From IMG/VR virus record IMGVR_UViG_3300006919_000037: DNA of 64,000 bases; one strand, given 5' to 3'. The stretch comes from a virus. Lineage: Duplodnaviria; Heunggongvirae; Uroviricota; Caudoviricetes. The notes under the pieces were generated by a model. That model had not been told where the DNA came from. It did no database searches and worked only from the letters and a program-made list of their open reading frames with translations. The first letter of the stretch is position 1. Each line of letters opens with the position of its first letter. Shown here piece by piece: positions 1 through 64,000 of this stretch. A program made the position numbers and the translations under genes.

Positions 1-181
1 ATGGCTTGAATGGTACAATACCATCATCCAGTGTCACAATCTTGACATAGCTCTCAATGAAATATATCGAATCATCGTGACATTTTCGGTATTCGTCTTT
101 TTCTGCTTGGGTATAGGCATAGACAGTCCCGGCTCTCAGAAGATTGGGGTTGCCTTGATACCCTTCGTCTCTAACTACCAT
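1..181 (-). CDS. gp17: Terminase large subunit, N-terminal fragment (runs off window edge)
   Basis: Manual translation from ATG at 181: MVVRDEGYQGNPNLLRAG...YFIESYVKIVTLDDGIVPF, the typical T4-like gp17 N-terminus; overlaps the gp16 stop. Confidence 0.85.
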   Translation of the reverse strand, partial: MVVRDEGYQGNPNLLRAGTVYAYTQAEKDEYRKCHDDSIYFIESYVKIVTLDDGIVPFKP

Positions 182-650
182 CTTCCTCTGCTTCCTCATT
201 TTTTATCTGTTTGAGGTAATCGGCAGGAGTTCCAATGAAGACGGCTTTCTCAACATTCATGGATGAACCAGCATCAGCCTTCTGTTTGGTTGGCCCCTGT
301 TTCGAATCCATTATCTCTCTCTTCTTGATGTGTAAGTCCATCTTGTCGAGTTCAGCCTTTGTCGTCACCTTGAAGAGTTTGGAGAAGGCATCTATAGACT
401 CAGGTGTGTCCGTGCCCATGGCAATGTCTGCTGATCTTTGCAGCACATCCAACCCAAGCATCGTGATGTTTTTCAGATTTTTCCGTGCTTCTTCAAAATC
501 GTCTTCAGCCATCTTGTTATCCACGGGTGGATTTTTGATGTCTGTGATTTCGGTTGGCTTCTTTACGGCAATATCGAACCCTGAAGTTTTCTCTAACACT
601 TCATGGTAATCGATATCCAACACTTCTGAAAGTCCTTGATGTTTGCTCAT
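171..650 (-). CDS. gp16: Terminase small subunit
   Basis: DFEEARKNL helix, C-terminal VFIGTPADYLKQIK motif, position between gp15 and gp17. Confidence 0.75.
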   Translation of the reverse strand: MSKHQGLSEVLDIDYHEVLEKTSGFDIAVKKPTEITDIKNPPVDNKMAEDDFEEARKNLKNITMLGLDVLQRSADIAMGTDTPESIDAFSKLFKVTTKAELDKMDLHIKKREIMDSKQGPTKQKADAGSSMNVEKAVFIGTPADYLKQIKNEEAEEDGS

Positions 651-1658
651 TTAGTCTAATGTCTCCGGATATTCTATGTACGTTTCTGTATATCCAAAAT
701 CGTCTGTTGGTTCAGCATCGATTGGATCAGGAGTGATCTTGATAGATGCAAGTTTCAATGGTGAGGCATCAAAACTGGCAATGCTGTATGCCGAATTGCT
801 TTCCGTCCCACGGATAGTTTGACCAACTATGAACTGACCCTGTGCACCACCGATCCGGATGTATGCATTGTTTGCATCAAAGGCCACCACAATACCGGCT
901 GCATTTGATGTCTGGACAGATGGTCCCTGATACACAGTCTCTTCAATTTTGAAGGTCCCGTTGTTACCATTATTTAGGTTAAGTCTGACAATTGCCCCAG
1001 ATTGTAGTGATGGGTCCAGATATGTGTTGGCAAAGACAGTCCGGATTATGCCCGTGTTGGCCACCGGTCCATAGAACCATGCCTTCATTGTAAACTGTAG
1101 TGTCCACTGGACAACCCGGAAGGTTTCGGTATCACCTTCGTAATCAACAGTCTTCTGGACAGAATCCAGAATTACCGGTGTGTCCATGGTGAACCCCATG
1201 TCATTTATGGGGATTGCCGGTATGGTGAATTCGGGTGTGAAGGTTGGCAATATCTGCTCTACGATTTGATCTGCATCCATTGTTGTACGGCCAAACACAC
1301 TCACTTCAAACGTGATGTCGTATGGCACACCGTCATATTGGGTTCTCAAGGTTGAACCCGTGTTGGCAGATGAATTACGGATGAGTGGATTCCTCTTTCT
1401 CATACCATCATACGTGTATGAAATATCCTGAAAGGCAATCATGGGTAGTGTCATCTGGCCGGGGTTTGTCAGATGCTGGTCGGCATTAAGCCTCTCAAAA
1501 TACTTTTCCTTCGGCCCGTAACGAACCGGCACCTTGATACGTTCAATCTCAGTCCCGGTCTCACTGGTCTCACGGTGAATCCATATATTGTTGAACATGG
1601 TTCCAATGGCCATGATGTATTTTCGGGTGAGTTTGTGGTAAAAGTGTCCTTGTAGCAT
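651..1658 (-). CDS. gp15: Tail sheath stabiliser / tail completion protein
   Basis: HFYHKLTRKYIMAIGTMFNNI, IKVPVRYGPKEKY and QILPTFTPEF motifs. Confidence 0.9.
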   Translation of the reverse strand: MLQGHFYHKLTRKYIMAIGTMFNNIWIHRETSETGTEIERIKVPVRYGPKEKYFERLNADQHLTNPGQMTLPMIAFQDISYTYDGMRKRNPLIRNSSANTGSTLRTQYDGVPYDITFEVSVFGRTTMDADQIVEQILPTFTPEFTIPAIPINDMGFTMDTPVILDSVQKTVDYEGDTETFRVVQWTLQFTMKAWFYGPVANTGIIRTVFANTYLDPSLQSGAIVRLNLNNGNNGTFKIEETVYQGPSVQTSNAAGIVVAFDANNAYIRIGGAQGQFIVGQTIRGTESNSAYSIASFDASPLKLASIKITPDPIDAEPTDDFGYTETYIEYPETLD

Positions 1659-2536
1659 TATATTGTCCCGAATGGATTGGTTTCAGTCTTATCAAGATTG
1701 GTGTTGGCACCAACTTCCATATATTCATTATCACTGACTGTGTAGTCCATATGATCCTGTCTATCATCGTATGAGTCCAGCACCCAGTCTGTTCCGGATG
1801 TTTCCCCGATAACATTGGCACCGGCCATGAACAGACCCTTGATATCAATAATATCAATGACGTTGTTTGCCGGGAACACATCACTGATCTGTGCAGATGC
1901 TGTTGATACAGTGAGGTTGGCTCCCTGATAAACAGTTTCACCGATCTGGAAGTTCCCCACACCGGCTGTGTCGAGATTTAGTCTTATGACGTATGACATA
2001 TCATTTTCGATCTGATCGATAATATCGATTCCTGTGTCAAATTCCTCATGGGAGAAGATGTACTTCTCAACTCTGATTTCGTAGATCATGGCTTCACGTC
2101 TACCAAGCTGGAAATATTCGTTTTCATGCTGGACAAACTTGATTTCAAATATGGAGTTCATGACCGGCACCCAAATGAGGTCACCTTCCCGTGGTCTTGG
2201 TAAAACGGTCTCTGGTATGTACTTTCTGAAAGTCCGTCTGGGAACAACAAGGTTGGTTGCTTCGTTGACCTGAAGTCCGAATTTGGTAAAGAAGTCTTCA
2301 CCAGAGGTCCAGCTTTCAACAGATGCAATATACATCTCCATCTGGTAATAGGTTTCGAATTTAGACGTTGGGTCTTCACCAAACACAAGGTCTACGGCTT
2401 CCTCAGTGTCCCTGACAAGGTAATATACATCCTCACCATATATCTGGGTCACTTCAACCATGAGGTCTTCCATGAGACGTTGCTCATTGGTTACTGCTGC
2501 TGATCCGTTATTCCGGAAATAGTGATTCGTTGCCAT
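1658..2536 (-). CDS. gp14: Neck protein
   Basis: EQRLMEDLMVE, YGEDVYYL, RPREGDLIW, FYQLG-like motifs; synteny 13-14-15. Confidence 0.85.
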   Translation of the reverse strand: MATNHYFRNNGSAAVTNEQRLMEDLMVEVTQIYGEDVYYLVRDTEEAVDLVFGEDPTSKFETYYQMEMYIASVESWTSGEDFFTKFGLQVNEATNLVVPRRTFRKYIPETVLPRPREGDLIWVPVMNSIFEIKFVQHENEYFQLGRREAMIYEIRVEKYIFSHEEFDTGIDIIDQIENDMSYVIRLNLDTAGVGNFQIGETVYQGANLTVSTASAQISDVFPANNVIDIIDIKGLFMAGANVIGETSGTDWVLDSYDDRQDHMDYTVSDNEYMEVGANTNLDKTETNPFGTI

Positions 2537-2539
2537 GGG

Positions 2540-3298
2540 TTATCCAGTGAAAAACATTGGTGGTTGTTCGTAAGTGGCACGAATGAATTCTTCCTGTGCT
2601 TGGATTTCATTCATGGCTTCATCGTAGATCGTCTGGCCATTCATCTCAACACCACCGATAAGCTGGACTCCCTGATACTTCTTCATGTTCGTACCCCACT
2701 GCTTTTTCAGGTACAGTGCAGCAAGTTCCTGTAGGTTTCTGTCTGCATAAATGTCCGGATATGTCTCAGGGTCTGATACGATCTGGCAGTCAAGAATGAT
2801 GTACTGGCCAGCCGATATGTCATTCACCCAATCCCAGTCTATGAACAGCTTGTTCATGTGCCTGTTATGCCGTGTAGGAGCCTCACCAGTGAACAACATC
2901 TGCAAATCTGCAAGATGCTGCCTCATGATGTAATAACTCGTTGCTTGGATACCTGTGCCCGACTGAAGGTCATTCAATCTCATCTGGTATCTCAGGTCAA
3001 ACATGTCTCCAATATTGTTGCTGTTTGAGACTGGAAGGATTTTCCGGATACCAATTATGTTCAGCCCGGTTGTGGTTTCCGAAACGTCAATATATTTGTT
3101 GGTGATATCATCAGTGGTAATCAGGTGTCTGTAATACTCGTTGTATGTTCCATCTTCATGAAACTCTCTGAAAAAATACAGAGCATCATCGATCCGATCA
3201 TCAACCTGATCATCATCAACGTTGATTTCCACCACTGGCCACCCCAGCTTTCTCATGACTGTATCTTTGAATTGCTCTCGTGTTACGGGTTGTGCCAT
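2540..3298 (-). CDS. gp13: Neck protein
   Basis: LGWPVVEINVDDDQVDDRIDDAL and KKQWGTNMKKYQGVQLIGGV motifs. Confidence 0.9.
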   Translation of the reverse strand: MAQPVTREQFKDTVMRKLGWPVVEINVDDDQVDDRIDDALYFFREFHEDGTYNEYYRHLITTDDITNKYIDVSETTTGLNIIGIRKILPVSNSNNIGDMFDLRYQMRLNDLQSGTGIQATSYYIMRQHLADLQMLFTGEAPTRHNRHMNKLFIDWDWVNDISAGQYIILDCQIVSDPETYPDIYADRNLQELAALYLKKQWGTNMKKYQGVQLIGGVEMNGQTIYDEAMNEIQAQEEFIRATYEQPPMFFTG

Positions 3299-3633
3299 TA
3301 TTCTGTGATCCTTGGATTAACTATGAAATGCCCCTCATGGGTTCTGTCCTTTAACGATCCTGTATCATAGATGATATCAAAGAGGTAACGTCCACCTCTT
3401 ATGTTTGCAGTGTTGGCACTATCCAGTGATACGTTAAACACACCGTTTGCAGCATCTGTAATCGTACAAACAAGATTGGCTGTGACATTTGATGAGTAGT
3501 ATGATTTTTTGACTTTGGATGTGATAGTATAACCGGATATGTTCACATTGGCATTTGTAAGGGTATCATTCAATACAAGTGTGTGGACAAAATCAGTGCC
3601 CTGATCTACATATAGTTCTAAATACTTGGACAT
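3298..3633 (-). CDS. Small virion structural protein (conserved T4-like type)
   Basis: LYVDQGTDF...GRYLFDI pattern; abuts gp13. Confidence 0.6.
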   Translation of the reverse strand: MSKYLELYVDQGTDFVHTLVLNDTLTNANVNISGYTITSKVKKSYYSSNVTANLVCTITDAANGVFNVSLDSANTANIRGGRYLFDIIYDTGSLKDRTHEGHFIVNPRITE

Positions 3634-3657
3634 GTGGGACTCCCGGTGCTTTCCAAT

Positions 3658-3665
3658 TATTTAGA
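3658..3665 (-). promoter_or_regulatory. Possible late promoter (TCTAAATA) for the neck/terminase operon
   Basis: Variant of the T4 late promoter TATAAATA, about 25 nt upstream of ORF 3298..3633. Confidence 0.4.
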
Positions 3666-3674
3666 GGATAGAAA

Positions 3675-4175
3675 ATGTCTGTGAAAATTTTACCGATTAT
3701 TCCGATTGATACCTGTACTGCAATCACAAATAAGGTGATTTCAGAATTTATACTACATGGTAAAAAATCACCTATATTTTTTGAAGATTGGCAAGTGCCG
3801 GGTTCTGTGAGTCTTGTTACGGATAAATTTCCATCAATTACCAGAATCTACAAAAATACAACCCCACCAATTACCGACGATTCCTTACAACCCTCACAAT
3901 GGTTTGGACGGTTGTATCTGAAAGGTAATGTTCTTGAACGTCACATAGATGGCCCACATTGTGATCACTCATACACGATCACGGTTGGCCACTCAGGTGA
4001 ATCAAACTGGCCAATCTTCATAGATGGCATACCTTACGAGATACCGATTGGTCATGGTGCATATTACAGAGGTTGTGATATGGAGCACTGGAGAGAAGAA
4101 TTGAAATCCACTTGGCATATCCAACTCTTTTTTCATTACAGCCTGTATGACTGGCAAGGACAACCATTATCATGA
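3675..4175 (+). CDS. 2OG-Fe(II) oxygenase-like protein
   Basis: LERHIDGPHCDHS (HxD), WPIFI and YRGCDMEHWRE (distal His) pattern. Confidence 0.6.
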   Translation: MSVKILPIIPIDTCTAITNKVISEFILHGKKSPIFFEDWQVPGSVSLVTDKFPSITRIYKNTTPPITDDSLQPSQWFGRLYLKGNVLERHIDGPHCDHSYTITVGHSGESNWPIFIDGIPYEIPIGHGAYYRGCDMEHWREELKSTWHIQLFFHYSLYDWQGQPLS

Positions 4176-4702
4176 TAACAGTACATGGTTTATATCGATC
4201 TGGAACCAATTACACCCGGACCCTGTTGACAACAAACACATCAACCAAGGTTCTCCCATCTCATGAATATGCACCACACTCCAAGCATAGAAGATGGTGT
4301 GGTAATTCCAGAAAGATATTGGTGTATAAGGATTTTGATGTCTGGATGGAATCTATTGAAAGACGGTGTTATGACCTAGAGGTTTATGAGGATGTCTTGT
4401 GGGAGCCGGGTCATGCAAAATTAGAGTCGTGGGCTGGTGTGCCAAACGAGAAGTTTTCCGGCAAACATAAGGTGCTTCTCAGTGTGGAGAAGTTAACTAA
4501 ACTGTATCAGGATTTTCACGAGTTTTGGGAAGATACATTACACTATAATTATGTTGATATACTGAAAGACCCCGAAGGGTTTTTGAGAAGCCTTAATATA
4601 CCATTGAATGATGAACTGATTCTAGCTTTCGATCAGGTTAAATCATCAGAACCGGTTACCCAGTCTGAGTTGGTTGATCGATATCTTCATGGAACCATCT
4701 AA
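4172..4702 (+). CDS. Sulfotransferase-like / P-loop-like protein
   Basis: N-terminal GLYRSGTNY resembles the sulfotransferase 5'-PSB loop; later YVDILKDP motif. Confidence 0.45.
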   Translation: MITVHGLYRSGTNYTRTLLTTNTSTKVLPSHEYAPHSKHRRWCGNSRKILVYKDFDVWMESIERRCYDLEVYEDVLWEPGHAKLESWAGVPNEKFSGKHKVLLSVEKLTKLYQDFHEFWEDTLHYNYVDILKDPEGFLRSLNIPLNDELILAFDQVKSSEPVTQSELVDRYLHGTI

Positions 4703-5288
4703 CGGCAATCAGCTTGGTTCCGTCTTTTACAACCCCACCACCATGTAAGGATTCTTTTGTGATATATGGTGTGTAATTGAAGAATATGGCATCACCCGGC
4801 TGGGCATCAACTTTCTTCATGATGTTTGGAAATACAGTAGCCCCACCAACTGAGGCTTTCTTTATATATATGATAAAAGACCCAACCCGTTGACTTCTTT
4901 CAGACAACACATCCTCTTCAAAATAATCAAAATGAGGAAGATACTTTCCACTCTTTGTATACTCTACAAAAGCCCAGTCTGAGGATAGGTGAGATTTCCA
5001 GTTTACCAGCTTATTCATTCTCTTGTCAATATCCATAAGGGTATTGGTTGCCCACTTACCATCCGGATTTATATATTGATCAGACAATCGTCTTGGGTCT
5101 GGCCTTGCTCCCCCGGTTTTTGAACACACTACTGTGGCCCTTTCCCGGTCAAGGGTTTGGGTGTGATTTATGATTGATTGTATTTCATCATGTGATATGA
5201 AGTTTTTGATATGGACCAGTTGCATACCATCATCATGTAAAACTGTGTGATCAAATTCACAGTCGGTTATCAGTGGAATTTTCATCAT
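4656..5288 (-). CDS. Prolyl 4-hydroxylase-like 2OG-Fe(II) dioxygenase
   Basis: YLPHFDYF (HxD), QRVGSFIIY, GGATVFP, PGDAIFF, SLHGG, GTKLIAVRW. Confidence 0.85.
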   Translation of the reverse strand: MMKIPLITDCEFDHTVLHDDGMQLVHIKNFISHDEIQSIINHTQTLDRERATVVCSKTGGARPDPRRLSDQYINPDGKWATNTLMDIDKRMNKLVNWKSHLSSDWAFVEYTKSGKYLPHFDYFEEDVLSERSQRVGSFIIYIKKASVGGATVFPNIMKKVDAQPGDAIFFNYTPYITKESLHGGGVVKDGTKLIAVRWFHEDIDQPTQTG

Positions 5289-5896
5289 ATTCTATATTCA
5301 ATCCCATATAGGAAACTGGTTATTATGCTCTTCTCACCCTCAATGATCTTTTCAGATGCATGGGTGCTTTTGTGTGTTTTATGTGGTGAATAATTCATGA
5401 AAAGTGAAGAGCCTTTTCTTGGGGTGATGGCTATATCCAGTTCCGGATATAAGGTCCGACCACCTGATATGGGTTCCTTGATATATGTTACAAAGGTGCC
5501 TGCTCTCTGTCTTTCTGAGTTTATGATGGAATAATCCATATGGTCATTCACATAACCATCTGATCCGTAGTGGATCATTTTTGGCCTTTCCATATCATCC
5601 TCACCCCAGCCGGTGTATTTGAATATCTCTTTTATGAGATGTTGACAATCACTCTTTTCCATGATCACCATATCACCTTTTCTGAAAGATGCATCTACAT
5701 AATCCTCACCAGTAACCACACTCCAGCATGTGGCTGGGTTCTCCTGATACTTCTTTGAGACTTCTATAATGTTGTCAATTTCCTCATCTGAAATGAAATC
5801 ATGGATGAGAACGATCTGTGGATATTCTGGAAATTTACCTTTACACAGAACTTCCATGTTGCTGGTTATTTTCTTTATGGTCGGCACCTTGAACAT
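5285..5896 (-). CDS. Second prolyl 4-hydroxylase-like dioxygenase
   Basis: DHMDY, QRAGTFVTY, GGRTLYP, PRKGSSL, STHAS, GEKSI. Confidence 0.8.
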   Translation of the reverse strand: MFKVPTIKKITSNMEVLCKGKFPEYPQIVLIHDFISDEEIDNIIEVSKKYQENPATCWSVVTGEDYVDASFRKGDMVIMEKSDCQHLIKEIFKYTGWGEDDMERPKMIHYGSDGYVNDHMDYSIINSERQRAGTFVTYIKEPISGGRTLYPELDIAITPRKGSSLFMNYSPHKTHKSTHASEKIIEGEKSIITSFLYGIEYRI

Positions 5897-7831
5897 TTAA
5901 GACCACCTGAATGATTCAATTTCCTCAAGAGTACACCCGGATGTGATGACAACAAATCCGTTTGCTATATAACCTGCACCCTCATCAAGATGGAGACCAT
6001 ATATCTGTTCGTTTGGATCATTCTGTATATGGAATTCTGGTGATGTGTGTGTCCATCCATCATCTATGGCAAAGCTGTAACCCCTACCCTTTTCAAGTTC
6101 TATTGCTGGACAGTCTCCATCTCCAAAGAATTCTGCTTCCCTCAACCATTGTGCATAGTTGAATGTGCCCCACTGTTGCTCACCAAGAATATCCACCCAC
6201 ATATCATGGTCATCAGAAATTGACAATACCTTTCCTGATGGGTGTGTTACATCCATAATACCACGTTCTGTTCCCAGAACCGGGGTATCAATATCAGTTA
6301 CAAGACCACCAAGACCGGTCATTGTCTTGACTCTGTCTCCAACCTTGATGTTTTCGATTTCCAAGAATCTACCATCTGCCATAGTGATAAGTGTTCCAGC
6401 CACAACACAACACACCGGCCCCGGTGATGGTGTCGGTGACGGTGATGGTGACGGTGATGGTGTCGGTGTCGGTGTTGTTGGGAAGACGTTGGTGTATATA
6501 TCACCAGCAGTTGCATCAACATAACCACCAAGATAACCTTGTCCACCGGCTCCTACGGATTTCCAAGCTCCACTTGTGTATACATATGGTGCAACCTCTT
6601 TCCATGTTCCACCATTGTAAACACTTAGAGAAGACCCATCTACATATCCGGCACCAGTGTGTGCAGACATACCAAATGCCCCGTTTGCTACTAATGCTGT
6701 TATGTTCCGTGCTCTTACATAAGTTCCTACAGCAGAAGTTTCACCCCAGTAATCCAGAGATAATGTGTTAACACCGGCTGTTAAATCAACAACACCCATG
6801 AAACCACCCATTACTGATTCTGCTAATGAACCAAAAGCTGTTCCGGAATTGTCCATCTCAGTTGTTGAGTTTGCAGTGTATTGATATGTTCCATTAACCT
6901 TAAAATTTTTCAAGAAAGAACTTGCTGTTGAGTCTCTTATATTATGCATTGAAGCAAGAATGAGAGCCTTATCAGCAGTGTTCAATGTGAACGATAGTGA
7001 TATTGCTTCGACTGGTGTTGCTAATGTTGTTGAAGCCGTTCTTTCAACATGATTGCTTGAACCGGTTGGCCATTCATCAAGATTTAGGGCTAGAATAGCT
7101 TTCTCTCTGATTCTAATTGTTCCAGAATCAGTACCCTCTGCTCTCAGGTCAAAATTTGCAGATGTGTTGGCAAATGTTCCGGTCCACCAATATGGTCTTG
7201 TGTTATTAATATCCTTACCAGATGGGTTTGATACATAACCATATGGAAGATTATTTGTATCATCCCAAACAAGAACACGGCCTTCATCCCATGTATCAAC
7301 ACCACCATTAGTATCTATGAAACCACATGAAGCAGATATGGAGTAATTTGCAGTTAGTGTTGGTGTGATTTGAACATATGTGTTATATACATCATCACCA
7401 TCAGCAGTTGTGGAACTGGTAGATTCAGTTGAATCAACAGCCCAAAAGTCTGTATCTATAAGCTCAACAACAGAAATTCTAGCATCTTGAATACTGACTG
7501 AACCAGTATCTTGTGATCTATATTCTACATTTAATGTGCTTGGTGCTGCATTGGACACAGCTTCAATAATATACATCCCACCAAACCACAATATGTCTGT
7601 AGAATCTTTGGGTTCCTGAACTTGTGATTGTAAAACCGTTGAGCCATTAGTTAACCGTATCTGACAAGATTCAGTCGTGCTGGTTGCTGATCCAAGGGCC
7701 TGCCAGAACACTGCAAGATTCGAATTGTTAGCAGATGGTGTGAACGTCAAAGAGCATTGTGTTGCATTGGCTGTTGAAGTTGTGCTATTGACAGTCAGGC
7801 TCTCTTCATGATATATTATTCTGTTGGCCAT
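5897..7831 (-). CDS. Fibre/receptor-binding-type virion protein with Pro-rich linker and C-terminal Hint domain
   Basis: Thr/Ser-rich beta-type body, YNGGTWKE motif, (TP/SP)n linker, then CVVAGTLITMADG...IKVGDRV...SDDH...YIANGF Hint motifs; follows a fibre chaperone. Confidence 0.7.
   Translation of the reverse strand: MANRIIYHEESLTVNSTTSTANATQCSLTFTPSANNSNLAVFWQALGSATSTTESCQIRLTNGSTVLQSQVQEPKDSTDILWFGGMYIIEAVSNAAPSTLNVEYRSQDTGSVSIQDARISVVELIDTDFWAVDSTESTSSTTADGDDVYNTYVQITPTLTANYSISASCGFIDTNGGVDTWDEGRVLVWDDTNNLPYGYVSNPSGKDINNTRPYWWTGTFANTSANFDLRAEGTDSGTIRIREKAILALNLDEWPTGSSNHVERTASTTLATPVEAISLSFTLNTADKALILASMHNIRDSTASSFLKNFKVNGTYQYTANSTTEMDNSGTAFGSLAESVMGGFMGVVDLTAGVNTLSLDYWGETSAVGTYVRARNITALVANGAFGMSAHTGAGYVDGSSLSVYNGGTWKEVAPYVYTSGAWKSVGAGGQGYLGGYVDATAGDIYTNVFPTTPTPTPSPSPSPSPTPSPGPVCCVVAGTLITMADGRFLEIENIKVGDRVKTMTGLGGLVTDIDTPVLGTERGIMDVTHPSGKVLSISDDHDMWVDILGEQQWGTFNYAQWLREAEFFGDGDCPAIELEKGRGYSFAIDDGWTHTSPEFHIQNDPNEQIYGLHLDEGAGYIANGFVVITSGCTLEEIESFRWS
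6416..6482 (-). repeat. 6-bp-period tandem repeat encoding PTTPTPTPSPSPSPSPTPSPGP
   Basis: GGTGAT/GGTGTC/GGTGAC units on the + strand. Confidence 0.95.
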
Positions 7832-8178
7832 TATTCAACTTCTGGTTTATCAGGGAATACCACAAAATCCGGATCATCAAAGAATTCCGGAATGTCTCTA
7901 AGCTTCTTTCTATAATCAGCCCACGGTTTTGATATCTTTTCAGGGATGTCCTTCAATTGTGTCCAGTCAGATTCTCTCAAAAGCCTATTACGGTTTCTTC
8001 TGATTTCATCCATCTGTTTCTTGGCTTCTGCTTCATCAAGCCGATTCTCAAGAGTTTTCAGTGAGGGTTTCTTTTTTGGATTATCTGCTGCCCAATCAAG
8101 TGTTTCATATTGATCAGCCGTGATTCTCCACGTTTGATCAGCATAATAGAATTGGAGTACATCTGTTATTGTTGCCAT
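7831..8178 (-). CDS. Tail fibre assembly chaperone
   Basis: IRRNRNRLLRESDWTQLKD...WADYRKKLRDIP...VFPDKP motif. Confidence 0.8.
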   Translation of the reverse strand: MATITDVLQFYYADQTWRITADQYETLDWAADNPKKKPSLKTLENRLDEAEAKKQMDEIRRNRNRLLRESDWTQLKDIPEKISKPWADYRKKLRDIPEFFDDPDFVVFPDKPEVE

Positions 8179-8189
8179 TATGTATTACC

Positions 8190-8981
8190 TTATGCAGTTA
8201 TTTTGAGCCATACGTCACCTTCAGACCCACCTGATGGGTCGGCAGTCGATACGGTCCAGTTTGTGATTGTGTTTCCGTTAGGGAATTGATACCCTACTGT
8301 AGTCTTGACTGTGTTTGCCACGTTCAGTGTCTGGTCAATTACCCCTACGGCATTAATGCTAGTGTATTGACCAACAACCCGTGCCGGTGGAACTGTTCCA
8401 GTTGACAGTGTGGATGCATCGTTTGCAAATGTTGCTGCAAGGTTGGCTTTTGCAAACGAGCCATCTGCTGTGACCTGTGCATTATCTGCATTGGCCAAGG
8501 CAGTGTTGGCCTGATTAAAGGCTGGTGAATAGTCTGTAACGGCTGCATTAGCTGCTGCATATGCTGAATTGGCATGGGTGTATGTCTGTGAAACACTCAG
8601 TGCAGATGCTATGTTTGTGTTGGATGTGTCTGTGACACTCTCTGATAGAGCACCCACTTCAAGATATATTGTACTACCCAGAACAGCCCCGGCCCCACCC
8701 GACACAACAATACCTGTGGTGTTGGATATCAGTGAGAACGAGTTTACGGTCAAGGATGATGAACGGACGTTTGTTACAAGACCAGCATCACCCTTAATCA
8801 ATCCGGAAGCCACGTTCAGTGTTACACCACCGTTCACTCCACCGGCATTGGTAAGGGATAGTGTGCCTGTTGAATTGGCCTGCCCCTCTGTTAGAAGATT
8901 GGCAATAACAACCAACTGGTTTGTTCTCACAATCCATTCGTAGAAGCTATTTGTGCTTACTGCTATGTTACCTAATGCCAT
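8190..8981 (-). CDS. Fibre/structural protein with Ala-Asn coiled coil
   Basis: SFYEWIVRTN start, AYAAAN/AFNQAN heptads, C-terminal PSGGSEGDVWLK. Confidence 0.6.
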   Translation of the reverse strand: MALGNIAVSTNSFYEWIVRTNQLVVIANLLTEGQANSTGTLSLTNAGGVNGGVTLNVASGLIKGDAGLVTNVRSSSLTVNSFSLISNTTGIVVSGGAGAVLGSTIYLEVGALSESVTDTSNTNIASALSVSQTYTHANSAYAAANAAVTDYSPAFNQANTALANADNAQVTADGSFAKANLAATFANDASTLSTGTVPPARVVGQYTSINAVGVIDQTLNVANTVKTTVGYQFPNGNTITNWTVSTADPSGGSEGDVWLKITA

Positions 8982-8982
8982 T

Positions 8983-9201
8983 TTACTTCAATGCCTTGAT
9001 CAGTAGATTTTTGATTTCAGAAAGGTCCTGTTCTAGCTTGTCCAGTCTTTCTTCTGTGTTTATGGTTCTTCTGTTTGCAGATATTGCAGCTTTCTTGGCC
9101 CTATATTCTTCAGCCTCTGCTCTGTTAGTATTTAGGACAGCACCAGACCGTTTGTCTTTGACAAGCCCTCTATGGTCTTTTATTTTATGATGTATAGCCA
9201 T
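8983..9201 (-). CDS. Small conserved hypothetical protein
   Basis: LVKDKRSGAVLNTN plus coiled-coil tail; tightly packed between neighbours. Confidence 0.65.
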   Translation of the reverse strand: MAIHHKIKDHRGLVKDKRSGAVLNTNRAEAEEYRAKKAAISANRRTINTEERLDKLEQDLSEIKNLLIKALK

Positions 9202-12200
9202 TAGAACTCATCTGCCGGATAAGCTGTGGTTATAGCATCATGCACATACGGCAGGTCACGTGGGCCTGTTCCGGATGATGACAACACAATCTTGATCTGA
9301 TATTGGTTGAATGTGTCGTATGTAGCACTTCCGGATGTGTACACGATATTGTTTGAGGTCAGGTTAGGTGTAAACTCAAGTTCGATCTTTTCAAGATTCT
9401 TTGAAGTCTTGTAGATAGATGTCTTCTGAGCCATCTTGAGCCAGTTTTTGTCATCCAGTGTGTCACCATCAAGAGCATTCAATACCTTATAGTACACCTG
9501 CACGTTTGATGATGGTGGTTTAGACACTGTGATACGTGTTCTGAGGTCACCAGCTTCAAACCCATCAGCCAAAGATACTGGCTTGGAAATCTGTCTGGCT
9601 AGTGCAAGCCCACCAGATTTTCCTTCTTCAGAGTTGACAAGGATTGATCCACCGGACCCATCAGATGATGTTATTGCACAAGTTACGTTGTCGAAGTAAC
9701 CCAAACCTGTTGCATCCATGATGACATCTGTGATTTCACCACCACTTGCTGTGATGTATCCGTTAGCACCAGACCCTGTTGGTCCTGTGAATGCCAGTGA
9801 TGTATTAGCTGCTGTGTAACCACTACCAACTGCTGCAATGGAAATTGAAGTGTTCTCAATACCCATGTTGTTGATTATGTTTTCAACAGGGATGAGGTTC
9901 TGTCTGTTTTTCCATACGATAGGTGAGATGTCTGTGTTTTCTGTTACAAGACTCATCTTCATCTCATACCCAACGGTATCAATGTCAGGTCCGAATACAA
10001 CTTTTCTGACAGGCACTTCCGTGTCTTTGTCCGGTTGGAACTGTGTGTATGCACCATCAAAGGCTGCATTGGCATTTGATGTTGCCTTGTATTCATACGT
10101 GATAGATGTACCCGGCAATTCAGCAGAGTCTGAATGTACTTGGAACAGATCGAATACTGTGTTAGACTCACCGGGTGAGTTGTATGAATTCAGCTTCTGT
10201 TCATTGAATGACAATGAACCAGAACTATCAAACACAGCCTTTCTAAGCTGGAACATCACTGTTTCAGACTGGATAGCTGTATATGTCAGTGCATTCTGGG
10301 ATTTGAACATTGAATAGACATATGGCTGTCTGGAAACAACACGGTTAGAACCAAGAATGGTCTCACCCATCTCTGCTACGAAGAAGTCATAGTCGAAACT
10401 GTCTGTGAGCACAACAAAGCAATAATCCTTACCCGGCATCAGATAAACTGGTGAAGGCATGATGAATGTTGTTGCAGTATCAGAATTAGCCACATTTGGT
10501 GAATCTGATATGTTGATATCTTCCGGCTCAAGAACTCTTGTAGCATTTGGAAGGATTTCGTATGATGATGGAACACCGTTGACCATTGGTCTGATCTGAA
10601 CTTCAACAGGCAGGATAGCATCCTTGTTCTTGAAATACAGGTCAACCCCTGTCAGGAACACACCTTCAGGATATGTATCTGCTGATATGAAGAATTGCTG
10701 TGCAGTTGGATCACCACCCTTGTTGTGTGCTAGGTATCCGTTAGCATAGTATGTGTGTGAGCCGTCCAACATGAGGTTATAGACAAGCAGTGAATCCAAA
10801 TCTGGATACATTTCAATGCTTGTTATCTCAACTTCACCATTTTCGGTTACCAGTTTATCACCAATACGAATTGCACGTGTAACGGATTCCCCGTTAATGA
10901 TGTGTTGGTTTGCCCATGAATCTGGGTTGAAACATGACCAACCCTCACCGGCTACCATCATAGGGTGTTCATCTGTTACGAATGGCTCCCCTTTGTTGAT
11001 TGCCCACAACATACGGTTACCAAGCTTGGGAATTTCAACACCCAGAACACAGTTATATCCACCGGCTGGATCAAGAACCCTGTCACCAATATTGATTTCA
11101 TCGATTCTCTTATAGCTTCCATCAGACATCGTAACAAGTGTTTCACCCGTGAAACAACATGCAGCACCATTACCATTTGATGGGTTTGAAGTCCGTGGTG
11201 GGTTTGAAGTCCGTGGTGGGTCAACCCGGACAGTGGTTGTGGCCACATTTGTTGTAACGGTTCTGTTCACAATCTGAGTCATGTCAATTTCAAGACCATG
11301 TGTCGTGAAACGATAATCGGCTCTTGTTGTGTAATCGTTCAGATCGTTGGCACCATTGTCCAAAATTCTGAACATACGATCACCAGTGAAGAATTTGTAA
11401 TCTGCATTGGCAGATGGATCAGGAAGCCACATGGTTCCACACACCAGACCTTTTTCTGTGGTGTAATGTGATTGTCTGTTGTTGGAAGACCAACTATTCC
11501 GTGTATCACCTATGGAATAGATAGAATTTGCCACCACACTACCAAAAGCAGGACTGACATTGGCAATTCTGGAAGCTGCATTATATGCAACGATGTTTGA
11601 AGATTCCCCAGACATGAGGGTGATGACGTTACCTGTATAGTAATCATCTGTGGTGTTGTCGGCATCATTTGATAGGATAATGTTGTTAACATTTGACCCA
11701 GAACCGGATATACCGGACTGGTGCAGGTATGAAACAACATTACCTATCAATCCTGATGTAAGGCCAGTTACGACATTACCGGAAACAATAGGGTTTGCAG
11801 TACCCTCTACATGATTGATATAGACACGTGTGTTCTGTGAATCAATAGCTGTTTCATTAACAAATATAGAAGCATTACCTGAGTTTATCTGTACTTTTTC
11901 ACGTTGTCCTGATGGAATGTCTTTAAGTGCTACACGATTATCCAGTTCAATAACATTAGGTCTCTGAATAAAATGTGAGACGTTCTTATCATCGAAGTAG
12001 AAGTGGACTTGTCTTACAGGTCTGAGTTTGTAACCAGCAAAATCAACAGGTATACTTCTCATGTAAGGAATGTAGTTCACATCCGTCAATATAGAACCAC
12101 CATCCCGGTCAACAGTAGATGTTTGGGTTACAGTTATTCTGTTCCCGTCTTGACTTGTGGATGATACGGTGTCATTCGAAATGACATCCCCGACACGGCT

Positions 12201-12215
12201 TACGATATCTACCAT
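9201..12215 (-). CDS. Large virion structural protein (DUF4815/VrlC-like, C-terminal half) with inserted Hint domain
   Basis: IPYMRSIPVDF, DPTAQQFF, GVFLTGVDLYF, SPVYL, YSMFKSQN motifs. Confidence 0.75.
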   Translation of the reverse strand: MVDIVSRVGDVISNDTVSSTSQDGNRITVTQTSTVDRDGGSILTDVNYIPYMRSIPVDFAGYKLRPVRQVHFYFDDKNVSHFIQRPNVIELDNRVALKDIPSGQREKVQINSGNASIFVNETAIDSQNTRVYINHVEGTANPIVSGNVVTGLTSGLIGNVVSYLHQSGISGSGSNVNNIILSNDADNTTDDYYTGNVITLMSGESSNIVAYNAASRIANVSPAFGSVVANSIYSIGDTRNSWSSNNRQSHYTTEKGLVCGTMWLPDPSANADYKFFTGDRMFRILDNGANDLNDYTTRADYRFTTHGLEIDMTQIVNRTVTTNVATTTVRVDPPRTSNPPRTSNPSNGNGAACCFTGETLVTMSDGSYKRIDEINIGDRVLDPAGGYNCVLGVEIPKLGNRMLWAINKGEPFVTDEHPMMVAGEGWSCFNPDSWANQHIINGESVTRAIRIGDKLVTENGEVEITSIEMYPDLDSLLVYNLMLDGSHTYYANGYLAHNKGGDPTAQQFFISADTYPEGVFLTGVDLYFKNKDAILPVEVQIRPMVNGVPSSYEILPNATRVLEPEDINISDSPNVANSDTATTFIMPSPVYLMPGKDYCFVVLTDSFDYDFFVAEMGETILGSNRVVSRQPYVYSMFKSQNALTYTAIQSETVMFQLRKAVFDSSGSLSFNEQKLNSYNSPGESNTVFDLFQVHSDSAELPGTSITYEYKATSNANAAFDGAYTQFQPDKDTEVPVRKVVFGPDIDTVGYEMKMSLVTENTDISPIVWKNRQNLIPVENIINNMGIENTSISIAAVGSGYTAANTSLAFTGPTGSGANGYITASGGEITDVIMDATGLGYFDNVTCAITSSDGSGGSILVNSEEGKSGGLALARQISKPVSLADGFEAGDLRTRITVSKPPSSNVQVYYKVLNALDGDTLDDKNWLKMAQKTSIYKTSKNLEKIELEFTPNLTSNNIVYTSGSATYDTFNQYQIKIVLSSSGTGPRDLPYVHDAITTAYPADEF
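10722..11156 (-). other. Hint / bacterial intein-like domain (145 aa)
   Basis: CFTGETLV (block A), IDEINIGDRV, VTDEHP (block B), VYNL...HTYYANGYLAHN (blocks F/G); +1 residue is Lys. Confidence 0.85.
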
Positions 12216-15200
12216 TATCTTCTTCTTCTTCTGGTTGTTGTTCTACTTCTTGACCTTGATTGGCTATCTCCACCAAGGATGTCATTGATGGCATCTTCAG
12301 CTTGTCTCTGGCTATCAACTTCAATAGTGTTAAATTCTTCATTATTCTCGAAAGTTGTATTGATCACGGTTGGTGCATTGTTTGTTGACTTCCAGATATC
12401 GGATTCTGGGAGCATCATCACTTCACCTTCATAATCAGCAAACAGAAACTCTGCAACGGCAGTGAACTTTGTGGCTGAATTCTGTGCTATCATCACTTCT
12501 TCGGTGAAGTTAAGCAGGATTTTCTCATCAAATACCTTGACAGAAGATACAGAAGAGTCATCCACATCCAGTCTTATTGCTGAATTGTTTGCCTTCGGCT
12601 GCAACCAACCCTGCTTGTAATTCATTGCACACTGGTAATCGAACCTGTCAGAAGCACCCAGTGAGTGCCCGTTGAAGTTGTCGGCCAATATACCATATTT
12701 AGTTCTCTCTAGGCCATCCACATCGGTTACAATGATGTCAAGAGCATTCTTTTCCAGAGTATTCAGTGACACATAGTATTCAACATTTTTCAGTCTCTTA
12801 TCAATTAGACCAATATCTCTCATCGTATAACGTCTGTTATCAATATACTTTACGGCAACGTTTGATGGATAAGCTGTGTATGGTGACACACCAAGTGAAT
12901 AAAGCACCATTGAAGATGTTGGCTGTAATGGGTTCTGTGGAAATTTGGCTGGAGTACCTTCAATTCTTGTTAGAGATTTGTTTTCGGTCAATACGATCAG
13001 GTCTCTACGTCCAAGGTAATACCGATAATCGGTTTGGAAATCAGTTGTAGATGATGGCATCCTGATGGTTGAGGATGTGAATGTGTAGTTTGGTGATGTG
13101 TTGGCAGCATTTTTCCGGACTGGTCTAAAATCGATACAGTCTCTCAGGAACAGCTTTTCACCATTGACTGGGGTGTAGGTGGGTATTATGGCATACCCGG
13201 TCCCTATGGATACTCCCTCTTCCGTTATATCGGTATCCAGTGATGGATATGAGTCTACGGAGAAATAACCACTGTCTGTTGTTGAGGTGAAGTACCTTGC
13301 ACAAACAATGAGTGGGCCAGCCGGTGCAGCAAATCCCGGTTTCAGGAATATGGATGCATGGTCATAGTGTGTATCTCTTTGGCCGGGGTCCAGTTCAAAT
13401 CTGTTTGTGACATCAGTATAACCGGTCAGGTCTGCCCCACCGGCTGGAATGGCAGCACCAGCAAGATCATAAATTTTCTGGATAGATATAACATCAGATA
13501 TGAACAACGATTCTCTCGTACCGGGTGTTCTGGATGGACTTTCGATTGTCACCTGACCAGTTGTCAGATAGATGTTCGTTGTTGAGCCTGTTGTGTTGAC
13601 AAATGTATTTGATGTGGCTTCTGATGCAAATGTCTGTGTGTTGGCTTTCACCAATGACTTTACACGTGCAGTTGCTGAAGCACCGTCGATTTCCATTTTG
13701 GCCAAAACGGTTGCAGTGAATGTATCACCACCACCACCGGCTGTATCAAATGTAACCTGTTCAGGATCACCAGCCACGGAAGTTGTGACCTTGATCTGTT
13801 CACCGTTAGCACGTGCAGAGCCTTGATCGTTCTCCACAATGACAAGGAAATTGTCTGTGATTGTGGATGCTACGTTGGATGAAGATGTTGCACCTATAAA
13901 TTGTTCATCGGTTCCGGCTGTGATTGCAGCAGAAGCCCCGTCTGTAAACTGTACACCAGAATATTTCTTACGGAATGTGTATGCTTGCAGTGCCAATGAT
14001 CCTTCAGCTACATACTTCTCAGGGAATGGGAAGATAAGCTTACGGAGTGATGGTTCTGTGATCTGTGTAGAACCGTTAGCCAAACCATTGTCTTTGTTGA
14101 GGGTGGTTATGTTACAATTGGCATTTGAACTAGCACCAGTTGTATAGCTTGAATGCTTTATGAATGAGTTTGCATTGGCAAAGCTACCTGCTGAGAATTC
14201 AGGAGAGAAGATATAAAATTCATGCTTACGTGCAGTCACATCCGTGTCACCGGAGAAGAATTCAATATCTCTGAGTCTGGCTGTACCAATTTTTGTCAGT
14301 GCATATTGTGATGTGTTTGAGAAGTCAACAGCACCATATTGGGCACTGTGAATATCCACAAGCTCTTGGGTTGTTGGATCAAACAGTCCTTCAAGGGCAT
14401 CTACGATCACGTAGTTACCATAATTCAGGTTCAGATCGTATGCAGCTACATTGGCTTTTGTTCTGGCACGTGGGATTTCAATGCTGTTATCAGAAATTGT
14501 CTCATATTCATATCCACGAATATATGCCTTACCGGGTGATATTACAGCTAACACGTTGTTTTGACTGTCTGTTTCTGACGTGTCGAGACGAATTCCAAAC
14601 TCATTTACAGTGTATGATCCAGACTCATCATATGTTCTTCGTGCAAAAACTTCTTCAATCTCTGAATATTTCGGATAGACCACCTTCGATTTGATCTTAC
14701 CATTTTCCATTCTGGCAATTTCGATAAACGATGTATCATCTTCAGATGAGAGGTCACGTGTGGATAGGTTCAATTCCACCTTGTATCGTGCAGCACCGGG
14801 TGCTTGGTAGTTGGATGATTCAATTGCAGGGTCTCTGAGTGATGTATCAGAGTCAACCGTTACGATTTCATCATCAAACTCAAGACCGATTCTTACGTTG
14901 GCTTGTGCATGGTGTTTTGTCAGAATGATAGACTGCTTCGGCACCTTGATGTGATAACCGTTATAGAAATATATTGAGTCATAGATGAAAGCCATGGACC
15001 CATTTGAGTACACATTGGATGTTGGCACCACGTTGGCATAGATTTCTTCTGAATCAACCTTGATCGTATCACCAGCTACAAACTCATCACCAGTCAGGAA
15101 TCTAAGCTGTAAGCATGGTGGTTCAGTGTTTGAGCTTTCAGCCGTATTGACAACACGAGCAATAACCATGTTGTTTGCATCTGCATACCGAATTGTCTTG

Positions 15201-15508
15201 TTGAGGAAATTGGCAGCTACAATGTTCGTATTGGCATATGTAGATGCAAGATTCATAGTCTTGATATCGGATACAGACATATCCCCACCAACAACAGATG
15301 ATCCCTGTTCGAAAAGATGCAAAGACAGACGTTCAATCTGGTTCTGGAGTATTGTCTGGAGTTGGGTTACTTCACGGGCCTGAACAGCATAACCCGGCTG
15401 GGCAAGAATCTTGTGAAAATTCTTACTCTCATCAAAATCATCATAGAACGGTCTAACTGTTGTTGAACTTGCTACGATTTTTGTGTTTGCTACGTTTGCT
15501 CTAGCCAT
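12215..15508 (-). CDS. Large virion structural protein (DUF4815/VrlC-like, N-terminal half)
   Basis: PFYDDFDESKNFHKIL..PGYAVQAREVTQLQTILQNQI, APGAARYK, RYTMRDIG, LEYYVSL-type motifs. Confidence 0.8.
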   Translation of the reverse strand: MARANVANTKIVASSTTVRPFYDDFDESKNFHKILAQPGYAVQAREVTQLQTILQNQIERLSLHLFEQGSSVVGGDMSVSDIKTMNLASTYANTNIVAANFLNKTIRYADANNMVIARVVNTAESSNTEPPCLQLRFLTGDEFVAGDTIKVDSEEIYANVVPTSNVYSNGSMAFIYDSIYFYNGYHIKVPKQSIILTKHHAQANVRIGLEFDDEIVTVDSDTSLRDPAIESSNYQAPGAARYKVELNLSTRDLSSEDDTSFIEIARMENGKIKSKVVYPKYSEIEEVFARRTYDESGSYTVNEFGIRLDTSETDSQNNVLAVISPGKAYIRGYEYETISDNSIEIPRARTKANVAAYDLNLNYGNYVIVDALEGLFDPTTQELVDIHSAQYGAVDFSNTSQYALTKIGTARLRDIEFFSGDTDVTARKHEFYIFSPEFSAGSFANANSFIKHSSYTTGASSNANCNITTLNKDNGLANGSTQITEPSLRKLIFPFPEKYVAEGSLALQAYTFRKKYSGVQFTDGASAAITAGTDEQFIGATSSSNVASTITDNFLVIVENDQGSARANGEQIKVTTSVAGDPEQVTFDTAGGGGDTFTATVLAKMEIDGASATARVKSLVKANTQTFASEATSNTFVNTTGSTTNIYLTTGQVTIESPSRTPGTRESLFISDVISIQKIYDLAGAAIPAGGADLTGYTDVTNRFELDPGQRDTHYDHASIFLKPGFAAPAGPLIVCARYFTSTTDSGYFSVDSYPSLDTDITEEGVSIGTGYAIIPTYTPVNGEKLFLRDCIDFRPVRKNAANTSPNYTFTSSTIRMPSSTTDFQTDYRYYLGRRDLIVLTENKSLTRIEGTPAKFPQNPLQPTSSMVLYSLGVSPYTAYPSNVAVKYIDNRRYTMRDIGLIDKRLKNVEYYVSLNTLEKNALDIIVTDVDGLERTKYGILADNFNGHSLGASDRFDYQCAMNYKQGWLQPKANNSAIRLDVDDSSVSSVKVFDEKILLNFTEEVMIAQNSATKFTAVAEFLFADYEGEVMMLPESDIWKSTNNAPTVINTTFENNEEFNTIEVDSQRQAEDAINDILGGDSQSRSRSRTTTRRRRR

Positions 15509-15517
15509 TTGATGTCC

Positions 15518-16840
15518 CTAAAAACCCAAAATTATCTGAAAATTTTCGGTTTGATTTTCGTCTCTTTCGATTAGTTCAACATTATCTATGAAGATCATCT
15601 CACCAGTGTATCGTTCAAGTTCTGGGTTACTTTCAGAAACAACAAACCCGGTTTCACTTGTGTTTGCACCAATAATGGTGTCTGCTGTGATGGACCCTTG
15701 TGTTCTATTTAGTTTCAAAACTGAGTTTGCAGAGTCATATTCAACAACTCTACCATAAAATGTTGCAGTATCTAATGATGCACCCTGATATACATACTCA
15801 TCAGCTTCATAATTTGATGAAACACCAGTGAGTGTAAGGTCTGTTGTCTGCTTGAAGGCAGTGTTTGATATTATGTTATTTGAAGAAAGTATCAAAGGGT
15901 TGATAATCAAACCAATTTGTCTTATGTCATTGACAATTGGCAGCTTACCGTTTTCAGTTCCTCTGATTCTCATGTTGATAAACAGGTTCTTTCCACCTAG
16001 TTCATACAATGGATTAGAGCCATGTCCGTTCTTTGGTGACAGGATGGGTCTTAATACTCCACCACCTGTTCCACCACCACCTGTGATCGTGACAATTGCA
16101 TTGGTATAACCAGTCCCATAATCGTCAATAGTTAGGGTGTGGATGGTGTTTGATACGGTGTTTACGTTACAATATACGTTGGCACCACTACCATCACCAC
16201 TGATTGCCAATGTTATATTATCTGAATTTGTGTAATTGCCAGCATTATCTATCCGGATGTCATAGATTGCACCATCAACTGCATTCTGCTGAACATCCCA
16301 TTGAATTGAACCATCATCAGATGGTAGTGTGCTCACAGGGAAGTATGTATCATTCAGAAATCGAAACTTGTCCTTGGAGTTGAGGGTCATCATGTATTTC
16401 CAGATGTACCCATCGGCTGTGCCGGTAATCGTGTTTGGGTTGGTAGAGCTTGGTTCAACAGTTGATATTGAGTTGTTATTGTTGGACAGACACTTGTAAA
16501 CGTTGTAATCTGATGTCAGGACATAAAACATGGTGTTGTTATACAGGTCCGGATTTTCACCATCAAAGCTGATGAATGTAGTGTTGGCTTCCCAGTCAAA
16601 TCTACGGACACAGTGTTCAATATCATCACCAGTTACACGTTTACCACCGATCATACCGTTCCAATGATTCACCTCAGTTGAAAAAACCACATTTGCAGCA
16701 GGTGGATTTGCTTCATCAGGCCATGCTGTGATCTGGGAATATGTCATATACATGCTAACATTACCCGAACTTTCAGAAACGGATTCCTTGAACTGTTCAG
16801 CCGTAAATGTGTTGATTGATTTGAATATACCAGCAGACAT
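15518..16840 (-). CDS. gp8: Baseplate wedge subunit
   Basis: FYVLTSDYNVYKCLSN, DGYIWKYM, NGHGSNP..ELGG, DIRQIGLI. Confidence 0.85.
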   Translation of the reverse strand: MSAGIFKSINTFTAEQFKESVSESSGNVSMYMTYSQITAWPDEANPPAANVVFSTEVNHWNGMIGGKRVTGDDIEHCVRRFDWEANTTFISFDGENPDLYNNTMFYVLTSDYNVYKCLSNNNNSISTVEPSSTNPNTITGTADGYIWKYMMTLNSKDKFRFLNDTYFPVSTLPSDDGSIQWDVQQNAVDGAIYDIRIDNAGNYTNSDNITLAISGDGSGANVYCNVNTVSNTIHTLTIDDYGTGYTNAIVTITGGGGTGGGVLRPILSPKNGHGSNPLYELGGKNLFINMRIRGTENGKLPIVNDIRQIGLIINPLILSSNNIISNTAFKQTTDLTLTGVSSNYEADEYVYQGASLDTATFYGRVVEYDSANSVLKLNRTQGSITADTIIGANTSETGFVVSESNPELERYTGEMIFIDNVELIERDENQTENFQIILGF

Positions 16841-16861
16841 GTTGTTTCTCGTTGTTTCAGT

Positions 16862-16869
16862 TATTTATG
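16862..16869 (-). promoter_or_regulatory. Late promoter (CATAAATA)
   Basis: T4-late-like octamer in the gap upstream of gp8. Confidence 0.55.
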
Positions 16870-18975
16870 TTATATTTTGATAAATGTTGAGTATAGATCA
16901 CCGGACGTTTCAGTCGTTCCTGTTACATGAACGATATTGTATGTATTTACTGAACCAACACTATCAACATTAAACACACCATTGGTCAAGTTTGCAGTGT
17001 CACCAGAAACAAATTCAATATAAACAGTATTACCAACCACAAGATTGTGATCGAATGAAAGTGTTAGCTGAACATTCTGTCCATTAGCAGTATAAGTACC
17101 GGTAGAGATAAGTTGATTGTCACAACATGCCAGTGCAACATTTGCAACGTTTGGAGTGAAACTCTCTTCTAGCATATAGTCACCAAAGAGTATAACACCT
17201 GATGGGGTGATCACCTCATTTACCAAATCTCTGTAATCCTTGAGACTCTTCTTCATTCGGATAACGTATGAAAATCTCTGGTAATAGTCCTTATCCTGAA
17301 GGAAACTGAATGATGAAAGGTGACTTTCATCATCAAGATATCTACCGGGGAATGAGAAATCACCGGAAATGGCTGTAAGATCAACAGTTGCCGTACCGTC
17401 ACCATATGCTGCAAGGTTTCCAACCGGTGCTGAATATCCAGAACCCTGTGAAAAAACTGTCAGACCTGATATAACACCAATAGAACCGGTCGAGATGGTC
17501 ATTGATTCACCATCACCCAGAATTGCTTTTGTTTGTAGATTGGCCCCGGCCCCGGTGGATGTGGCAATATTGATTGTCGGTAATTTACTCTGTGTGTAAC
17601 CAATACCCCCATTTGGGAAAGGTCCACCGGGTGTGAATTGGATATTTGTTATAATACCCGTTCCATCCACTTCAACCACTGCATTGGCACCAACACCATA
17701 TCCACCCAATACATTCTGGAACTCCAAGATATCACCATTGGAATAACCTGATCCACCGTCAATGACATCCACACGTCCGATAATACCAAGAGATTTTACA
17801 CGGGTGTTTGCTCTAATATCAACAGTTGGATTTGTTGTGTAGTTATCACCGGGTGAGTTGACCCTGATAATTGAAGCAGGACCCGTGTTTGCATACATGA
17901 AAGCTGTAAAGGCATTTGCCATGATCGTGTTTGCCACGGCATTGTTCAGGTTTGCATATGTATTTGCCAGCAGTGTGTTAGCCTCATCAGCAATGGATGA
18001 TATGTATATGTTATAACTGTTTTGATGCACACTGCCATCATCAGCCACGGTAAGAACTTCTGCATTGGCACCAGAGCCACCACCACCCGTGATAAGAAGA
18101 AAGTCATTTGCTTGGAAACCGGCACCACCATTAACCATAATGATAGTGGCAACGTTACCTGATGTGACGGAACTTACCTTGATGTCGGCCCCTGTACCAT
18201 CACCTGAGTCTGTTATAATAACGGGGTTACCCACGGAATAACCAGAACCGGCATTCGTTACCGTAGCCGTTATAATACCACCACCAAAAACGTTGGCTGT
18301 GAGTTCCACAATCCCACCACCTGTGTTAACATTTGATGATATGGTTTCACCATCTTCAAATGAACCACTGACTGATGAAAGTGATAATTCATCCACCTGT
18401 TGACCAGATTCGAAGAACCGGTCGATTCCTTCAACAACGGCAGTTGTGTTTGAGGTTTGACCAACAAGCCGTGATGATGTGAATAGTTGAACAGCAGAGA
18501 AGGTTGAGTTGGCAACCCCATCTATTTTCACATCTTCGAGTCTTAGTGCTCTCTGAACAAACCAGTTACCACCGGAATATTCCAAGATATCCAGTTTCGG
18601 ATAATACACCTCTACGTTATCATCACCATAGACTGCCCTCATAAGGAATTTCAGGCTCTTTTCCGTACCCCGTGCCCGGTAATAATCCTTGACATTCTTA
18701 AGGATCATCTTTTTGTCTGCAACCATCTGTTCAGGGAATGATTCCATGAACCATGTATATAACTTGTCTTCAAGGTCTACGTGGGTCTTGTCTATGTCAA
18801 CATAATCCTGAAAACTCTTGAGCCGTTCAATTACCTTACCCTGATTCAGGACAGATTCAGTCTGCTCCATGTACTCGAAATAAGCCTTCATGAAAGCTAT
18901 GAATAATGGATGATCGTTCCTGACAAAGAACGGAAGCTGACTTTCTACAAGATTGGATATACGGGTGTTTGCCAT
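16870..18975 (-). CDS. gp7: Baseplate wedge initiator
   Basis: QLPFFVRNDHPLFIAFMKAYFEYME, YRARGTEKS, LQDKDYYQRFSYVI, TPSGVILFG. Confidence 0.8.
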   Translation of the reverse strand: MANTRISNLVESQLPFFVRNDHPLFIAFMKAYFEYMEQTESVLNQGKVIERLKSFQDYVDIDKTHVDLEDKLYTWFMESFPEQMVADKKMILKNVKDYYRARGTEKSLKFLMRAVYGDDNVEVYYPKLDILEYSGGNWFVQRALRLEDVKIDGVANSTFSAVQLFTSSRLVGQTSNTTAVVEGIDRFFESGQQVDELSLSSVSGSFEDGETISSNVNTGGGIVELTANVFGGGIITATVTNAGSGYSVGNPVIITDSGDGTGADIKVSSVTSGNVATIIMVNGGAGFQANDFLLITGGGGSGANAEVLTVADDGSVHQNSYNIYISSIADEANTLLANTYANLNNAVANTIMANAFTAFMYANTGPASIIRVNSPGDNYTTNPTVDIRANTRVKSLGIIGRVDVIDGGSGYSNGDILEFQNVLGGYGVGANAVVEVDGTGIITNIQFTPGGPFPNGGIGYTQSKLPTINIATSTGAGANLQTKAILGDGESMTISTGSIGVISGLTVFSQGSGYSAPVGNLAAYGDGTATVDLTAISGDFSFPGRYLDDESHLSSFSFLQDKDYYQRFSYVIRMKKSLKDYRDLVNEVITPSGVILFGDYMLEESFTPNVANVALACCDNQLISTGTYTANGQNVQLTLSFDHNLVVGNTVYIEFVSGDTANLTNGVFNVDSVGSVNTYNIVHVTGTTETSGDLYSTFIKI

Positions 18976-18976
18976 G

Positions 18977-21073
18977 TTAGATATTTTCTGCCAACATTTC
19001 TATTGTGATCGATTTTGGATCATTGACATCGATATCAATAATATTGTTACGAACTGTCCGGACGGTTTCCTCATCAGGTTGGATGTTGAACGTTATGATG
19101 TTGGTTGAATACTGGATGTTATCCGTAACAGCCAACGGAAGAACTTCAGAAAATGTTACAACCCCGGTGTCAAACCGGATTGTTCCAGCATTTTCATTGA
19201 TAATCTCTTTTTCACCATTCTCTTTGTAGTAGAATGTCCGTAGGACCCCCGTATCACCCCCCAGAACCCCGGTAGCAGTTGCTCCGGACCCATCACCCCC
19301 ACCTGTAATAGAAACGGTCACACGGGAATAATTTGAACCCCTTTCATTCAGGGTTATGGATTCAACCTTCCTGTTCACGACAACAGCCGTAGCAGTGGCC
19401 CCGGAACCGTCACCGGAGATGGTTACTGTTGGAATTTCCGTATAGTCTTGTCCAGTATCAACAACAGTGATTGAGTCAATACCCGTAAAACTATCCGGTG
19501 TTACCTCATAAAAGACCTTTCTCTCAACACCAGCCAAATCAGTGACTGTGAATGATGGATATGAGTATGCCTGATCAGGGAATGACAATTTATCCAATGC
19601 CTGATAAAACTGGATTTCATATGTCAGGGTTTCATCAAGAGTGAATTCGACACGTCTTTGTAGATATATGGTTATCTCTGATGATATGATCGAAGCCTCA
19701 GAATCTGCTATCAGACGGTGGAGTGCAGATTCCCTGAACACGGATTCAAAAGTTTTCAGTTCACTATCCCTGTAATCGATAATAGTCTGCCTGACAAGCT
19801 GACTCAATTCGTTACTGGTCAGTGTTGTCTTCTTTGGATCATAACTTACATGGACGTTCAATAGCAAATAGGTGTATATCGGATCAACAATCTCAGGGAT
19901 AACTGTCATGATTGACCGGTTGGCAATAATCTCGTTCTTGATTCTATCTTTCTCAACAGCAGTTATCTCATAATTGTCTGTTGGTTTCAGGGAGAGGAAA
20001 ACTTTACCATACACGGGTGGAACGTTTTCAGCACCGGACCAGACTGATACAGCATCCAGATTTGGATAATCTCTCAGCATAAGAAGCTGGAAATCTTCAT
20101 CAGTCACGGCCCTGTTCTGTGATGTGTAATGGATAGGTGCACGTTTACGGATTTCTTCGATTGTTTCACGTGAAGCACCAGATGCTGACTTTGTTATTGT
20201 GGATACGGCAATGTTTGCATTGAAGCCGTCTACTGCATCTGTGGCCACAAATCTATCCAGAGAATTACCAGCCTCTCCAGCAACATCAAGATATGTCACA
20301 ATTGCAACAGACCCATTAGCTGGCTTTTTACCTATATAATCATCACCGAAATAGATGGTATATTGCCCATTGGCATCTGAATTTTCTTCAATCCAGAAAA
20401 CCCTTGAGTTGGCTGTCACTTCTGTGATATCTTGTGCCTGTGTGTATATGGACTTGGCAGTATTGGTTGTGGACTGCTGGACACTCACTGTGATTGTTGA
20501 GGTGTCTACGTTTGATGACTGGATGGTGAAACGTCTATCTGGGTTTCCAACCACATCCATGAGATACTGTTTTGTTACAACTTCACCCTGTTTCAACCAT
20601 ACGTTTGAAAACTCAAATGATCCTGATGTGACATTCTTTGTGGCTGTGTTTGAGTGGATTGTGACAAACTGGTAATTGGTCCCATCCTTGGCAGATGATA
20701 GGAACTTGGTGAACTTTGAAAGAGTTGCTGTGTTTGAGGCTTGATCTTCAGCACCACCGGGTGTGACTGCAATGTCTACAAGAGCCAAGGCCCCAACTTG
20801 TGAGCCGGGTACATAGTTCATATGTTTGGCATGTGAAAGGATTGAAGCCCGGACCTGTGCAGTGTCACCAAATGCCTCATTGGCTATCATGTTGCCATAA
20901 AAGCCCATATAGTGGGTGTTATATGCCAAAATATCCAACAGGACAGACATACCGGCACCTTCAAAATCATAGTCTGTAAATTCAGCCTGACCTGCCAAAT
21001 AGTCTTTCAGATTTTCCCTGATCTGATCATAATCCAGTTCAGTGATTCTTAGATTTGTATTTGAGGTTGTCAT
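18977..21073 (-). CDS. gp6: Baseplate wedge subunit
   Basis: LDYDQIRENLKDYL..Q.EFTDYDFEGAGMSVLLDILAYNTHY; QNRAVT; PPVYGKVF. Confidence 0.92.
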   Translation of the reverse strand: MTTSNTNLRITELDYDQIRENLKDYLAGQAEFTDYDFEGAGMSVLLDILAYNTHYMGFYGNMIANEAFGDTAQVRASILSHAKHMNYVPGSQVGALALVDIAVTPGGAEDQASNTATLSKFTKFLSSAKDGTNYQFVTIHSNTATKNVTSGSFEFSNVWLKQGEVVTKQYLMDVVGNPDRRFTIQSSNVDTSTITVSVQQSTTNTAKSIYTQAQDITEVTANSRVFWIEENSDANGQYTIYFGDDYIGKKPANGSVAIVTYLDVAGEAGNSLDRFVATDAVDGFNANIAVSTITKSASGASRETIEEIRKRAPIHYTSQNRAVTDEDFQLLMLRDYPNLDAVSVWSGAENVPPVYGKVFLSLKPTDNYEITAVEKDRIKNEIIANRSIMTVIPEIVDPIYTYLLLNVHVSYDPKKTTLTSNELSQLVRQTIIDYRDSELKTFESVFRESALHRLIADSEASIISSEITIYLQRRVEFTLDETLTYEIQFYQALDKLSFPDQAYSYPSFTVTDLAGVERKVFYEVTPDSFTGIDSITVVDTGQDYTEIPTVTISGDGSGATATAVVVNRKVESITLNERGSNYSRVTVSITGGGDGSGATATGVLGGDTGVLRTFYYKENGEKEIINENAGTIRFDTGVVTFSEVLPLAVTDNIQYSTNIITFNIQPDEETVRTVRNNIIDIDVNDPKSITIEMLAENI

Positions 21074-21475
21074 TTATCTGATTCTCTTTAGAAATAGTGA
21101 AAATGTGACCGGTGTTGTCAGTCCACGTATCTTGAAAACTACAGATGCTTCATACTGATTTTGGTCAGGCATCTGTGTTACACTAACTTCAAGCAAATTG
21201 GCTCTTGGTTCATAATTATATATCACCTCACTGATTGCATTCTCCAAAAAGTTTGCCGTCATAGGATTTATGTTTTCAAACAATAGCTTAGTGACGTTTG
21301 AACCAATAGAGTGTTGGAATTTTCTCTCGTAGAAATGAGTGAGAACCAGATTTCTGATTGATCTTTTGATTGCTTCAGCACCAATTAACTTCGAAACGTC
21401 CCCAGTTGCCGGGTGTTTTTCGAAGTTAAGATCAAGGTCTCTATAATCTGGTTTACGGGTTATTGACTGTTCCAT
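21074..21475 (-). CDS. gp25: Baseplate wedge subunit
   Basis: YRDLDLNF..HPATGDV, AIKRSIRNLVLT, YEPR. Confidence 0.9.
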   Translation of the reverse strand: MEQSITRKPDYRDLDLNFEKHPATGDVSKLIGAEAIKRSIRNLVLTHFYERKFQHSIGSNVTKLLFENINPMTANFLENAISEVIYNYEPRANLLEVSVTQMPDQNQYEASVVFKIRGLTTPVTFSLFLKRIR

Positions 21476-21480
21476 ATACC

Positions 21481-21488
21481 TATTTATG
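21481..21488 (-). promoter_or_regulatory. Late promoter (CATAAATA)
   Basis: Octamer 6 nt upstream of the gp25 start. Confidence 0.55.
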
Positions 21489-21513
21489 GATGTTTATAGT
21501 GTACTGCTGATGT

Positions 21514-22185
21514 TTAACCACCGTTGGCTGGTCTTAATGCAATTGTATATTCTCCTGCTGCATCCGACCCATTACTCCAAGCCGGTGGATTATGGAAACC
21601 TGCTGGAGATAGAAGGGCATTTCTTTCCATTATTCCAGCAGTTCCATTATTATTAGCATTCTGTTGTACAATACTTGTATATCCTGATGGTGCACCAAAT
21701 GTTACATCATCATCATCTAAAGCACCCATAGTTACTATTTGGCAATTATTTGTTACTGTTGTAATTGATGGTGGATCAATTGCTCCACTGAATGAATTTG
21801 TTGTTTTTTGGGGTGATACGTCCATAGGTGTTGTTTGATCAACATATCTATACCAAACAGCACACCATGCCTGACCATTAAGACCACTTAGAGTAGACCC
21901 TTCCGAACCTGTCCATATTTTATAAGCACCTATTTCATTAGCACTTGTTTGACCATCCGTTCCAATTGAAATAAATCCACTTGGTTTCGTTTCACCACTT
22001 GCAGAATCCGATACATGGACTATTAGGCACAAATCACCAGCCTCTACAGTACCGGGTACTGTAATTGAACCACCATTACCATTATTTCTAGCTGATGCAA
22101 TCCGTGTTATATCTGGAATATCAGCACCCTGCCCAGCCGATGCACGTCTTTGTCTATGACTATTCATTTCTTTCCAAATTTTCAA
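21514..22185 (-). CDS. Putative fibre-tip / carbohydrate-binding-type virion protein
   Basis: Gly/Ser/Thr-rich beta-type sequence (VPGTVEAGDLCL, DPPSITT); start uncertain. Confidence 0.55.
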   Translation of the reverse strand: MKIWKEMNSHRQRRASAGQGADIPDITRIASARNNGNGGSITVPGTVEAGDLCLIVHVSDSASGETKPSGFISIGTDGQTSANEIGAYKIWTGSEGSTLSGLNGQAWCAVWYRYVDQTTPMDVSPQKTTNSFSGAIDPPSITTVTNNCQIVTMGALDDDDVTFGAPSGYTSIVQQNANNNGTAGIMERNALLSPAGFHNPPAWSNGSDAAGEYTIALRPANGG

Positions 22186-22639
22186 TAAATTTTAGGAATT
22201 GTTTATTAGTATATTTTGGCTCACCCTGTAAAACTCGTATATCATTCATTATATGAAAAAAAAGTTGTCCTTTTATTCCTCTAATAAATCTTTTAGCATT
22301 TTCAGTAATGTCTAATTCTTTTTCGATATTTTCTGCATCAATTTCTTCTTGTGTCTTTGGTTCAACTGTCCATGTTGAGAATACCACTTTCTGAACCGGA
22401 TCAACATTGTGTACCGGCCCCGATAGTTTTTCGTTCACACCAACAACACTATCCTGTCCGGATTCAACTTGTTTCCACATTCCCTTATCAATTAATTCAA
22501 ACAGGCTCATATTCCACACCCCAGATACGTTTTTGGTGTTGAATGGTAATCTCATTGGACCTTTTTCGATGCTATACACACCCTCATTCAGGCTAACCTT
22601 GAAAAACATGTCGTTAGAGTAATCGTATTTGTATTGCAT
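22160..22639 (-). CDS. Hypothetical protein (possible fibre chaperone)
   Basis: WTVEPKTQEEI pattern; directly follows a fibre gene. Confidence 0.55.
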   Translation of the reverse strand: MQYKYDYSNDMFFKVSLNEGVYSIEKGPMRLPFNTKNVSGVWNMSLFELIDKGMWKQVESGQDSVVGVNEKLSGPVHNVDPVQKVVFSTWTVEPKTQEEIDAENIEKELDITENAKRFIRGIKGQLFFHIMNDIRVLQGEPKYTNKQFLKFIENLERNE

Positions 22640-22645
22640 TTTATG

Positions 22646-24178
22646 TTATCCCATATCCAGACCAGATGCATAGCCATACCACGTGGTGCCACCATCTGAT
22701 GTGATGAATTCTAAGGTGTCAACCCCGGATGTTGTTAGTGTTGGTGCAGTAGCACCGGCCCAATCAACGGATGCTGGCCAGTTAACTGTTTGTGATCCAC
22801 CATTTGTTAATATCAATGTAAAGCTTGATGATAGACCAGAAACAGCAGCATTGGAGAATGTGAATGTTGTTGCTGATGTATCAACGGTTCCGGTCACAAT
22901 CGTACCAAGTTTTAAATCAATATCCTGTGTACCACCACCAATTGAGCCGATTGCATTTCTTTTTTCAATAAAATTATTTGCCTGTACCCCGGTATCGTCT
23001 ACCAATAATTGAGTTATTCCATTAATCTTTACCCCAACATCACCACCGGCTTCATCAGTTTGTAGATTCAATCTACCCGTTCCATGATGTTCTATACGGG
23101 ATTCAGCATTGGCACCAGTGCTGAATCTGATAATTCTTAAAGCATAGTCTGTATAAGTATCATCCCCATGAAAATCTATGTATGCAAGTCGATCACCAGA
23201 ACCCCCACTATTGATTTCAATATTGGTATCTCCAATAGTGGTATTGTATTGTAACATTGAACTGTTTGCCCGACCATAAGCAGATTGTGCTGTATCCAGA
23301 GCAATATTGGCCTGATCAAAGGCAGCAGATGGAAGAGCTACTGATCCATTGGCAGTGTCAAAGGCAGCAACAGCAGCAGCATAGGCAGCATTGGCTGTCC
23401 CATATGTTGACACAACAAACACGTTTGCTGAGTTAGCCGTATCATAAGCCCCAGAAGCAGCTATCTGTGCAGAATTGGCTGTTCCGAAAGCAGATATAGC
23501 AGCAGCATTGGCACCGTTGGCTGTATCATAAGCCCCACCAGCAGCCGTATTAGCAGATGCAGCCGTAATACTGGCAGCATTTGCAGTGTCAAAGGCAGCA
23601 GCACCTGTAATAGTAGCACCGTTAGCCGTATCATATGCACCGGAAGCCGTTATAACAGCCCCGTTGGCAGTACCATAAGCATTTATAGCAGCAATGGATG
23701 CATCATTGGCAGTAGTGTTGGCTGTTGTGGCCGTAGCAGATGCAACATTGGCAGTATCTGAAGCAGTTATAGCAGCAGCAGATGCAGTGTTGGCCTGATC
23801 ATATGATCCAGAAGCCAAAGCTCCAGCAGCCACGGCATTGACATTTGCTGTGTTTGCCAATGTTGAGGCATCATTGGCAGTTGTGTATGCAGTGTTTGCT
23901 TGGGTGTATGCAGCATTAGCTTGATCAAATGCCGGTCCTAGTCCACCACTGGCTGTGTTGGCCTGATCATAAGCAGATTGTGCTGTGGCTAATGCTGTGT
24001 TAGACAGATCATATATGACATACACAGGTGAGTTGGCTACATTAGCCCACTCAAGGTTTCCAACGACAAAATGGGCAGTGTTGCCATTCCACTGTGCTGG
24101 ACCAACCTTATCGGTTTCACCGGTATCAGCAACATTCGAATAGAACGTGTGTTGTATTAATAGTCCTGTATTGGCCAT
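22646..24178 (-). CDS. Tail fibre protein with long Ala-rich heptad stalk
   Basis: Many AYDTAN/AFDQAN repeats, YIDFHGD...DYALRI motif, C-terminal VNWPASVDWAG..PTLT..GVD domain. Confidence 0.75.
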   Translation of the reverse strand: MANTGLLIQHTFYSNVADTGETDKVGPAQWNGNTAHFVVGNLEWANVANSPVYVIYDLSNTALATAQSAYDQANTASGGLGPAFDQANAAYTQANTAYTTANDASTLANTANVNAVAAGALASGSYDQANTASAAAITASDTANVASATATTANTTANDASIAAINAYGTANGAVITASGAYDTANGATITGAAAFDTANAASITAASANTAAGGAYDTANGANAAAISAFGTANSAQIAASGAYDTANSANVFVVSTYGTANAAYAAAVAAFDTANGSVALPSAAFDQANIALDTAQSAYGRANSSMLQYNTTIGDTNIEINSGGSGDRLAYIDFHGDDTYTDYALRIIRFSTGANAESRIEHHGTGRLNLQTDEAGGDVGVKINGITQLLVDDTGVQANNFIEKRNAIGSIGGGTQDIDLKLGTIVTGTVDTSATTFTFSNAAVSGLSSSFTLILTNGGSQTVNWPASVDWAGATAPTLTTSGVDTLEFITSDGGTTWYGYASGLDMG

Positions 24179-24537
24179 TACTGGAATGTATCCCCTTGGA
24201 ATCCGTCACCTTGGAAGGTTGTTGTAGTTACAACCGGTGTTGAGGTGTCTGTTGTTTCGTTGCCACCATATGTATCTCCGGAACCCTGTGCAGTCATTGG
24301 GTTTGTATGTCCAGCATTATCTGGTTTTGCATTATCCGGTACATCCATGATAGCCTTGATACCATTTATGTAAATCTTGTTGTATGTAGGAATCAGTTGA
24401 CCATTGCCGTGGGAGTTGATATCATCCTTGACTGCCCAAAGCTTGCTATTGACAAAAACCTTTGTCTGTAAAAGTACAGTTGTTGTGGCATCACAACTTC
24501 TCAGATCACCGTTCCTATGTGCTGGTTTACCGGCCAT
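24178..24537 (-). CDS. gp5.4: PAAR-like spike tip protein
   Basis: PAHRNGD.RSC, VFVNSK..AVKDD..SH, GHTNP..AQGS motifs. Confidence 0.7.
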   Translation of the reverse strand: MAGKPAHRNGDLRSCDATTTVLLQTKVFVNSKLWAVKDDINSHGNGQLIPTYNKIYINGIKAIMDVPDNAKPDNAGHTNPMTAQGSGDTYGGNETTDTSTPVVTTTTFQGDGFQGDTFQ

Positions 24538-24542
24538 GATAT

Positions 24543-25295
24543 TTAGAAGTCCTTGGTATAGTTGAATGCAGCAGCATCTGCTTCACCAGATTGTAGCCAT
24601 GTTTCTGTTCCATCGATACCAACCATGCCACCAGCCTTCAGTGACATCTTTGCACCACTTTCAATCATCAGAGCCTGACCAGACTTCATACCCAGTGCTG
24701 TTGCAGCCTGTATGCCCACGGCATCGTTCTGTGATGCTATAGCCACACCACCATCTCCTGAGATGAGTGATCTTCCTTCTGTTCCGTGTATGGAATTGCC
24801 TTTGACCTTTGTTGACTGGTTTCCCTGAACTGCCAAGTCTGAGTCACCCAAAATGGCTTCTGATTTCTTGTTGGCTATGGTGTTGATTTCACCATTCACA
24901 ACAGTGTTCATGTCACCATTCACAGTCATGTTATACTCACCTTCAACCTTCAGTGAAGCACCACCTTGAACAACCACATCGTATGCACCTGTTACAATCA
25001 TCCTATGCTCACCAAATGTGACCTCATACTTACCTTTTTTGTTCGTGAACGTAACAGCACCATCCGGCATCATCTGGATAGATGAACCTGATCTGTGTTG
25101 TAGTGTTACAGATTCGGCACCCGGTGAGTCGTCCATCTGCAAGACATGGCCGGAACGAGTCTTATGTGAATAGTAAAGAGGATACTTCCCGGCATTAGTG
25201 TCCTTACGGGCATCTTTCGGTGTTTCGAATTCATCCGGTGTTGTTGCAACCGGGTTCGATACAGTCTCTTTTGCTGGTGTGTTAAAATCTGCCAT
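24543..25295 (-). CDS. Baseplate central spike, gp5 C-terminal beta-helix portion
   Basis: YPLY...TRSGHVLQMDDSPGAE...HRSGS motif and V.G.Y...V.G repeats. Confidence 0.75.
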   Translation of the reverse strand: MADFNTPAKETVSNPVATTPDEFETPKDARKDTNAGKYPLYYSHKTRSGHVLQMDDSPGAESVTLQHRSGSSIQMMPDGAVTFTNKKGKYEVTFGEHRMIVTGAYDVVVQGGASLKVEGEYNMTVNGDMNTVVNGEINTIANKKSEAILGDSDLAVQGNQSTKVKGNSIHGTEGRSLISGDGGVAIASQNDAVGIQAATALGMKSGQALMIESGAKMSLKAGGMVGIDGTETWLQSGEADAAAFNYTKDF

Positions 25296-26504
25296 TTAGA
25301 ATCCCGGAAATAACTTTCCATCACCAAATAATCCATCACTACCATTGATCCGGTCTCTTGGTGCTTTACCGGAATCCACATGATCTTTTATGAGTGTTTT
25401 GAATTTGTTCTGGTTTGTTGTTGTCAGTCTGTTGAATATGTTTTTGATTGCTGATTGATCGAACATCCCTGCTGATGCACCACCGGCACCGGGAAGCTGT
25501 CCCATCTGGGTCTGAAAGGCAGCTAGTGCAGACTGGACGGCATCCGGAATATCAATAGACACACCACCGGAAGAATCGACCTGCTGGACTACATTACCAA
25601 ATGCAGTCTCAATTTCTATAGCCACGTTGGCATACTGGTCCAGACCTCTAAGTGCATCATCCTCAAGACTCTGTAATGTTTGGAACACATCCTCTACGGT
25701 CTTGGAACCTTTCAGTGCATCTACTGCATTTTGCAGGAACACATCTGGGTTGATCTTGTCATCTGTGGAGAACCCACCACTGTCTGCTGATATGTCAGAC
25801 TGCATGAGAACCATTGCATTTTCAATAGCCCCCTTGACTTCAGCAGGCATATCTGAGAACATCTCTGATTTTTGACCGGTTGTCATCTGGCTTAACATAT
25901 CACCCATGGAGAATTTCAGGCCGGGTATCTGTGCTAACATGTCACCAGTCAGTATCTTCTCAAATTGCTGTTTGGCTGTTGCAACAGATTTGAGTGCCTT
26001 GTTTTTCAGACCGGCTATCTGTGACGTTGCCAGATGTGATGGGAGATGGTTGGCAAGGGATAGTGAGTGTTCGATACCTTTCTCGACAAGCTCAAACACC
26101 TCACCAACCCGTTTGGATTTTGGTGGAATCTTTGTGCCTGATGGACGGCTTCTTGTCCCGAAAATAAAGTCCAGTGGTGAGTTACCGGGAATACCAAAGT
26201 TTGGATTACCAACAGATGGTATCGTACCGTGGATTATGGAGTGGTTTGTACCCGGTTGTCCAACGGTTTGAACAGCCATAAGGCTTGCACCTTGGTCAAT
26301 AACCGGTGCACACACATGCTGTTGACCTGTTGGTATGATAACAGTAGAGAATGCCAAGTGCTCATCCAGCACGTCCCGACCATGTTTCTGTGGAATACGG
26401 GCCTTAAGCTGCATGTTGTTGAGTGAACATGTATTTTCTGGGTTAGCTCCCGGACCTGCAACCCCAAACTGGTGCTGGTTGGCAGTATCTCTTTGAATTG
26501 ACAT
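25296..26504 (-). CDS. Probable gp5 N-terminal (OB-fold) baseplate hub protein
   Basis: Degenerate ARIPQKHG...IIHGTIP resembles the gp5 OB-fold; abuts the gp5 C-terminal gene. Confidence 0.45.
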   Translation of the reverse strand: MSIQRDTANQHQFGVAGPGANPENTCSLNNMQLKARIPQKHGRDVLDEHLAFSTVIIPTGQQHVCAPVIDQGASLMAVQTVGQPGTNHSIIHGTIPSVGNPNFGIPGNSPLDFIFGTRSRPSGTKIPPKSKRVGEVFELVEKGIEHSLSLANHLPSHLATSQIAGLKNKALKSVATAKQQFEKILTGDMLAQIPGLKFSMGDMLSQMTTGQKSEMFSDMPAEVKGAIENAMVLMQSDISADSGGFSTDDKINPDVFLQNAVDALKGSKTVEDVFQTLQSLEDDALRGLDQYANVAIEIETAFGNVVQQVDSSGGVSIDIPDAVQSALAAFQTQMGQLPGAGGASAGMFDQSAIKNIFNRLTTTNQNKFKTLIKDHVDSGKAPRDRINGSDGLFGDGKLFPGF

Positions 26505-26699
26505 TTAACCCCTCAAACCCCCGGTTGATCTTTGGGAAGTCCTGACACCACTCATTAACGATGCTCTGCTTTTTGGTGCAGGCACAGGGACTTTCCTCTT
26601 GATGGGTTGTTGTTTGGATGCTCCTAACATCTGGAGCCTGTTTGTTCTACCAACCAAACCACCTTCTGCCTCATCTATAAACTGTTTGAATGTTTTCAT
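26505..26699 (-). CDS. Small basic putative internal head protein
   Basis: Starts MKTFKQFIDEAE, like the T4 capsid-targeting sequence MKTYQEFIAE. Confidence 0.6.
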   Translation of the reverse strand: MKTFKQFIDEAEGGLVGRTNRLQMLGASKQQPIKRKVPVPAPKSRASLMSGVRTSQRSTGGLRG

Positions 26700-27610
26700 C
26701 GTACTTCCTTGGAACTGTATAGATTCGGATCATATTTGATTTCTTTACGGTTTGTCATATTCTTAAGTATAAAAGCTTTTTCATCGGGAGTTGCTTGATA
26801 ACCAGAGAATAGTTTACCCATAATGAAACCTCTTTTTACTTTGGTATCCAGATGCAGTGTGCTTTCTATATTACCAGCCACAATCTTATAGTTAAGCAAG
26901 TGTGTACTCACGTTCTTATCTTTGACTTGTTTCAATATACGTTGAACAGAAAACTCCAATGAGTCTTGTTCTTTCTGCCATGGGTTAAGATTATATAGCT
27001 GGTATACTAGACTTCCATCAGGTTTTTCGAAAGTAAATATGCCATGTTTTTTGGTTGCAGCATCAGACAATTCATGATTAATGTCATCTGAAACTGGGAT
27101 GGTTCTTGGGTATATCTTTTCACGGACCCGTTTTTCAGCCAAGAATTCTCTACCATGTGCCTTGTCACCACCACTGGTTACAAAAATATCCTGCATGAAC
27201 ATCTTGAGGTGTATCATTTCATGCATCATGATATCACTGGTATAGTCGATATCCATCAGCACGTTCTTGTTGATCTTGATCCAGTTGAGTTTATCCAACC
27301 GGTACTCTTTATTACGACCCCGGCCTTTACTGAAGTATGTAGCACTGGCCACCCCGGTTTTTCCCTTGAGGCTGGCATACTTGACCGGAACAGTGGGTAT
27401 CTCACTATTCCAATATTTGGTGTTGAGTTCAGTGAACAACCGTGGCAGGTTATGGCTTGGCATGGCCATTTCTGTAATTTCTTTGGGTTGACACATGGCA
27501 CAATCACAGGAAATTTCGATAGTCTCTTTGGTCCAGCCATCATCCTTCAACTGTTTTTCAGTTTTCTTTCTCTTAAGAGCCTCATCTATGTACTGTTTGA
27601 ACGTTTTCAT
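26696..27610 (-). CDS. SprT-like zinc metalloprotease with capsid-targeting N-terminus
   Basis: MKTFKQYIDEA start; LFTELN.KYW, HEMIH (HExxH), HGREF. Confidence 0.7.
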   Translation of the reverse strand: MKTFKQYIDEALKRKKTEKQLKDDGWTKETIEISCDCAMCQPKEITEMAMPSHNLPRLFTELNTKYWNSEIPTVPVKYASLKGKTGVASATYFSKGRGRNKEYRLDKLNWIKINKNVLMDIDYTSDIMMHEMIHLKMFMQDIFVTSGGDKAHGREFLAEKRVREKIYPRTIPVSDDINHELSDAATKKHGIFTFEKPDGSLVYQLYNLNPWQKEQDSLEFSVQRILKQVKDKNVSTHLLNYKIVAGNIESTLHLDTKVKRGFIMGKLFSGYQATPDEKAFILKNMTNRKEIKYDPNLYSSKEVR

Positions 27611-27611
27611 G

Positions 27612-28883
27612 TTAGACTTTTCCGAATCCTACTGTTTTAGATACACAATCCAGTGTTGTGAGACCTAGACCACCAGCTTTCACCGTGTGGGTCATTGAAG
27701 CTATCAAGTAGTCACCTGAACCATAATTCCTTGGATCAGTTGGCTTAACACCCTCAGTACCCTTATTTATGAACGTTACGTTGATCATCTGACCGGCATG
27801 TAAAGAAGGATTCCACGGGAGCACGACTCTCAAACCAAGCTTGTCTTCTTCAAGCAGCCCCATACGTGCCTGTCTTAAAAGACCATACTTCTCAACAGCC
27901 ACCTCACAGGAGTCAAGCTGGCTTGCTGTTCCAAAATTCGTTGTGGCAGCAAGAGCAGCAGCCCCACCGATTCCACATGTGGATGATTTGTCACCAATGA
28001 CAGAAAAAGCTCCATTGCTTGGATTGAATGGCAATATAGACCTACGTGACCCAAACTGACCAACACCGTTAAGAATGTCACTCAGCACGTCGAAATCACA
28101 TGGGAATGAGTATGATATGATATTGAAAGGATCATATAGACCGGACTGGTAAACACCCTTCTCATGAAAGATGAACTTACGACTCTCCGGAACAGTCTGT
28201 TTCGTCATTTCCTTGAGTGATTTAAACTTATGGGTCCCACCATCATCATCGTTTGAATTCTCGTATGTCATGAAATGAACGAATGATGGATCATTACCAC
28301 CGGCAAGTGCAACATCAGCCTGTTGTGATACTACCTGAAACGGGTGTATGTTTTCAGCAATGTAATCCCTCTTCGGATCAGCATCTTCTATATCCATGTT
28401 CTTTGCACCTATACATTGTGAGAGAACGTCCCTCACAACCTGTGACGGTTTGGTGCATGACCATGACTTTGACACAAGCATATTGGCATCCAGCAGCATT
28501 GACGGATCACATGCATTCAGGTTGTAGTTCTGGATTGACGTGGATTGGGGTGCTCTATTATCCAGCCTGTAGATAACCTGTTTGGTATCCATAGTGTGCT
28601 GAACACCATACTGTTCAAGAATCGGTGCATTGAATCTCAGTTTCAGGTTCTTTCCAGAGTATTCATCCAGAACCTTACGGGTTGGTGAATGGTGAATGGT
28701 GTCTTGAACTGCAACAGATGTCTGTAAGCCGGGTGTGAGCAAAGATTCGGAGAGGTTGAATTCCATTATGGAAAGCATATCCGATTTGATGTTATCGGGC
28801 ACACCCTCAACATCAGCCACAAAATAGACTTTCTGATCACCAGTATAGCTCTTCAAACCCTTGTCGTATTGATTTTCTGGCAT
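27612..28883 (-). CDS. Probable baseplate hub protein (gp27-like)
   Basis: LSESLLTPGL, FMTYE..THKFKSL, LPWNPSLHAGQMI, SGDYLI pattern; next to gp53. Confidence 0.55.
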   Translation of the reverse strand: MPENQYDKGLKSYTGDQKVYFVADVEGVPDNIKSDMLSIMEFNLSESLLTPGLQTSVAVQDTIHHSPTRKVLDEYSGKNLKLRFNAPILEQYGVQHTMDTKQVIYRLDNRAPQSTSIQNYNLNACDPSMLLDANMLVSKSWSCTKPSQVVRDVLSQCIGAKNMDIEDADPKRDYIAENIHPFQVVSQQADVALAGGNDPSFVHFMTYENSNDDDGGTHKFKSLKEMTKQTVPESRKFIFHEKGVYQSGLYDPFNIISYSFPCDFDVLSDILNGVGQFGSRRSILPFNPSNGAFSVIGDKSSTCGIGGAAALAATTNFGTASQLDSCEVAVEKYGLLRQARMGLLEEDKLGLRVVLPWNPSLHAGQMINVTFINKGTEGVKPTDPRNYGSGDYLIASMTHTVKAGGLGLTTLDCVSKTVGFGKV

Positions 28884-29590
28884 TATGTGAGGGACCTCAG
28901 ACCGTAGTTGGCAAGTCTATTACCACCAACCCTGCTTACTAATTTACTGAATTCTTCCCTGATCTGTGGATAATAACCGGGATCGATAATCTTTATTGTA
29001 CGTTTGGACTCATTTAGAAGAAATTCATAGTCATAAAATGAAACACGGTCTTTTGTTATTGTCTCTATACATGATGATCCATTACCTATATCATATGTTT
29101 CAGTGACGGTTACTGCAAGATCAGTGTAGTTATCATATGGGACCTCAAGATCATCAGCCCCCACGTCTGCTTCATCTATCTGGAATTTCTGAACAGTCTC
29201 TTCCCCGGTTAACGAGTCCTTTCTGGTGACTATCTTCTCCCAGTGGTGATAAGTTGTTTGTGCAATTTCAAACGACCCATACTTGTTGACTATGAAGTTA
29301 TCGAAACTCCGGTTATCCATCAGCCAATCATATTGTGGATCGATGATATTGTTTGCCAAGAGAATTACCCAGTGGGCTTCCGGATTGCCATACCATCTGT
29401 CTGCCAAAATCTCCGGTGTCTCACCATCCTTGAGGATATACTCTTCATAGGCTGTGGAGTTATTGAGTATGTTTGTGAGAAATCCGAACCTGAACAGGAT
29501 ATTGGTAACAGCCGTATAGTTGTTAACCCCGACTTCACCCCTGTTGATGTTGTAGTTTATGGTTGGAAATTTAGAATAAAAATCTGCCAT
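28883..29590 (-). CDS. gp53: Baseplate wedge subunit
   Basis: FYSKFPTINY, DGETPEILADRWYG..HWVILLANNIIDPQYDW, NESKRTIKII. Confidence 0.88.
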   Translation of the reverse strand: MADFYSKFPTINYNINRGEVGVNNYTAVTNILFRFGFLTNILNNSTAYEEYILKDGETPEILADRWYGNPEAHWVILLANNIIDPQYDWLMDNRSFDNFIVNKYGSFEIAQTTYHHWEKIVTRKDSLTGEETVQKFQIDEADVGADDLEVPYDNYTDLAVTVTETYDIGNGSSCIETITKDRVSFYDYEFLLNESKRTIKIIDPGYYPQIREEFSKLVSRVGGNRLANYGLRSLT

Positions 29591-29591
29591 T

Positions 29592-30641
29592 TTAGAATCC
29601 TTGTGCCACTCTCAACTTTGATAGAACCTCAGTCTCACGGAATTTCAAAGTCAGTCTGCACATTACCGGATGTCCATTAGAGAACGTCACCCACCGGGAA
29701 GCAGAGTGTGGTGCATAGTCAACTGCAATGTTTTCCAACACACACGTGTTTATTCTTGGGATTGCCAGATTTTCCTTGCCTTTATAGAAAAAGGTTATGT
29801 CAAACTCTGATGGTGGAGTGTATGTAAAACCAAGTGACAATGAATCGATTTCCGGTGCTGCATGGAATCTGAGTGATTTAATGATGTCATACATGGCATC
29901 AGACTCTTCCTGACTCTCTGGTGCAAAGAGAAATGTGAAATCGAAGCCACGTTGTGGACTATTTTCAAACAGGAATTCAATCTTTGGATTGATAGGTGCA
30001 CCAAGTAGCTGTGCACCCCTATTCAGCACACCACCGGGTGTTGCAGCACTATCACCAAGAGATGTGGCACCCGTAGCAAGGTTTGTTATACCATTGGCAA
30101 TGGATGGGAACAGTGGTGATATGAAACCGGATATAAATGAAGCTGTTGTGTTGACAAGGGTTCTTGCAGCAGCATTCGTGATGGAAGTCAGTGATACGTC
30201 TGCATACATTGCAGATTGTGAATACTGCATGGTATCGGGGATATATAATGCAATAGACTCTTTGATCCGTCTTGTGAACCGTGGCCTTGATACCTTTGCC
30301 GGGTTGTTCTGTACAGTTCCATCATTATCAAAATACTGACCGTCTATGTTGAATCTGAGTGCATCCGTCTTGGAGAGTTCATTCTCCATTGGTGTGAATA
30401 GACGTGTGCCGTTCAACGTTTGGTATGTTGATTTGTTAGGCACGTTGATATTGATGATCATATAATGTGCCTGATCAGACTGTTCACCAATATCTTTTGG
30501 GAATACCCTATATGTGAAGTCATACTCACTTTGGGTGAGTGTGAAGTCTGACGGCACATCACTTGGTAATTCAGCCCCTGTTCTGTTTTTCAGGACATCT
30601 TTAATTGCAGTGATTGCCTGATCAAAATATGAGTCGGCCAT
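29592..30641 (-). CDS. gp48: Baseplate tail tube cap
   Basis: IALYIP, INPKIEFLF...RGFDFTF.FAP..ES, YTPPSEF, CVLENIAVDY. Confidence 0.85.
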   Translation of the reverse strand: MADSYFDQAITAIKDVLKNRTGAELPSDVPSDFTLTQSEYDFTYRVFPKDIGEQSDQAHYMIININVPNKSTYQTLNGTRLFTPMENELSKTDALRFNIDGQYFDNDGTVQNNPAKVSRPRFTRRIKESIALYIPDTMQYSQSAMYADVSLTSITNAAARTLVNTTASFISGFISPLFPSIANGITNLATGATSLGDSAATPGGVLNRGAQLLGAPINPKIEFLFENSPQRGFDFTFLFAPESQEESDAMYDIIKSLRFHAAPEIDSLSLGFTYTPPSEFDITFFYKGKENLAIPRINTCVLENIAVDYAPHSASRWVTFSNGHPVMCRLTLKFRETEVLSKLRVAQGF

Positions 30642-30673
30642 TTTTCTGATTTCTCTTTGGTTTCTAGTTTACT

Positions 30674-30681
30674 TATAAATA
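30674..30681 (+). promoter_or_regulatory. Late promoter TATAAATA
   Basis: Exact T4 late consensus just upstream of gp4. Confidence 0.7.
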
Positions 30682-30686
30682 TACAC

Positions 30687-31151
30687 ATGAAAAGAAAAGG
30701 TTATAGGAACATCCAGAAGGGGAAATTCATTCCACGGCACCCCGAAAAGTATAAGGGCAACCCAAAGGGGATCATATATCGATCTTCTCTGGAGTTGGAG
30801 TTCTGCAATTATTTAGATAACAACCCACATGTTCTGGAATGGGCATCAGAAGAATTCTGTATACCATATTTTGACCCAGCCAAGAACAAACCAAGAAGGT
30901 ATTTTCCAGATTTCTGGATGAAGGCCAAAAAGGGTGACAAGATCAAGACTATGGTTGTCGAAATAAAGCCATATTCCCAGACAAAACCACCAAACACCAA
31001 GGGTAGGAAGAAAAAGGAAACTCTCATCAAGGAAGCTGTCACGTATTCAACAAATGAAGCCAAATGGGATGCAGCCGAACAGTTTTGTAAGACTAAAGGG
31101 TGGGAATTCGTGATTGTTACTGAAAAAGAATTGAGAGGGTCTAATAAATAG
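30687..31151 (+). CDS. gp4: Head completion nuclease
   Basis: GKFIPRHPEKYKGNP..IIYRSSLE, WASEE, RRYFPDF, VEIKP, NEAKW; start placed at ATG 30687. Confidence 0.9.
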   Translation: MKRKGYRNIQKGKFIPRHPEKYKGNPKGIIYRSSLELEFCNYLDNNPHVLEWASEEFCIPYFDPAKNKPRRYFPDFWMKAKKGDKIKTMVVEIKPYSQTKPPNTKGRKKKETLIKEAVTYSTNEAKWDAAEQFCKTKGWEFVIVTEKELRGSNK

Positions 31152-31155
31152 ACAT

Positions 31156-31758
31156 ATGGCAACAGAACCCAAAGACAACAATCTATTAGATAAGCTCAAA
31201 AAGGCTATAACGACTCGTGCATTTCTTGGCAAGACCAAGGATGCAGCAAACTGGCTTATTGACAAAGCCAAGGAAGCTGTATTCGGGCCTACACAACAGA
31301 AACGTATCCTGAGAGACACAGACCGTAAACGACAGTCCGTGGATATCGGGAGCATGTACTTCTTTGTGTATGATGCTAAATGGAAAGACAAGTTACCATA
31401 CTTCGATAAATTCCCTCTGGTTATCCCCATGGAGTTTTACGGGAATGGTTTTCTGGGATTGAATCTCCATTATCTCATCCCACCACAAAGGGCAGTTCTC
31501 TTGAACCGTCTGAGTGAATTGCTCACTAATAAGCATTATGATCACAACACCAGAATCAGGATTTCATATGGTGTTCTGAAATCGGCTTCAAAATTTGAAA
31601 TAGCAAAACCAGCTATCAAGAGATATTTGTACTCACACATACGAAGCCGGTTTATCTTTGTTCCAGCAGATGAATGGGATATTGCAATATATCTACCTGC
31701 TGAAAACTGGTCAAATCAAAAAGGCCCAGCAGCCCCACTTAGGAAGAGAAGAAGATAA
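31156..31758 (+). CDS. gp2: DNA end protector protein
   Basis: MYFFVYDAKWKDKLPYFDKFPL, GLNLHYL, KRYLYSHIRS. Confidence 0.9.
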   Translation: MATEPKDNNLLDKLKKAITTRAFLGKTKDAANWLIDKAKEAVFGPTQQKRILRDTDRKRQSVDIGSMYFFVYDAKWKDKLPYFDKFPLVIPMEFYGNGFLGLNLHYLIPPQRAVLLNRLSELLTNKHYDHNTRIRISYGVLKSASKFEIAKPAIKRYLYSHIRSRFIFVPADEWDIAIYLPAENWSNQKGPAAPLRKRRR

Positions 31759-32432
31759 TGGCATCATATCCAATCCAAAATGCCCCCGACATGGGTGGTA
31801 TAAACTCATACTGGTCTACCGTATCAAAGTATGGTGGACCAATGAGGCCAAATCGGTTTGCTGTGGTTATTCCAGCCCCACTTATTTTCGGCTCATCTAA
31901 CGGCTTTACGGAAGAACTGGCATATCTGTGTGATACAGCATCCCTACCCAGCCGTGGTTGGTTGCTGGACCCATACAAGTATAATGGACCAACACGTATC
32001 CAACCAGTCACACAAGAGTATGAGCAATTCAATGTACAGTTCATTCTACGTGACCAGATGCTTGAAAAGCAATATTTTGACAACTGGATGGAAATTATCC
32101 AACCGGGTCATGATTGGGGATTCTCATATAAGAAGGATTATTGTGTAGACATTCGTGTATATACATTATCAAAGAGTAAAGACACTGAGTTCACAGGCAC
32201 ATATAGTGTTACATTGAAAAAGGCTTGGCCAACTTCAATTGCAACAATTCCATTGACTGATGCTGATAATTCCTTTGGGAAGCTTGAGGTCTCTTTTGTG
32301 TATGAGAGATTGTATCGTGATGATGTTGATCCACAACCATCAGACTTTCAACTTGTTGACATACCGGGTACATCTATCAAGAGAGAAGGTGGTACAAGAC
32401 TACCTCAAATTGTACCAGCTAGAATTCAATGA
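31758..32432 (+). CDS. Tail tube initiator / tube-family protein (gp54/gp19-like)
   Basis: RPNRFAV, CDTASLPSR, YFDNW, LKKAWPTSI..IPL, KLEVSFVY. Confidence 0.7.
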   Translation: MASYPIQNAPDMGGINSYWSTVSKYGGPMRPNRFAVVIPAPLIFGSSNGFTEELAYLCDTASLPSRGWLLDPYKYNGPTRIQPVTQEYEQFNVQFILRDQMLEKQYFDNWMEIIQPGHDWGFSYKKDYCVDIRVYTLSKSKDTEFTGTYSVTLKKAWPTSIATIPLTDADNSFGKLEVSFVYERLYRDDVDPQPSDFQLVDIPGTSIKREGGTRLPQIVPARIQ

Positions 32433-32585
32433 TTTTTGGATTCTGGAGATGAGTCAAGCTACTTAGAAAACCATAACGACTCTAAACGACTCTATAATCC
32501 TTAAAACGGGACAGTATACTATATAACACGAGTTTTAGGCTTGTCAAGAGGCAAATGAAAAAAAACTTTAAAAAAGAGAGATATA

Positions 32586-33305
32586 ATGACAATACCAAGA
32601 TCACCGACTGTACCACATACGAAAATACATCTACCTTCTGGCTTGACCGTCACTGCCAGACCATTTTTGGTTGAAGAGGAAATGATACTTCTCCATGCAC
32701 TGGAGAGCAGGTCTGAGGAGCAGATGATGACTGCAACCGAACAGGTTCTTGGTGCATGTATCATAGAGCCTAAGAATCTCAAAATTGCTGAGATGGCATA
32801 TTTTGATGTTGACTACATGTTGATCAAGATGAAGGGTATTTCCGTGGGGACTGACATGAAGGTCAAATTCCATTGTAATAACGTGGTGGATGGGAAGCCA
32901 TGTAACCATGATTTTGACGTTGAGTTTGATATAGATGAATTGAAATTCACTGAACCATCAAAGAATAACCAGATAGAGCTTGGTGATGGTATTGGTGTTG
33001 TGATGAGATATCCATCATTCTATGCCATGAGACAAGCTATGTATGAACTGGATGATAAGCAGCAGGCTATGGACCTAGTTGTGGATTCGATAGAAAAGAT
33101 ATTCGACAAGGAAACAGTGTACAGTGATATGACGGATCACGAGAAGGTTGAATGGGTCAACCACCTCACAAAGAAGCATTTTGACCTGATGGGTAATTTT
33201 GTCAATCAGGCTTCCACGGTATATTTCGAGACTGAACACCAATGCCCATCATGTGGATTTGATCATAGATTGGAGTATAATGATTTCTCCGGTTTTTTTA
33301 CCTGA
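32586..33305 (+). CDS. gp26: Baseplate hub assembly protein
   Basis: LPSG..RPFLVEEE.ILL, FDVDY, KSVG-like motif, two CxxC-type pairs, MRYPS, ends SGFFT. Confidence 0.85.
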   Translation: MTIPRSPTVPHTKIHLPSGLTVTARPFLVEEEMILLHALESRSEEQMMTATEQVLGACIIEPKNLKIAEMAYFDVDYMLIKMKGISVGTDMKVKFHCNNVVDGKPCNHDFDVEFDIDELKFTEPSKNNQIELGDGIGVVMRYPSFYAMRQAMYELDDKQQAMDLVVDSIEKIFDKETVYSDMTDHEKVEWVNHLTKKHFDLMGNFVNQASTVYFETEHQCPSCGFDHRLEYNDFSGFFT

Positions 33306-33514
33306 TCTTTGGCTATGGTGATCTTGCCGGTATATACTCACAGAGTTTCCAACTATCATATTTCCACAAATATGACATGGATAAATTCAAGAAGATGATT
33401 CCGTGGGAACGGTATATGTTCATTGATATGATGGCAGCAGAAATCAGTGCCGAAGACGAAAGAAAACGAGATGCTAAAGCAGCACAGGAAGCAAGGAACC
33501 GGCTAAATGTATAA
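33299..33514 (+). CDS. gp51: gp51-like segment in the -1 frame, with no own start codon over the conserved region
   Basis: Manual translation YLIFGYGDLAGIYSQSFQLSYFHKYDMDKFKKMIPWERYMFIDMM...; MIPWER is the gp51 hallmark; absent from the ORF track. Confidence 0.75.
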   Translation, partial: YLIFGYGDLAGIYSQSFQLSYFHKYDMDKFKKMIPWERYMFIDMMAAEISAEDERKRDAKAAQEARNRLNV

Positions 33515-35876
33515 CGACAGTTCACAGATAAAGGACTTTAAAAGATACATATTAGCACAACCAGTACGAAAAAGACAAGAGATTGTTGATTTTGATGATA
33601 CCGGCTTGCTTGATTTCCTGACTAATGCCCTGACCCCAACCGAAAGAGCATTGCTGTTCCCTGATTACTTCAAGAAGGAAGTTCCAGTCACAACAAAAGA
33701 TGGTACTGCATCAGACACCCCCAGAAGTGGAACATCCACCCAGACCGGTAGTGGTACACCAGACACCCCCGGTGTGCCTGCCCACCCAGCAGCACAGGCA
33801 GTAGCCAGAGAGAGGGCAAACAAAGGTTCACAGGTTCCAGCACAGGAACCGGGTAGAAAGCCTGTTGTTGGCTCTAATGGTAAACCTGTAAAGCAGTTTG
33901 AACCACAAACAGGTGTGAATAGTCAGAGTGAACGTATGAAAGCTGTTTATAACGGATACATAGAAGCTGGTATGTCTCCAGCTTGGGCACGTGCCATGAT
34001 TGGTGAGAATGGTAGAGAAAGCAGTTTCAGTAAAGCAGCTATGTTCCACACCCACACAGATGCTGCAAACGGTGCAACAAATGTGGGTATGATGTCTTGG
34101 CAGGGTTCAAGAGCTAGAAAACTTATTGAGTTTTTGGGTAATGTACCGGGTGCACTTGATGAAAATGGCCGACTAACAGAGAGTGTTGCAGCCATCAAGG
34201 GACAGGCAGCATTTGCATATCATGAAATCCAGAATAATCCATCTTATAAAAAGACTCGTGAGGCTATGGCTAATAATCCGGATGGGATGGATGATATGGC
34301 AATGGCCACGGTTTTAGGTAAGAACTATATACGTTGGAGAATAGATGATCCCAGATATCGTTCCAGTGGTCTGAAAAACCGTAAAGACTTCATGAATAAA
34401 TTTGACAAGATTATGGAAACTGATGGCACTGTTATTGGTGCATCATATCCAACACCATCAGAGGGTGGAACAGCCACATCATCAGAGGGTGGAACAGCCA
34501 CGGCCATAGAACCTGTCAAGACCTCATATGATGATCTTAGATCATCCTTCCCTAAAGAAGTTGGTGTTGATTCACCAATATGGGATCAGGTGGACCCTGA
34601 ACTAAAGAAAGCCAGAAACAGGATTGTTGATAGAGATGGTGGGCTTGTTACCACTGAAGCTCTCATTGCAGCAGATGCAGCATCAAAAGTTTTGAGAAAG
34701 AATGGTCTCAAACCAAGAATCCCACCCGGTGGTGGTGGTGATGATAATCATTCTAAGAACCATGGTAAGGGATCATCCGTTAACAATGCAATCGACTTGG
34801 CAGCAAGTGATGCTAACGGTAAACATGTGAGAATCGGGAGAGGTGTGAGTAGAGAAGTTAAACTTGAGATGGCAGCAGCAGCCCAGTTGGCATCAAAAGG
34901 GAATTTCAGACTTGGAATGCCACTTGCTGACTCCAATGCATCTATGCACCTACAGCCTGATCCTAAAATGGAAGCCAGAGCATGGGGATATACTGACAAA
35001 GGTAAGGCTGGTGGAACAGGATCGATAAAATCACTTCAACGTGATCGAACCGGGCTTGGGCAGGATACGATTACACAGTATGAAGCAATAAAGAAAATGA
35101 ATCTGGATGAACGTAATCAGATGCTTGCACAAATCACTGGTGTAGAAACATCAGGTGAGACACAAGTTGCAGAAGCACCGGCACCGGCATCTATGAAGAC
35201 GTTCATGGTGAAGGATATGTATAAACCTGCCATGGAGACCATCAAAAAGAATGCAGCCAAGGTTGGTGCTATTGATAATGGAGATGGATCGTTTTCAATG
35301 ACTGAGGAAACTGTAAAGAATCTTCGGGATAAGGGAGTCGATTTTGAGCAATATGCTGATGTTGTAGATAACCCTGCACCTAACCCTGCTGTTGCAGAGG
35401 CTGTAAAGCCCACTGAGCCGAAGATAGTCAATGCCAGCACTTCGGGTACACCAGAAGCTCCTACAGCCTCTCCAGTGCCCCCTACAGCCCCAGCACCGTT
35501 GTCTATAGATTCAGAAAAGGGTGAAGAAAAACCATTGGAAGTAACCGTGCACCCACTTATGAAGAAAAACAAACCAGTTGTTGATCAGAAGACATCACCA
35601 AATTTGAAACCCGTGGGTGATGAGCAGGCTTCTAATACAATGCCAGAAAAGAATGTTCAATATACAGAAGCTGAACAACCTGCTGCACAACAACAACAAA
35701 CAGCAATGATGACCCCATCGACAGTACCTCAACAGCCACCCCAACAAAGTTCTGATGACACATCAGCAAATAGAAAGGTGGTCCCTAAATCATATGTGGA
35801 TGCTGTGAGAAGATCATCTTTCCAAGGTGCTGAAAGAGGTTATTGGAATCCTATTGGGACATCAGCACTGGTATAA
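33507..35876 (+). CDS. Large baseplate/tail protein with phage-tail-lysozyme-like domain and possible peptidase domain
   Basis: AMIGENGRESSF...GMMSWQGSR...QAAFAYHEI (tail lysozyme type); HGKG...AIDL...HLQ (M15-like); low-complexity linkers. Confidence 0.6.
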   Translation: MYNDSSQIKDFKRYILAQPVRKRQEIVDFDDTGLLDFLTNALTPTERALLFPDYFKKEVPVTTKDGTASDTPRSGTSTQTGSGTPDTPGVPAHPAAQAVARERANKGSQVPAQEPGRKPVVGSNGKPVKQFEPQTGVNSQSERMKAVYNGYIEAGMSPAWARAMIGENGRESSFSKAAMFHTHTDAANGATNVGMMSWQGSRARKLIEFLGNVPGALDENGRLTESVAAIKGQAAFAYHEIQNNPSYKKTREAMANNPDGMDDMAMATVLGKNYIRWRIDDPRYRSSGLKNRKDFMNKFDKIMETDGTVIGASYPTPSEGGTATSSEGGTATAIEPVKTSYDDLRSSFPKEVGVDSPIWDQVDPELKKARNRIVDRDGGLVTTEALIAADAASKVLRKNGLKPRIPPGGGGDDNHSKNHGKGSSVNNAIDLAASDANGKHVRIGRGVSREVKLEMAAAAQLASKGNFRLGMPLADSNASMHLQPDPKMEARAWGYTDKGKAGGTGSIKSLQRDRTGLGQDTITQYEAIKKMNLDERNQMLAQITGVETSGETQVAEAPAPASMKTFMVKDMYKPAMETIKKNAAKVGAIDNGDGSFSMTEETVKNLRDKGVDFEQYADVVDNPAPNPAVAEAVKPTEPKIVNASTSGTPEAPTASPVPPTAPAPLSIDSEKGEEKPLEVTVHPLMKKNKPVVDQKTSPNLKPVGDEQASNTMPEKNVQYTEAEQPAAQQQQTAMMTPSTVPQQPPQQSSDDTSANRKVVPKSYVDAVRRSSFQGAERGYWNPIGTSALV

Positions 35877-35880
35877 AAAA

Positions 35881-35904
35881 AAGAGGGGACCAAAATCCCC
35901 TCTT
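35881..35904 (-). terminator. Rho-independent terminator between convergent genes
   Basis: AAGAGGGGA-CCAAAA-TCCCCTCTT hairpin with adjacent A8 run. Confidence 0.8.
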
Positions 35905-35916
35905 CTTCATTAGTGT

Positions 35917-36867
35917 TTAGTCACCAAGATTATTGAAGTATGCCAATTCATCATCGTCATCTTCAGATGCTTTATCTGCTGCATCATCCAAATCAAAAGG
36001 CACTTCATCATCTTCATCATCATCACTAGCAGCTTGTTCTGCTTTTGGCTTCTCTTCCTTCTTCTTACCTGATGGTGATCCGGTAATAAGTTCCTTGGAA
36101 GATGTACCAACAACCCGATCCAGCTTTGCCAGAAGAGTTTCATAGGATTCATAGTTCTTTGGATCAACAAATTCCTTGATACCATATGTGCTGTTGCAGA
36201 TTTCAAGAACCTTTTCAGGGTCTTCGTCAATAGCACTCATCGGCTCAAATGTTGAGTCGTCATAGTTTGGCCAAGAGTTTGGACCAGACTTTTCCAACTT
36301 CTTCTTGAGTTTGAAGTTTGCACCCTTAAAAGGATCAAAGGCATTGATAGGAACTTCACCCAACTCAACATCAGGATTCATCAGATTATTGATCTTGTCA
36401 AAAATCTTGATACCATACCTGAACAGGAATACCTTGCCATTGTTATCCGGTTTTGCCGGATCATTGACAACAAGGATGTTGGACACATAACTCAAACGTC
36501 TTTTTGAGTACCGGGAAACAAACTCCCTTTGTGCCGTACCTTCACCATGGTCCCATAGCCATGTATTGTATTCAGAAACAGGGTCTTCCTGCTGAATGCT
36601 GGTTAGGGACTTTTCAATATACCACTTACCATTCTTACCCTTGAACCCGTGAGTCCAATAACGTTGGAATGGTACACCATCATCACCATCTGCTGGTGAG
36701 GCTGGCAGGAACCGGATAATAGCCATTGCATTACCGGCTTTGTCAGATGTTGGAGTCCAGAATCTCTGGTCATCTGCTTTTTCATAAGTCTTGTTCATCT
36801 TTGACATCTCTTTTGACAGAGATTCCAGATTTCCAGACTTCTTCTTCAGGCTTTCTAAAGTATACAT
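35917..36867 (-). CDS. gp32: Single-stranded DNA-binding protein
   Basis: DQRFW.P..DKAGN..AIIRFLP, WYIEKSLTS, GKVFLFRYGIKIFDKI, GANFKLK, acidic tail. Confidence 0.95.
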   Translation of the reverse strand: MYTLESLKKKSGNLESLSKEMSKMNKTYEKADDQRFWTPTSDKAGNAMAIIRFLPASPADGDDGVPFQRYWTHGFKGKNGKWYIEKSLTSIQQEDPVSEYNTWLWDHGEGTAQREFVSRYSKRRLSYVSNILVVNDPAKPDNNGKVFLFRYGIKIFDKINNLMNPDVELGEVPINAFDPFKGANFKLKKKLEKSGPNSWPNYDDSTFEPMSAIDEDPEKVLEICNSTYGIKEFVDPKNYESYETLLAKLDRVVGTSSKELITGSPSGKKKEEKPKAEQAASDDDEDDEVPFDLDDAADKASEDDDDELAYFNNLGD

Positions 36868-36946
36868 TTGCAGTTCTCTTCTTTGTTACTTGCCATTATG
36901 GCTGTTTATATAATCGTATATTCATATCCATAACAAAAAACCGTAA

Positions 36947-37555
36947 TTAGACTGAGATGAACTTCTTCAGGATGTTCTTCATTTTCGGCTTAGAGTATTT
37001 CAGAAACGATCTAAGCTTCATGGCCTTATTACGGGTATCCGGCCATAGTATGTCTTCCTGTAGTTTGGAATCTATGGCTGAAAAGTATTCGATAGGCAAT
37101 ATATCGTTAAGGATGATCAAGGTTTCAACCCCTAACTCACCAGAATATATTTCCTTTAGTATCAATGGGTTCTGCCCATCTATCACCTGAAGGGCTTCGA
37201 TGGGTTCATCAACTTGACTGAACAGCTTCTCAAGGTCACTCTTGAAGAATTCCCCGATAGCTTGTTTCCGTTTCGTGAATTGTGTGAATTCCTTGTGTGC
37301 CTCTGGTGTGAGCAGTTTACCCACCCATACAGACTCACCGGACTTGAGATTGGCCACCATGAAATCTACCATTTCACTCTCACGGTACTTGCTGGCCAGT
37401 TTATGAAAGAACATCTTGTCTTTCCTCTCATTGAATTTTTCCAATGAGGTATTCTTGATTGATCCACCATACAAATTGTAGTCATACTGCTTGGTGGTGA
37501 AGTGTAACTTGATAGCTAGATATGTTTTGAACACATCAAAAGGGTCCATTCTCAT
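36947..37555 (-). CDS. gp59: Helicase loader
   Basis: YLAIKLHFT..YDY..YGG, F..RKDK.FF.KLA, ETLIILN. Confidence 0.85.
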   Translation of the reverse strand: MRMDPFDVFKTYLAIKLHFTTKQYDYNLYGGSIKNTSLEKFNERKDKMFFHKLASKYRESEMVDFMVANLKSGESVWVGKLLTPEAHKEFTQFTKRKQAIGEFFKSDLEKLFSQVDEPIEALQVIDGQNPLILKEIYSGELGVETLIILNDILPIEYFSAIDSKLQEDILWPDTRNKAMKLRSFLKYSKPKMKNILKKFISV

Positions 37556-37608
37556 TTAAGCTTTTCCACTAATTGTCTTGTTATTCTTTTAGAGTTCATG
37601 CACCTGAT

Positions 37609-37634
37609 AAAAAATGTCCCGTTTGGCACGGGAC
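37609..37634 (-). terminator. Rho-independent terminator
   Basis: GTCCCGT-GCCAA-ACGGGAC followed by ATTTTTT on the minus strand. Confidence 0.7.
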
Positions 37635-37754
37635 CACACCCACTGATTACTAGACATTTAGAGGGACCGTCTTGAACCATGTGTAAAGTCATCCAGTCCC
37701 ATTGGTAGAGGTAGTAAAGGACCCCACCTTTGTCAAGTGAGGTCCTTTTGTTTT

Positions 37755-37825
37755 TGGAGCCTGTGTGGGGAATTGAACCCCAACCATCGGGTTTGAAATC
37801 CCTAGATCACCCAGTGAACACAGAC
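37755..37825 (-). tRNA. Atypical tRNA-like element (encoded CCA, shrunken D-loop, ambiguous anticodon arm)
   Basis: Acceptor GTCTGTG/CACAGGC + T-CCA; T-arm TGGGG-TTCAATT-CCCCA; D-arm TCAC-TGG-GTGA; anticodon arm TAGGG-ATTTCAAA-CCCGA. Confidence 0.6.
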
Positions 37826-37832
37826 TTTAACC

Positions 37833-38198
37833 TTATGCAAACATCCATTCACGAATGGCTTCCGGAGTCACATTGGCATGTTTTTCCAACCCATACTTCT
37901 GGATCATTGGTTCGATCTTTGAAATGAGATGGGTCGGCACCCTGTTCGTATAGTTCTCAATCTGCTTATATTTCAGACCACGGATATAACCACGGGCAAG
38001 ATGTGTGGCTCTGGCTGTCGGACGAACCACACTGATCCGGTGGTGATGCAAGTTTTCAAACCTGCAATATTGTACATCATTTGGTTTCCACAGCTTGGAA
38101 AGTTTTCGACCATACTTAAGGGCTTTCTGTTCTTCCCGTTTGATGATCTTCGTTTCCTCAGAGAGGGTGTTGAATTTGACTTTGAGTTCGATACTCAT
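37833..38198 (-). CDS. Basic hypothetical protein
   Basis: MSIELKVK...LHHHR..VVR..ARATHLARGY; SD AAGGA upstream; ATG at 38198. Confidence 0.7.
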   Translation of the reverse strand: MSIELKVKFNTLSEETKIIKREEQKALKYGRKLSKLWKPNDVQYCRFENLHHHRISVVRPTARATHLARGYIRGLKYKQIENYTNRVPTHLISKIEPMIQKYGLEKHANVTPEAIREWMFA

Positions 38199-38340
38199 TT
38201 TCAAGTTTCCTTATGTTTGATATGTAATTGTATATCACTTCATCATTTTGATATGTCACTGCATATCAAACTAGGGTGGTTTTTGAATGAGGCATTCAGA
38301 ACATTGTCATTTCCTTTTACGTTTTGGTTTAATAAGCATC

Positions 38341-38447
38341 CGGTTGCCGGTCAAGACTTCTGCTGTTCACAGATCAGGAATTCCACCCCTCAAGCATATG
38401 TGTATACTCTACATGGCACCATACACAAAATCTCGACCGGTCAACCG
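38341..38447. ncRNA. Candidate structured ncRNA
   Basis: About 19-bp closing stem (38341-38359 with 38428-38447) enclosing internal hairpins; intergenic. Confidence 0.4.
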
Positions 38448-38654
38448 AATTAGTATCCTGCTACTTTAACACTACCACGGCCTCAAGCCAATTGGGCCAA
38501 TCAAACTACGTTGGACTTCCGGGTTTAGTGCCCAGTGTGCTTTCAGGATGTTCATGATCCTTAGTTCTTGTAACACCTTCTCAATTACCGGTAACCGGTC
38601 GTCTCTCGAAGGAACCATATTGGTGCATGACCCCCAACATGGTGGAATTCAAAT

Positions 38655-38985
38655 TAGTTGGTGGATTCTGTTGCTAGGTTCCACCGGACCCCCGTACTCA
38701 GGATTCTAACCACAAAGGGTTAGGCAGCAAGAGCCATAGGTGCAAAGTTATCGTTTGCATTTGTTTTCTAGCCAGTCGGCCAACCAGTTAACTCCAGTTA
38801 CTCATTACTCACCTAATCGATCCTGTTTCATCCCCATCAAGAGCACATCAGTCATTTTACAAAACTGTCTAACATCGAGAGTGCTTTGTTCTACAGCCAA
38901 CACTTCAATGTGCTCATGGTGGAGATGTGGGGTACTGCCCCCCAGTCTTAAGTGCTTTTTGTTTCCTTCAACGTTAACAAGACTA
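38655..38985 (-). ncRNA. ssrA: Circularly permuted (two-piece) tmRNA
   Basis: Acceptor piece ending GAC-TGGGG-GGCAGTA-CCCCA-CATCTCC-A-CCA (3' end 38917), spacer, then coding piece starting GGGGATGAAACAGGATCGA (38835) with G3-U70; tag ANDNFAPMALAA* at 38758-38720; outer ends approximate. Confidence 0.92.
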
Positions 38986-39010
38986 TTTATGGCACTTCTC
39001 TGAACGAATG

Positions 39011-39322
39011 TCAAGAACTTTTTTCAACTTCCATCATGTCATAATCACGACCCGTGACAGAGGTTCCATCCATATTCCAACGATAATTACCACAATCGGT
39101 CACAAAACCATCGGAACATGTATCGTCTTCAGCAGCTTCAAATTCCGGTCTTACCCAGAAACCACATCGGACTCTGACAAAACAACCTTTGTTTTTAATG
39201 ACATAGTTGGTGAAATCGTTCATTTCGGAAGATGGTTTAGTGGCTGGATTTTTCAAGACAGTTCCTTTCATAATACTCTTCATATGTTTCGTCCAAAAAT
39301 ATTTCTCGGAAATTCTTTCCAA
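39011..39322 (-). CDS. Hypothetical protein
   Basis: ORF track; start uncertain (overlaps the upstream ORF). Confidence 0.5.
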   Translation of the reverse strand: MERISEKYFWTKHMKSIMKGTVLKNPATKPSSEMNDFTNYVIKNKGCFVRVRCGFWVRPEFEAAEDDTCSDGFVTDCGNYRWNMDGTSVTGRDYDMMEVEKSS

Positions 39323-39965
39323 AACGAAATTCTATTCCTTCTTCAACAGTGACTATGGTTAGATTTTTGATCATCTCTTTGAAGTCTCCGAAGTAAGGAA
39401 AGATAACATCTTTGAAATACCGGTTCTGTTCTATATGTAACCAAGCATTGAATACGTAATCAAACCGGTCAATATCCCTCTCGTGATCCGGAAACGGCTT
39501 CAGGAAAAAGTAGAACAGTGACTCTGTGACATCATACTCTTCATGTTTCACTATTTTCTCACGTGGGACCCCACCAAGATGTGTCACCAAACCTCTTTTT
39601 TCAAGGCACTCCACCCACCTTCGTTTGTTTCTCTTGATCCGTGACTGCATCTTCTTTGCATCGGCTTTGTCATAAAGCCCGGTTTTGTTGAAAAAGTTCT
39701 CATCCGGATAGAGTGGTTCATCATCCGTGGTGACTTCCACGATGGAACACTTACTCCCGTCGATAAGAGCAGCCCTGATGGCATAAAGATCAGCAGATGC
39801 ACGGTTATTGGTCAGATATGTGAAACGGCTGTCAGAAGGGTTCTGATAAGCTCTATACCAGTTACCCAAACCCTTACGTGGTTGGATACCTTCATTTATG
39901 ATAGAGGCTGTGTTGGCTGATGAAGTTCCGTGCATCAAACTGATCGTGGTGTTGACGGGTATCAT
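39237..39965 (-). CDS. Putative ADP-ribosyltransferase-fold protein
   Basis: LMHGTS..SIINEGIQP...TYLT...YA...IVEV..LYPDE pattern of H-type ART/Tpt1-like folds. Confidence 0.45.
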   Translation of the reverse strand: MIPVNTTISLMHGTSSANTASIINEGIQPRKGLGNWYRAYQNPSDSRFTYLTNNRASADLYAIRAALIDGSKCSIVEVTTDDEPLYPDENFFNKTGLYDKADAKKMQSRIKRNKRRWVECLEKRGLVTHLGGVPREKIVKHEEYDVTESLFYFFLKPFPDHERDIDRFDYVFNAWLHIEQNRYFKDVIFPYFGDFKEMIKNLTIVTVEEGIEFRFGKNFREIFLDETYEEYYERNCLEKSSH

Positions 39966-40291
39966 GCTTCACCTACCAAGAATGCAATGTGATCAATATC
40001 ACCTTTGTCCAGTTCTGTACGGAGAACATCATTGATTTCCGTATACCGTCCCTTGGCATCTACACGGGCATCCAGAATAACACCATTTTGAAACAGTTCA
40101 CTCCCCTGTTCCACCCGTACATGAATCCAGTATTTGTTATCACTGGTCCGTGAGATTTCAACATCACCACCGGGAAAACCGATAATGGTGTATGGTTTCT
40201 CAGGTTTGATTTTTGGATCACCATGAAGGGTGGTCTTCCCACCAATCTTGACTTTGTTGTTTTCTGTTCCCGGTTGTGAACGTAATGTCAT
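39962..40291 (-). CDS. Hypothetical protein
   Basis: ORF in an ATGA-coupled chain. Confidence 0.65.
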   Translation of the reverse strand: MTLRSQPGTENNKVKIGGKTTLHGDPKIKPEKPYTIIGFPGGDVEISRTSDNKYWIHVRVEQGSELFQNGVILDARVDAKGRYTEINDVLRTELDKGDIDHIAFLVGEA

Positions 40292-40629
40292 GCTCCAAGC
40301 TCCTTGTTGATCTTGGCAACTGGCAGACCGGCAAACCGGATGACCTTACCATCACCATTGATCTTGAACGACCCGGCAGGCACCACCATAGTGTCTGTCA
40401 CTTCAACGTTACGGGCTTCCCAGTAGGATTTTTCCTTGGCATTCAACTGACGTTGCACGGTTCCGGCAACCCCACCATCTGGCTGATCCTTCCGGCTCAC
40501 TTCAAAGAACCCAGTCAATCCGTTTGGAAACTTGATGCTGTTTGAAGAACCATCACCGGCTGAGAAATTCTTCTGGATCAGTCCCAGAGTCTCATCAGCT
40601 TTTACAGTCAAACCATATCCCATTTTCAT
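40288..40629 (-). CDS. Small early protein
   Basis: Start moved to ATG 40629, after the SD in the promoter cassette. Confidence 0.7.
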   Translation of the reverse strand: MKMGYGLTVKADETLGLIQKNFSAGDGSSNSIKFPNGLTGFFEVSRKDQPDGGVAGTVQRQLNAKEKSYWEARNVEVTDTMVVPAGSFKINGDGKVIRFAGLPVAKINKELGA

Positions 40630-40630
40630 A

Positions 40631-40693
40631 TTCCTTTCTTCGTGTTTCTCTCTATACCCAGAGAATGCCACAAGGGCTGACCGGAGTCAACCC
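40631..40693 (-). promoter_or_regulatory. Repeated early promoter + leader cassette, copy 1
   Basis: TTGACT(40690-85)-17-CATTCT(40667-62), then GA-rich leader AGAGAGAAACACGAAGAAAGGAA. Confidence 0.85.
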
Positions 40694-40929
40694 ATAAAAC
40701 CTTTCAGGGTTTGTTCAATTGACAACTCATCAATTTCCCTGAACATGATGTCTTCTGCATCTTCTGCAAACTTCCGGCTCACATTGATTGGATCAAGAAT
40801 GTTGACTTCAATCCACATGAGTCCATCAACATTTTCCAGATGTTCACGGACATCACCAAGTGTGAGTTTCCGGACCTGTTCAAGAATCCTCTTGTTCCGG
40901 TCGGCTTTTGTGTCATCCAGTGGTTTCAT
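40687..40929 (-). CDS. Small early protein
   Basis: ORF in a coupled chain. Confidence 0.65.
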   Translation of the reverse strand: MKPLDDTKADRNKRILEQVRKLTLGDVREHLENVDGLMWIEVNILDPINVSRKFAEDAEDIMFREIDELSIEQTLKGFMG

Positions 40930-41150
40930 CCTACAAGACCCCTGTGTTCTGCAAATGCTTTTGCACCATCAATTGAGATGTGTGATCCAAGATCGTCCAA
41001 GACCTTACTACCCTTGTCGAGAACCCACATGGAGTATTTGTCTTGTGGACCAACCATACCGGTTATGTCCCTATGGGTTACAACGAAAGTTGTGTTGTTC
41101 TTCCCACGTGGGTCTTTGTACACAACATCATCCCAGTTGAATTTGCTCAT
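40926..41150 (-). CDS. Small early protein
   Basis: ORF in a coupled chain. Confidence 0.65.
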   Translation of the reverse strand: MSKFNWDDVVYKDPRGKNNTTFVVTHRDITGMVGPQDKYSMWVLDKGSKVLDDLGSHISIDGAKAFAEHRGLVG

Positions 41151-41311
41151 TTGAACCTCTTCGTGAGTGTGATGGTTTCAGCAGGACCATAGAGTTTATC
41201 CAACTCTGCTTCAAACTGATCAATCTCTTCCGGACCAATCCCTTCACGATACCCGTACAATCCGGGATTTTCGTGTATACGTTTGTTCTTCTTCTCTTCA
41301 ATCTTACTCAT
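41147..41311 (-). CDS. 54-aa early protein (below track cutoff)
   Basis: MSKIEEKKNKRIHENPGLYGY...; ATGA overlaps at both ends. Confidence 0.6.
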   Translation of the reverse strand: MSKIEEKKNKRIHENPGLYGYREGIGPEEIDQFEAELDKLYGPAETITLTKRFK

Positions 41312-41484
41312 GACTGCTCCCATTCGTAGGTTCCAACCTTGTTACCGTTCATATCGTAGACACCACCCTCAGTGATACCATTTAGAATGTTGTTCTTGAG
41401 GTGTGAGAGGATACGAGCAATCTCCAGATCACCCAGACCATCCTGAAAAGCATCGTTTCCGGTATCAAATTCAATCTTGAACAT
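41308..41484 (-). CDS. 58-aa early protein (below track cutoff)
   Basis: MFKIEFDTGNDAFQDG...; directly after the cassette SD. Confidence 0.7.
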   Translation of the reverse strand: MFKIEFDTGNDAFQDGLGDLEIARILSHLKNNILNGITEGGVYDMNGNKVGTYEWEQS

Positions 41485-41489
41485 TTGGT

Positions 41490-41553
41490 TTCCTTTCTTC
41501 GTGTTTCTCTCTTATGACCAGAGAGTGCCACAAGGGCTGACCGAAGTCAACCC
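41490..41553 (-). promoter_or_regulatory. Early promoter cassette, copy 2
   Basis: TTGACT-17-CACTCT plus the same leader. Confidence 0.8.
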
Positions 41554-41561
41554 TTTTCTTT

Positions 41562-41741
41562 TCAGGCTGGAGCAAACAAGTTCCGGAAACCACCCATGGC
41601 AACATCATAGGCTTCCCGGACTTCGGTTCCCACCCAACCGTCTCCATCATCATCCAGATCATGCTGGATGTTTTCGAGTGCAACCAAAGTGTCCTGACCA
41701 TATTCGTCATGGATAATCTGAAGGGCTTCTGTAAAAGTCAT
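41562..41741 (-). CDS. Small acidic early protein
   Basis: MTFTEALQ...; start set after the cassette SD. Confidence 0.65.
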   Translation of the reverse strand: MTFTEALQIIHDEYGQDTLVALENIQHDLDDDGDGWVGTEVREAYDVAMGGFRNLFAPA

Positions 41742-41748
41742 TTTGGAG

Positions 41749-41813
41749 TTCCTTTCTCTCTGTTTTCTGACTACACATACATAATGCCAGAAGGGCCGAC
41801 TCATGTCAACCCC
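41749..41813 (-). promoter_or_regulatory. Early promoter cassette, copy 3
   Basis: TTGACA-17-CATTAT plus GAGAGAAAGG SD. Confidence 0.8.
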
Positions 41814-41831
41814 TAATTTTCATTCCATTGG

Positions 41832-42080
41832 TTAAATGTCATCATCATACCCTTTCAATATTTTGATTGTTGCACCCTTCCAGTATGTGGATACGATTTT
41901 AATGTAACCCTTTTTTTCCAGACCTGCAAGAGTGGGTTTTTTGGTTGTGGTCACTGCTTTACGAACGAAGCTACTAGGAACATTGGCAGTGGCTTGGCTG
42001 GTGAGAACCCAAACTTCTTCACCAACATGGTTGGAAAGAGTTTTCATGGTCTCAATCTGGTTGGGTGAAAGTTTCGTCAT
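41832..42080 (-). CDS. Small early protein
   Basis: ORF after the cassette SD. Confidence 0.7.
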   Translation of the reverse strand: MTKLSPNQIETMKTLSNHVGEEVWVLTSQATANVPSSFVRKAVTTTKKPTLAGLEKKGYIKIVSTYWKGATIKILKGYDDDI

Positions 42081-42088
42081 CGTCTCGT

Positions 42089-42151
42089 TTCCTTTCTCTT
42101 GCTTCTCTCTATACCCAGAGAATGCCAGAAGGGCTGACCGGAGTCAACCCC
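42089..42151 (-). promoter_or_regulatory. Early promoter cassette, copy 4
   Basis: TTGACT-17-CATTCT plus leader. Confidence 0.85.
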
Positions 42152-42157
42152 TAATTT

Positions 42158-42427
42158 TCAATGTCCGGAGACTTCCATACCCATCCGGACAAAATCCATC
42201 TTCATCTCCTGCAAGGCTTCAATCCGTTCACCCAAGGCAGCAATGGCAGCATCCCGAACTTCTTCCGAATTGTGGCAGGTCTGGAAATTCCGACCGTGGT
42301 AAATGTCCGTGCTGTAGAGAGCACCAACAGCATCTTCCAACTGGTTGGCAATGTTCATGATCTGATTGACCAGATCACTTTTGCTGTTACCGTTCATGTT
42401 AACTACCGGTGGGACCAAATTCTTCAT
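42158..42427 (-). CDS. Small early protein
   Basis: MKNLVPPVVNMNGNSK...; start set after the cassette SD. Confidence 0.7.
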   Translation of the reverse strand: MKNLVPPVVNMNGNSKSDLVNQIMNIANQLEDAVGALYSTDIYHGRNFQTCHNSEEVRDAAIAALGERIEALQEMKMDFVRMGMEVSGH

Positions 42428-42432
42428 GGGGA

Positions 42433-42495
42433 GTTCCTTTCTCGTGTTTCTCTCTATACCCATATAATGCCAGAAGGGCTGACCGGAGTCAACCC
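42433..42495 (-). promoter_or_regulatory. Early promoter cassette, copy 5
   Basis: TTGACT-17-CATTAT plus leader. Confidence 0.85.
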
Positions 42496-42501
42496 TTTCT
42501 T

Positions 42502-42882
42502 TCACGAATATTTGAGGGTCACACCAAAGGCACCCTTGAACTTTTTCAGCAGGGCTTCACCACTTTCCCGGTGGATGCTTCCGGCTTCGATGGCTACGTT
42601 AACAGAGTGTTCCAGTGCTGCAACATCCCAAGCAGTCAGTTCCACTGTGTCGGGTTTGACTGGGTTCTGGTATGGTGTGTGGAAGGAAACCTGTGCTTCT
42701 GCATACCGGGTTGCTATGTCAAATGTATCATACTGGGCTTTATAATCACCATCAACCCACAGTTCATACTTATCTTTAGTGTTCTTGTTGATCTTCACTG
42801 GCTTGTGTGCATTGGTTGCTACCCAACCCTGTTTCAGGTCAATTCCATGTACTATTTGATACTCTTCAAATTTCATACCCAT
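42502..42882 (-). CDS. Small early protein
   Basis: ORF after the cassette SD. Confidence 0.7.
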   Translation of the reverse strand: MGMKFEEYQIVHGIDLKQGWVATNAHKPVKINKNTKDKYELWVDGDYKAQYDTFDIATRYAEAQVSFHTPYQNPVKPDTVELTAWDVAALEHSVNVAIEAGSIHRESGEALLKKFKGAFGVTLKYS

Positions 42883-42889
42883 TTCTTAG

Positions 42890-42949
42890 TTCCTTTCTCT
42901 CTGTTTCTCTCTTATAACTAGATAATAGCACATGGAGACATGGAGTCAA
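42890..42949 (-). promoter_or_regulatory. Early promoter cassette, copy 6 (diverged)
   Basis: TTGACT-16-TATTAT plus AGAGAGAAACAGAGAGAAAGGA leader. Confidence 0.7.
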
Positions 42950-43317
42950 GTGATTTCTTCACCATATGTTTTCAAGAGGATTTTACGGGCAGCTTGGACA
43001 GATTCATTATCCTGATGACCCATGGCAGTCTTTCGGATTCTCTGGTAGTGGCTTGGTGGTTTGATCAAACCTTGTTCCACCCGACCAGCATAAACATCCC
43101 TCAACAGGTCACGGGCACGTTGCAGTGCAGCATCTTTTTCTGCTACCAGTTGGAGATGACGTTTCCGTGATCTTTTCGGCACATGTGCAGCACCTGAATG
43201 GAGACCGGCATCACCCCATGATGGTGCAAGACCACGTTGGGTAGCAAACTCTTCAAATGTCAGAACTTCACACATCTTACAGGTCTCCCAGATCATAGTA
43301 ACCGATAGTTCCATCAT
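42946..43317 (-). CDS. Hypothetical protein
   Basis: ORF track. Confidence 0.6.
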   Translation of the reverse strand: MMELSVTMIWETCKMCEVLTFEEFATQRGLAPSWGDAGLHSGAAHVPKRSRKRHLQLVAEKDAALQRARDLLRDVYAGRVEQGLIKPPSHYQRIRKTAMGHQDNESVQAARKILLKTYGEEIT

Positions 43318-43555
43318 CCTTGTGATAGTCGGCTATCACTTTGGAAGAACCAATGTTCCGGAACACGTTCAGGGACTTGAAGTCAATATCCGTACTCGAC
43401 ACATAGGCTTGTGACCCATAGTCAGGACCATCAACACCCTTCCGGACCTGTTGGACTGCATACTTCAGTGCAGGTTTCAGGCTCGTGTAGAACCGGGATA
43501 GACCATCTGTACCATCGGCAGGCTCAACACGGATAATTGGCTTGTTCAGTATCAT
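43277..43555 (-). CDS. Hypothetical protein
   Basis: ORF with AGGA SD. Confidence 0.65.
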   Translation of the reverse strand: MILNKPIIRVEPADGTDGLSRFYTSLKPALKYAVQQVRKGVDGPDYGSQAYVSSTDIDFKSLNVFRNIGSSKVIADYHKDDGTIGYYDLGDL

Positions 43556-43573
43556 AACTTGTTTCCTTTCTAG

Positions 43574-43753
43574 TTACACATACTCATTCTTGTCATAAAA
43601 CTCATCAGCTTCAACAAACTTGATGAAGTCACCATCTTCCAGACTGGATACCAGACCGGATGCATATGCACGGGCAGCTTCCTTTTCGTTGAAACCCTCA
43701 CGGGAAAACAGGTCTACTGCTCCATGATGCTCAATGTAAAATTTGAAATCCAT
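43574..43753 (-). CDS. Small early protein
   Basis: MDFKFYIE...; downstream of a TTGACA-16-TATTGT promoter (43807-43780). Confidence 0.65.
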   Translation of the reverse strand: MDFKFYIEHHGAVDLFSREGFNEKEAARAYASGLVSSLEDGDFIKFVEADEFYDKNEYV

Positions 43754-43806
43754 AATGTGTCCTTTCCTCTTATGTCTACACAATAGCATATCTGAGATTG
43801 GTGTCA

Positions 43807-43850
43807 ACAAAAAAACACCCCTATGGAAATTAATCCAAGGGGTGTCAAGT
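43807..43850 (-). terminator. Terminator hairpin closing the ncRNA island
   Basis: ACACCCCT-TGGA...TCCA-TAGGGGTGT followed by T7 on the minus strand. Confidence 0.7.
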
Positions 43851-43895
43851 TTCCTAGAGGGAGAAAGGACAGAAAATACCTCTAGCTAATAGGGT

Positions 43896-43986
43896 TGGTT
43901 GTGTGTTGGAGTCGAACCAACATCTTTTGATGATTAGAGAAAGGATTAGATAATCATCAACTGTCTTCCATTAAACGACCACAACC
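43896..43986 (-). ncRNA. tRNA-like element with a 10-bp arm replacing the anticodon arm
   Basis: Acceptor GGTTGTG/CACAACC-A; D-like GTTT-AATGGA-AGAC; TTGATGATTA/TAATCATCAA stem with 14-nt loop; T-arm TGTTGG-TTCGACT-CCAACA; no encoded CCA. Confidence 0.55.
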
Positions 43987-43997
43987 ATAAATTCTTT

Positions 43998-44135
43998 ATC
44001 AAGTGCTTTGAAAGGCTACCCCGGCTCTCGACTTCCGGGCCATCTGATCACTGTTTTGTTCACTTAACCACAAGGAACTTCACGGTGGTGGTTATCGACG
44101 GGGGCCAAACCCCATAACCCATCAAAGCACTTGAT
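43998..44135. ncRNA. Candidate multi-branch structured RNA
   Basis: Perfect 14-bp inverted repeat ATCAAGTGCTTTGA/TCAAAGCACTTGAT enclosing three hairpins. Confidence 0.5.
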
Positions 44136-44187
44136 TTGTTCTTTCCTTCTTTCTTGATTACAGTTCTACCTGAACATTCTCAAAGAG

Positions 44188-45138
44188 TCAAGAGTTTTTT
44201 CCAAAAATGTTCAATTTTTTTCCATCCCTTTGAACTGTAACGATAAATTTCTCATCCTGCCTGATTTTATACAGGGTGGATTTCAACACCATCACGTCTG
44301 TCAACGGCTTACCATTGATAGAATGGATGATATCACCGATCCTCATGTCTATTTTACTTGCCAGACTGAACGGCACAACCACCTTGACATACAAACCCTT
44401 GTCACTATCGAACTGGATTCCAAGAATCAGGTTCTTAATCTTCTTATGTTTGATCAGGTCATGGATACGGGTTCTGAGATAATCACCATCAATAGAGAAT
44501 GGGATGTTGCCGAATCTGCCTTTTGTCTGATCAGCAACATTCACCATTGTATTCATGGCTACAACACAATCGTTTTTTACGGATATCAATGGACCACCAG
44601 AATTACCCTGAAGGATTTTCGTGTCGGTCTGGACCAATGGTACGGATCGTCCTGATCCGGCAAACCTGTCATAACCGGACACAATACCACGTGTGATCGT
44701 CCAGATCAAACCCCATGGGTGTCCGATACCAATTACATCCTCACCCAGTACAATCTCATCACGTCTGCAAAATCTCAGAACTCTGGGGGGATTTTTAGCA
44801 TTCTCACCAACCAACCGGACCACTGCAACATCTGCATCTACATCCGTAGCAACAACCGGCACCCGGATTTTCTTCCCATCTTTACTAATCAAGGTGACAA
44901 CCTTTGCATTCCCAACAACGTGGGCATTAGTCACAACATATTCCTTATTGAAAAGGAACCCCGTGCCCATTCCAACACCCTTCTTACCTTCTTTATTGAT
45001 ACTTTCACTCTCTACGAGATAAACAGAGTTGACATTCCTTTTGACAAGAGACTCCACTGTATTTTCGTTCAACAGGTACAGTGTTCCAAATATCATGATC
45101 ATGACGGTTAGTGAGAATGTGATGAAAACGTTTTTCAT
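44188..45138 (-). CDS. HtrA/DegP-like serine protease with PDZ domain and N-terminal anchor
   Basis: VTNAHVV (His), DADVAVV (Asp), GNSGGPL (Ser), GDIIHSING PDZ, hydrophobic N-terminus. Confidence 0.9.
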   Translation of the reverse strand: MKNVFITFSLTVMIMIFGTLYLLNENTVESLVKRNVNSVYLVESESINKEGKKGVGMGTGFLFNKEYVVTNAHVVGNAKVVTLISKDGKKIRVPVVATDVDADVAVVRLVGENAKNPPRVLRFCRRDEIVLGEDVIGIGHPWGLIWTITRGIVSGYDRFAGSGRSVPLVQTDTKILQGNSGGPLISVKNDCVVAMNTMVNVADQTKGRFGNIPFSIDGDYLRTRIHDLIKHKKIKNLILGIQFDSDKGLYVKVVVPFSLASKIDMRIGDIIHSINGKPLTDVMVLKSTLYKIRQDEKFIVTVQRDGKKLNIFGKNS

Positions 45139-45782
45139 GGTGGTTCTTTCCAGCTAGTGATTCTTTTTATGGCTTCATCCTTGTAGTCCAACACCTGACC
45201 TTTGAAAATCTTGGTGTAGTTCTCTTCCAACGAAGTCATAGGGATGACGATGTTCTTTACAAAGCACCCTGTCATCTCATAATACATCAATGAATAGGTT
45301 GTGGCTTGGATGAAATAGTCATCAATCCATTCCCGTTTCTTCATCTTTCTGGAATTCTTGAAATCGATAATTGACATATCAACGTCAAACAATCCGATAA
45401 CATCAACCCGTCCAGCCGTCTTGAGTCGTGTTGACCACAATTGAACTTCTTGGGTGAAAGGTGTTATCCTGTCCAGAACCGGTCTTATATTCATGAACAA
45501 AGATTTGGTGAAGGGATCGTCTTCAAATTCAACGTCCTCATATTTCAGATAATTCTCACAAGCTGTGTGTAGCTTCTCACCATTGCTACCGGCTCTTTTG
45601 GTTATCCTATCGGCTTCCTCATCACCAACCCTTTTTCTCCAGTTCTCCAGACCAGCCTTTGCCGATTCTGGCTTTGTCTGTCCTAAAATGGTGGTGACAG
45701 ATGGAACCCAGTCACCCGTAGGCAACTGGTATTCCCTGAAACCCTTGTCGTATCTCACATCAAGTGTTTGCTTCTTTAACAC
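45135..45782 (-). CDS. PD-(D/E)XK exonuclease (T4-like phage type)
   Basis: PSVTTIL, GEKLH.ACE, AGRVD, IIDFKNS, YFIQ..Y. Confidence 0.8.
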   Translation of the reverse strand: MLKKQTLDVRYDKGFREYQLPTGDWVPSVTTILGQTKPESAKAGLENWRKRVGDEEADRITKRAGSNGEKLHTACENYLKYEDVEFEDDPFTKSLFMNIRPVLDRITPFTQEVQLWSTRLKTAGRVDVIGLFDVDMSIIDFKNSRKMKKREWIDDYFIQATTYSLMYYEMTGCFVKNIVIPMTSLEENYTKIFKGQVLDYKDEAIKRITSWKEPP

Positions 45783-45785
45783 GTA

Positions 45786-46469
45786 TCATCCTGACATTTC
45801 AGTTTTTGTAATGATGTAATCCTTCACCAACCCGGACCTTACAATGTCTTCCTTGGTGAATTCAACATACTCAAAATTCTTCATCCTCTTAGTTATATTT
45901 AGAAACTGTTTCACCCCAGACAACTCTTCTGACTTTTTTAAGTCAGTTTGCCTGAAATCACCAGAGAATATGATTCTGGATGTGTCACCCATCCGGGTTA
46001 TGACAGTATCCAGTTCAGAGAATGTCATGTTCTGGATTTCATCAACAATCACTATGGCCCTTTCGAATGTCATACCTCTCAGATATGACGTGGTGGTAAA
46101 CTCCACCATCTTCTTCATCTTCAGGACTTCATAGCCATCACCTCTCCCAAAGAGATCATCAGCAATCTGTTTATACGGCTCTTCAAATATCCGTGATTTC
46201 TCACGTATTGAACCGGGTAGAAATCCCATGTCCCGGCTGGCCACAACACTTCTCACGATGATCACCTTATCAAACTCAAAGGATTTCTTGGTTATCAACT
46301 CTTCCAATGCCAAATACAACGATAGATATGTCTTTCCCGTTCCTGCAAAGCCGTGTAGGACCACATTAAGACCTGAACGGTATGATTGCATAGCTCTCTT
46401 TTGATTGTCGTTCATGGGGCTTATATGGGACATTTCAAAATGCTGCTTGGGTTTGTTTCTTTTGGCCAT
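45786..46469 (-). CDS. phoH: PhoH-family ATPase
   Basis: GFAGTGKT, MGFLPG, YLRGMTF, IVDEIQN, IIFSGDFRQTDL, DIVRSGLV; start reset to MAKRNK. Confidence 0.92.
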   Translation of the reverse strand: MAKRNKPKQHFEMSHISPMNDNQKRAMQSYRSGLNVVLHGFAGTGKTYLSLYLALEELITKKSFEFDKVIIVRSVVASRDMGFLPGSIREKSRIFEEPYKQIADDLFGRGDGYEVLKMKKMVEFTTTSYLRGMTFERAIVIVDEIQNMTFSELDTVITRMGDTSRIIFSGDFRQTDLKKSEELSGVKQFLNITKRMKNFEYVEFTKEDIVRSGLVKDYIITKTEMSG

Positions 46470-46504
46470 GGTTGGTGTTTCTTTCCTTTGGTTGGCTATA
46501 AACG

Positions 46505-46536
46505 AAAAAAGGCCACCCACAATAGTGGATGACCTT
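46505..46536 (-). terminator. Rho-independent terminator
   Basis: AAGGTCATCCAC-TATT-GTGGGTGGCCTT followed by TTTT. Confidence 0.7.
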
Positions 46537-46564
46537 CAGACGATACTAAAAATTACTTGTTGAC

Positions 46565-46825
46565 TTATACTCCCCGTGGGACCACGTATCTTCGTTCAAG
46601 GTTGTTTCCTCTTGGATGAGCTTCCTTCACCTTACCCATAATATCTTGCCGGAATGCTAGGTCCGGTTTGGTTACACCCAGACTTACTGGGTCACCTATA
46701 TTTAGGGAAGTGAAGATTTGTTCAACCTCTGGATGTTCCTTGATATATGTCTCTCTTTCAGACATGGAGAGGTTCAGATTGTACTGAACCCCGGTCTTCT
46801 TGTTTTCGAATGAATAGATCGGCAT
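46565..46825 (-). CDS. FmdB-like small protein (conserved in T4-like phages)
   Basis: MPIYSFENKKTG...YIKEHP...MGKVKEAHP. Confidence 0.7.
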   Translation of the reverse strand: MPIYSFENKKTGVQYNLNLSMSERETYIKEHPEVEQIFTSLNIGDPVSLGVTKPDLAFRQDIMGKVKEAHPRGNNLERRYVVPRGV

Positions 46826-46854
46826 GTTTCACCTTCATGGTTTATGATACTGAT

Positions 46855-47460
46855 CTATTTAGTGGATAAGGCACCGTCTTCATTCCAAAGGCTGGTCCGG
46901 AAATCATCATAATGTTTCCTGAAGTTGGTGTGGTTCCACTCATACGGCTTCTTATGGTCTGCTATTGCAGACAATACCGGCTCATAAACTGCTCTGGTGG
47001 TGTATGTCAAAGCTTCTGGATCACTTATGACATCCTTCTTAACCTGTTCCATGAATTTTTTGTGAAAGGCATCCCTAACTGACTTGCTCATATACTCCTG
47101 CTCTATCATATCAGGATTTGGCATGTCGGGCATATCGGCACGTACTTGGCTACCAAAATGCATGTCAATCTTACCCTTCATATATAATTGAACATCAGAG
47201 ATTTTGAGAGGTGATTTCCGAATATTTTCCAGTTCATAATGCATGGCATTCAGATACCTGATCAGAAAATTGGCATTAAGAATATTCTGTTTAATCCAAT
47301 AATCCACTGGTTTCATGCTTTTGATATCACCCTTGACATAGTTCATCAAGACATCAACAACTTCAGCATACTCATCAACCAGATAACTGTCTGGCATTGA
47401 CTGACAAGATATTGAAAGCTTGTTACCACCTATGAAGCAAAAAAGGTTTGGTTTAATCAT
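46855..47460 (-). CDS. Hypothetical protein
   Basis: ORF; start moved to MIKPNL to remove the overlap. Confidence 0.6.
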   Translation of the reverse strand: MIKPNLFCFIGGNKLSISCQSMPDSYLVDEYAEVVDVLMNYVKGDIKSMKPVDYWIKQNILNANFLIRYLNAMHYELENIRKSPLKISDVQLYMKGKIDMHFGSQVRADMPDMPNPDMIEQEYMSKSVRDAFHKKFMEQVKKDVISDPEALTYTTRAVYEPVLSAIADHKKPYEWNHTNFRKHYDDFRTSLWNEDGALSTK

Positions 47461-47464
47461 TATA

Positions 47465-47872
47465 TCAGGCTCCTGTCCATCTAACACCGGTTGGCATTTT
47501 GTTGAGCACATTACCCCGTGCAAAGTTCCGTGCTGGTCCTGCTGTGCTGGCTGGTTTCAGAATGTCACCAACCTTAAAAAACCCACCTTTGGTTGTTTTA
47601 ACATTGTTGGCTCTCACCACAAAGGCAGCAATTGACCGTTTCTTGGGATTACCCCTATCATCAATCTCACCATTCCAAATCTTGATGTATTTCTGGGTTG
47701 GCTCAATGATCATACCATCACAGTAGTCTTTGATCTGGGCTTTGTAATAGTGTGCATTTTCTGGTCTCTTCTCAGACATACCATCATATGTCTGGATGTA
47801 GCTTTTCTGCATCAGGATACAATATTCAGCTACACCCTGTTCCAGAGTTTTTTCTGTTGGGGAATCTGTCAT
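47465..47872 (-). CDS. Hypothetical early protein
   Basis: QKYIKI...FKVGDILKPAS..PARNFARGNV; SD GAAAGG; upstream TTGACA-18-TATAAG (47933-47904). Confidence 0.7.
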   Translation of the reverse strand: MTDSPTEKTLEQGVAEYCILMQKSYIQTYDGMSEKRPENAHYYKAQIKDYCDGMIIEPTQKYIKIWNGEIDDRGNPKKRSIAAFVVRANNVKTTKGGFFKVGDILKPASTAGPARNFARGNVLNKMPTGVRWTGA

Positions 47873-48108
47873 TTGGAATCCTTTCATTCACGTTATTAAT
47901 TGTCTTATAACATGTGAAAGGGTTGTGTGTCAACAACTAATTTTCTATTCGAGTCTGACGGTTTCAATGGTTATGTCATCATACCCATCATAGTCGGCTT
48001 CTTTGGCCATCTTGGCTTTTCTTTCAGTCCGAAAAGTCCGGATGGATTTCATATCCCACCCGGATTTTCTAGTGAACCCTTTTTTGTAACCTGTGACAAC
48101 ATATACGT

Positions 48109-48558
48109 TCATTTTGGCTCCTGTCTGCTATTTCTGTTATTCAAACTCAACAGAGTTGATCTCACTATATTTAGCAGAAGCACAACGACATACATTATCA
48201 TGTAGTTCTGATCGAACTGATGAATGGACGTGGAGTCCTTGAATGCTGTGAATAGCAAATGTGCTTCCAGCAATCCCATGATCACGGATATTGAAACCAT
48301 AATAGAACTTATTGTAAACCCTGAAAGTCCACCAAGCAGGGCACCCAGACCCATATGACCAACTTTATCACCACCGGCTGCACCAGCTACACTGAGACCA
48401 GCAGTCACAAATAGCAAAACAACGATACCTAATGGAAGATGAATCCACATGGTCAACCACCATTGCCATTCAGCAAAATACCGAACCATTTCACCCGAAT
48501 TACTGTATCCGGAAGTCAAAAAAACCAAGCCTGCAATAGCAAGTGCAATCCATCTCAT
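48109..48558 (-). CDS. Multi-pass membrane protein
   Basis: About four hydrophobic segments; SD GGAG. Confidence 0.7.
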   Translation of the reverse strand: MRWIALAIAGLVFLTSGYSNSGEMVRYFAEWQWWLTMWIHLPLGIVVLLFVTAGLSVAGAAGGDKVGHMGLGALLGGLSGFTISSIMVSISVIMGLLEAHLLFTAFKDSTSIHQFDQNYMIMYVVVLLLNIVRSTLLSLNNRNSRQEPK

Positions 48559-48572
48559 AATATAATCTCCTT

Positions 48573-49046
48573 TTAGGATGTTGCTGGAAACTCTTCAACC
48601 TCTGGTTCTGCTTTCTTAAGACCAAGGTCAACGTGTGGGTATGCTTCTTCAACCAATTTTGGTGTCAGGTAAGGAATTTTCAAGTCCTTGTTCACCAATC
48701 TCATCATCATGTCACCCTCTCTAGGCTCCATTCCTTCAAGCATCTGTGTGAACAACACTACACGTCTCTCATCGGTTAAACCGTGTGGTGCATTTTTGTG
48801 ATCCTTCACATACAGATACATACGTCTGGCTTCCGATTGGAAATTGACATATGCCATCCCTGCTGGAATGTCATCACGTTTGAACTCCACCTTCTTTAGG
48901 GCTTCAGGGAACTGGATAGCCGGGTGGAACACACCCACCAGAAACGACTCAAACGGGCCTGTGTGGTTTCTACGGAGAACCTGAATACGTTCTTCCTTGT
49001 TTGTGGCCTTGAGGAATTCATCCATGACCTCATATACATTCTTCAT
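48573..49046 (-). CDS. Conserved T4-like hypothetical protein
   Basis: EARRMYLY...LFTQMLEGMEPRE...KDLKIPYLT; usual neighbour of RNase H in T4-like phages. Confidence 0.7.
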   Translation of the reverse strand: MKNVYEVMDEFLKATNKEERIQVLRRNHTGPFESFLVGVFHPAIQFPEALKKVEFKRDDIPAGMAYVNFQSEARRMYLYVKDHKNAPHGLTDERRVVLFTQMLEGMEPREGDMMMRLVNKDLKIPYLTPKLVEEAYPHVDLGLKKAEPEVEEFPATS

Positions 49047-49870
49047 TAAAATTCTCCAATCTGTTCTACAAGTTCTTTTTGTCTTCTGGACATGAAATAA
49101 TTCATCAGATCGGTTCTCTTTGAGACCTTTGCATTATTGAATTCCTTCATGATACTGATACTTAGGTCAGATGGGATGTATTCAAAATCCATCAGCATCT
49201 TATTACGTTCAAATTTCTTTAGCATCTCATCGTCACAAAATTCCTCTGGTTTCATGTTTACCCAGTTCACCAGATTCTTGGACAGGATAGACTTCTGTCT
49301 CTTCTCTATCAGGAACGAATTGTCTGGACTCTTGATATTAGGTATACCGTCCGACTGATCACCCCGAATGATTTTCTCCATCAGATAATGCTTCGGATTG
49401 TCTATAACCATAAACTGTTTGGTCCTTGGACAATATTGAGACACACTATCATAAGTCTGAAGCTGCATAAAATCCTTGTCTGTTGATATGATAATGGAGT
49501 TTTCCAGATTAACATATCTCACAAGGGTTGCTATGATATCATCAGCTTCAGCCTCTTTCAGATAGATAACCTTGTAGGGTGAATATTCCTTGAGAGCTTC
49601 TGTGATCTTTTTGATCAAACCATATATCAGCACCCAGTCATGCTTAGATTCTTTCTTATGGGCTTTCCGGTTGGCCTTGTAGTAGATGAATTCCTTCTTT
49701 CTCCATAAGTCCTTACCATCACAGCAAATCACCATATCACCATATTCTGAAAACCTGTTCTTGTAGCCTTTCAGAGCCTCAAAAACTTTTCGTTCAACCA
49801 CCAACTCATCAGTGGTGTCTTCGGCAAACACCGTGGCAATCACCGATTGTGCAAAATCTACAAGAATCAT
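49046..49870 (-). CDS. rnh: T4-type RNase H / 5'-3' exonuclease
   Basis: ILVDF, ICCDGK..WRK, YYKANRK, EADDIIA, ISTDKDFMQL, GDQSDGIPNI. Confidence 0.92.
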   Translation of the reverse strand: MILVDFAQSVIATVFAEDTTDELVVERKVFEALKGYKNRFSEYGDMVICCDGKDLWRKKEFIYYKANRKAHKKESKHDWVLIYGLIKKITEALKEYSPYKVIYLKEAEADDIIATLVRYVNLENSIIISTDKDFMQLQTYDSVSQYCPRTKQFMVIDNPKHYLMEKIIRGDQSDGIPNIKSPDNSFLIEKRQKSILSKNLVNWVNMKPEEFCDDEMLKKFERNKMLMDFEYIPSDLSISIMKEFNNAKVSKRTDLMNYFMSRRQKELVEQIGEF

Positions 49871-49923
49871 TGTTCCATACCTTTTTATTATTCATCATTA
49901 TGTACGGTTTATCTGTGTTCAAT

Positions 49924-50292
49924 TCAAGTGTCAGGCTCTATGTCACTTGGGATGTCATCATATATATCCGGGAATTTAGATTCAACTGTAAGGTTAGGGG
50001 TGTCTTTCATGGGGAACAGTTTGACGTGCTTGTCAAGGAAGGGGTGGAGATGGTGATAGATACCAAATTTCTTGTAGGCCATGGACCTGATGATATCATA
50101 CATGAACAGGAATGTTTTCTCATCATCAATATCATAGCTTTTCATATGCTCAATCAACTCACTGCCTATATCATCAACGATATTTTCAACATTGACTTTG
50201 ATACTGTTTAACATAGCCTGATGAACCTGCTCATCAGGAACCTGACGGAAAACATTCTTCTCAGGAAATTTCACTATGTTGTTAGCACTCAT
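49924..50292 (-). CDS. Hypothetical protein
   Basis: NNIVKFP start; ORF in a coupled chain. Confidence 0.65.
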   Translation of the reverse strand: MSANNIVKFPEKNVFRQVPDEQVHQAMLNSIKVNVENIVDDIGSELIEHMKSYDIDDEKTFLFMYDIIRSMAYKKFGIYHHLHPFLDKHVKLFPMKDTPNLTVESKFPDIYDDIPSDIEPDT

Positions 50293-51359
50293 TTGATTAT
50301 CCTAACTAGGAGTGTGTCGGAATTGATTCGACCCACTGCTTTCTGCTCTTTAGTCTTCAGTTCCTTCATGATCTTATTACGAATTATGCTACCACCATCC
50401 CATACCCGTTTGAGAATGACTTCCGGTTTCCTTACGATCTTTGTGATCGACTTATCCGGATCAAACCCATATACCGTGGTTCCCTTGACTGTGAACCCGT
50501 CCCTTGTCCCCGTATAGAGGACAGTAAGCTTCTTGTACCGGGTATTGAACAACCATACTTCAGAGGCTCCCACGAGCTTTACAGGCTCAACAGAGACCAC
50601 TTTGTATTTAGGATCATCCTTCTGATACTGGACGGCAATTGTTTGCTGTCTGGCTGTCTTGACCTTCTTCTTACGTTTCCGTGTCGATCCTTTGATCAGC
50701 TTGTCACAAGCAGCAATCAGAGTGTTGAACCATACGGACATATATTTCAATTCTGCTTTCGAGTAGCAGTGATATGCTTCAACCAAATCCTTGTGTGTCT
50801 TGTTAAGAGCACCGTCAATTTCTTCCAGCACCTTTTTGTAATGCTCCATGACGTGGACGGCTACTGGACCCTTAACACCATGTTCAACCAACCATCCATA
50901 TATGTTGGGTTTCTTGACCTTGTTCTCAAGATCATCATCCTTCTGATCATCCAGCATATCAATATACTGATACGATTTCATGAGGGTTGATACTTGAGGG
51001 GATTTCCGTTTTCGGGTTGGGATGTCATGACTGATTTCGAGCAGGTGGTTGATACCTTCAGAAACCTTGTTGACCATCTCAAATGGTAGCTCAGTTCCGT
51101 TGGTCATTATCCTAGCAATCCAACCAACCGACACACCTAGTGTGATCATCGATTTGTAATTGAGGTTGGCAACCTGTTGGACTTCATCATCCGGATAATC
51201 ACTATTCTTCATGAATTCTACAACATGGTCCAATGATTTTTTGGAACCATGCATATAGTTGTACCAATTATAGGCATTGGTGATGTCAACACCATCGGGA
51301 TACGATTCAAGAATCGGCTCTGAACCAAACGTGTCTCTATCAACTGTCCGTTTTTTCAT
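50289..51359 (-). CDS. Conserved T4-like hypothetical protein
   Basis: AYNWYNY, VWLFNTRYKKL, GTTVYGFD, GRINSDT; strong promoter upstream. Confidence 0.75.
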   Translation of the reverse strand: MKKRTVDRDTFGSEPILESYPDGVDITNAYNWYNYMHGSKKSLDHVVEFMKNSDYPDDEVQQVANLNYKSMITLGVSVGWIARIMTNGTELPFEMVNKVSEGINHLLEISHDIPTRKRKSPQVSTLMKSYQYIDMLDDQKDDDLENKVKKPNIYGWLVEHGVKGPVAVHVMEHYKKVLEEIDGALNKTHKDLVEAYHCYSKAELKYMSVWFNTLIAACDKLIKGSTRKRKKKVKTARQQTIAVQYQKDDPKYKVVSVEPVKLVGASEVWLFNTRYKKLTVLYTGTRDGFTVKGTTVYGFDPDKSITKIVRKPEVILKRVWDGGSIIRNKIMKELKTKEQKAVGRINSDTLLVRIIK

Positions 51360-51389
51360 TGTCTTCTTTCATGTGATTTTCTTATCACC

Positions 51390-51418
51390 ATTATATAGGA
51401 CCACATTTCAAAAGTCAA
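51390..51418 (-). promoter_or_regulatory. Strong sigma70-type early promoter
   Basis: TTGACT-17-TATAAT. Confidence 0.8.
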
Positions 51419-51499
51419 TAAACCATAGGTTGTAAAACTACAACCATAGGTTGGTAGACTCATTGAAAAAAGTGTTCTATAATAAAGACTTAGAGTAAA

Positions 51500-51598
51500 T
51501 TATTTCTTGGAGAATTTTCTCTTAGCTCTTGCACGTCTCTTCTTGGAGCCGATCTTTCTTCGGCCCTTTGGTGGTCTGTTCTTATGTGGATGTGGCAA
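51500..51598 (-). CDS. 32-aa highly basic peptide (TTG start)
   Basis: MPHPHKNRPPKGRRKIGSKKRRARAKRKFSKK; GGAG SD 10 nt upstream. Confidence 0.55.
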   Translation of the reverse strand: MPHPHKNRPPKGRRKIGSKKRRARAKRKFSKK

Positions 51599-51611
51599 TG
51601 TTCATAATCTC

Positions 51612-51896
51612 CTATGGCCAGTAATTTTCTTGGAACTTGAATAGTTTTTCGAGAGAATCATATCCACCAATCAGATGGATGTCTCCATTACCCCATTTTG
51701 AAAAAATCATGGGCATGGTAGGCTTCTCAATACCCTTCCACTGTAGAAAGGATTTCCAAGCACCCACATCACCGTTAATGGATATGGTAGTGTACTTGAT
51801 ACCTTTCTCATCCAACAATGCCTTGGCCTTGTCACACCACGAGCAATCAGATTTTGTCAACACCAACAGAGGTTCAATAAACTCAGGTTTAATCAT
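51612..51896 (-). CDS. Glutaredoxin
   Basis: CSWC active site, TMPMIF, IGGYDSL. Confidence 0.85.
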   Translation of the reverse strand: MIKPEFIEPLLVLTKSDCSWCDKAKALLDEKGIKYTTISINGDVGAWKSFLQWKGIEKPTMPMIFSKWGNGDIHLIGGYDSLEKLFKFQENYWP

Positions 51897-52114
51897 CCGT
51901 ACTTCTTCCATTTTACCCATTCCAGAATTTCTTCAGCCCGGTCAGGTGAGAGGTGTTCTTTACCGTATGCATACAACCGTTTGTATGTCTCTGCACCGTG
52001 CCTATACCATGACATGTCTTCAGACATTTCATACATGAAATCATGCTTCATGCACATGTCATAGTAGGTTTTTTCTTCCTCAGTGAGGGTATCTTCATAT
52101 TTCAAATTTGTCAT
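51893..52114 (-). CDS. Hypothetical protein
   Basis: HDFMYEMSED..WYRHG; upstream TTGACA at 52153. Confidence 0.65.
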   Translation of the reverse strand: MTNLKYEDTLTEEEKTYYDMCMKHDFMYEMSEDMSWYRHGAETYKRLYAYGKEHLSPDRAEEILEWVKWKKYG

Positions 52115-52161
52115 AATAGAACACCATATACATGAGTTGGTGGGCTGTGTCAACCTTTAAT

Positions 52162-52326
52162 TTACATATTGACACGATTTATGAAAGCTTTGGCATGGGC
52201 TTCCGACATGAATTTGTTTTCGACGGCATGTTCGTAATCTCTACGGTATTCGGTTCTCATCATACGAGTCATTGGACCTTCACCGAATAGGTCAAAGCCA
52301 TTGAAAAAGTTTAGCAAAGCAGACAT
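52162..52326 (-). CDS. 54-aa hypothetical protein (below track cutoff)
   Basis: MSALLNFFNGFDLFGEGPMTRMMRTEY...; fills the gap between ORFs. Confidence 0.5.
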   Translation of the reverse strand: MSALLNFFNGFDLFGEGPMTRMMRTEYRRDYEHAVENKFMSEAHAKAFINRVNM

Positions 52327-52409
52327 TGGAATTCTCCACAAAAAAAGCCATGGATGATTCCACGACTTCTCCTGTATTTATTGCTGCACTGCACAAAACT
52401 CAATCCACC

Positions 52410-52610
52410 TTATTGCATATCTGTTATGCTTTCCACACCAAGATCACTTAAAATATCTTCCAATTCTTTTGCAAAATATTCCAAATCTTCTACACTGTAT
52501 TTGTGACCATGTTCTACCAATAAAGCCTTAATGATAGTGGCTTGTATCCTTAAGTCTTTTTTGAGTAATTCTTCTTGTGATTCTTTTTGTGATTCTTCAA
52601 TCTTCGACAT
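52410..52610 (-). CDS. Small hypothetical protein
   Basis: Start reset to MSKIEES. Confidence 0.55.
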   Translation of the reverse strand: MSKIEESQKESQEELLKKDLRIQATIIKALLVEHGHKYSVEDLEYFAKELEDILSDLGVESITDMQ

Positions 52611-52884
52611 TTTCAGATTTCCTATACTTATGTTTCCGTGCCCAATCATGCAACATTCTTGGAACTTTATCACAACCTCTAGCCATTTTATGATTACTGA
52701 AACCATCAAGCAGCCGGATAAATTTATGATACTCTATATCAGGATCACCCATACTGAAAAACATTAACCACTCAGTCTTCCCCATTTCCCCCCATTCAGA
52801 GCTTCTTGTATAGTTCAATCCTTCAATGAAATTGACAACATCACTGGTCCTGATATAATAGGGAATTTGTTTATTTTTCGTCAT
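52597..52884 (-). CDS. Hypothetical protein
   Basis: ORF in a coupled chain. Confidence 0.6.
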   Translation of the reverse strand: MTKNKQIPYYIRTSDVVNFIEGLNYTRSSEWGEMGKTEWLMFFSMGDPDIEYHKFIRLLDGFSNHKMARGCDKVPRMLHDWARKHKYRKSENVED

Positions 52885-53107
52885 TTCCCATAATCCACTT
52901 CATGACATGATCAATATGGTGAGGGACCTTATATTCCCTATTGTTGGACATACGAATCGTGCACCAGTTATTTCCCCCACTGTCTGTGTATGGGTCTAAT
53001 ACTTCAGACACAAATTCAACATTGATATATACATCATACAACCATCTCATATGGTCTGGTGATGCAGCATCAGCATGTTTAATTAATATAAATTTACTCT
53101 TTGACAT
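52871..53107 (-). CDS. Hypothetical protein
   Basis: ORF in a coupled chain. Confidence 0.6.
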   Translation of the reverse strand: MSKSKFILIKHADAASPDHMRWLYDVYINVEFVSEVLDPYTDSGGNNWCTIRMSNNREYKVPHHIDHVMKWIMGNDEK

Positions 53108-53504
53108 GGCTCTTGCTAACTTTCACATGCATCCAATCATTATAATACTCTTCTTTGAGAATTGCATCACGTTTGAATATCTCACTGGCTTCATAATAAT
53201 TTGCCGTACCCTTCGTCTTACATAGGTGAAGTATTTCCCTATGGAAAGCACCCTTCCCAAGTCTGGCAACCTCTTCCTGTATCGTCTTGTTCGATCCGTA
53301 ATAGTCTTGCCAATCAGACTCAGCTTTGTATTTCTTCTTCTTCAGCTTCACTTGCCGGGTCTTGCTCACATAGAAGAATTTCCGACCTACGTATTTCTTA
53401 TGGGTGACGTTATTGGTGATCAGGTAGACAAATCCATAATAGCCTTCGGGGATTTCTGTCAGGGGTTCTTTGTTGTAAATCCAAGGTGTGGTAGTCATAT
53501 TCAT
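53094..53504 (-). CDS. Stand-alone GIY-YIG nuclease (endonuclease II/DenA-like)
   Basis: GFVYLITN...KKYVGRK, YYGS, REIL, YYEASEI; CATAAATA late promoter at 53529-53522. Confidence 0.75.
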   Translation of the reverse strand: MNMTTTPWIYNKEPLTEIPEGYYGFVYLITNNVTHKKYVGRKFFYVSKTRQVKLKKKKYKAESDWQDYYGSNKTIQEEVARLGKGAFHREILHLCKTKGTANYYEASEIFKRDAILKEEYYNDWMHVKVSKSHVKE

Positions 53505-53537
53505 ACTCCATTATCTGGGAGTATTTATGTGACCTTC

Positions 53538-53741
53538 CTACAAGTCTGGATCGAATATTTCCAAGAGGACAAGGTATACCACAACAGAAGTCATTATGCA
53601 TATTGCTAAGATAATTGGAGCTACTGTCATGTAAAAAGCAATCACCCCACCCATGTTTATTGCAAACAAAATATATACAAGAGTAAGAAAAGCTCCCAAC
53701 ACTGCCCATATTTTCATTGTACTATGTTTCATTTTTATCAT
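53538..53741 (-). CDS. Small two-TM membrane protein
   Basis: Two hydrophobic stretches. Confidence 0.55.
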   Translation of the reverse strand: MIKMKHSTMKIWAVLGAFLTLVYILFAINMGGVIAFYMTVAPIILAICIMTSVVVYLVLLEIFDPDL

Positions 53742-53744
53742 CCT

Positions 53745-53984
53745 TTAAAGCTTGATATCAAATGGAAACCATTTTGATGCATCACGTGTAACCATCAACT
53801 CACCATCCTCATTCACCTTCTCTTCAAATTGCCAGCACCAGTGATCATATTGGGTTATCTCATGTCTGGGAAACTTCTGGCATTTTGGAGATAACCAGTA
53901 TTTACAGTTCCAGCAACCATCCCGGACTGTAATACTCTCATCACCGAATACATGTTCTTGAATTTTTCTCATAACCTTACCCAT
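53745..53984 (-). CDS. Hypothetical Cys-containing protein
   Basis: CWNC..C..C pattern. Confidence 0.6.
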   Translation of the reverse strand: MGKVMRKIQEHVFGDESITVRDGCWNCKYWLSPKCQKFPRHEITQYDHWCWQFEEKVNEDGELMVTRDASKWFPFDIKL

Positions 53985-54201
53985 TCAAAATTTTTCTATC
54001 ACTTGCCTTAAAGTCTCTGAACTCAGCTTCGACCAAAGAGAATTCACTCTCTGTGATCAACCCAGCCTTCAGATCACTCAATGCCTTCTCATATTTCTCT
54101 TGAATTGCATGTTCCATCTCTAGCACCTTTACTGTTGGAGTTTCCTGTTTAGCCACGGCTCTCTGAAGATCACCGATTCCTGTGAGTGATTCTGTTTTCA
54201 T
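53977..54201 (-). CDS. Hypothetical protein
   Basis: ORF in a coupled chain. Confidence 0.6.
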   Translation of the reverse strand: MKTESLTGIGDLQRAVAKQETPTVKVLEMEHAIQEKYEKALSDLKAGLITESEFSLVEAEFRDFKASDRKILNG

Positions 54202-54202
54202 T

Positions 54203-54412
54203 TTATGAATCCTCTAGTTTCATTGACCTATATGTAATGTCTCTATATATTTTTACAACGTATGTTTTGTGACATCTGGGACATTTCATCAGAACCTCTT
54301 CTATACACTCCAAGAGTCCCACACTCTCAAGATTGGTCTCTCCCTTACAATGTGGGCACTTACCGTGCAGATAGCTTACTGTTTCATTTTCATTCTTCAT
54401 ATTTTGTCTCAC
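54203..54412 (-). CDS. Zinc-ribbon protein
   Basis: CPHC...CPRC. Confidence 0.6.
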   Translation of the reverse strand: MRQNMKNENETVSYLHGKCPHCKGETNLESVGLLECIEEVLMKCPRCHKTYVVKIYRDITYRSMKLEDS

Positions 54413-54623
54413 ATGGTGGTTTGTTTATTCCAAAAGGATAGTCTTCATACCTATCCACACCGGTCTCATCATACCAAGAACAATCGTTCATTGTCCTGTA
54501 ATTTCCATTACTGCAATAGTCACAGAACCCGTAATCGTTACGGGTGAGCTTTCTGTGTTCACCGGGTTGTCTGTATATACCCATATATATGAGGAATTTT
54601 TCCAACAAACTAAACATCGGCAA
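54390..54623 (-). CDS. Hypothetical protein
   Basis: ORF in a coupled chain. Confidence 0.55.
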   Translation of the reverse strand: MPMFSLLEKFLIYMGIYRQPGEHRKLTRNDYGFCDYCSNGNYRTMNDCSWYDETGVDRYEDYPFGINKPPCETKYEE

Positions 54624-55068
54624 AGGCTTTCAGGGCTTTCATATACCACACATTCTTGATATCATCATCTGTGATCTGCTTCAAGTCATCCACTGAGTTG
54701 ATTCCACCCCACCACGATTCATAACCCATTATGATTTCGTTCAGTTCCGGAACAAAGATTGCCGGGTTGTTGTGTGCATGTACAATGATTGTTTCTGTCT
54801 TCACTTCATACACAATGTGGGCATCAACACAAACATCACCCATGTAGAATCCAAGAAAGGTCTTGTCTTTGTATCTCTCACCCACCGGCCTGATAGACAC
54901 CACGTCCCCGATTTTGGAATCAAACCCGTTTATAGGTTTACCAAAAAACTGCTTCTTGATCTTGATATCAGTTTCTTCAATATTCTTCACCGGGTTTTCT
55001 TCGATCTCTTTAGATAGTGCAAGCACAAGAGCATCAAGACCGGGCAAGTTTCCCATATCATCACACAT
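54610..55068 (-). CDS. Hypothetical protein
   Basis: NPAIFVPEL..IIMGYESWW; start reset to MCDD. Confidence 0.65.
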   Translation of the reverse strand: MCDDMGNLPGLDALVLALSKEIEENPVKNIEETDIKIKKQFFGKPINGFDSKIGDVVSIRPVGERYKDKTFLGFYMGDVCVDAHIVYEVKTETIIVHAHNNPAIFVPELNEIIMGYESWWGGINSVDDLKQITDDDIKNVWYMKALKAFADV

Positions 55069-55447
55069 TATATATCTTCTTTCTTTTCTTTTGCCACTGC
55101 CACCACTCTTCAACAAACTTCTTGTCTAACCACTTCTCATTACCTTCAAAGAATCTCTGGTAAACTTCTTTCATATGTTCATGATGCACATGTTCACCAT
55201 TCAACACGTTTGCAGATGATCCCGGTTCACTCTCAGGTGCATACCACCCAGTCTTCTCTTCTGCAACACTCAAGGGTCTTGAATCATCATATGGGCCTAT
55301 CTCAGAGGCATGACAGGAGACACAATGAAATGGTCCACACTGCTGCATCCCTACACCTATGTCCACATAGTCGGCACTGCATATGTGTCCACAATATGGG
55401 CAGTGCTCATACGGCTCTTTTTCTCCATATAGATATCCACCAGACAT
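55061..55447 (-). CDS. Zinc-finger hypothetical protein
   Basis: CPYC...C.ADYVDIGVG..QCGP.HC..C..SE. Confidence 0.7.
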   Translation of the reverse strand: MSGGYLYGEKEPYEHCPYCGHICSADYVDIGVGMQQCGPFHCVSCHASEIGPYDDSRPLSVAEEKTGWYAPESEPGSSANVLNGEHVHHEHMKEVYQRFFEGNEKWLDKKFVEEWWQWQKKRKKIYNV

Positions 55448-55923
55448 TATGTTTTCTCTTTTCTTTCTCTCTGTCTTGACTCAACACTTCTCATCAGATG
55501 GTTGATAGCTTCAATATCTCCAACATCAACCTGTAATTTTCTTGAGGGTGTTAAACCCTGCACAGTATCCCACAGTGCTGAGATTTTGTCATAGTAAAAG
55601 GAACCATACTTCAAAGCATACAAATATGGTGTGTAAGGGGTGGATATTATGTGACGGTTATACTTCCATGGTAAACCTGCAATCCAAAAGTTTTCAAGCT
55701 GTTCTTCTGTAGGTTTCCCGTATATTTCTTCATGTTCTGTTGTTTCTTTACCTAAAAAAGATTTTGTCTTTTTGTATTCAACCCCAAGATACATCTCTTT
55801 GCCCCTGTGTTCATCCATGAAGGCTTGCTTCTGATCTTCAATGAATTTATCACGTTCATTGAAGATCAGTTCAAGCTTGCCCTTCACTTCAGATACTTTC
55901 ATTTCAACAGTAGTCATTATCAC
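55447..55923 (-). CDS. Hypothetical protein
   Basis: ORF with SD GAGG. Confidence 0.65.
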   Translation of the reverse strand: MIMTTVEMKVSEVKGKLELIFNERDKFIEDQKQAFMDEHRGKEMYLGVEYKKTKSFLGKETTEHEEIYGKPTEEQLENFWIAGLPWKYNRHIISTPYTPYLYALKYGSFYYDKISALWDTVQGLTPSRKLQVDVGDIEAINHLMRSVESRQRERKEKT

Positions 55924-56069
55924 ATCCTCTTTAATAAGTGTGCCGTATTGCCTATATTACACGTCCATAGCATGAATAACCCTTTTCGGTGGACAAACGA
56001 TATAAGCCGTTTTGTAAATCTGTCCACGGCACGGGGACCCAGATCAAGGAGTCCGAAAAGGGTTAGCTC

Positions 56070-57986
56070 TTAGATTTCACATCCACCAGCAACACAAGCC
56101 AATTCCTGTGATGCAACAGTGTGATCTTCTTTTTCGTAATCGGCCATCTTAGCCCAATCCACATTTTGTGGAGTCAGTTTCAACAACTCTTCATATTCCT
56201 CTTCACTAATCTCTTGGTATGGTGCTTGCTTATAGACGTGATCAGAGTGTGGCAGGAATGACACACCAGACATTTCATCCAGATGCTCATATACCCATGA
56301 TCCAACCTTCATCCATTCATCTTCTTTCACATACACAGTGATAGAGGGTTTGTGTTCACACCAGTATCTATGATATGTAAGCCATAGGGATAACTGTTCA
56401 ATAGCCGTCCTGTCATTTTTGAACACACTGTCTGCTGGAGCCTTGATCGGGAATGAGAAAACAGACGTGGTATCTGGCTTGGTTACATCCTCTTCCACGA
56501 TGAATCCCTGATCCTTCATGAACTTGGTAACAGGGTCTTTGTTGTCATTCCGGACTGTCCGGACATAAAATGGTGCAAACGATGGATGGATACCAGACGA
56601 TGACAGAACCATTTGTGATACTGTACCAGACGGCTTCACACAAGTGACTGCCTTGGATTGTGGAATACCAAGCTTTTCAGCCCATTCCTTGTTGGTGTCG
56701 ATTGCAACCTGCTTCAGTCTGTGTAGCAGGCTTCCCAGTTCAGCCAGTCCGGTTGAACCGTTGGTTAGAGTATTATCCATGATACCGGTCATGGACACAC
56801 CCAGCAACCGTTCTTCATCACAATTGTTCTTCCATTTCTTGGAGAGGTATTTGAAATTTGTGAGGGTTGACTGGAAGGTTCCAAGGATCGTGGCCTTCCG
56901 GACCTTCTCTGCAAGTGTCTCTTCCGTGTCTTCTGGTCTGATTACCACTTCAGAGAGGTTACAGAACTCACCAGACCGTAGAATGATTTCTGAGCATGGG
57001 TTTGTACCAAAATCCCATTCAGGGTCTCTACGGCCATTCTCTGCAACCTTTTTCTGGGATGCAGCACGTGAGAAGATACCACGTTCACCGGACTTGGACT
57101 CATACAACGATGTCCATTCCTTCATGAAAATACCGATATCAACTTTACCCTCTACCACATAGGAATTGTTTGCAAGCATTCTTTGCTTTTGTGTGAAGTA
57201 CCATTCACCTGACTTGGCACTTCTCAGACGATCATCAAACAGATCAGAGAGGGAAATTAGTGCAGAACGTCGAACACCACCAACAACAACGATATCAGCA
57301 ATCTTACAAACGATGTCATGACATTCCAACGTGGTCAGTTTACGTCCAGCAGAATTCTGGAATGTATCAATACAGAACTCAAATAATGCAATGAGGGGTT
57401 CTGGACCAGATGCACGGCCACCGAAAGTTTTCAGAATCGATCCAGCCTTCCGGACCTTTGAAACATCTGTCTTTGGAATCTGACCACTGTATAGAAGGTG
57501 AATCAGTTCTTTGAGAGATTTTGCCCAACCCAGCTTGGAGTCGGCCACTACGATTGTAGTATCTGAGTGGTGGAAATCCTCTGCAACTTCCGGCAACTTG
57601 TTGACGTGCTTGGACTCAACAGAGAATCCAACCCCGGTCCCGTTCATCAGGATGTATAGGATTTCATCAAATGCACGGGGATTATCTATAGCAGTGTAAG
57701 CACAGTTATAACCAGCCACGTTCTCACGTTTTAAGGCATCACCAGCCGTCATAAGACATCTCATGGATGGCATGATGCTCAAATCCAGTACAGCCTGCTC
57801 AAGCTCTTCCCTGACTGTTTTAGATAGATTGAATTTATTGTTATCCTTCAAGTGATCCTTGAAGAAATCAAAATACCTTCCAACAGTCTCTGGGTAGGTT
57901 TCACGTCTGTTTTTCTCCGTGAGCCATCTTGAATACCTTGAAAGGTGAATAAATTGTTGATACTGGGTGGGTAAACTGTTACACAT
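56070..57986 (-). CDS. nrdJ: Class II (B12-dependent) ribonucleotide reductase
   Basis: PSMRCL, GYNCAY, GTGVGFS, GGVRRSA, GTNPCSEI, CNLSEV, VKPSGT, C-terminal CVAGGCEI. Confidence 0.93.
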   Translation of the reverse strand: MCNSLPTQYQQFIHLSRYSRWLTEKNRRETYPETVGRYFDFFKDHLKDNNKFNLSKTVREELEQAVLDLSIMPSMRCLMTAGDALKRENVAGYNCAYTAIDNPRAFDEILYILMNGTGVGFSVESKHVNKLPEVAEDFHHSDTTIVVADSKLGWAKSLKELIHLLYSGQIPKTDVSKVRKAGSILKTFGGRASGPEPLIALFEFCIDTFQNSAGRKLTTLECHDIVCKIADIVVVGGVRRSALISLSDLFDDRLRSAKSGEWYFTQKQRMLANNSYVVEGKVDIGIFMKEWTSLYESKSGERGIFSRAASQKKVAENGRRDPEWDFGTNPCSEIILRSGEFCNLSEVVIRPEDTEETLAEKVRKATILGTFQSTLTNFKYLSKKWKNNCDEERLLGVSMTGIMDNTLTNGSTGLAELGSLLHRLKQVAIDTNKEWAEKLGIPQSKAVTCVKPSGTVSQMVLSSSGIHPSFAPFYVRTVRNDNKDPVTKFMKDQGFIVEEDVTKPDTTSVFSFPIKAPADSVFKNDRTAIEQLSLWLTYHRYWCEHKPSITVYVKEDEWMKVGSWVYEHLDEMSGVSFLPHSDHVYKQAPYQEISEEEYEELLKLTPQNVDWAKMADYEKEDHTVASQELACVAGGCEI

Positions 57987-58013
57987 CCTACGTTTGTCCT
58001 TATTACTTGTTTG

Positions 58014-58673
58014 TTAATTGTTTGAAGTGAGTCCTGATATAGACGGAAAATGTTCACATATACCATTCCAGCATTGTTCTGCAATCTCTCTATGTTCTTT
58101 CTGGGTGCCGTTACCCATACGTAGAGCACAATAATGAATCCATGATCTGAGAGTCCCCGACATGTACATCGTGGATGGTGTCATTCCTTCAGGCAGTACG
58201 GCTCTTGCCTGTTCCTTGGCCACACCATTATCCAGTGCCCATTCATAGGCTTCGATAATACGTTCACTCACAAGGTTTTGATATTCCTGCCACTGGTGTT
58301 CCAGAAATTCATCATCCACATCAACAGAATTCTGTCTGTTCTTTGGGTCTTGGAGTCTGGCTTCACGGGTCACCATGTCGGCAATATTGATCCGTGCATA
58401 TCTTTGTGAGAATTCCTGAAACGAAAACGACCTGTGACGTAGGATTTGTCTCCCAATATCACGAGTCGTTTTGATTTCAATAGCCATATGGACCATCTCA
58501 AAAGGGGACCAGTGCTTGTTGTTGATCAGATATGCCAACAGCTTGTCTGCTGTGTCATTGTTCAATTGATTTGATGGGTTTGATACCCGTGCACAATATG
58601 CCACAAACTCTTCTGCCGTATCAACACCGTCTATGTTCACCGGTTGGGTGACTGCCACTACTTTCACGTTCAT
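58014..58673 (-). CDS. thyX: Flavin-dependent thymidylate synthase
   Basis: RHRSFSFQEFSQRY motif, HWSPFEM, EQARAVLP, TQKEHR. Confidence 0.95.
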   Translation of the reverse strand: MNVKVVAVTQPVNIDGVDTAEEFVAYCARVSNPSNQLNNDTADKLLAYLINNKHWSPFEMVHMAIEIKTTRDIGRQILRHRSFSFQEFSQRYARINIADMVTREARLQDPKNRQNSVDVDDEFLEHQWQEYQNLVSERIIEAYEWALDNGVAKEQARAVLPEGMTPSTMYMSGTLRSWIHYCALRMGNGTQKEHREIAEQCWNGICEHFPSISGLTSNN

Positions 58674-58954
58674 TTCATTTTCTTCCTGTTGTTTTTGAAA
58701 AATTCAAGTTGGTTTTTGGTTGAGGCCATAAAACGATTCTCATTTCTCATTGCCACATCCAATGGTGTTACAGTACAGATCACATGATCAAGATGTTTCC
58801 ATACATTATAGTGTGCACTTTTCGGTACAATTCTATCTCGTTTGATCTTCTCTCTCACAGCCTGTACCACGAAGGTGTCTTCAAGATAGATGCTCATTTG
58901 ATCATGAACAGTATCTTTTGTGGTGTGCCTTCCAAAATATCTACTCATTATCAA
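58670..58954 (-). CDS. Hypothetical protein
   Basis: ORF in a coupled chain. Confidence 0.6.
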   Translation of the reverse strand: MIMSRYFGRHTTKDTVHDQMSIYLEDTFVVQAVREKIKRDRIVPKSAHYNVWKHLDHVICTVTPLDVAMRNENRFMASTKNQLEFFKNNRKKMK

Positions 58955-59189
58955 CCCTCACAAATTTTGTCTTTGACAATTCATCTTCATTCCCAAAAGC
59001 TGATGGTTCCAACAGTTCTTCAGTATGCCAAGCTATTTCAGTATGAACCCCAACTTGATATGGTTTGTCACATTTTGGACAGTCAAATTCAAACCCGGTA
59101 TCCGGCTCCCAGAATTCATATTCATCACCATATGGTATGTGTTCAAATGCACAATATGGGCAAACAACTCCACTCATATCTTCATCCAC
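58941..59189 (-). CDS. Zinc-ribbon protein
   Basis: CPYC...CPKC. Confidence 0.65.
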   Translation of the reverse strand: MDEDMSGVVCPYCAFEHIPYGDEYEFWEPDTGFEFDCPKCDKPYQVGVHTEIAWHTEELLEPSAFGNEDELSKTKFVRVDNE

Positions 59190-60181
59190 TTCCCTAATTC
59201 CAATTTTGCTTGTAGTCCTGAATATGTGTTGTTTCGAATCAGTTTTTCAATATCAAATCCAGCCATGACCATATCATTAACGTCCTTATACTCAGAAACC
59301 TCATCTGGCCATATGACAATTTTGTGGTCACGGGCAACAGAACGTCTGATCTGAGAGACAACTTCAGTATTACGATAGTCGTTATCGTATATGTCTATGA
59401 CGTTCTTTTCGGGGATATCCAGTATCTCTGAAGCTTTGTATAATGAGCAGTCCATCATAGCAACGGCATTATTCACAAACATAGAATCAATAGGGCCTTC
59501 CAAAATTCTCACTGGCAGGTCATAATCAACCTTGTCTGATCCAAAAGCCTTGATGGATTCAGCATCAGGCTTTATTGTTATATATCTGATACCCGTTTTC
59601 GAGAAAGACCGGCCTTGCACCCCTACAACGTCACCATTTTTCTCATTGAAAGGGATGATAAGCCGTTGTTCATCCTCAATTAATTTCTTCCCATTCTCTG
59701 GCCAGAAGTCATCTACAAAGGCTTTGAAGTCCTCTGCATAATACAACATGTCCAAAAATTTATTTGGTATTTTCCTTATCGTGAAATACTCGACTGCCAT
59801 ATGATCTTTTGGTAGATCAGACAGTTTCGGCAACCTGATTTTCAGCTTTGGTTTTGGTAGCACGACCTTGAAATCATCAGCATTTGAAACCACTTGCTTC
59901 TTTCTGGGTGTGAAGATTTCGAGCATGAATTCATCATAAACAGACCGGTTGTATTTCTTGAGAAAATCCTTGAACCAGTAACCTTCCCGGCAATTGTGGC
60001 AAAAGAATCGTACACCCTGTCCCTTCCTATAGAAATAGGCACGGGTCTTGAGCTTATCCTTTTTTGAATCACCACACAATGGGCATCTGAAATTCCATGT
60101 CTTGGAATCTTTTTGCTTGAATAGCTTCAAGCTGCCTGATATTATATTCAGGTACTTGGTTTCAATTATATCATTTGCCAT
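59174..60181 (-). CDS. gp61: DNA primase
   Basis: NFRCPLCGDS, FFCHNC, RLIIPF, QGRS, RYITIK, LEGPIDSMF, YDND, KDVNDM. Confidence 0.95.
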   Translation of the reverse strand: MANDIIETKYLNIISGSLKLFKQKDSKTWNFRCPLCGDSKKDKLKTRAYFYRKGQGVRFFCHNCREGYWFKDFLKKYNRSVYDEFMLEIFTPRKKQVVSNADDFKVVLPKPKLKIRLPKLSDLPKDHMAVEYFTIRKIPNKFLDMLYYAEDFKAFVDDFWPENGKKLIEDEQRLIIPFNEKNGDVVGVQGRSFSKTGIRYITIKPDAESIKAFGSDKVDYDLPVRILEGPIDSMFVNNAVAMMDCSLYKASEILDIPEKNVIDIYDNDYRNTEVVSQIRRSVARDHKIVIWPDEVSEYKDVNDMVMAGFDIEKLIRNNTYSGLQAKLELGKWMKI

Positions 60182-60237
60182 AAAAAAAAACCTCTGGGGA
60201 CTGTTTCCAATATGGAAGAGTAGCCCCCAGAAGTCAA
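60182..60237 (-). terminator. Terminator hairpin overlapping a TTGACT-17-CATATT promoter
   Basis: CTTCTGGGGGCT..TTCCA/TGGAA..GTCCCCAGAGG plus T-run, directly upstream of primase. Confidence 0.6.
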
Positions 60238-60255
60238 TGTGTCAAATTATTATTT

Positions 60256-60399
60256 TTAGGCTGTTGGTTCGTCGTTGGAACCAAACACCTTGCCCCACAT
60301 AGCCACAACCCATTTAGGTGCAGGCAGGAGAAACCAACCTACACACAGTCCAGCAGCAAACCATGATGCTGAGTTAACCGAAAATCCTAGAAAATCCAT
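60256..60399 (-). CDS. 47-aa membrane peptide (lysis-module candidate; below track cutoff)
   Basis: MDFLGFSVNSASWFAAGLCVGWFLLPAPKWVVAMWGKVFGSNDEPTA. Confidence 0.55.
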   Translation of the reverse strand: MDFLGFSVNSASWFAAGLCVGWFLLPAPKWVVAMWGKVFGSNDEPTA

Positions 60400-60404
60400 C
60401 TTTT

Positions 60405-60950
60405 TTACCTCTTGTTAGATACTGTGAGTGGTCTGTTACCACCCGTTGCTGGTCTATTTATGAACACGTGATCATTGGTGATCACTTCATAGCTGTTGTT
60501 GTCCCTGATCTTCTGCATGACACGTGATCCAAACCAGAACCCCATGATAGCACCGAAAATGGATATTGTCTCCAAATCCCATATCAGGATGATGGCTTCT
60601 TGGAATGGTGCTCCACCTTGTGTCATTATCACTAAAGCAGTGCCTTTGACAACAACGAAAACAAAGAAGAAAAGGTAGGTAATGACAGGCCGAACAGAAG
60701 CTCTGAGTGATTCAATAAACTTGCCACCCCCAAGAGAGCTATCATGAGTTCGAAGTGAATCTCCTTCCTTTGCATCAGCCCTAGCATCTTCAAGCCTGAT
60801 CTGAAGTTGAATGCCAGCAGCAGCAGCTTCCATCCGTAGCTTAACCATATCACGTTCATGCTCCAGTCTGTTCTTTCTATCGAACATCTCTACCAGTTGG
60901 GGTAATACTGATGATAGTGCCCCCAAAATTGTTGCTAATAGTGTAATCAT
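60405..60950 (-). CDS. Membrane protein, holin-like
   Basis: N-terminal TM, coiled coil, LRASVRPVITY, two more TMs, GFWFGSR. Confidence 0.65.
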   Translation of the reverse strand: MITLLATILGALSSVLPQLVEMFDRKNRLEHERDMVKLRMEAAAAGIQLQIRLEDARADAKEGDSLRTHDSSLGGGKFIESLRASVRPVITYLFFFVFVVVKGTALVIMTQGGAPFQEAIILIWDLETISIFGAIMGFWFGSRVMQKIRDNNSYEVITNDHVFINRPATGGNRPLTVSNKR

Positions 60951-60951
60951 T

Positions 60952-61359
60952 TTACTTCTCTATATGTGACATTTTCTCTTGGCCACGGGACCATGTGTAA
61001 ATACCCATGATTGCCCCCATGGACAAATGATACAACCCACCATTTTGTATGGTTAGTGGAACCCATTGTACATAGCTTGTCTCGTTGCCCTGAAAGAAAA
61101 CCATTGTCAGGATTGGTGCTATGATGAAATCAAACAGGCACACCAATATGTATTGCCATGCCATGAACGGTCTCCACCACCGTTTCAGCCTACTGTCTTC
61201 CAATGGACTCGTTTCAACCAGTGTCCAGACCCTGTTACTGTCTGATATGGTGGACCGTCTTCTGAAATTACGACTCCGTGTTGGTTTCGGTATTTCGTTT
61301 GGTTCTTTACCCGGTTCAAGTTCCTTCTGGAAGCCTTCCGGTGGTGTCTCTATAGACAT
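60952..61359 (-). CDS. Holin-like membrane protein
   Basis: WWRPFMAWQY...DFII.P...LYHLSMGAIMG...RGQEK. Confidence 0.6.
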   Translation of the reverse strand: MSIETPPEGFQKELEPGKEPNEIPKPTRSRNFRRRSTISDSNRVWTLVETSPLEDSRLKRWWRPFMAWQYILVCLFDFIIAPILTMVFFQGNETSYVQWVPLTIQNGGLYHLSMGAIMGIYTWSRGQEKMSHIEK

Positions 61360-62646
61360 TTAGGTACTTTCTACCAGTCTCGTTTCAATAAGACTGAATC
61401 GTGCACTTACAACCGTATCGTCTTTATCAGATGTTGCTGTCAATTCCAATAATGATTCTTCACCCACAACAAATGGTTGTGATGGTTTGAGTTCAACAAC
61501 GTTTTCAACAGTAGTATCAATAATTGCCCTGAACACCTCATATCGTGCACCAGAGACAAGTGATTTTACCCACATTTTCAATGTAACAATTGGGTTTTTA
61601 CCAGCTTGCTTACTTACATTGATCCACAACCAGTCAACAAGAGCAGTGTGGTCTCTCTGAACGAAAAAGAATGCCTGCTGTGTTGAACCCTCACCGGCAG
61701 GAATAATACCTTGTCTGGTCCCGGCTGTTACTGCTGTTGCTGTAATATTACCAGTGTTAAGACCGGATGAACCTGCCAGATAAATAGCCATACGGTTGAT
61801 ACCGACATATTCATTTACAGTGCTTACATTGGATGTTCCATTAAGTTGAACAACTTCCAATGTTGCCTTATTATTAGCATCATTACCATATATGATAATT
61901 GATTGTGCACCTGTTTGTGACACGTTATCAGATGCACTTGATGATCTGATATTAATTGTGTTTGCCCCGGTCAATGGAACCAGTCTTCCACCTTCAGTCC
62001 ATACTGTAGATTCAACGGTGCTATTTGGGACAGTGCTATTATAACCCCACTTATTCCAAGTCTGTTGGCCTTGTCTCAATCCTAAAGCAACTTCATATTT
62101 ATAATCGGTTGGTCTAACAGCTTCAGCATCATAATCCTGTGCAAGCACTGCATCCAGTGGTGCATTCAAAGCCGACCTATCGTTACTGAACATAGTTTGC
62201 AGTCTAAAATAAGACTGTGCTGAACCACTGTCATTATCGTTAGTGAAAACAACTCTACAATAACGTCTGGTGATTGTGAATTTATGTGGTGCATTGATAC
62301 GATTTGTTCTATGGTATCGGGTCAGAGTTGAGTCTTGGTTCACTCCATCTGGAGAAAACTGAACACTATAATAACCATTCTGATCCGTGGCAATGGCAAC
62401 TGTCACAGAATCATATACACCCACATCTTCCCACTCACCGGTAAATGTTGCATTGTTTGCTAATGGGGTGGTGGAAGAATTGTTCTCATTGATACCAATA
62501 ACGGTATTTGTTGAGGAATTTTCGGATGCTGATGTACTTGAAAGAGAAACAACATTACCTGTTGAATCTGCTAACATAAACACTTCATACGATGTTGTGT
62601 GGTTGTTTGGGTCTGCTATGTTGCTATCTATTCTAAATGTTGCCAT
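61360..62646 (-). CDS. Probable virion structural protein
   Basis: TTPLANNATFTG, NKWGYN, GAQSIIIYG.D, GNIT, IPAGEG.TQQA pattern. Confidence 0.55.
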   Translation of the reverse strand: MATFRIDSNIADPNNHTTSYEVFMLADSTGNVVSLSSTSASENSSTNTVIGINENNSSTTPLANNATFTGEWEDVGVYDSVTVAIATDQNGYYSVQFSPDGVNQDSTLTRYHRTNRINAPHKFTITRRYCRVVFTNDNDSGSAQSYFRLQTMFSNDRSALNAPLDAVLAQDYDAEAVRPTDYKYEVALGLRQGQQTWNKWGYNSTVPNSTVESTVWTEGGRLVPLTGANTINIRSSSASDNVSQTGAQSIIIYGNDANNKATLEVVQLNGTSNVSTVNEYVGINRMAIYLAGSSGLNTGNITATAVTAGTRQGIIPAGEGSTQQAFFFVQRDHTALVDWLWINVSKQAGKNPIVTLKMWVKSLVSGARYEVFRAIIDTTVENVVELKPSQPFVVGEESLLELTATSDKDDTVVSARFSLIETRLVEST

Positions 62647-62652
62647 CTGTTT

Positions 62653-63408
62653 TTACCTGTAACAAGCTTGGAAATGCATCGGATCATAGTTTCTTTCCAT
62701 GCCAAGTGAATACCAGCCTTCATCTCTGAAAGCCTGTACAAACTTTGCACAATCCGGATGAGAGAAGTGTGCATCTTTCCACTTGGTTCTCAGGCCGTTC
62801 CTAGCTGGGTCCATGTCGATTGCAATACCCCATGCATGTGTGGACCAACGGTTACCACCCCTAATCTTACGGACGTTCAGGCACCCACCAAACAGATCGA
62901 AGCCATGTTCAGCCCGTTCTTCTGGTGTGTAGTCGGATGCTATCTGTTCAAATATACCCTGAAGGCTCTTGGAGACCTTCTCATGGCATGTTATCTTACT
63001 TAGCACCACCTTTGTGTCCCAAGCCAGTTTGAGCTTGTATGGCATCTGTATCTGTGTCTGGTTTTGTCCCACCCGGCCATAGAATGACCGTAGGTCAGAC
63101 ATACGTTCTTTGGGCCATACTGAATATGGCTTGGTCTCAATGGTTGGGTTGTGAACATTATCATCTGGTGAAGTTCTCAGAGACTCTTCAAACTTGGCCT
63201 TGGTCTTCGATCCAACCTTGCCGTCTGTTACCAGACCAGACATTCTCTGGAACATGATGACAGATTGTTTCGACATAGGACCATAGAGTCCATCAATATT
63301 TCCCTGATAGAGTCCAAGATCGGCCATGTGTTTTTGATATCGTTTGTCTATTCTGGTCATTTTACGAATCCAGCCTTCTCCATGTCTGATTTTTTGATTA
63401 CCAACCAT
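62653..63408 (-). CDS. Endolysin: peptidoglycan-binding domain + M15 peptidase
   Basis: IDGLYGPMS...FQRMSGLVTDGKVG; GGCLNVRKIRGG..WSTHAWGIAIDMD; DPMHFQ. Confidence 0.9.
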   Translation of the reverse strand: MVGNQKIRHGEGWIRKMTRIDKRYQKHMADLGLYQGNIDGLYGPMSKQSVIMFQRMSGLVTDGKVGSKTKAKFEESLRTSPDDNVHNPTIETKPYSVWPKERMSDLRSFYGRVGQNQTQIQMPYKLKLAWDTKVVLSKITCHEKVSKSLQGIFEQIASDYTPEERAEHGFDLFGGCLNVRKIRGGNRWSTHAWGIAIDMDPARNGLRTKWKDAHFSHPDCAKFVQAFRDEGWYSLGMERNYDPMHFQACYR

Positions 63409-63620
63409 TTACCATTGTTTAGTTCATATCCATACCCGGCAGATTTTTTTGGTCTGTCTTGGGTATCTGACCATGACTGTGCAGACCAAACGGCATCAGC
63501 TTTAGATTTATACCAACCTTCAATTTCCCAATCACCATTGGGTGATCTGATCAATACCCAGTTACCACTCTTTTGACCAAACGATAATGATTCACTCATA
63601 AACTCCCTAAACGTCTTCAT
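63357..63620 (-). CDS. Putative internal head protein
   Basis: Starts MKTFREFMSES (capsid-targeting-like). Confidence 0.6.
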   Translation of the reverse strand: MKTFREFMSESLSFGQKSGNWVLIRSPNGDWEIEGWYKSKADAVWSAQSWSDTQDRPKKSAGYGYELNNGKWLVIKKSDMEKAGFVK

Positions 63621-63967
63621 TACTTCTTGCCATACTTGATGTATGTCATAGCCCCGGTACGTTCATCCTGAACGATGATTGGTTCATCCCGGTTCTTGTA
63701 TGCATACTCACGGATAGCCTTGCCAGTATCACACTCACCCACATATGACTTCCAGTGCTTGTATTGCTTCTTGCCTTGTAGGCACTTGTGGTATGTGTCA
63801 CCGTTCACTTCAAAACAGGTCTTGCCAGCAAACTTCTTCTTCTTGACGAAAACCTCACCCGTGTCACCTGTACCGGGGACGGCTGGACCAGTTGCATTGG
63901 CTGGTGCATCTTCAGCCATTGCCTTATGCTTTTCCTTACGGGGAAGCCTCTTGTTCTTTAATGCCAC
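63620..63967 (-). CDS. Conserved T4-like hypothetical protein (start uncertain, near window edge)
   Basis: EDAPANATG, FAGKTCFEV, GKKQYKHW..YVG, IIVQDERTGAMTYIKY. Confidence 0.65.
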   Translation of the reverse strand: MALKNKRLPRKEKHKAMAEDAPANATGPAVPGTGDTGEVFVKKKKFAGKTCFEVNGDTYHKCLQGKKQYKHWKSYVGECDTGKAIREYAYKNRDEPIIVQDERTGAMTYIKYGKK

Positions 63968-64000
63968 GACTCTCTTACGGTACTTGGGTGTACGTAGGTC

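What the first reader, a model, noticed from the sequence alone, without database searches (positions are those of the whole stretch)
1..64000. CGC/GCG trinucleotide appears completely absent from the window
Seen: reading the CG dinucleotides across most of the window (continuously over the first 6.5 kb, in long stretches elsewhere), every CG I checked was [ACT]CG[AGT]; I found no GCG or CGC. The Ala-rich fibre stalk (about 23280-24000) uses only GCT/GCA/GCC codons, and the tmRNA region is also free of it. At roughly 43% GC (estimated by eye), several hundred of each would be expected. CG itself, CCGG, TCGA and ACGT are common, so this is neither CpG depletion nor ordinary avoidance of a 4-6 bp site: GCGC plus CGCG avoidance would still leave e.g. 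AGCGA. Inference: strong selection against a 3-nt target, either from a host defence that recognises or modifies CGC, or from a phage-encoded anti-host activity for which lacking the motif marks self.
Basis: partly seen in the sequence, partly recalled or inferred. Interest (0 to 1): 0.85.

Follow-up and report, generated by a model that had tools for sequence, protein, structure and literature searches.

The report
Phage genome with no GCG/CGC
A complete 162-kb uncultured T4-like phage, and its closest relatives from other samples, have rewritten every gene, tRNA and spacer so that the three-letter DNA word GCG (CGC on the other strand) never occurs, which points to an undescribed DNA-targeting agent that reads a site shorter than almost any known restriction enzyme does.

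Summary
GCG and CGC are absent from the window (about 249 and 221 expected). They are also absent from the whole 161,858-bp genome (about 1,200 expected), including 26 tRNA genes, a tmRNA and all non-coding DNA.

The absence is produced by context-dependent synonymous codon choice, with no loss of Ala or Arg. That fits selection on the DNA word, not a sequencing artefact, base editing or general CpG depletion.

It is a lineage trait. A well-supported clade of four phage lineages from independent assemblies shares it, while 67 other phage loci have normal counts. One nested lineage (59 kb) has regained 195 sites, and every one is flanked 5' by G or T. So that lineage avoids MGCG, where the others avoid NGCG.

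The same genomes lack CCWGG, RGATCY and more than 15 classic restriction sites. This genome encodes no DNA methyltransferase or base-modification pathway that I could detect.

Best reading (about 50%): escape from a host DNA-targeting defence with a 3-bp GCG core. Rivals are a phage-encoded short-site nuclease with self marked by motif absence, several stacked 4-bp systems, and PAM depletion. The host and the agent were not identified.

One note describes a regional CAG/CTG purge in another phage.

The parts
1..64000 (.). Whole window: no GCG or CGC on either strand. Also no CCWGG, GGAGG/CCTCC, RGATCY, CTGCAG, GGTACC, CAGCTG or GCATGC.
   Evidence: Exact counts; genome-wide counts and expectations.
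38629..39009 (-). Permuted alpha-type tmRNA gene (tag ANDNFAPMALAA). It is a structured RNA gene that is also free of GCG/CGC.
   Evidence: ARAGORN; Rfam RF01849, 130 bits, E 4e-37. The L037-type orthologue, which avoids only MGCG, contains TGCGCA.
22646..24178 (-).
   Evidence: Codon count (GCT 51, GCC 29, GCA 26).
18977..21073 (-). gp6-like baseplate wedge gene, used as the phylogenetic marker to delimit the GCG-free clade.
   Evidence: PHROG 219, E 1e-147; homologue search; tree with clade support 100/98.
12215..15508 (-). DUF4815/VrlC-like virion protein gene. It served as a second marker and as one of the orthologous genes for codon-level comparison.
30657..31151 (+). TnsA-like PD-(D/E)XK endonuclease gene, one of three small nuclease genes in the genome. 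It is also present in relatives with normal GCG counts, so it does not track the trait.
   Evidence: Pfam PF08722, E 6e-24. Orthologues in L039 and L040, which have normal GCG, and in L037.
58014..58673 (-). ThyX thymidylate synthase gene. Together with the dCMP deaminase gene outside the window, it indicates ordinary dNTP metabolism. No ThyA/dCMP-hydroxymethylase family gene was found.
   Evidence: Pfam PF02511, E 8e-43; PF00303 absent; dCMP deaminase.

Best explanation
The absence is real and is kept in place by strong purifying selection on the DNA itself. Most likely this phage clade carries no protective DNA modification and survives by deleting the target words of its hosts' sequence-directed DNA defences. 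One of those defences recognises a core of only three base pairs, GCG/CGC, and in the host of one sister lineage it recognises the 4-bp form MGCG/CGCK. Because the agent acts at every occurrence, each new site is costly. All sites have been removed through synonymous codon choices, compensated changes in RNA genes and substitutions in spacers. Shown: the absence, its synonymous and context-dependent nature, its inheritance and maintenance in a clade, the flank-dependent variant, the co-avoidance of many classic restriction sites, and the lack of recognisable methyltransferase or modification genes. Inferred: that the agent is host-encoded, that it is one agent with a 3-bp core, and its biochemical nature. 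It could be a restriction-type nuclease with a cognate methylase, or an agent acting on single-stranded DNA such as a DarT-like modifier. Either would select against GCG on both strands.
For: (1) There are no sites in 161,858 bp against about 1,200 expected. Reshuffling synonymous codons gives 1077 +/- 29 sites.

(2) The removal is frame-aware. NNC never precedes Ala (0 of 551 Phe/Tyr/His/Asn/Asp/Cys codons before Ala end in C). Arg after an NNG codon is always AGR (280 of 280). NGC never precedes G, and NCG never precedes C. Dipeptide frequencies and Ala/Arg content are normal.

(3) At orthologous sites where normal relatives have GCG/CGC, the clade shows a mix of replacements at any of the three bases: GCA, GTG, GCT, GCC, GAG, TCT, ACG.

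(4) The clade has 100/98 support in the gp6 tree: GENOME, then L001-type, then the sister pair L037-type and L038-type. L038-type has 0 sites in 24.6 kb. L001-type has 1 in 9.3 kb against about 112 expected. L014 has 0 in 1 kb. These come from independent JGI, ENA and IMG/VR assemblies. The sister clade and 67 other phage loci have observed/expected 0.57-1.33.

(5) The nested L037-type has 195 sites in 59.4 kb. None is flanked 5' by A or C, where about 165 such sites were expected in the first 38.8 kb. Compared with L038, most are single transitions, which fits recent regain under a narrower constraint.

(6) 5.5% of all point substitutions, and 9.5% of synonymous ones, would create a site.

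(7) The same genome lacks CCWGG (0/275), GGAGG (0/143), RGATCY (0/237), SAGCTS, CTGCAG, GGTACC, GCATGC, GACGTC and others. Several of these differ between clade members, as expected from differing host restriction repertoires.

(8) No C5, N4/N6 or Dam methyltransferase, ThyA/dCMP hydroxymethylase or TGT/DpdA gene was found.

(9) Both GCG and CGC are absent regardless of gene orientation, so the target is DNA, not mRNA.
Against: The host is unknown, so no matching host enzyme or methylation motif could be checked.

No restriction enzyme or methyltransferase with GCG specificity is known to me. Of 482 prototype restriction enzymes, only CviJI, SetI and FaiI read fewer than 4 bp (PMC5948728).

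A host with such an enzyme would have to protect every GCG in its own genome.

No unrelated phage with the same absence was found, though only 32 unrelated contigs could be examined.

GCG avoidance is as stable across the clade as the phage's own genes, which fits a phage-intrinsic cause equally well.

The MGCG variant shows that the word can be split by flank, so more than one agent is possible.
Confidence: 0.5

Rival explanations
1. A phage weapon with self marked by absence. The clade encodes a very short-site nuclease or nickase that shreds host DNA at GCG for shut-off and nucleotide salvage. The phage protects its own genome by lacking the word, not by methylating it. In the L037-type lineage the enzyme's specificity narrowed to MGCG, which let KGCG sites return.
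For: Viruses are known to use 2-4-bp nucleases to degrade host DNA. Examples are the chlorovirus restriction enzymes and the nickase Nt.CviPII (CCD), which are packaged in virions (PMC7019647). Phage HNH nickases with 3-7-bp specificities exist (PMC3592412). A 199-aa HNH protein (genome 37460-38059) is conserved at the same syntenic position in the L037-type (70% identity) and L001-type (66%) lineages. That is about the same divergence as gp6, so it behaves like a vertically inherited gene and not a sporadic homing gene. Its nearest homologues outside the clade, among 5.8 billion proteins, are only 52% and 46% identical. The trait is as stable across the clade as the core genes, while other avoided motifs vary. 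The phage has no methyltransferase, so absence would be its only way to mark self.
Against: No nuclease specificity was shown. The HNH family is widespread in large myoviruses. Its closest cultured carrier, Ochrobactrum phage vB_OspM_OC (42% identity), has normal GCG counts: 536 observed against 564 expected. The other nuclease genes look like homing-type enzymes (PDDEXK_5, similar to I-Ssp6803I) or also occur in GCG-normal relatives (TnsA-like). The abundant co-avoidance of classic restriction sites shows that host restriction already shapes these genomes. I could not test whether the HNH gene is missing from the sister clade.
Confidence: 0.2
2. Composite avoidance. There is no 3-bp reader. 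The hosts carry several independent restriction systems whose 4-6-bp sites together cover every context of GCG, for example AGCG/CGCT, CGCG, GCGC, GGCG/CGCC and TGCG/CGCA. The L037-type lineage escaped the ones that cover KGCG.
For: The L037-type phage shows that the word can be split: MGCG is absolutely avoided while KGCG is tolerated. These genomes avoid more than 20 other motifs, so their hosts appear rich in restriction systems. Some avoided degenerate hexamers have family members that contain GCG. GACGTC belongs to GRCGYC and CAGCTG to CMGCKG (combined with my own knowledge of the AcyI and NspBII sites).
Against: It needs at least three or four separate systems whose sites happen to tile all sixteen NGCGN contexts exactly. 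It also needs them kept together in three diverged lineages (GENOME, L001-type, L038-type), while other avoided motifs come and go. Asymmetric 4-bp restriction sites such as AGCG, GGCG or TGCG are not among the enzymes I know of. In the L037-type the tolerated contexts are graded (GGCGA 0.2, GGCGC 0.02, TGCGC 0.21, others 0.4-1.1 of the sister-clade frequency). That looks more like one reader with flank preferences.
Confidence: 0.15
3. PAM depletion. GCG is the protospacer-adjacent motif of the hosts' CRISPR-Cas system, with a 4-nt form (MGCG) in one host. A genome without PAMs can be neither sampled nor targeted.
For: PAMs are 2-5 nt long, are read on either strand and vary by one flanking position between related systems. 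This matches the size, the strand symmetry and the NGCG/MGCG variation. PAM depletion in phages has been looked for before (PMC4246573; listed, not read).
Against: A single PAM site carries only a small, indirect cost, so complete purging of about 1,200 sites is hard to explain this way. As I recall, reported PAM depletion is weak. No CRISPR system with a GCG PAM is known to me. The accompanying avoided words are classic restriction sites, not PAMs.
Confidence: 0.05
4. Not biological selection: a sequencing or assembly artefact, post-replicative base editing that sequencing misreads, a designed synthetic sequence, or pure mutational bias such as methylation followed by deamination.
For: Systematic errors at modified motifs are known for some sequencing platforms (my own knowledge).
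Against: The base that differs depends on the reading frame and always keeps the amino acid. The changes are NNC to NNT before Ala, CGN to AGR after NNG, and NGC to NGT before G. No single miscall or editing rule produces that. GTG/CAC are not in excess (ratios 0.98 and 0.96). Independent assemblies from JGI, ENA and IMG/VR of diverged relatives (64-74% protein identity) show the same absence. The record is an environmental IMG/VR genome with terminal repeats. Mutational bias alone cannot hold about 27,000 possible site-creating substitutions at zero.
Confidence: 0.02

Closest known systems
Restriction-site (palindrome) avoidance in unmodified phage genomes, for example the loss of host enzyme sites in T7-like, Bacillus and Staphylococcus phages (the GATC-free phage K is from my own knowledge)
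   Same: Target words are counter-selected and removed synonymously. The phage has no protective methylase. The set of avoided words varies between related phages. The same genome shows textbook cases: CCWGG, RGATCY, CTGCAG, GGTACC, GCATGC.
   Different: The word here is 3 bp long and non-palindromic, and it is removed without a single exception from 162 kb, tRNA genes included. Known avoidance concerns 4-8-bp sites. No cognate enzyme is known.
Chlorovirus short-site restriction/nicking systems (CviJI RGCY, Nt.CviPII CCD, Nt.CviQXI RAG) that degrade host DNA (PMC7019647)
   Same: They prove that natural nucleases with 2-4-bp sites exist, and that viruses use them against host chromosomes while keeping their own DNA immune.
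   Different: Chloroviruses protect themselves with an adjacent cognate methyltransferase. Here no methyltransferase is detectable, and immunity would come from absence of the word. These are eukaryotic algal viruses. No homologous gene pair was found here.
Phage and prophage HNH nicking endonucleases with 3-7-bp specificity (N.phiGamma and others; PMC3592412)
   Same: They are small phage-encoded HNH proteins with very short sequence specificity. This clade conserves a 199-aa HNH protein whose best solved match is the small HNH nuclease 4H9D.
   Different: Those enzymes sit next to terminase genes and serve packaging. The HNH gene here lies among early genes. Its specificity is unknown, and a 42% homologue occurs in a phage with normal GCG counts.
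CpG depletion in viral genomes
   Same: Overall CpG is low (0.53 of expectation).
   Different: Only the GCG and CGC contexts are missing. CpG in the other nine contexts is at 0.88 of expectation, and CCGG and TCGA are over-represented. There is no TG/CA signature specific to the lost sites.

Membership tests
Restriction-site avoidance by an unmodified phage | The word is far below composition-based and codon-aware expectation | tested here: met
   0 observed against about 1,200 expected (Markov) and 1077 +/- 29 (synonymous reshuffle).
Restriction-site avoidance by an unmodified phage | Removal is synonymous and neutral at the protein level, so selection acts on the DNA | tested here: met
   Context-dependent codon choice with unchanged Ala/Arg content; tRNA and tmRNA genes and spacers are also free of the word.
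Restriction-site avoidance by an unmodified phage | The phage lacks its own protective methyltransferase or base modification | tested here: met
   PF00145, PF01555, PF02086, PF00303 and PF01702 are all absent from a CheckV-complete genome. About 90 ORFs were scanned against Pfam with no modification enzyme found. Novel enzymes cannot be excluded.
Restriction-site avoidance by an unmodified phage | The avoided word is the recognition site of a restriction system in the host | not testable with these tools
   The host is unknown. The scan of prokaryote genomes with gp6 found nothing, and the tmRNA-tag scan found only an unrelated gut MAG.
Restriction-site avoidance by an unmodified phage | The site has typical restriction-site architecture (4-8 bp, usually palindromic) | tested here: not met
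   GCG/CGC is 3 bp and asymmetric. The variant MGCG is a degenerate asymmetric 4-mer. The companion motifs do meet this feature.
Virus-encoded short-site nuclease for host DNA degradation (chlorovirus type) | A site-specific nuclease gene sits next to a cognate methyltransferase gene | tested here: not met
   There is no DNA methyltransferase anywhere in the genome.
Virus-encoded short-site nuclease for host DNA degradation (chlorovirus type) | A nuclease whose specificity equals the word from which the virus is immune | tested here: inconclusive
   HNH, PDDEXK_5 and TnsA-like genes are present, and the HNH gene is conserved in the clade. None has a known specificity, and a 42% HNH homologue occurs in a phage with normal GCG.
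General CpG depletion | All CpG contexts are depleted | tested here: not met
   HCGD contexts are at 0.88 of expectation. CCGG is at 1.33 and TCGA at 1.39 of Markov expectation.
CRISPR PAM depletion | The host CRISPR-Cas system uses the depleted word as its PAM | not testable with these tools
   The host is unknown and no spacer data are available.
T4-like (Straboviridae/Kyanoviridae-related) myovirus | T4 core structural and replication genes in conserved order | tested here: met
   Found: gp6, gp8, gp25 and gp53 baseplate genes, gp2, gp32, gp59, clamp and clamp loader, RNase H, primase and ribonucleotide reductase. The best cultured matches are Pelagibacter, Rhizobium, Vibrio and Pseudomonas T4-like phages at 28-30% identity.

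The most novel reading that the evidence does not exclude
Bacteria, or this phage clade itself, possess an undescribed sequence-directed DNA-targeting system. Its recognition core is only three base pairs, GCG/CGC, and a natural variant reads MGCG. The system is potent enough that a 162-kb virus tolerates not a single site. This would be the shortest fixed recognition word known for a prokaryotic defence or counter-defence nuclease. It would also be the first genome known to be kept completely free of a trinucleotide.
Probability: 0.6. Interest if true: 0.9.

Novelty: new variant of a known kind. Interest (0 to 1): 0.82.

Why it matters
Motif avoidance in a phage genome records which sequences its hosts' defences read. 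A trinucleotide erased completely from 162 kb, and kept erased across diverged lineages, implies an agent that acts about once every 130 bp on ordinary DNA. The cost of that erasure is that about 10% of all synonymous mutations are forbidden.

That frequency is far beyond the 4-8-bp sites of classical restriction enzymes. Only three prototype enzymes read fewer than 4 bp, and none of them reads GCG (PMC5948728).

Finding the agent would add a new specificity class to prokaryotic immunity or to phage anti-host weaponry. It could also yield a useful ultra-frequent cutter or nickase.

The natural NGCG/MGCG pair of sister phages offers a ready comparison for mapping the specificity determinant. 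The result also shows that simple k-mer absence screens of viral metagenomes can reveal defences that gene-centred searches miss.

Tried and rejected
1. Sequencing artefact or base editing: rejected, because the substituted base depends on the reading frame and always preserves the protein, and independent assemblies agree.

2. General CpG depletion: rejected.

3. An RNA-level target such as an mRNA interferase: rejected as the simplest reading, because GCG and CGC are both absent whatever the gene orientation and also in non-coding DNA.

4. Codon or tRNA-supply explanation: rejected, because out-of-frame and non-coding sites are also absent.

6. Near-DNA matches among cultured phages: none.

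7. More clade members. The metagenome scan gave only a 1-kb fragment. Two further viral-contig scans with window proteins gave nothing useful. The DUF4815 search returned the same contigs.

8. Unrelated GCG-free phages, probed through mobile nuclease genes. The HNH probe found no viral contigs. The 32 contigs carrying the PDDEXK_5 homologue all have normal counts. This is not an exhaustive test.

9. Host identification. The gp6 scan of prokaryote assemblies found nothing. The tmRNA-tag scan found only a human-gut alphaproteobacterial MAG with a similar tag and normal GCG. There is no psbA, so this is not an obvious cyanophage.

10. DNA-modification genes: C5, N4/N6 and Dam methyltransferases, ThyA/hydroxymethylase and TGT/DpdA are all absent.

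11. Literature: four of the six full-text searches were aimed at this, and none found a trinucleotide-free phage or a GCG-specific enzyme.

12. This scan's own notes: none on GCG/CGC absence elsewhere.

Full report
**Observation.** The window (64,000 bp, 42.4% GC) contains no GCG and no CGC. First-order Markov expectations are 221 and 249. The window is part of a single-contig virus record of 161,858 bases with direct terminal repeats, rated 100% complete by CheckV. The whole genome also has zero GCG and zero CGC, although it has 3,919 CG, 773 CCGG, 371 TCGA and 508 ACGT. About 1,200 sites are expected, and the Poisson probability of none is about 1e-522.

A stricter null keeps every protein and the genome's own codon usage, in which GCG and CGC codons are already absent, and redraws synonymous codons. 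That still gives 1077 +/- 29 sites at codon junctions. Uniform synonymous usage gives about 3,050, and non-coding DNA should add about 130. The 26 tRNA genes (1,958 nt, 52% GC) should carry about 31 sites and carry none. The alpha-type permuted tmRNA is also free of the word. CpG in the nine contexts that remain possible is at 0.88 of expectation, so there is no general CpG depletion.

**How the word is avoided.** Ala is never GCG (0 of 2,780 Ala codons) and Arg is never CGC (0 of 2,095). Among Phe, Tyr, His, Asn, Asp and Cys codons that precede Ala, none of 551 ends in C, although C-ending forms make up 30-57% elsewhere. Arg after a G-ending codon is always AGA or AGG (280 of 280). AGC, TGC and GGC never precede a codon starting with G. 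TCG, CCG and ACG never precede a codon starting with C.

At orthologous positions where normal relatives have GCG/CGC and the amino acids are conserved, the motif-free phages carry GCA, GTG, GCT, GCC, GAG, TCT or ACG, so any of the three bases may be the one changed. Ala and Arg content equals that of the relatives. No single miscall or editing rule could produce this pattern. It is the signature of selection on the DNA word, met at no cost to the proteins. Both GCG and CGC are missing whatever the orientation of the genes, so the target is DNA and not mRNA.

**Phylogenetic distribution.** The phage is an uncultured T4-like myovirus. Its best cultured matches are at 28-30% protein identity. 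I used the gp6-like baseplate protein to collect relatives from IMG/VR, JGI, ENA and Logan assemblies. The gp6 tree gives a clade with 100/98 support: this genome, then the L001-type, then the sister pair L037-type and L038-type.

- L038-type (ENA assembly): 0 sites in 24.6 kb.
- L001-type (49% GC, two contigs from one JGI sample): 1 site in 9.3 kb, against about 112 expected.
- L014 (1-kb fragment): 0 sites.
- Sister clade (59-61% gp6 identity) and all more distant relatives: normal counts.

Across 67 non-clade phage loci of at least 4 kb, observed/expected runs from 0.57 to 1.33 with a median of 0.98. The trait is therefore inherited, rare and independent of any single assembly.

**A natural variant.** The L037-type phage is nested inside the motif-free clade and is sister to L038-type (75% nucleotide identity in aligned parts). 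It has 195 sites in 59.4 kb drawn from two contigs that cover different genome regions. Every one has G or T immediately 5' of GCG. In the first 38.8 kb, about 86 A-flanked and 79 C-flanked sites would be expected from sister-clade frequencies, and none occurs.

The tolerated contexts are graded. Relative to the sister clade, GGCGC is at 0.02, GGCGA at 0.2, TGCGC at 0.21 and the rest at 0.4-1.1. Where L037 has GCG, L038 mostly differs by one transition: GTG 18, GCA 12 and ACG 4 of 51 aligned sites. By parsimony the ancestor lacked all GCG, and this lineage came under a narrower constraint, MGCG/CGCK, which let KGCG sites return. The avoided word thus varies at one flanking position between sister phages. 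That is easy to explain by a change in specificity of one reader, and harder to explain by several independent readers.

**Strength of selection.** 26,858 of the 485,574 possible point substitutions (5.5%) would create a site. That includes 9,230 of 97,601 synonymous substitutions (9.5%). Mutation therefore supplies sites constantly. The L037-type shows that they accumulate on the timescale of sister-lineage divergence once they are allowed. Their total absence in three more deeply diverged lineages requires continuing strong purifying selection.

**Context.** The genome also lacks, completely or almost completely, the following (observed/expected):

- CCWGG 0/275
- GGAGG 0/143
- CTCGG 1/119
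- CGAGG 2/60
- RGATCY 0/237
- CAGCTG 0/59, CAGCTC 0/72, GAGCTC 0/20
- GAGCCC 0/31
- CTGCAG 0/39
- GGTACC 0/38
- GCATGC 0/26
- GACGTC 0/19
- AGTACT, AGGCCT, CCCGGG, GCCGGC and ACTAGT (all 0)

CCWGG and SAGCTS avoidance are shared by the whole clade. CTCGG and GGTACC avoidance are private to this genome. RGATCY and GGAGG are not avoided in the L001-type. CCCGGG is enriched in L038-type. This patchwork is what differing host restriction repertoires produce.

The genome has no C5, N4/N6 or Dam-type DNA methyltransferase, no ThyA/dCMP-hydroxymethylase family gene and no TGT/DpdA gene. It does have ThyX, dCMP deaminase and ribonucleotide reductase. Its DNA is therefore probably unmodified, and site avoidance is its main passive protection.

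**Candidate agents.** Pfam scans of about 90 ORFs found only three small nuclease genes.

- A PDDEXK_5 protein resembles the homing endonuclease I-Ssp6803I.
- A TnsA-like protein also occurs in GCG-normal relatives.
- A 199-aa HNH protein has the small HNH nuclease 4H9D as its best solved match.

The HNH gene is conserved at the same syntenic position (Band_7, glucosaminidase, HNH) in the L037-type (70% identity) and L001-type (66%) phages. Its nearest other homologues among 5.8 billion proteins are 52% and 46% identical. However, the family is widespread in large myoviruses. Its closest cultured carrier, Ochrobactrum phage vB_OspM_OC (42%), has normal GCG counts, 536 against 564 expected. The gene is a candidate for a phage-encoded GCG nuclease, but nothing shows that it is one.

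**Comparison with what is known.** Restriction-site avoidance is a known phenomenon, and the companion motifs here are ordinary examples. The GCG case differs in three ways: the word is 3 bp long, it is asymmetric, and its removal is total.

Of 482 prototype restriction enzymes, only CviJI/CviJI*, SetI and FaiI recognise fewer than 4 bp (PMC5948728). Chlorovirus enzymes with 2-4-bp sites and the nickases Nt.CviPII (CCD) and Nt.CviQXI (RAG) degrade host DNA, and those viruses protect themselves by methylation (PMC7019647). Phage HNH nickases have 3-7-bp specificities (PMC3592412). So very short readers exist, but none for GCG. I found no description of a genome kept free of a trinucleotide. I did not test that note.

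**Verdict.** The inference of strong selection on a 3-nt DNA word is well supported. The cause is not identified. My odds are:

- Host DNA-targeting defence with a GCG core (including agents that act on single-stranded DNA): 0.5.
- Phage-encoded short-site nuclease, with self marked by absence of the word: 0.2.
- Stack of several 4-6-bp systems: 0.15.
- PAM depletion: 0.05.
- Artefact or mutational bias: 0.02.

The host remains unknown. The tmRNA is of the alphaproteobacterial type, but two scans of prokaryote genomes gave no usable host link.

Noticed in passing
whole genome; in the window e.g. 1-64000: The canonical Shine-Dalgarno core GGAGG (and CCTCC) never occurs on either strand, against 143 expected. 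Ribosome-binding regions use AAGGA, GGAGA, AGGAG and similar words instead. The L001-type relative does not avoid GGAGG.
   Followed up: partly
whole genome; window 1-64000: All four members of the degenerate palindrome SAGCTS are absent (CAGCTG, CAGCTC/GAGCTG, GAGCTC; 0 of about 150 expected). The same holds throughout the clade. This suggests a restriction specificity SAGCTS, which I do not know from characterised enzymes.
   Followed up: partly
genome 50859-52412 and 52409-53509 (L047:13448-15001 and 14998-16098), outside the window: The family-B DNA polymerase is encoded as two adjacent overlapping ORFs. The 517-aa ORF has the exonuclease domain and the start of the polymerase domain, and the 366-aa ORF has the rest. 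I did not examine whether this is a split gene, a frameshift or an intervening element.
   Followed up: no
L038 5174-5782 and 14579-17575 (L053 3868-4476 and 13273-16269): The L038-type relative carries a NUMOD3 homing-endonuclease-like gene inserted between gp25 and gp6. Its 998-aa virion protein has Hint/intein-like hits. Both insertions are also free of GCG/CGC.
   Followed up: no
L038ext (L038 + L053): CCCGGG occurs 12 times where about 3 are expected in the L038-type phage. It is completely absent from this genome (0 of 19 expected) and from the L037-type phage.
   Followed up: no
genome-wide (L046, L047, L050); window 38629-39009: The phage carries 26 tRNA genes and an alpha-type permuted tmRNA. 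The L037-type relative has the orthologous tmRNA with tag ANDNFAPMAVAA. ARAGORN called no tRNA-Ser or tRNA-Tyr, and the only tRNA-Arg it called has anticodon TCT.
   Followed up: partly
L089 (Ochrobactrum phage vB_OspM_OC, MT028491.1 91741-132265): This cultured relative has no CCWGG in 40.5 kb but normal GCG/CGC counts. It also encodes a NADAR-family protein. Antitoxins of the DNA ADP-ribosylating DarTG1 defence system belong to that family.
   Followed up: no
L086 953-991 (CAKQBW010000004.1): An uncultured human-gut alphaproteobacterial MAG encodes a tmRNA tag (ANDNFAPMAMAA) that differs from the phage's tag at one residue. It was the only match among the 185,579 species genomes scanned.
   Followed up: partly
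window 44188-45138 (-), 45786-46520 (-), 62653-63408 (-): The window encodes a trypsin-like protease with a PDZ domain (DegP/HtrA-like architecture), a PhoH-like ATPase, and a peptidoglycan-binding M15 peptidase.
   Followed up: no
L042 (ENA ERZ23486260, sister clade): CCWGG avoidance is patchy outside the clade. L042 has 1 CCWGG in 6.2 kb, while its close sister L039 has 22 in 22 kb.
   Followed up: no
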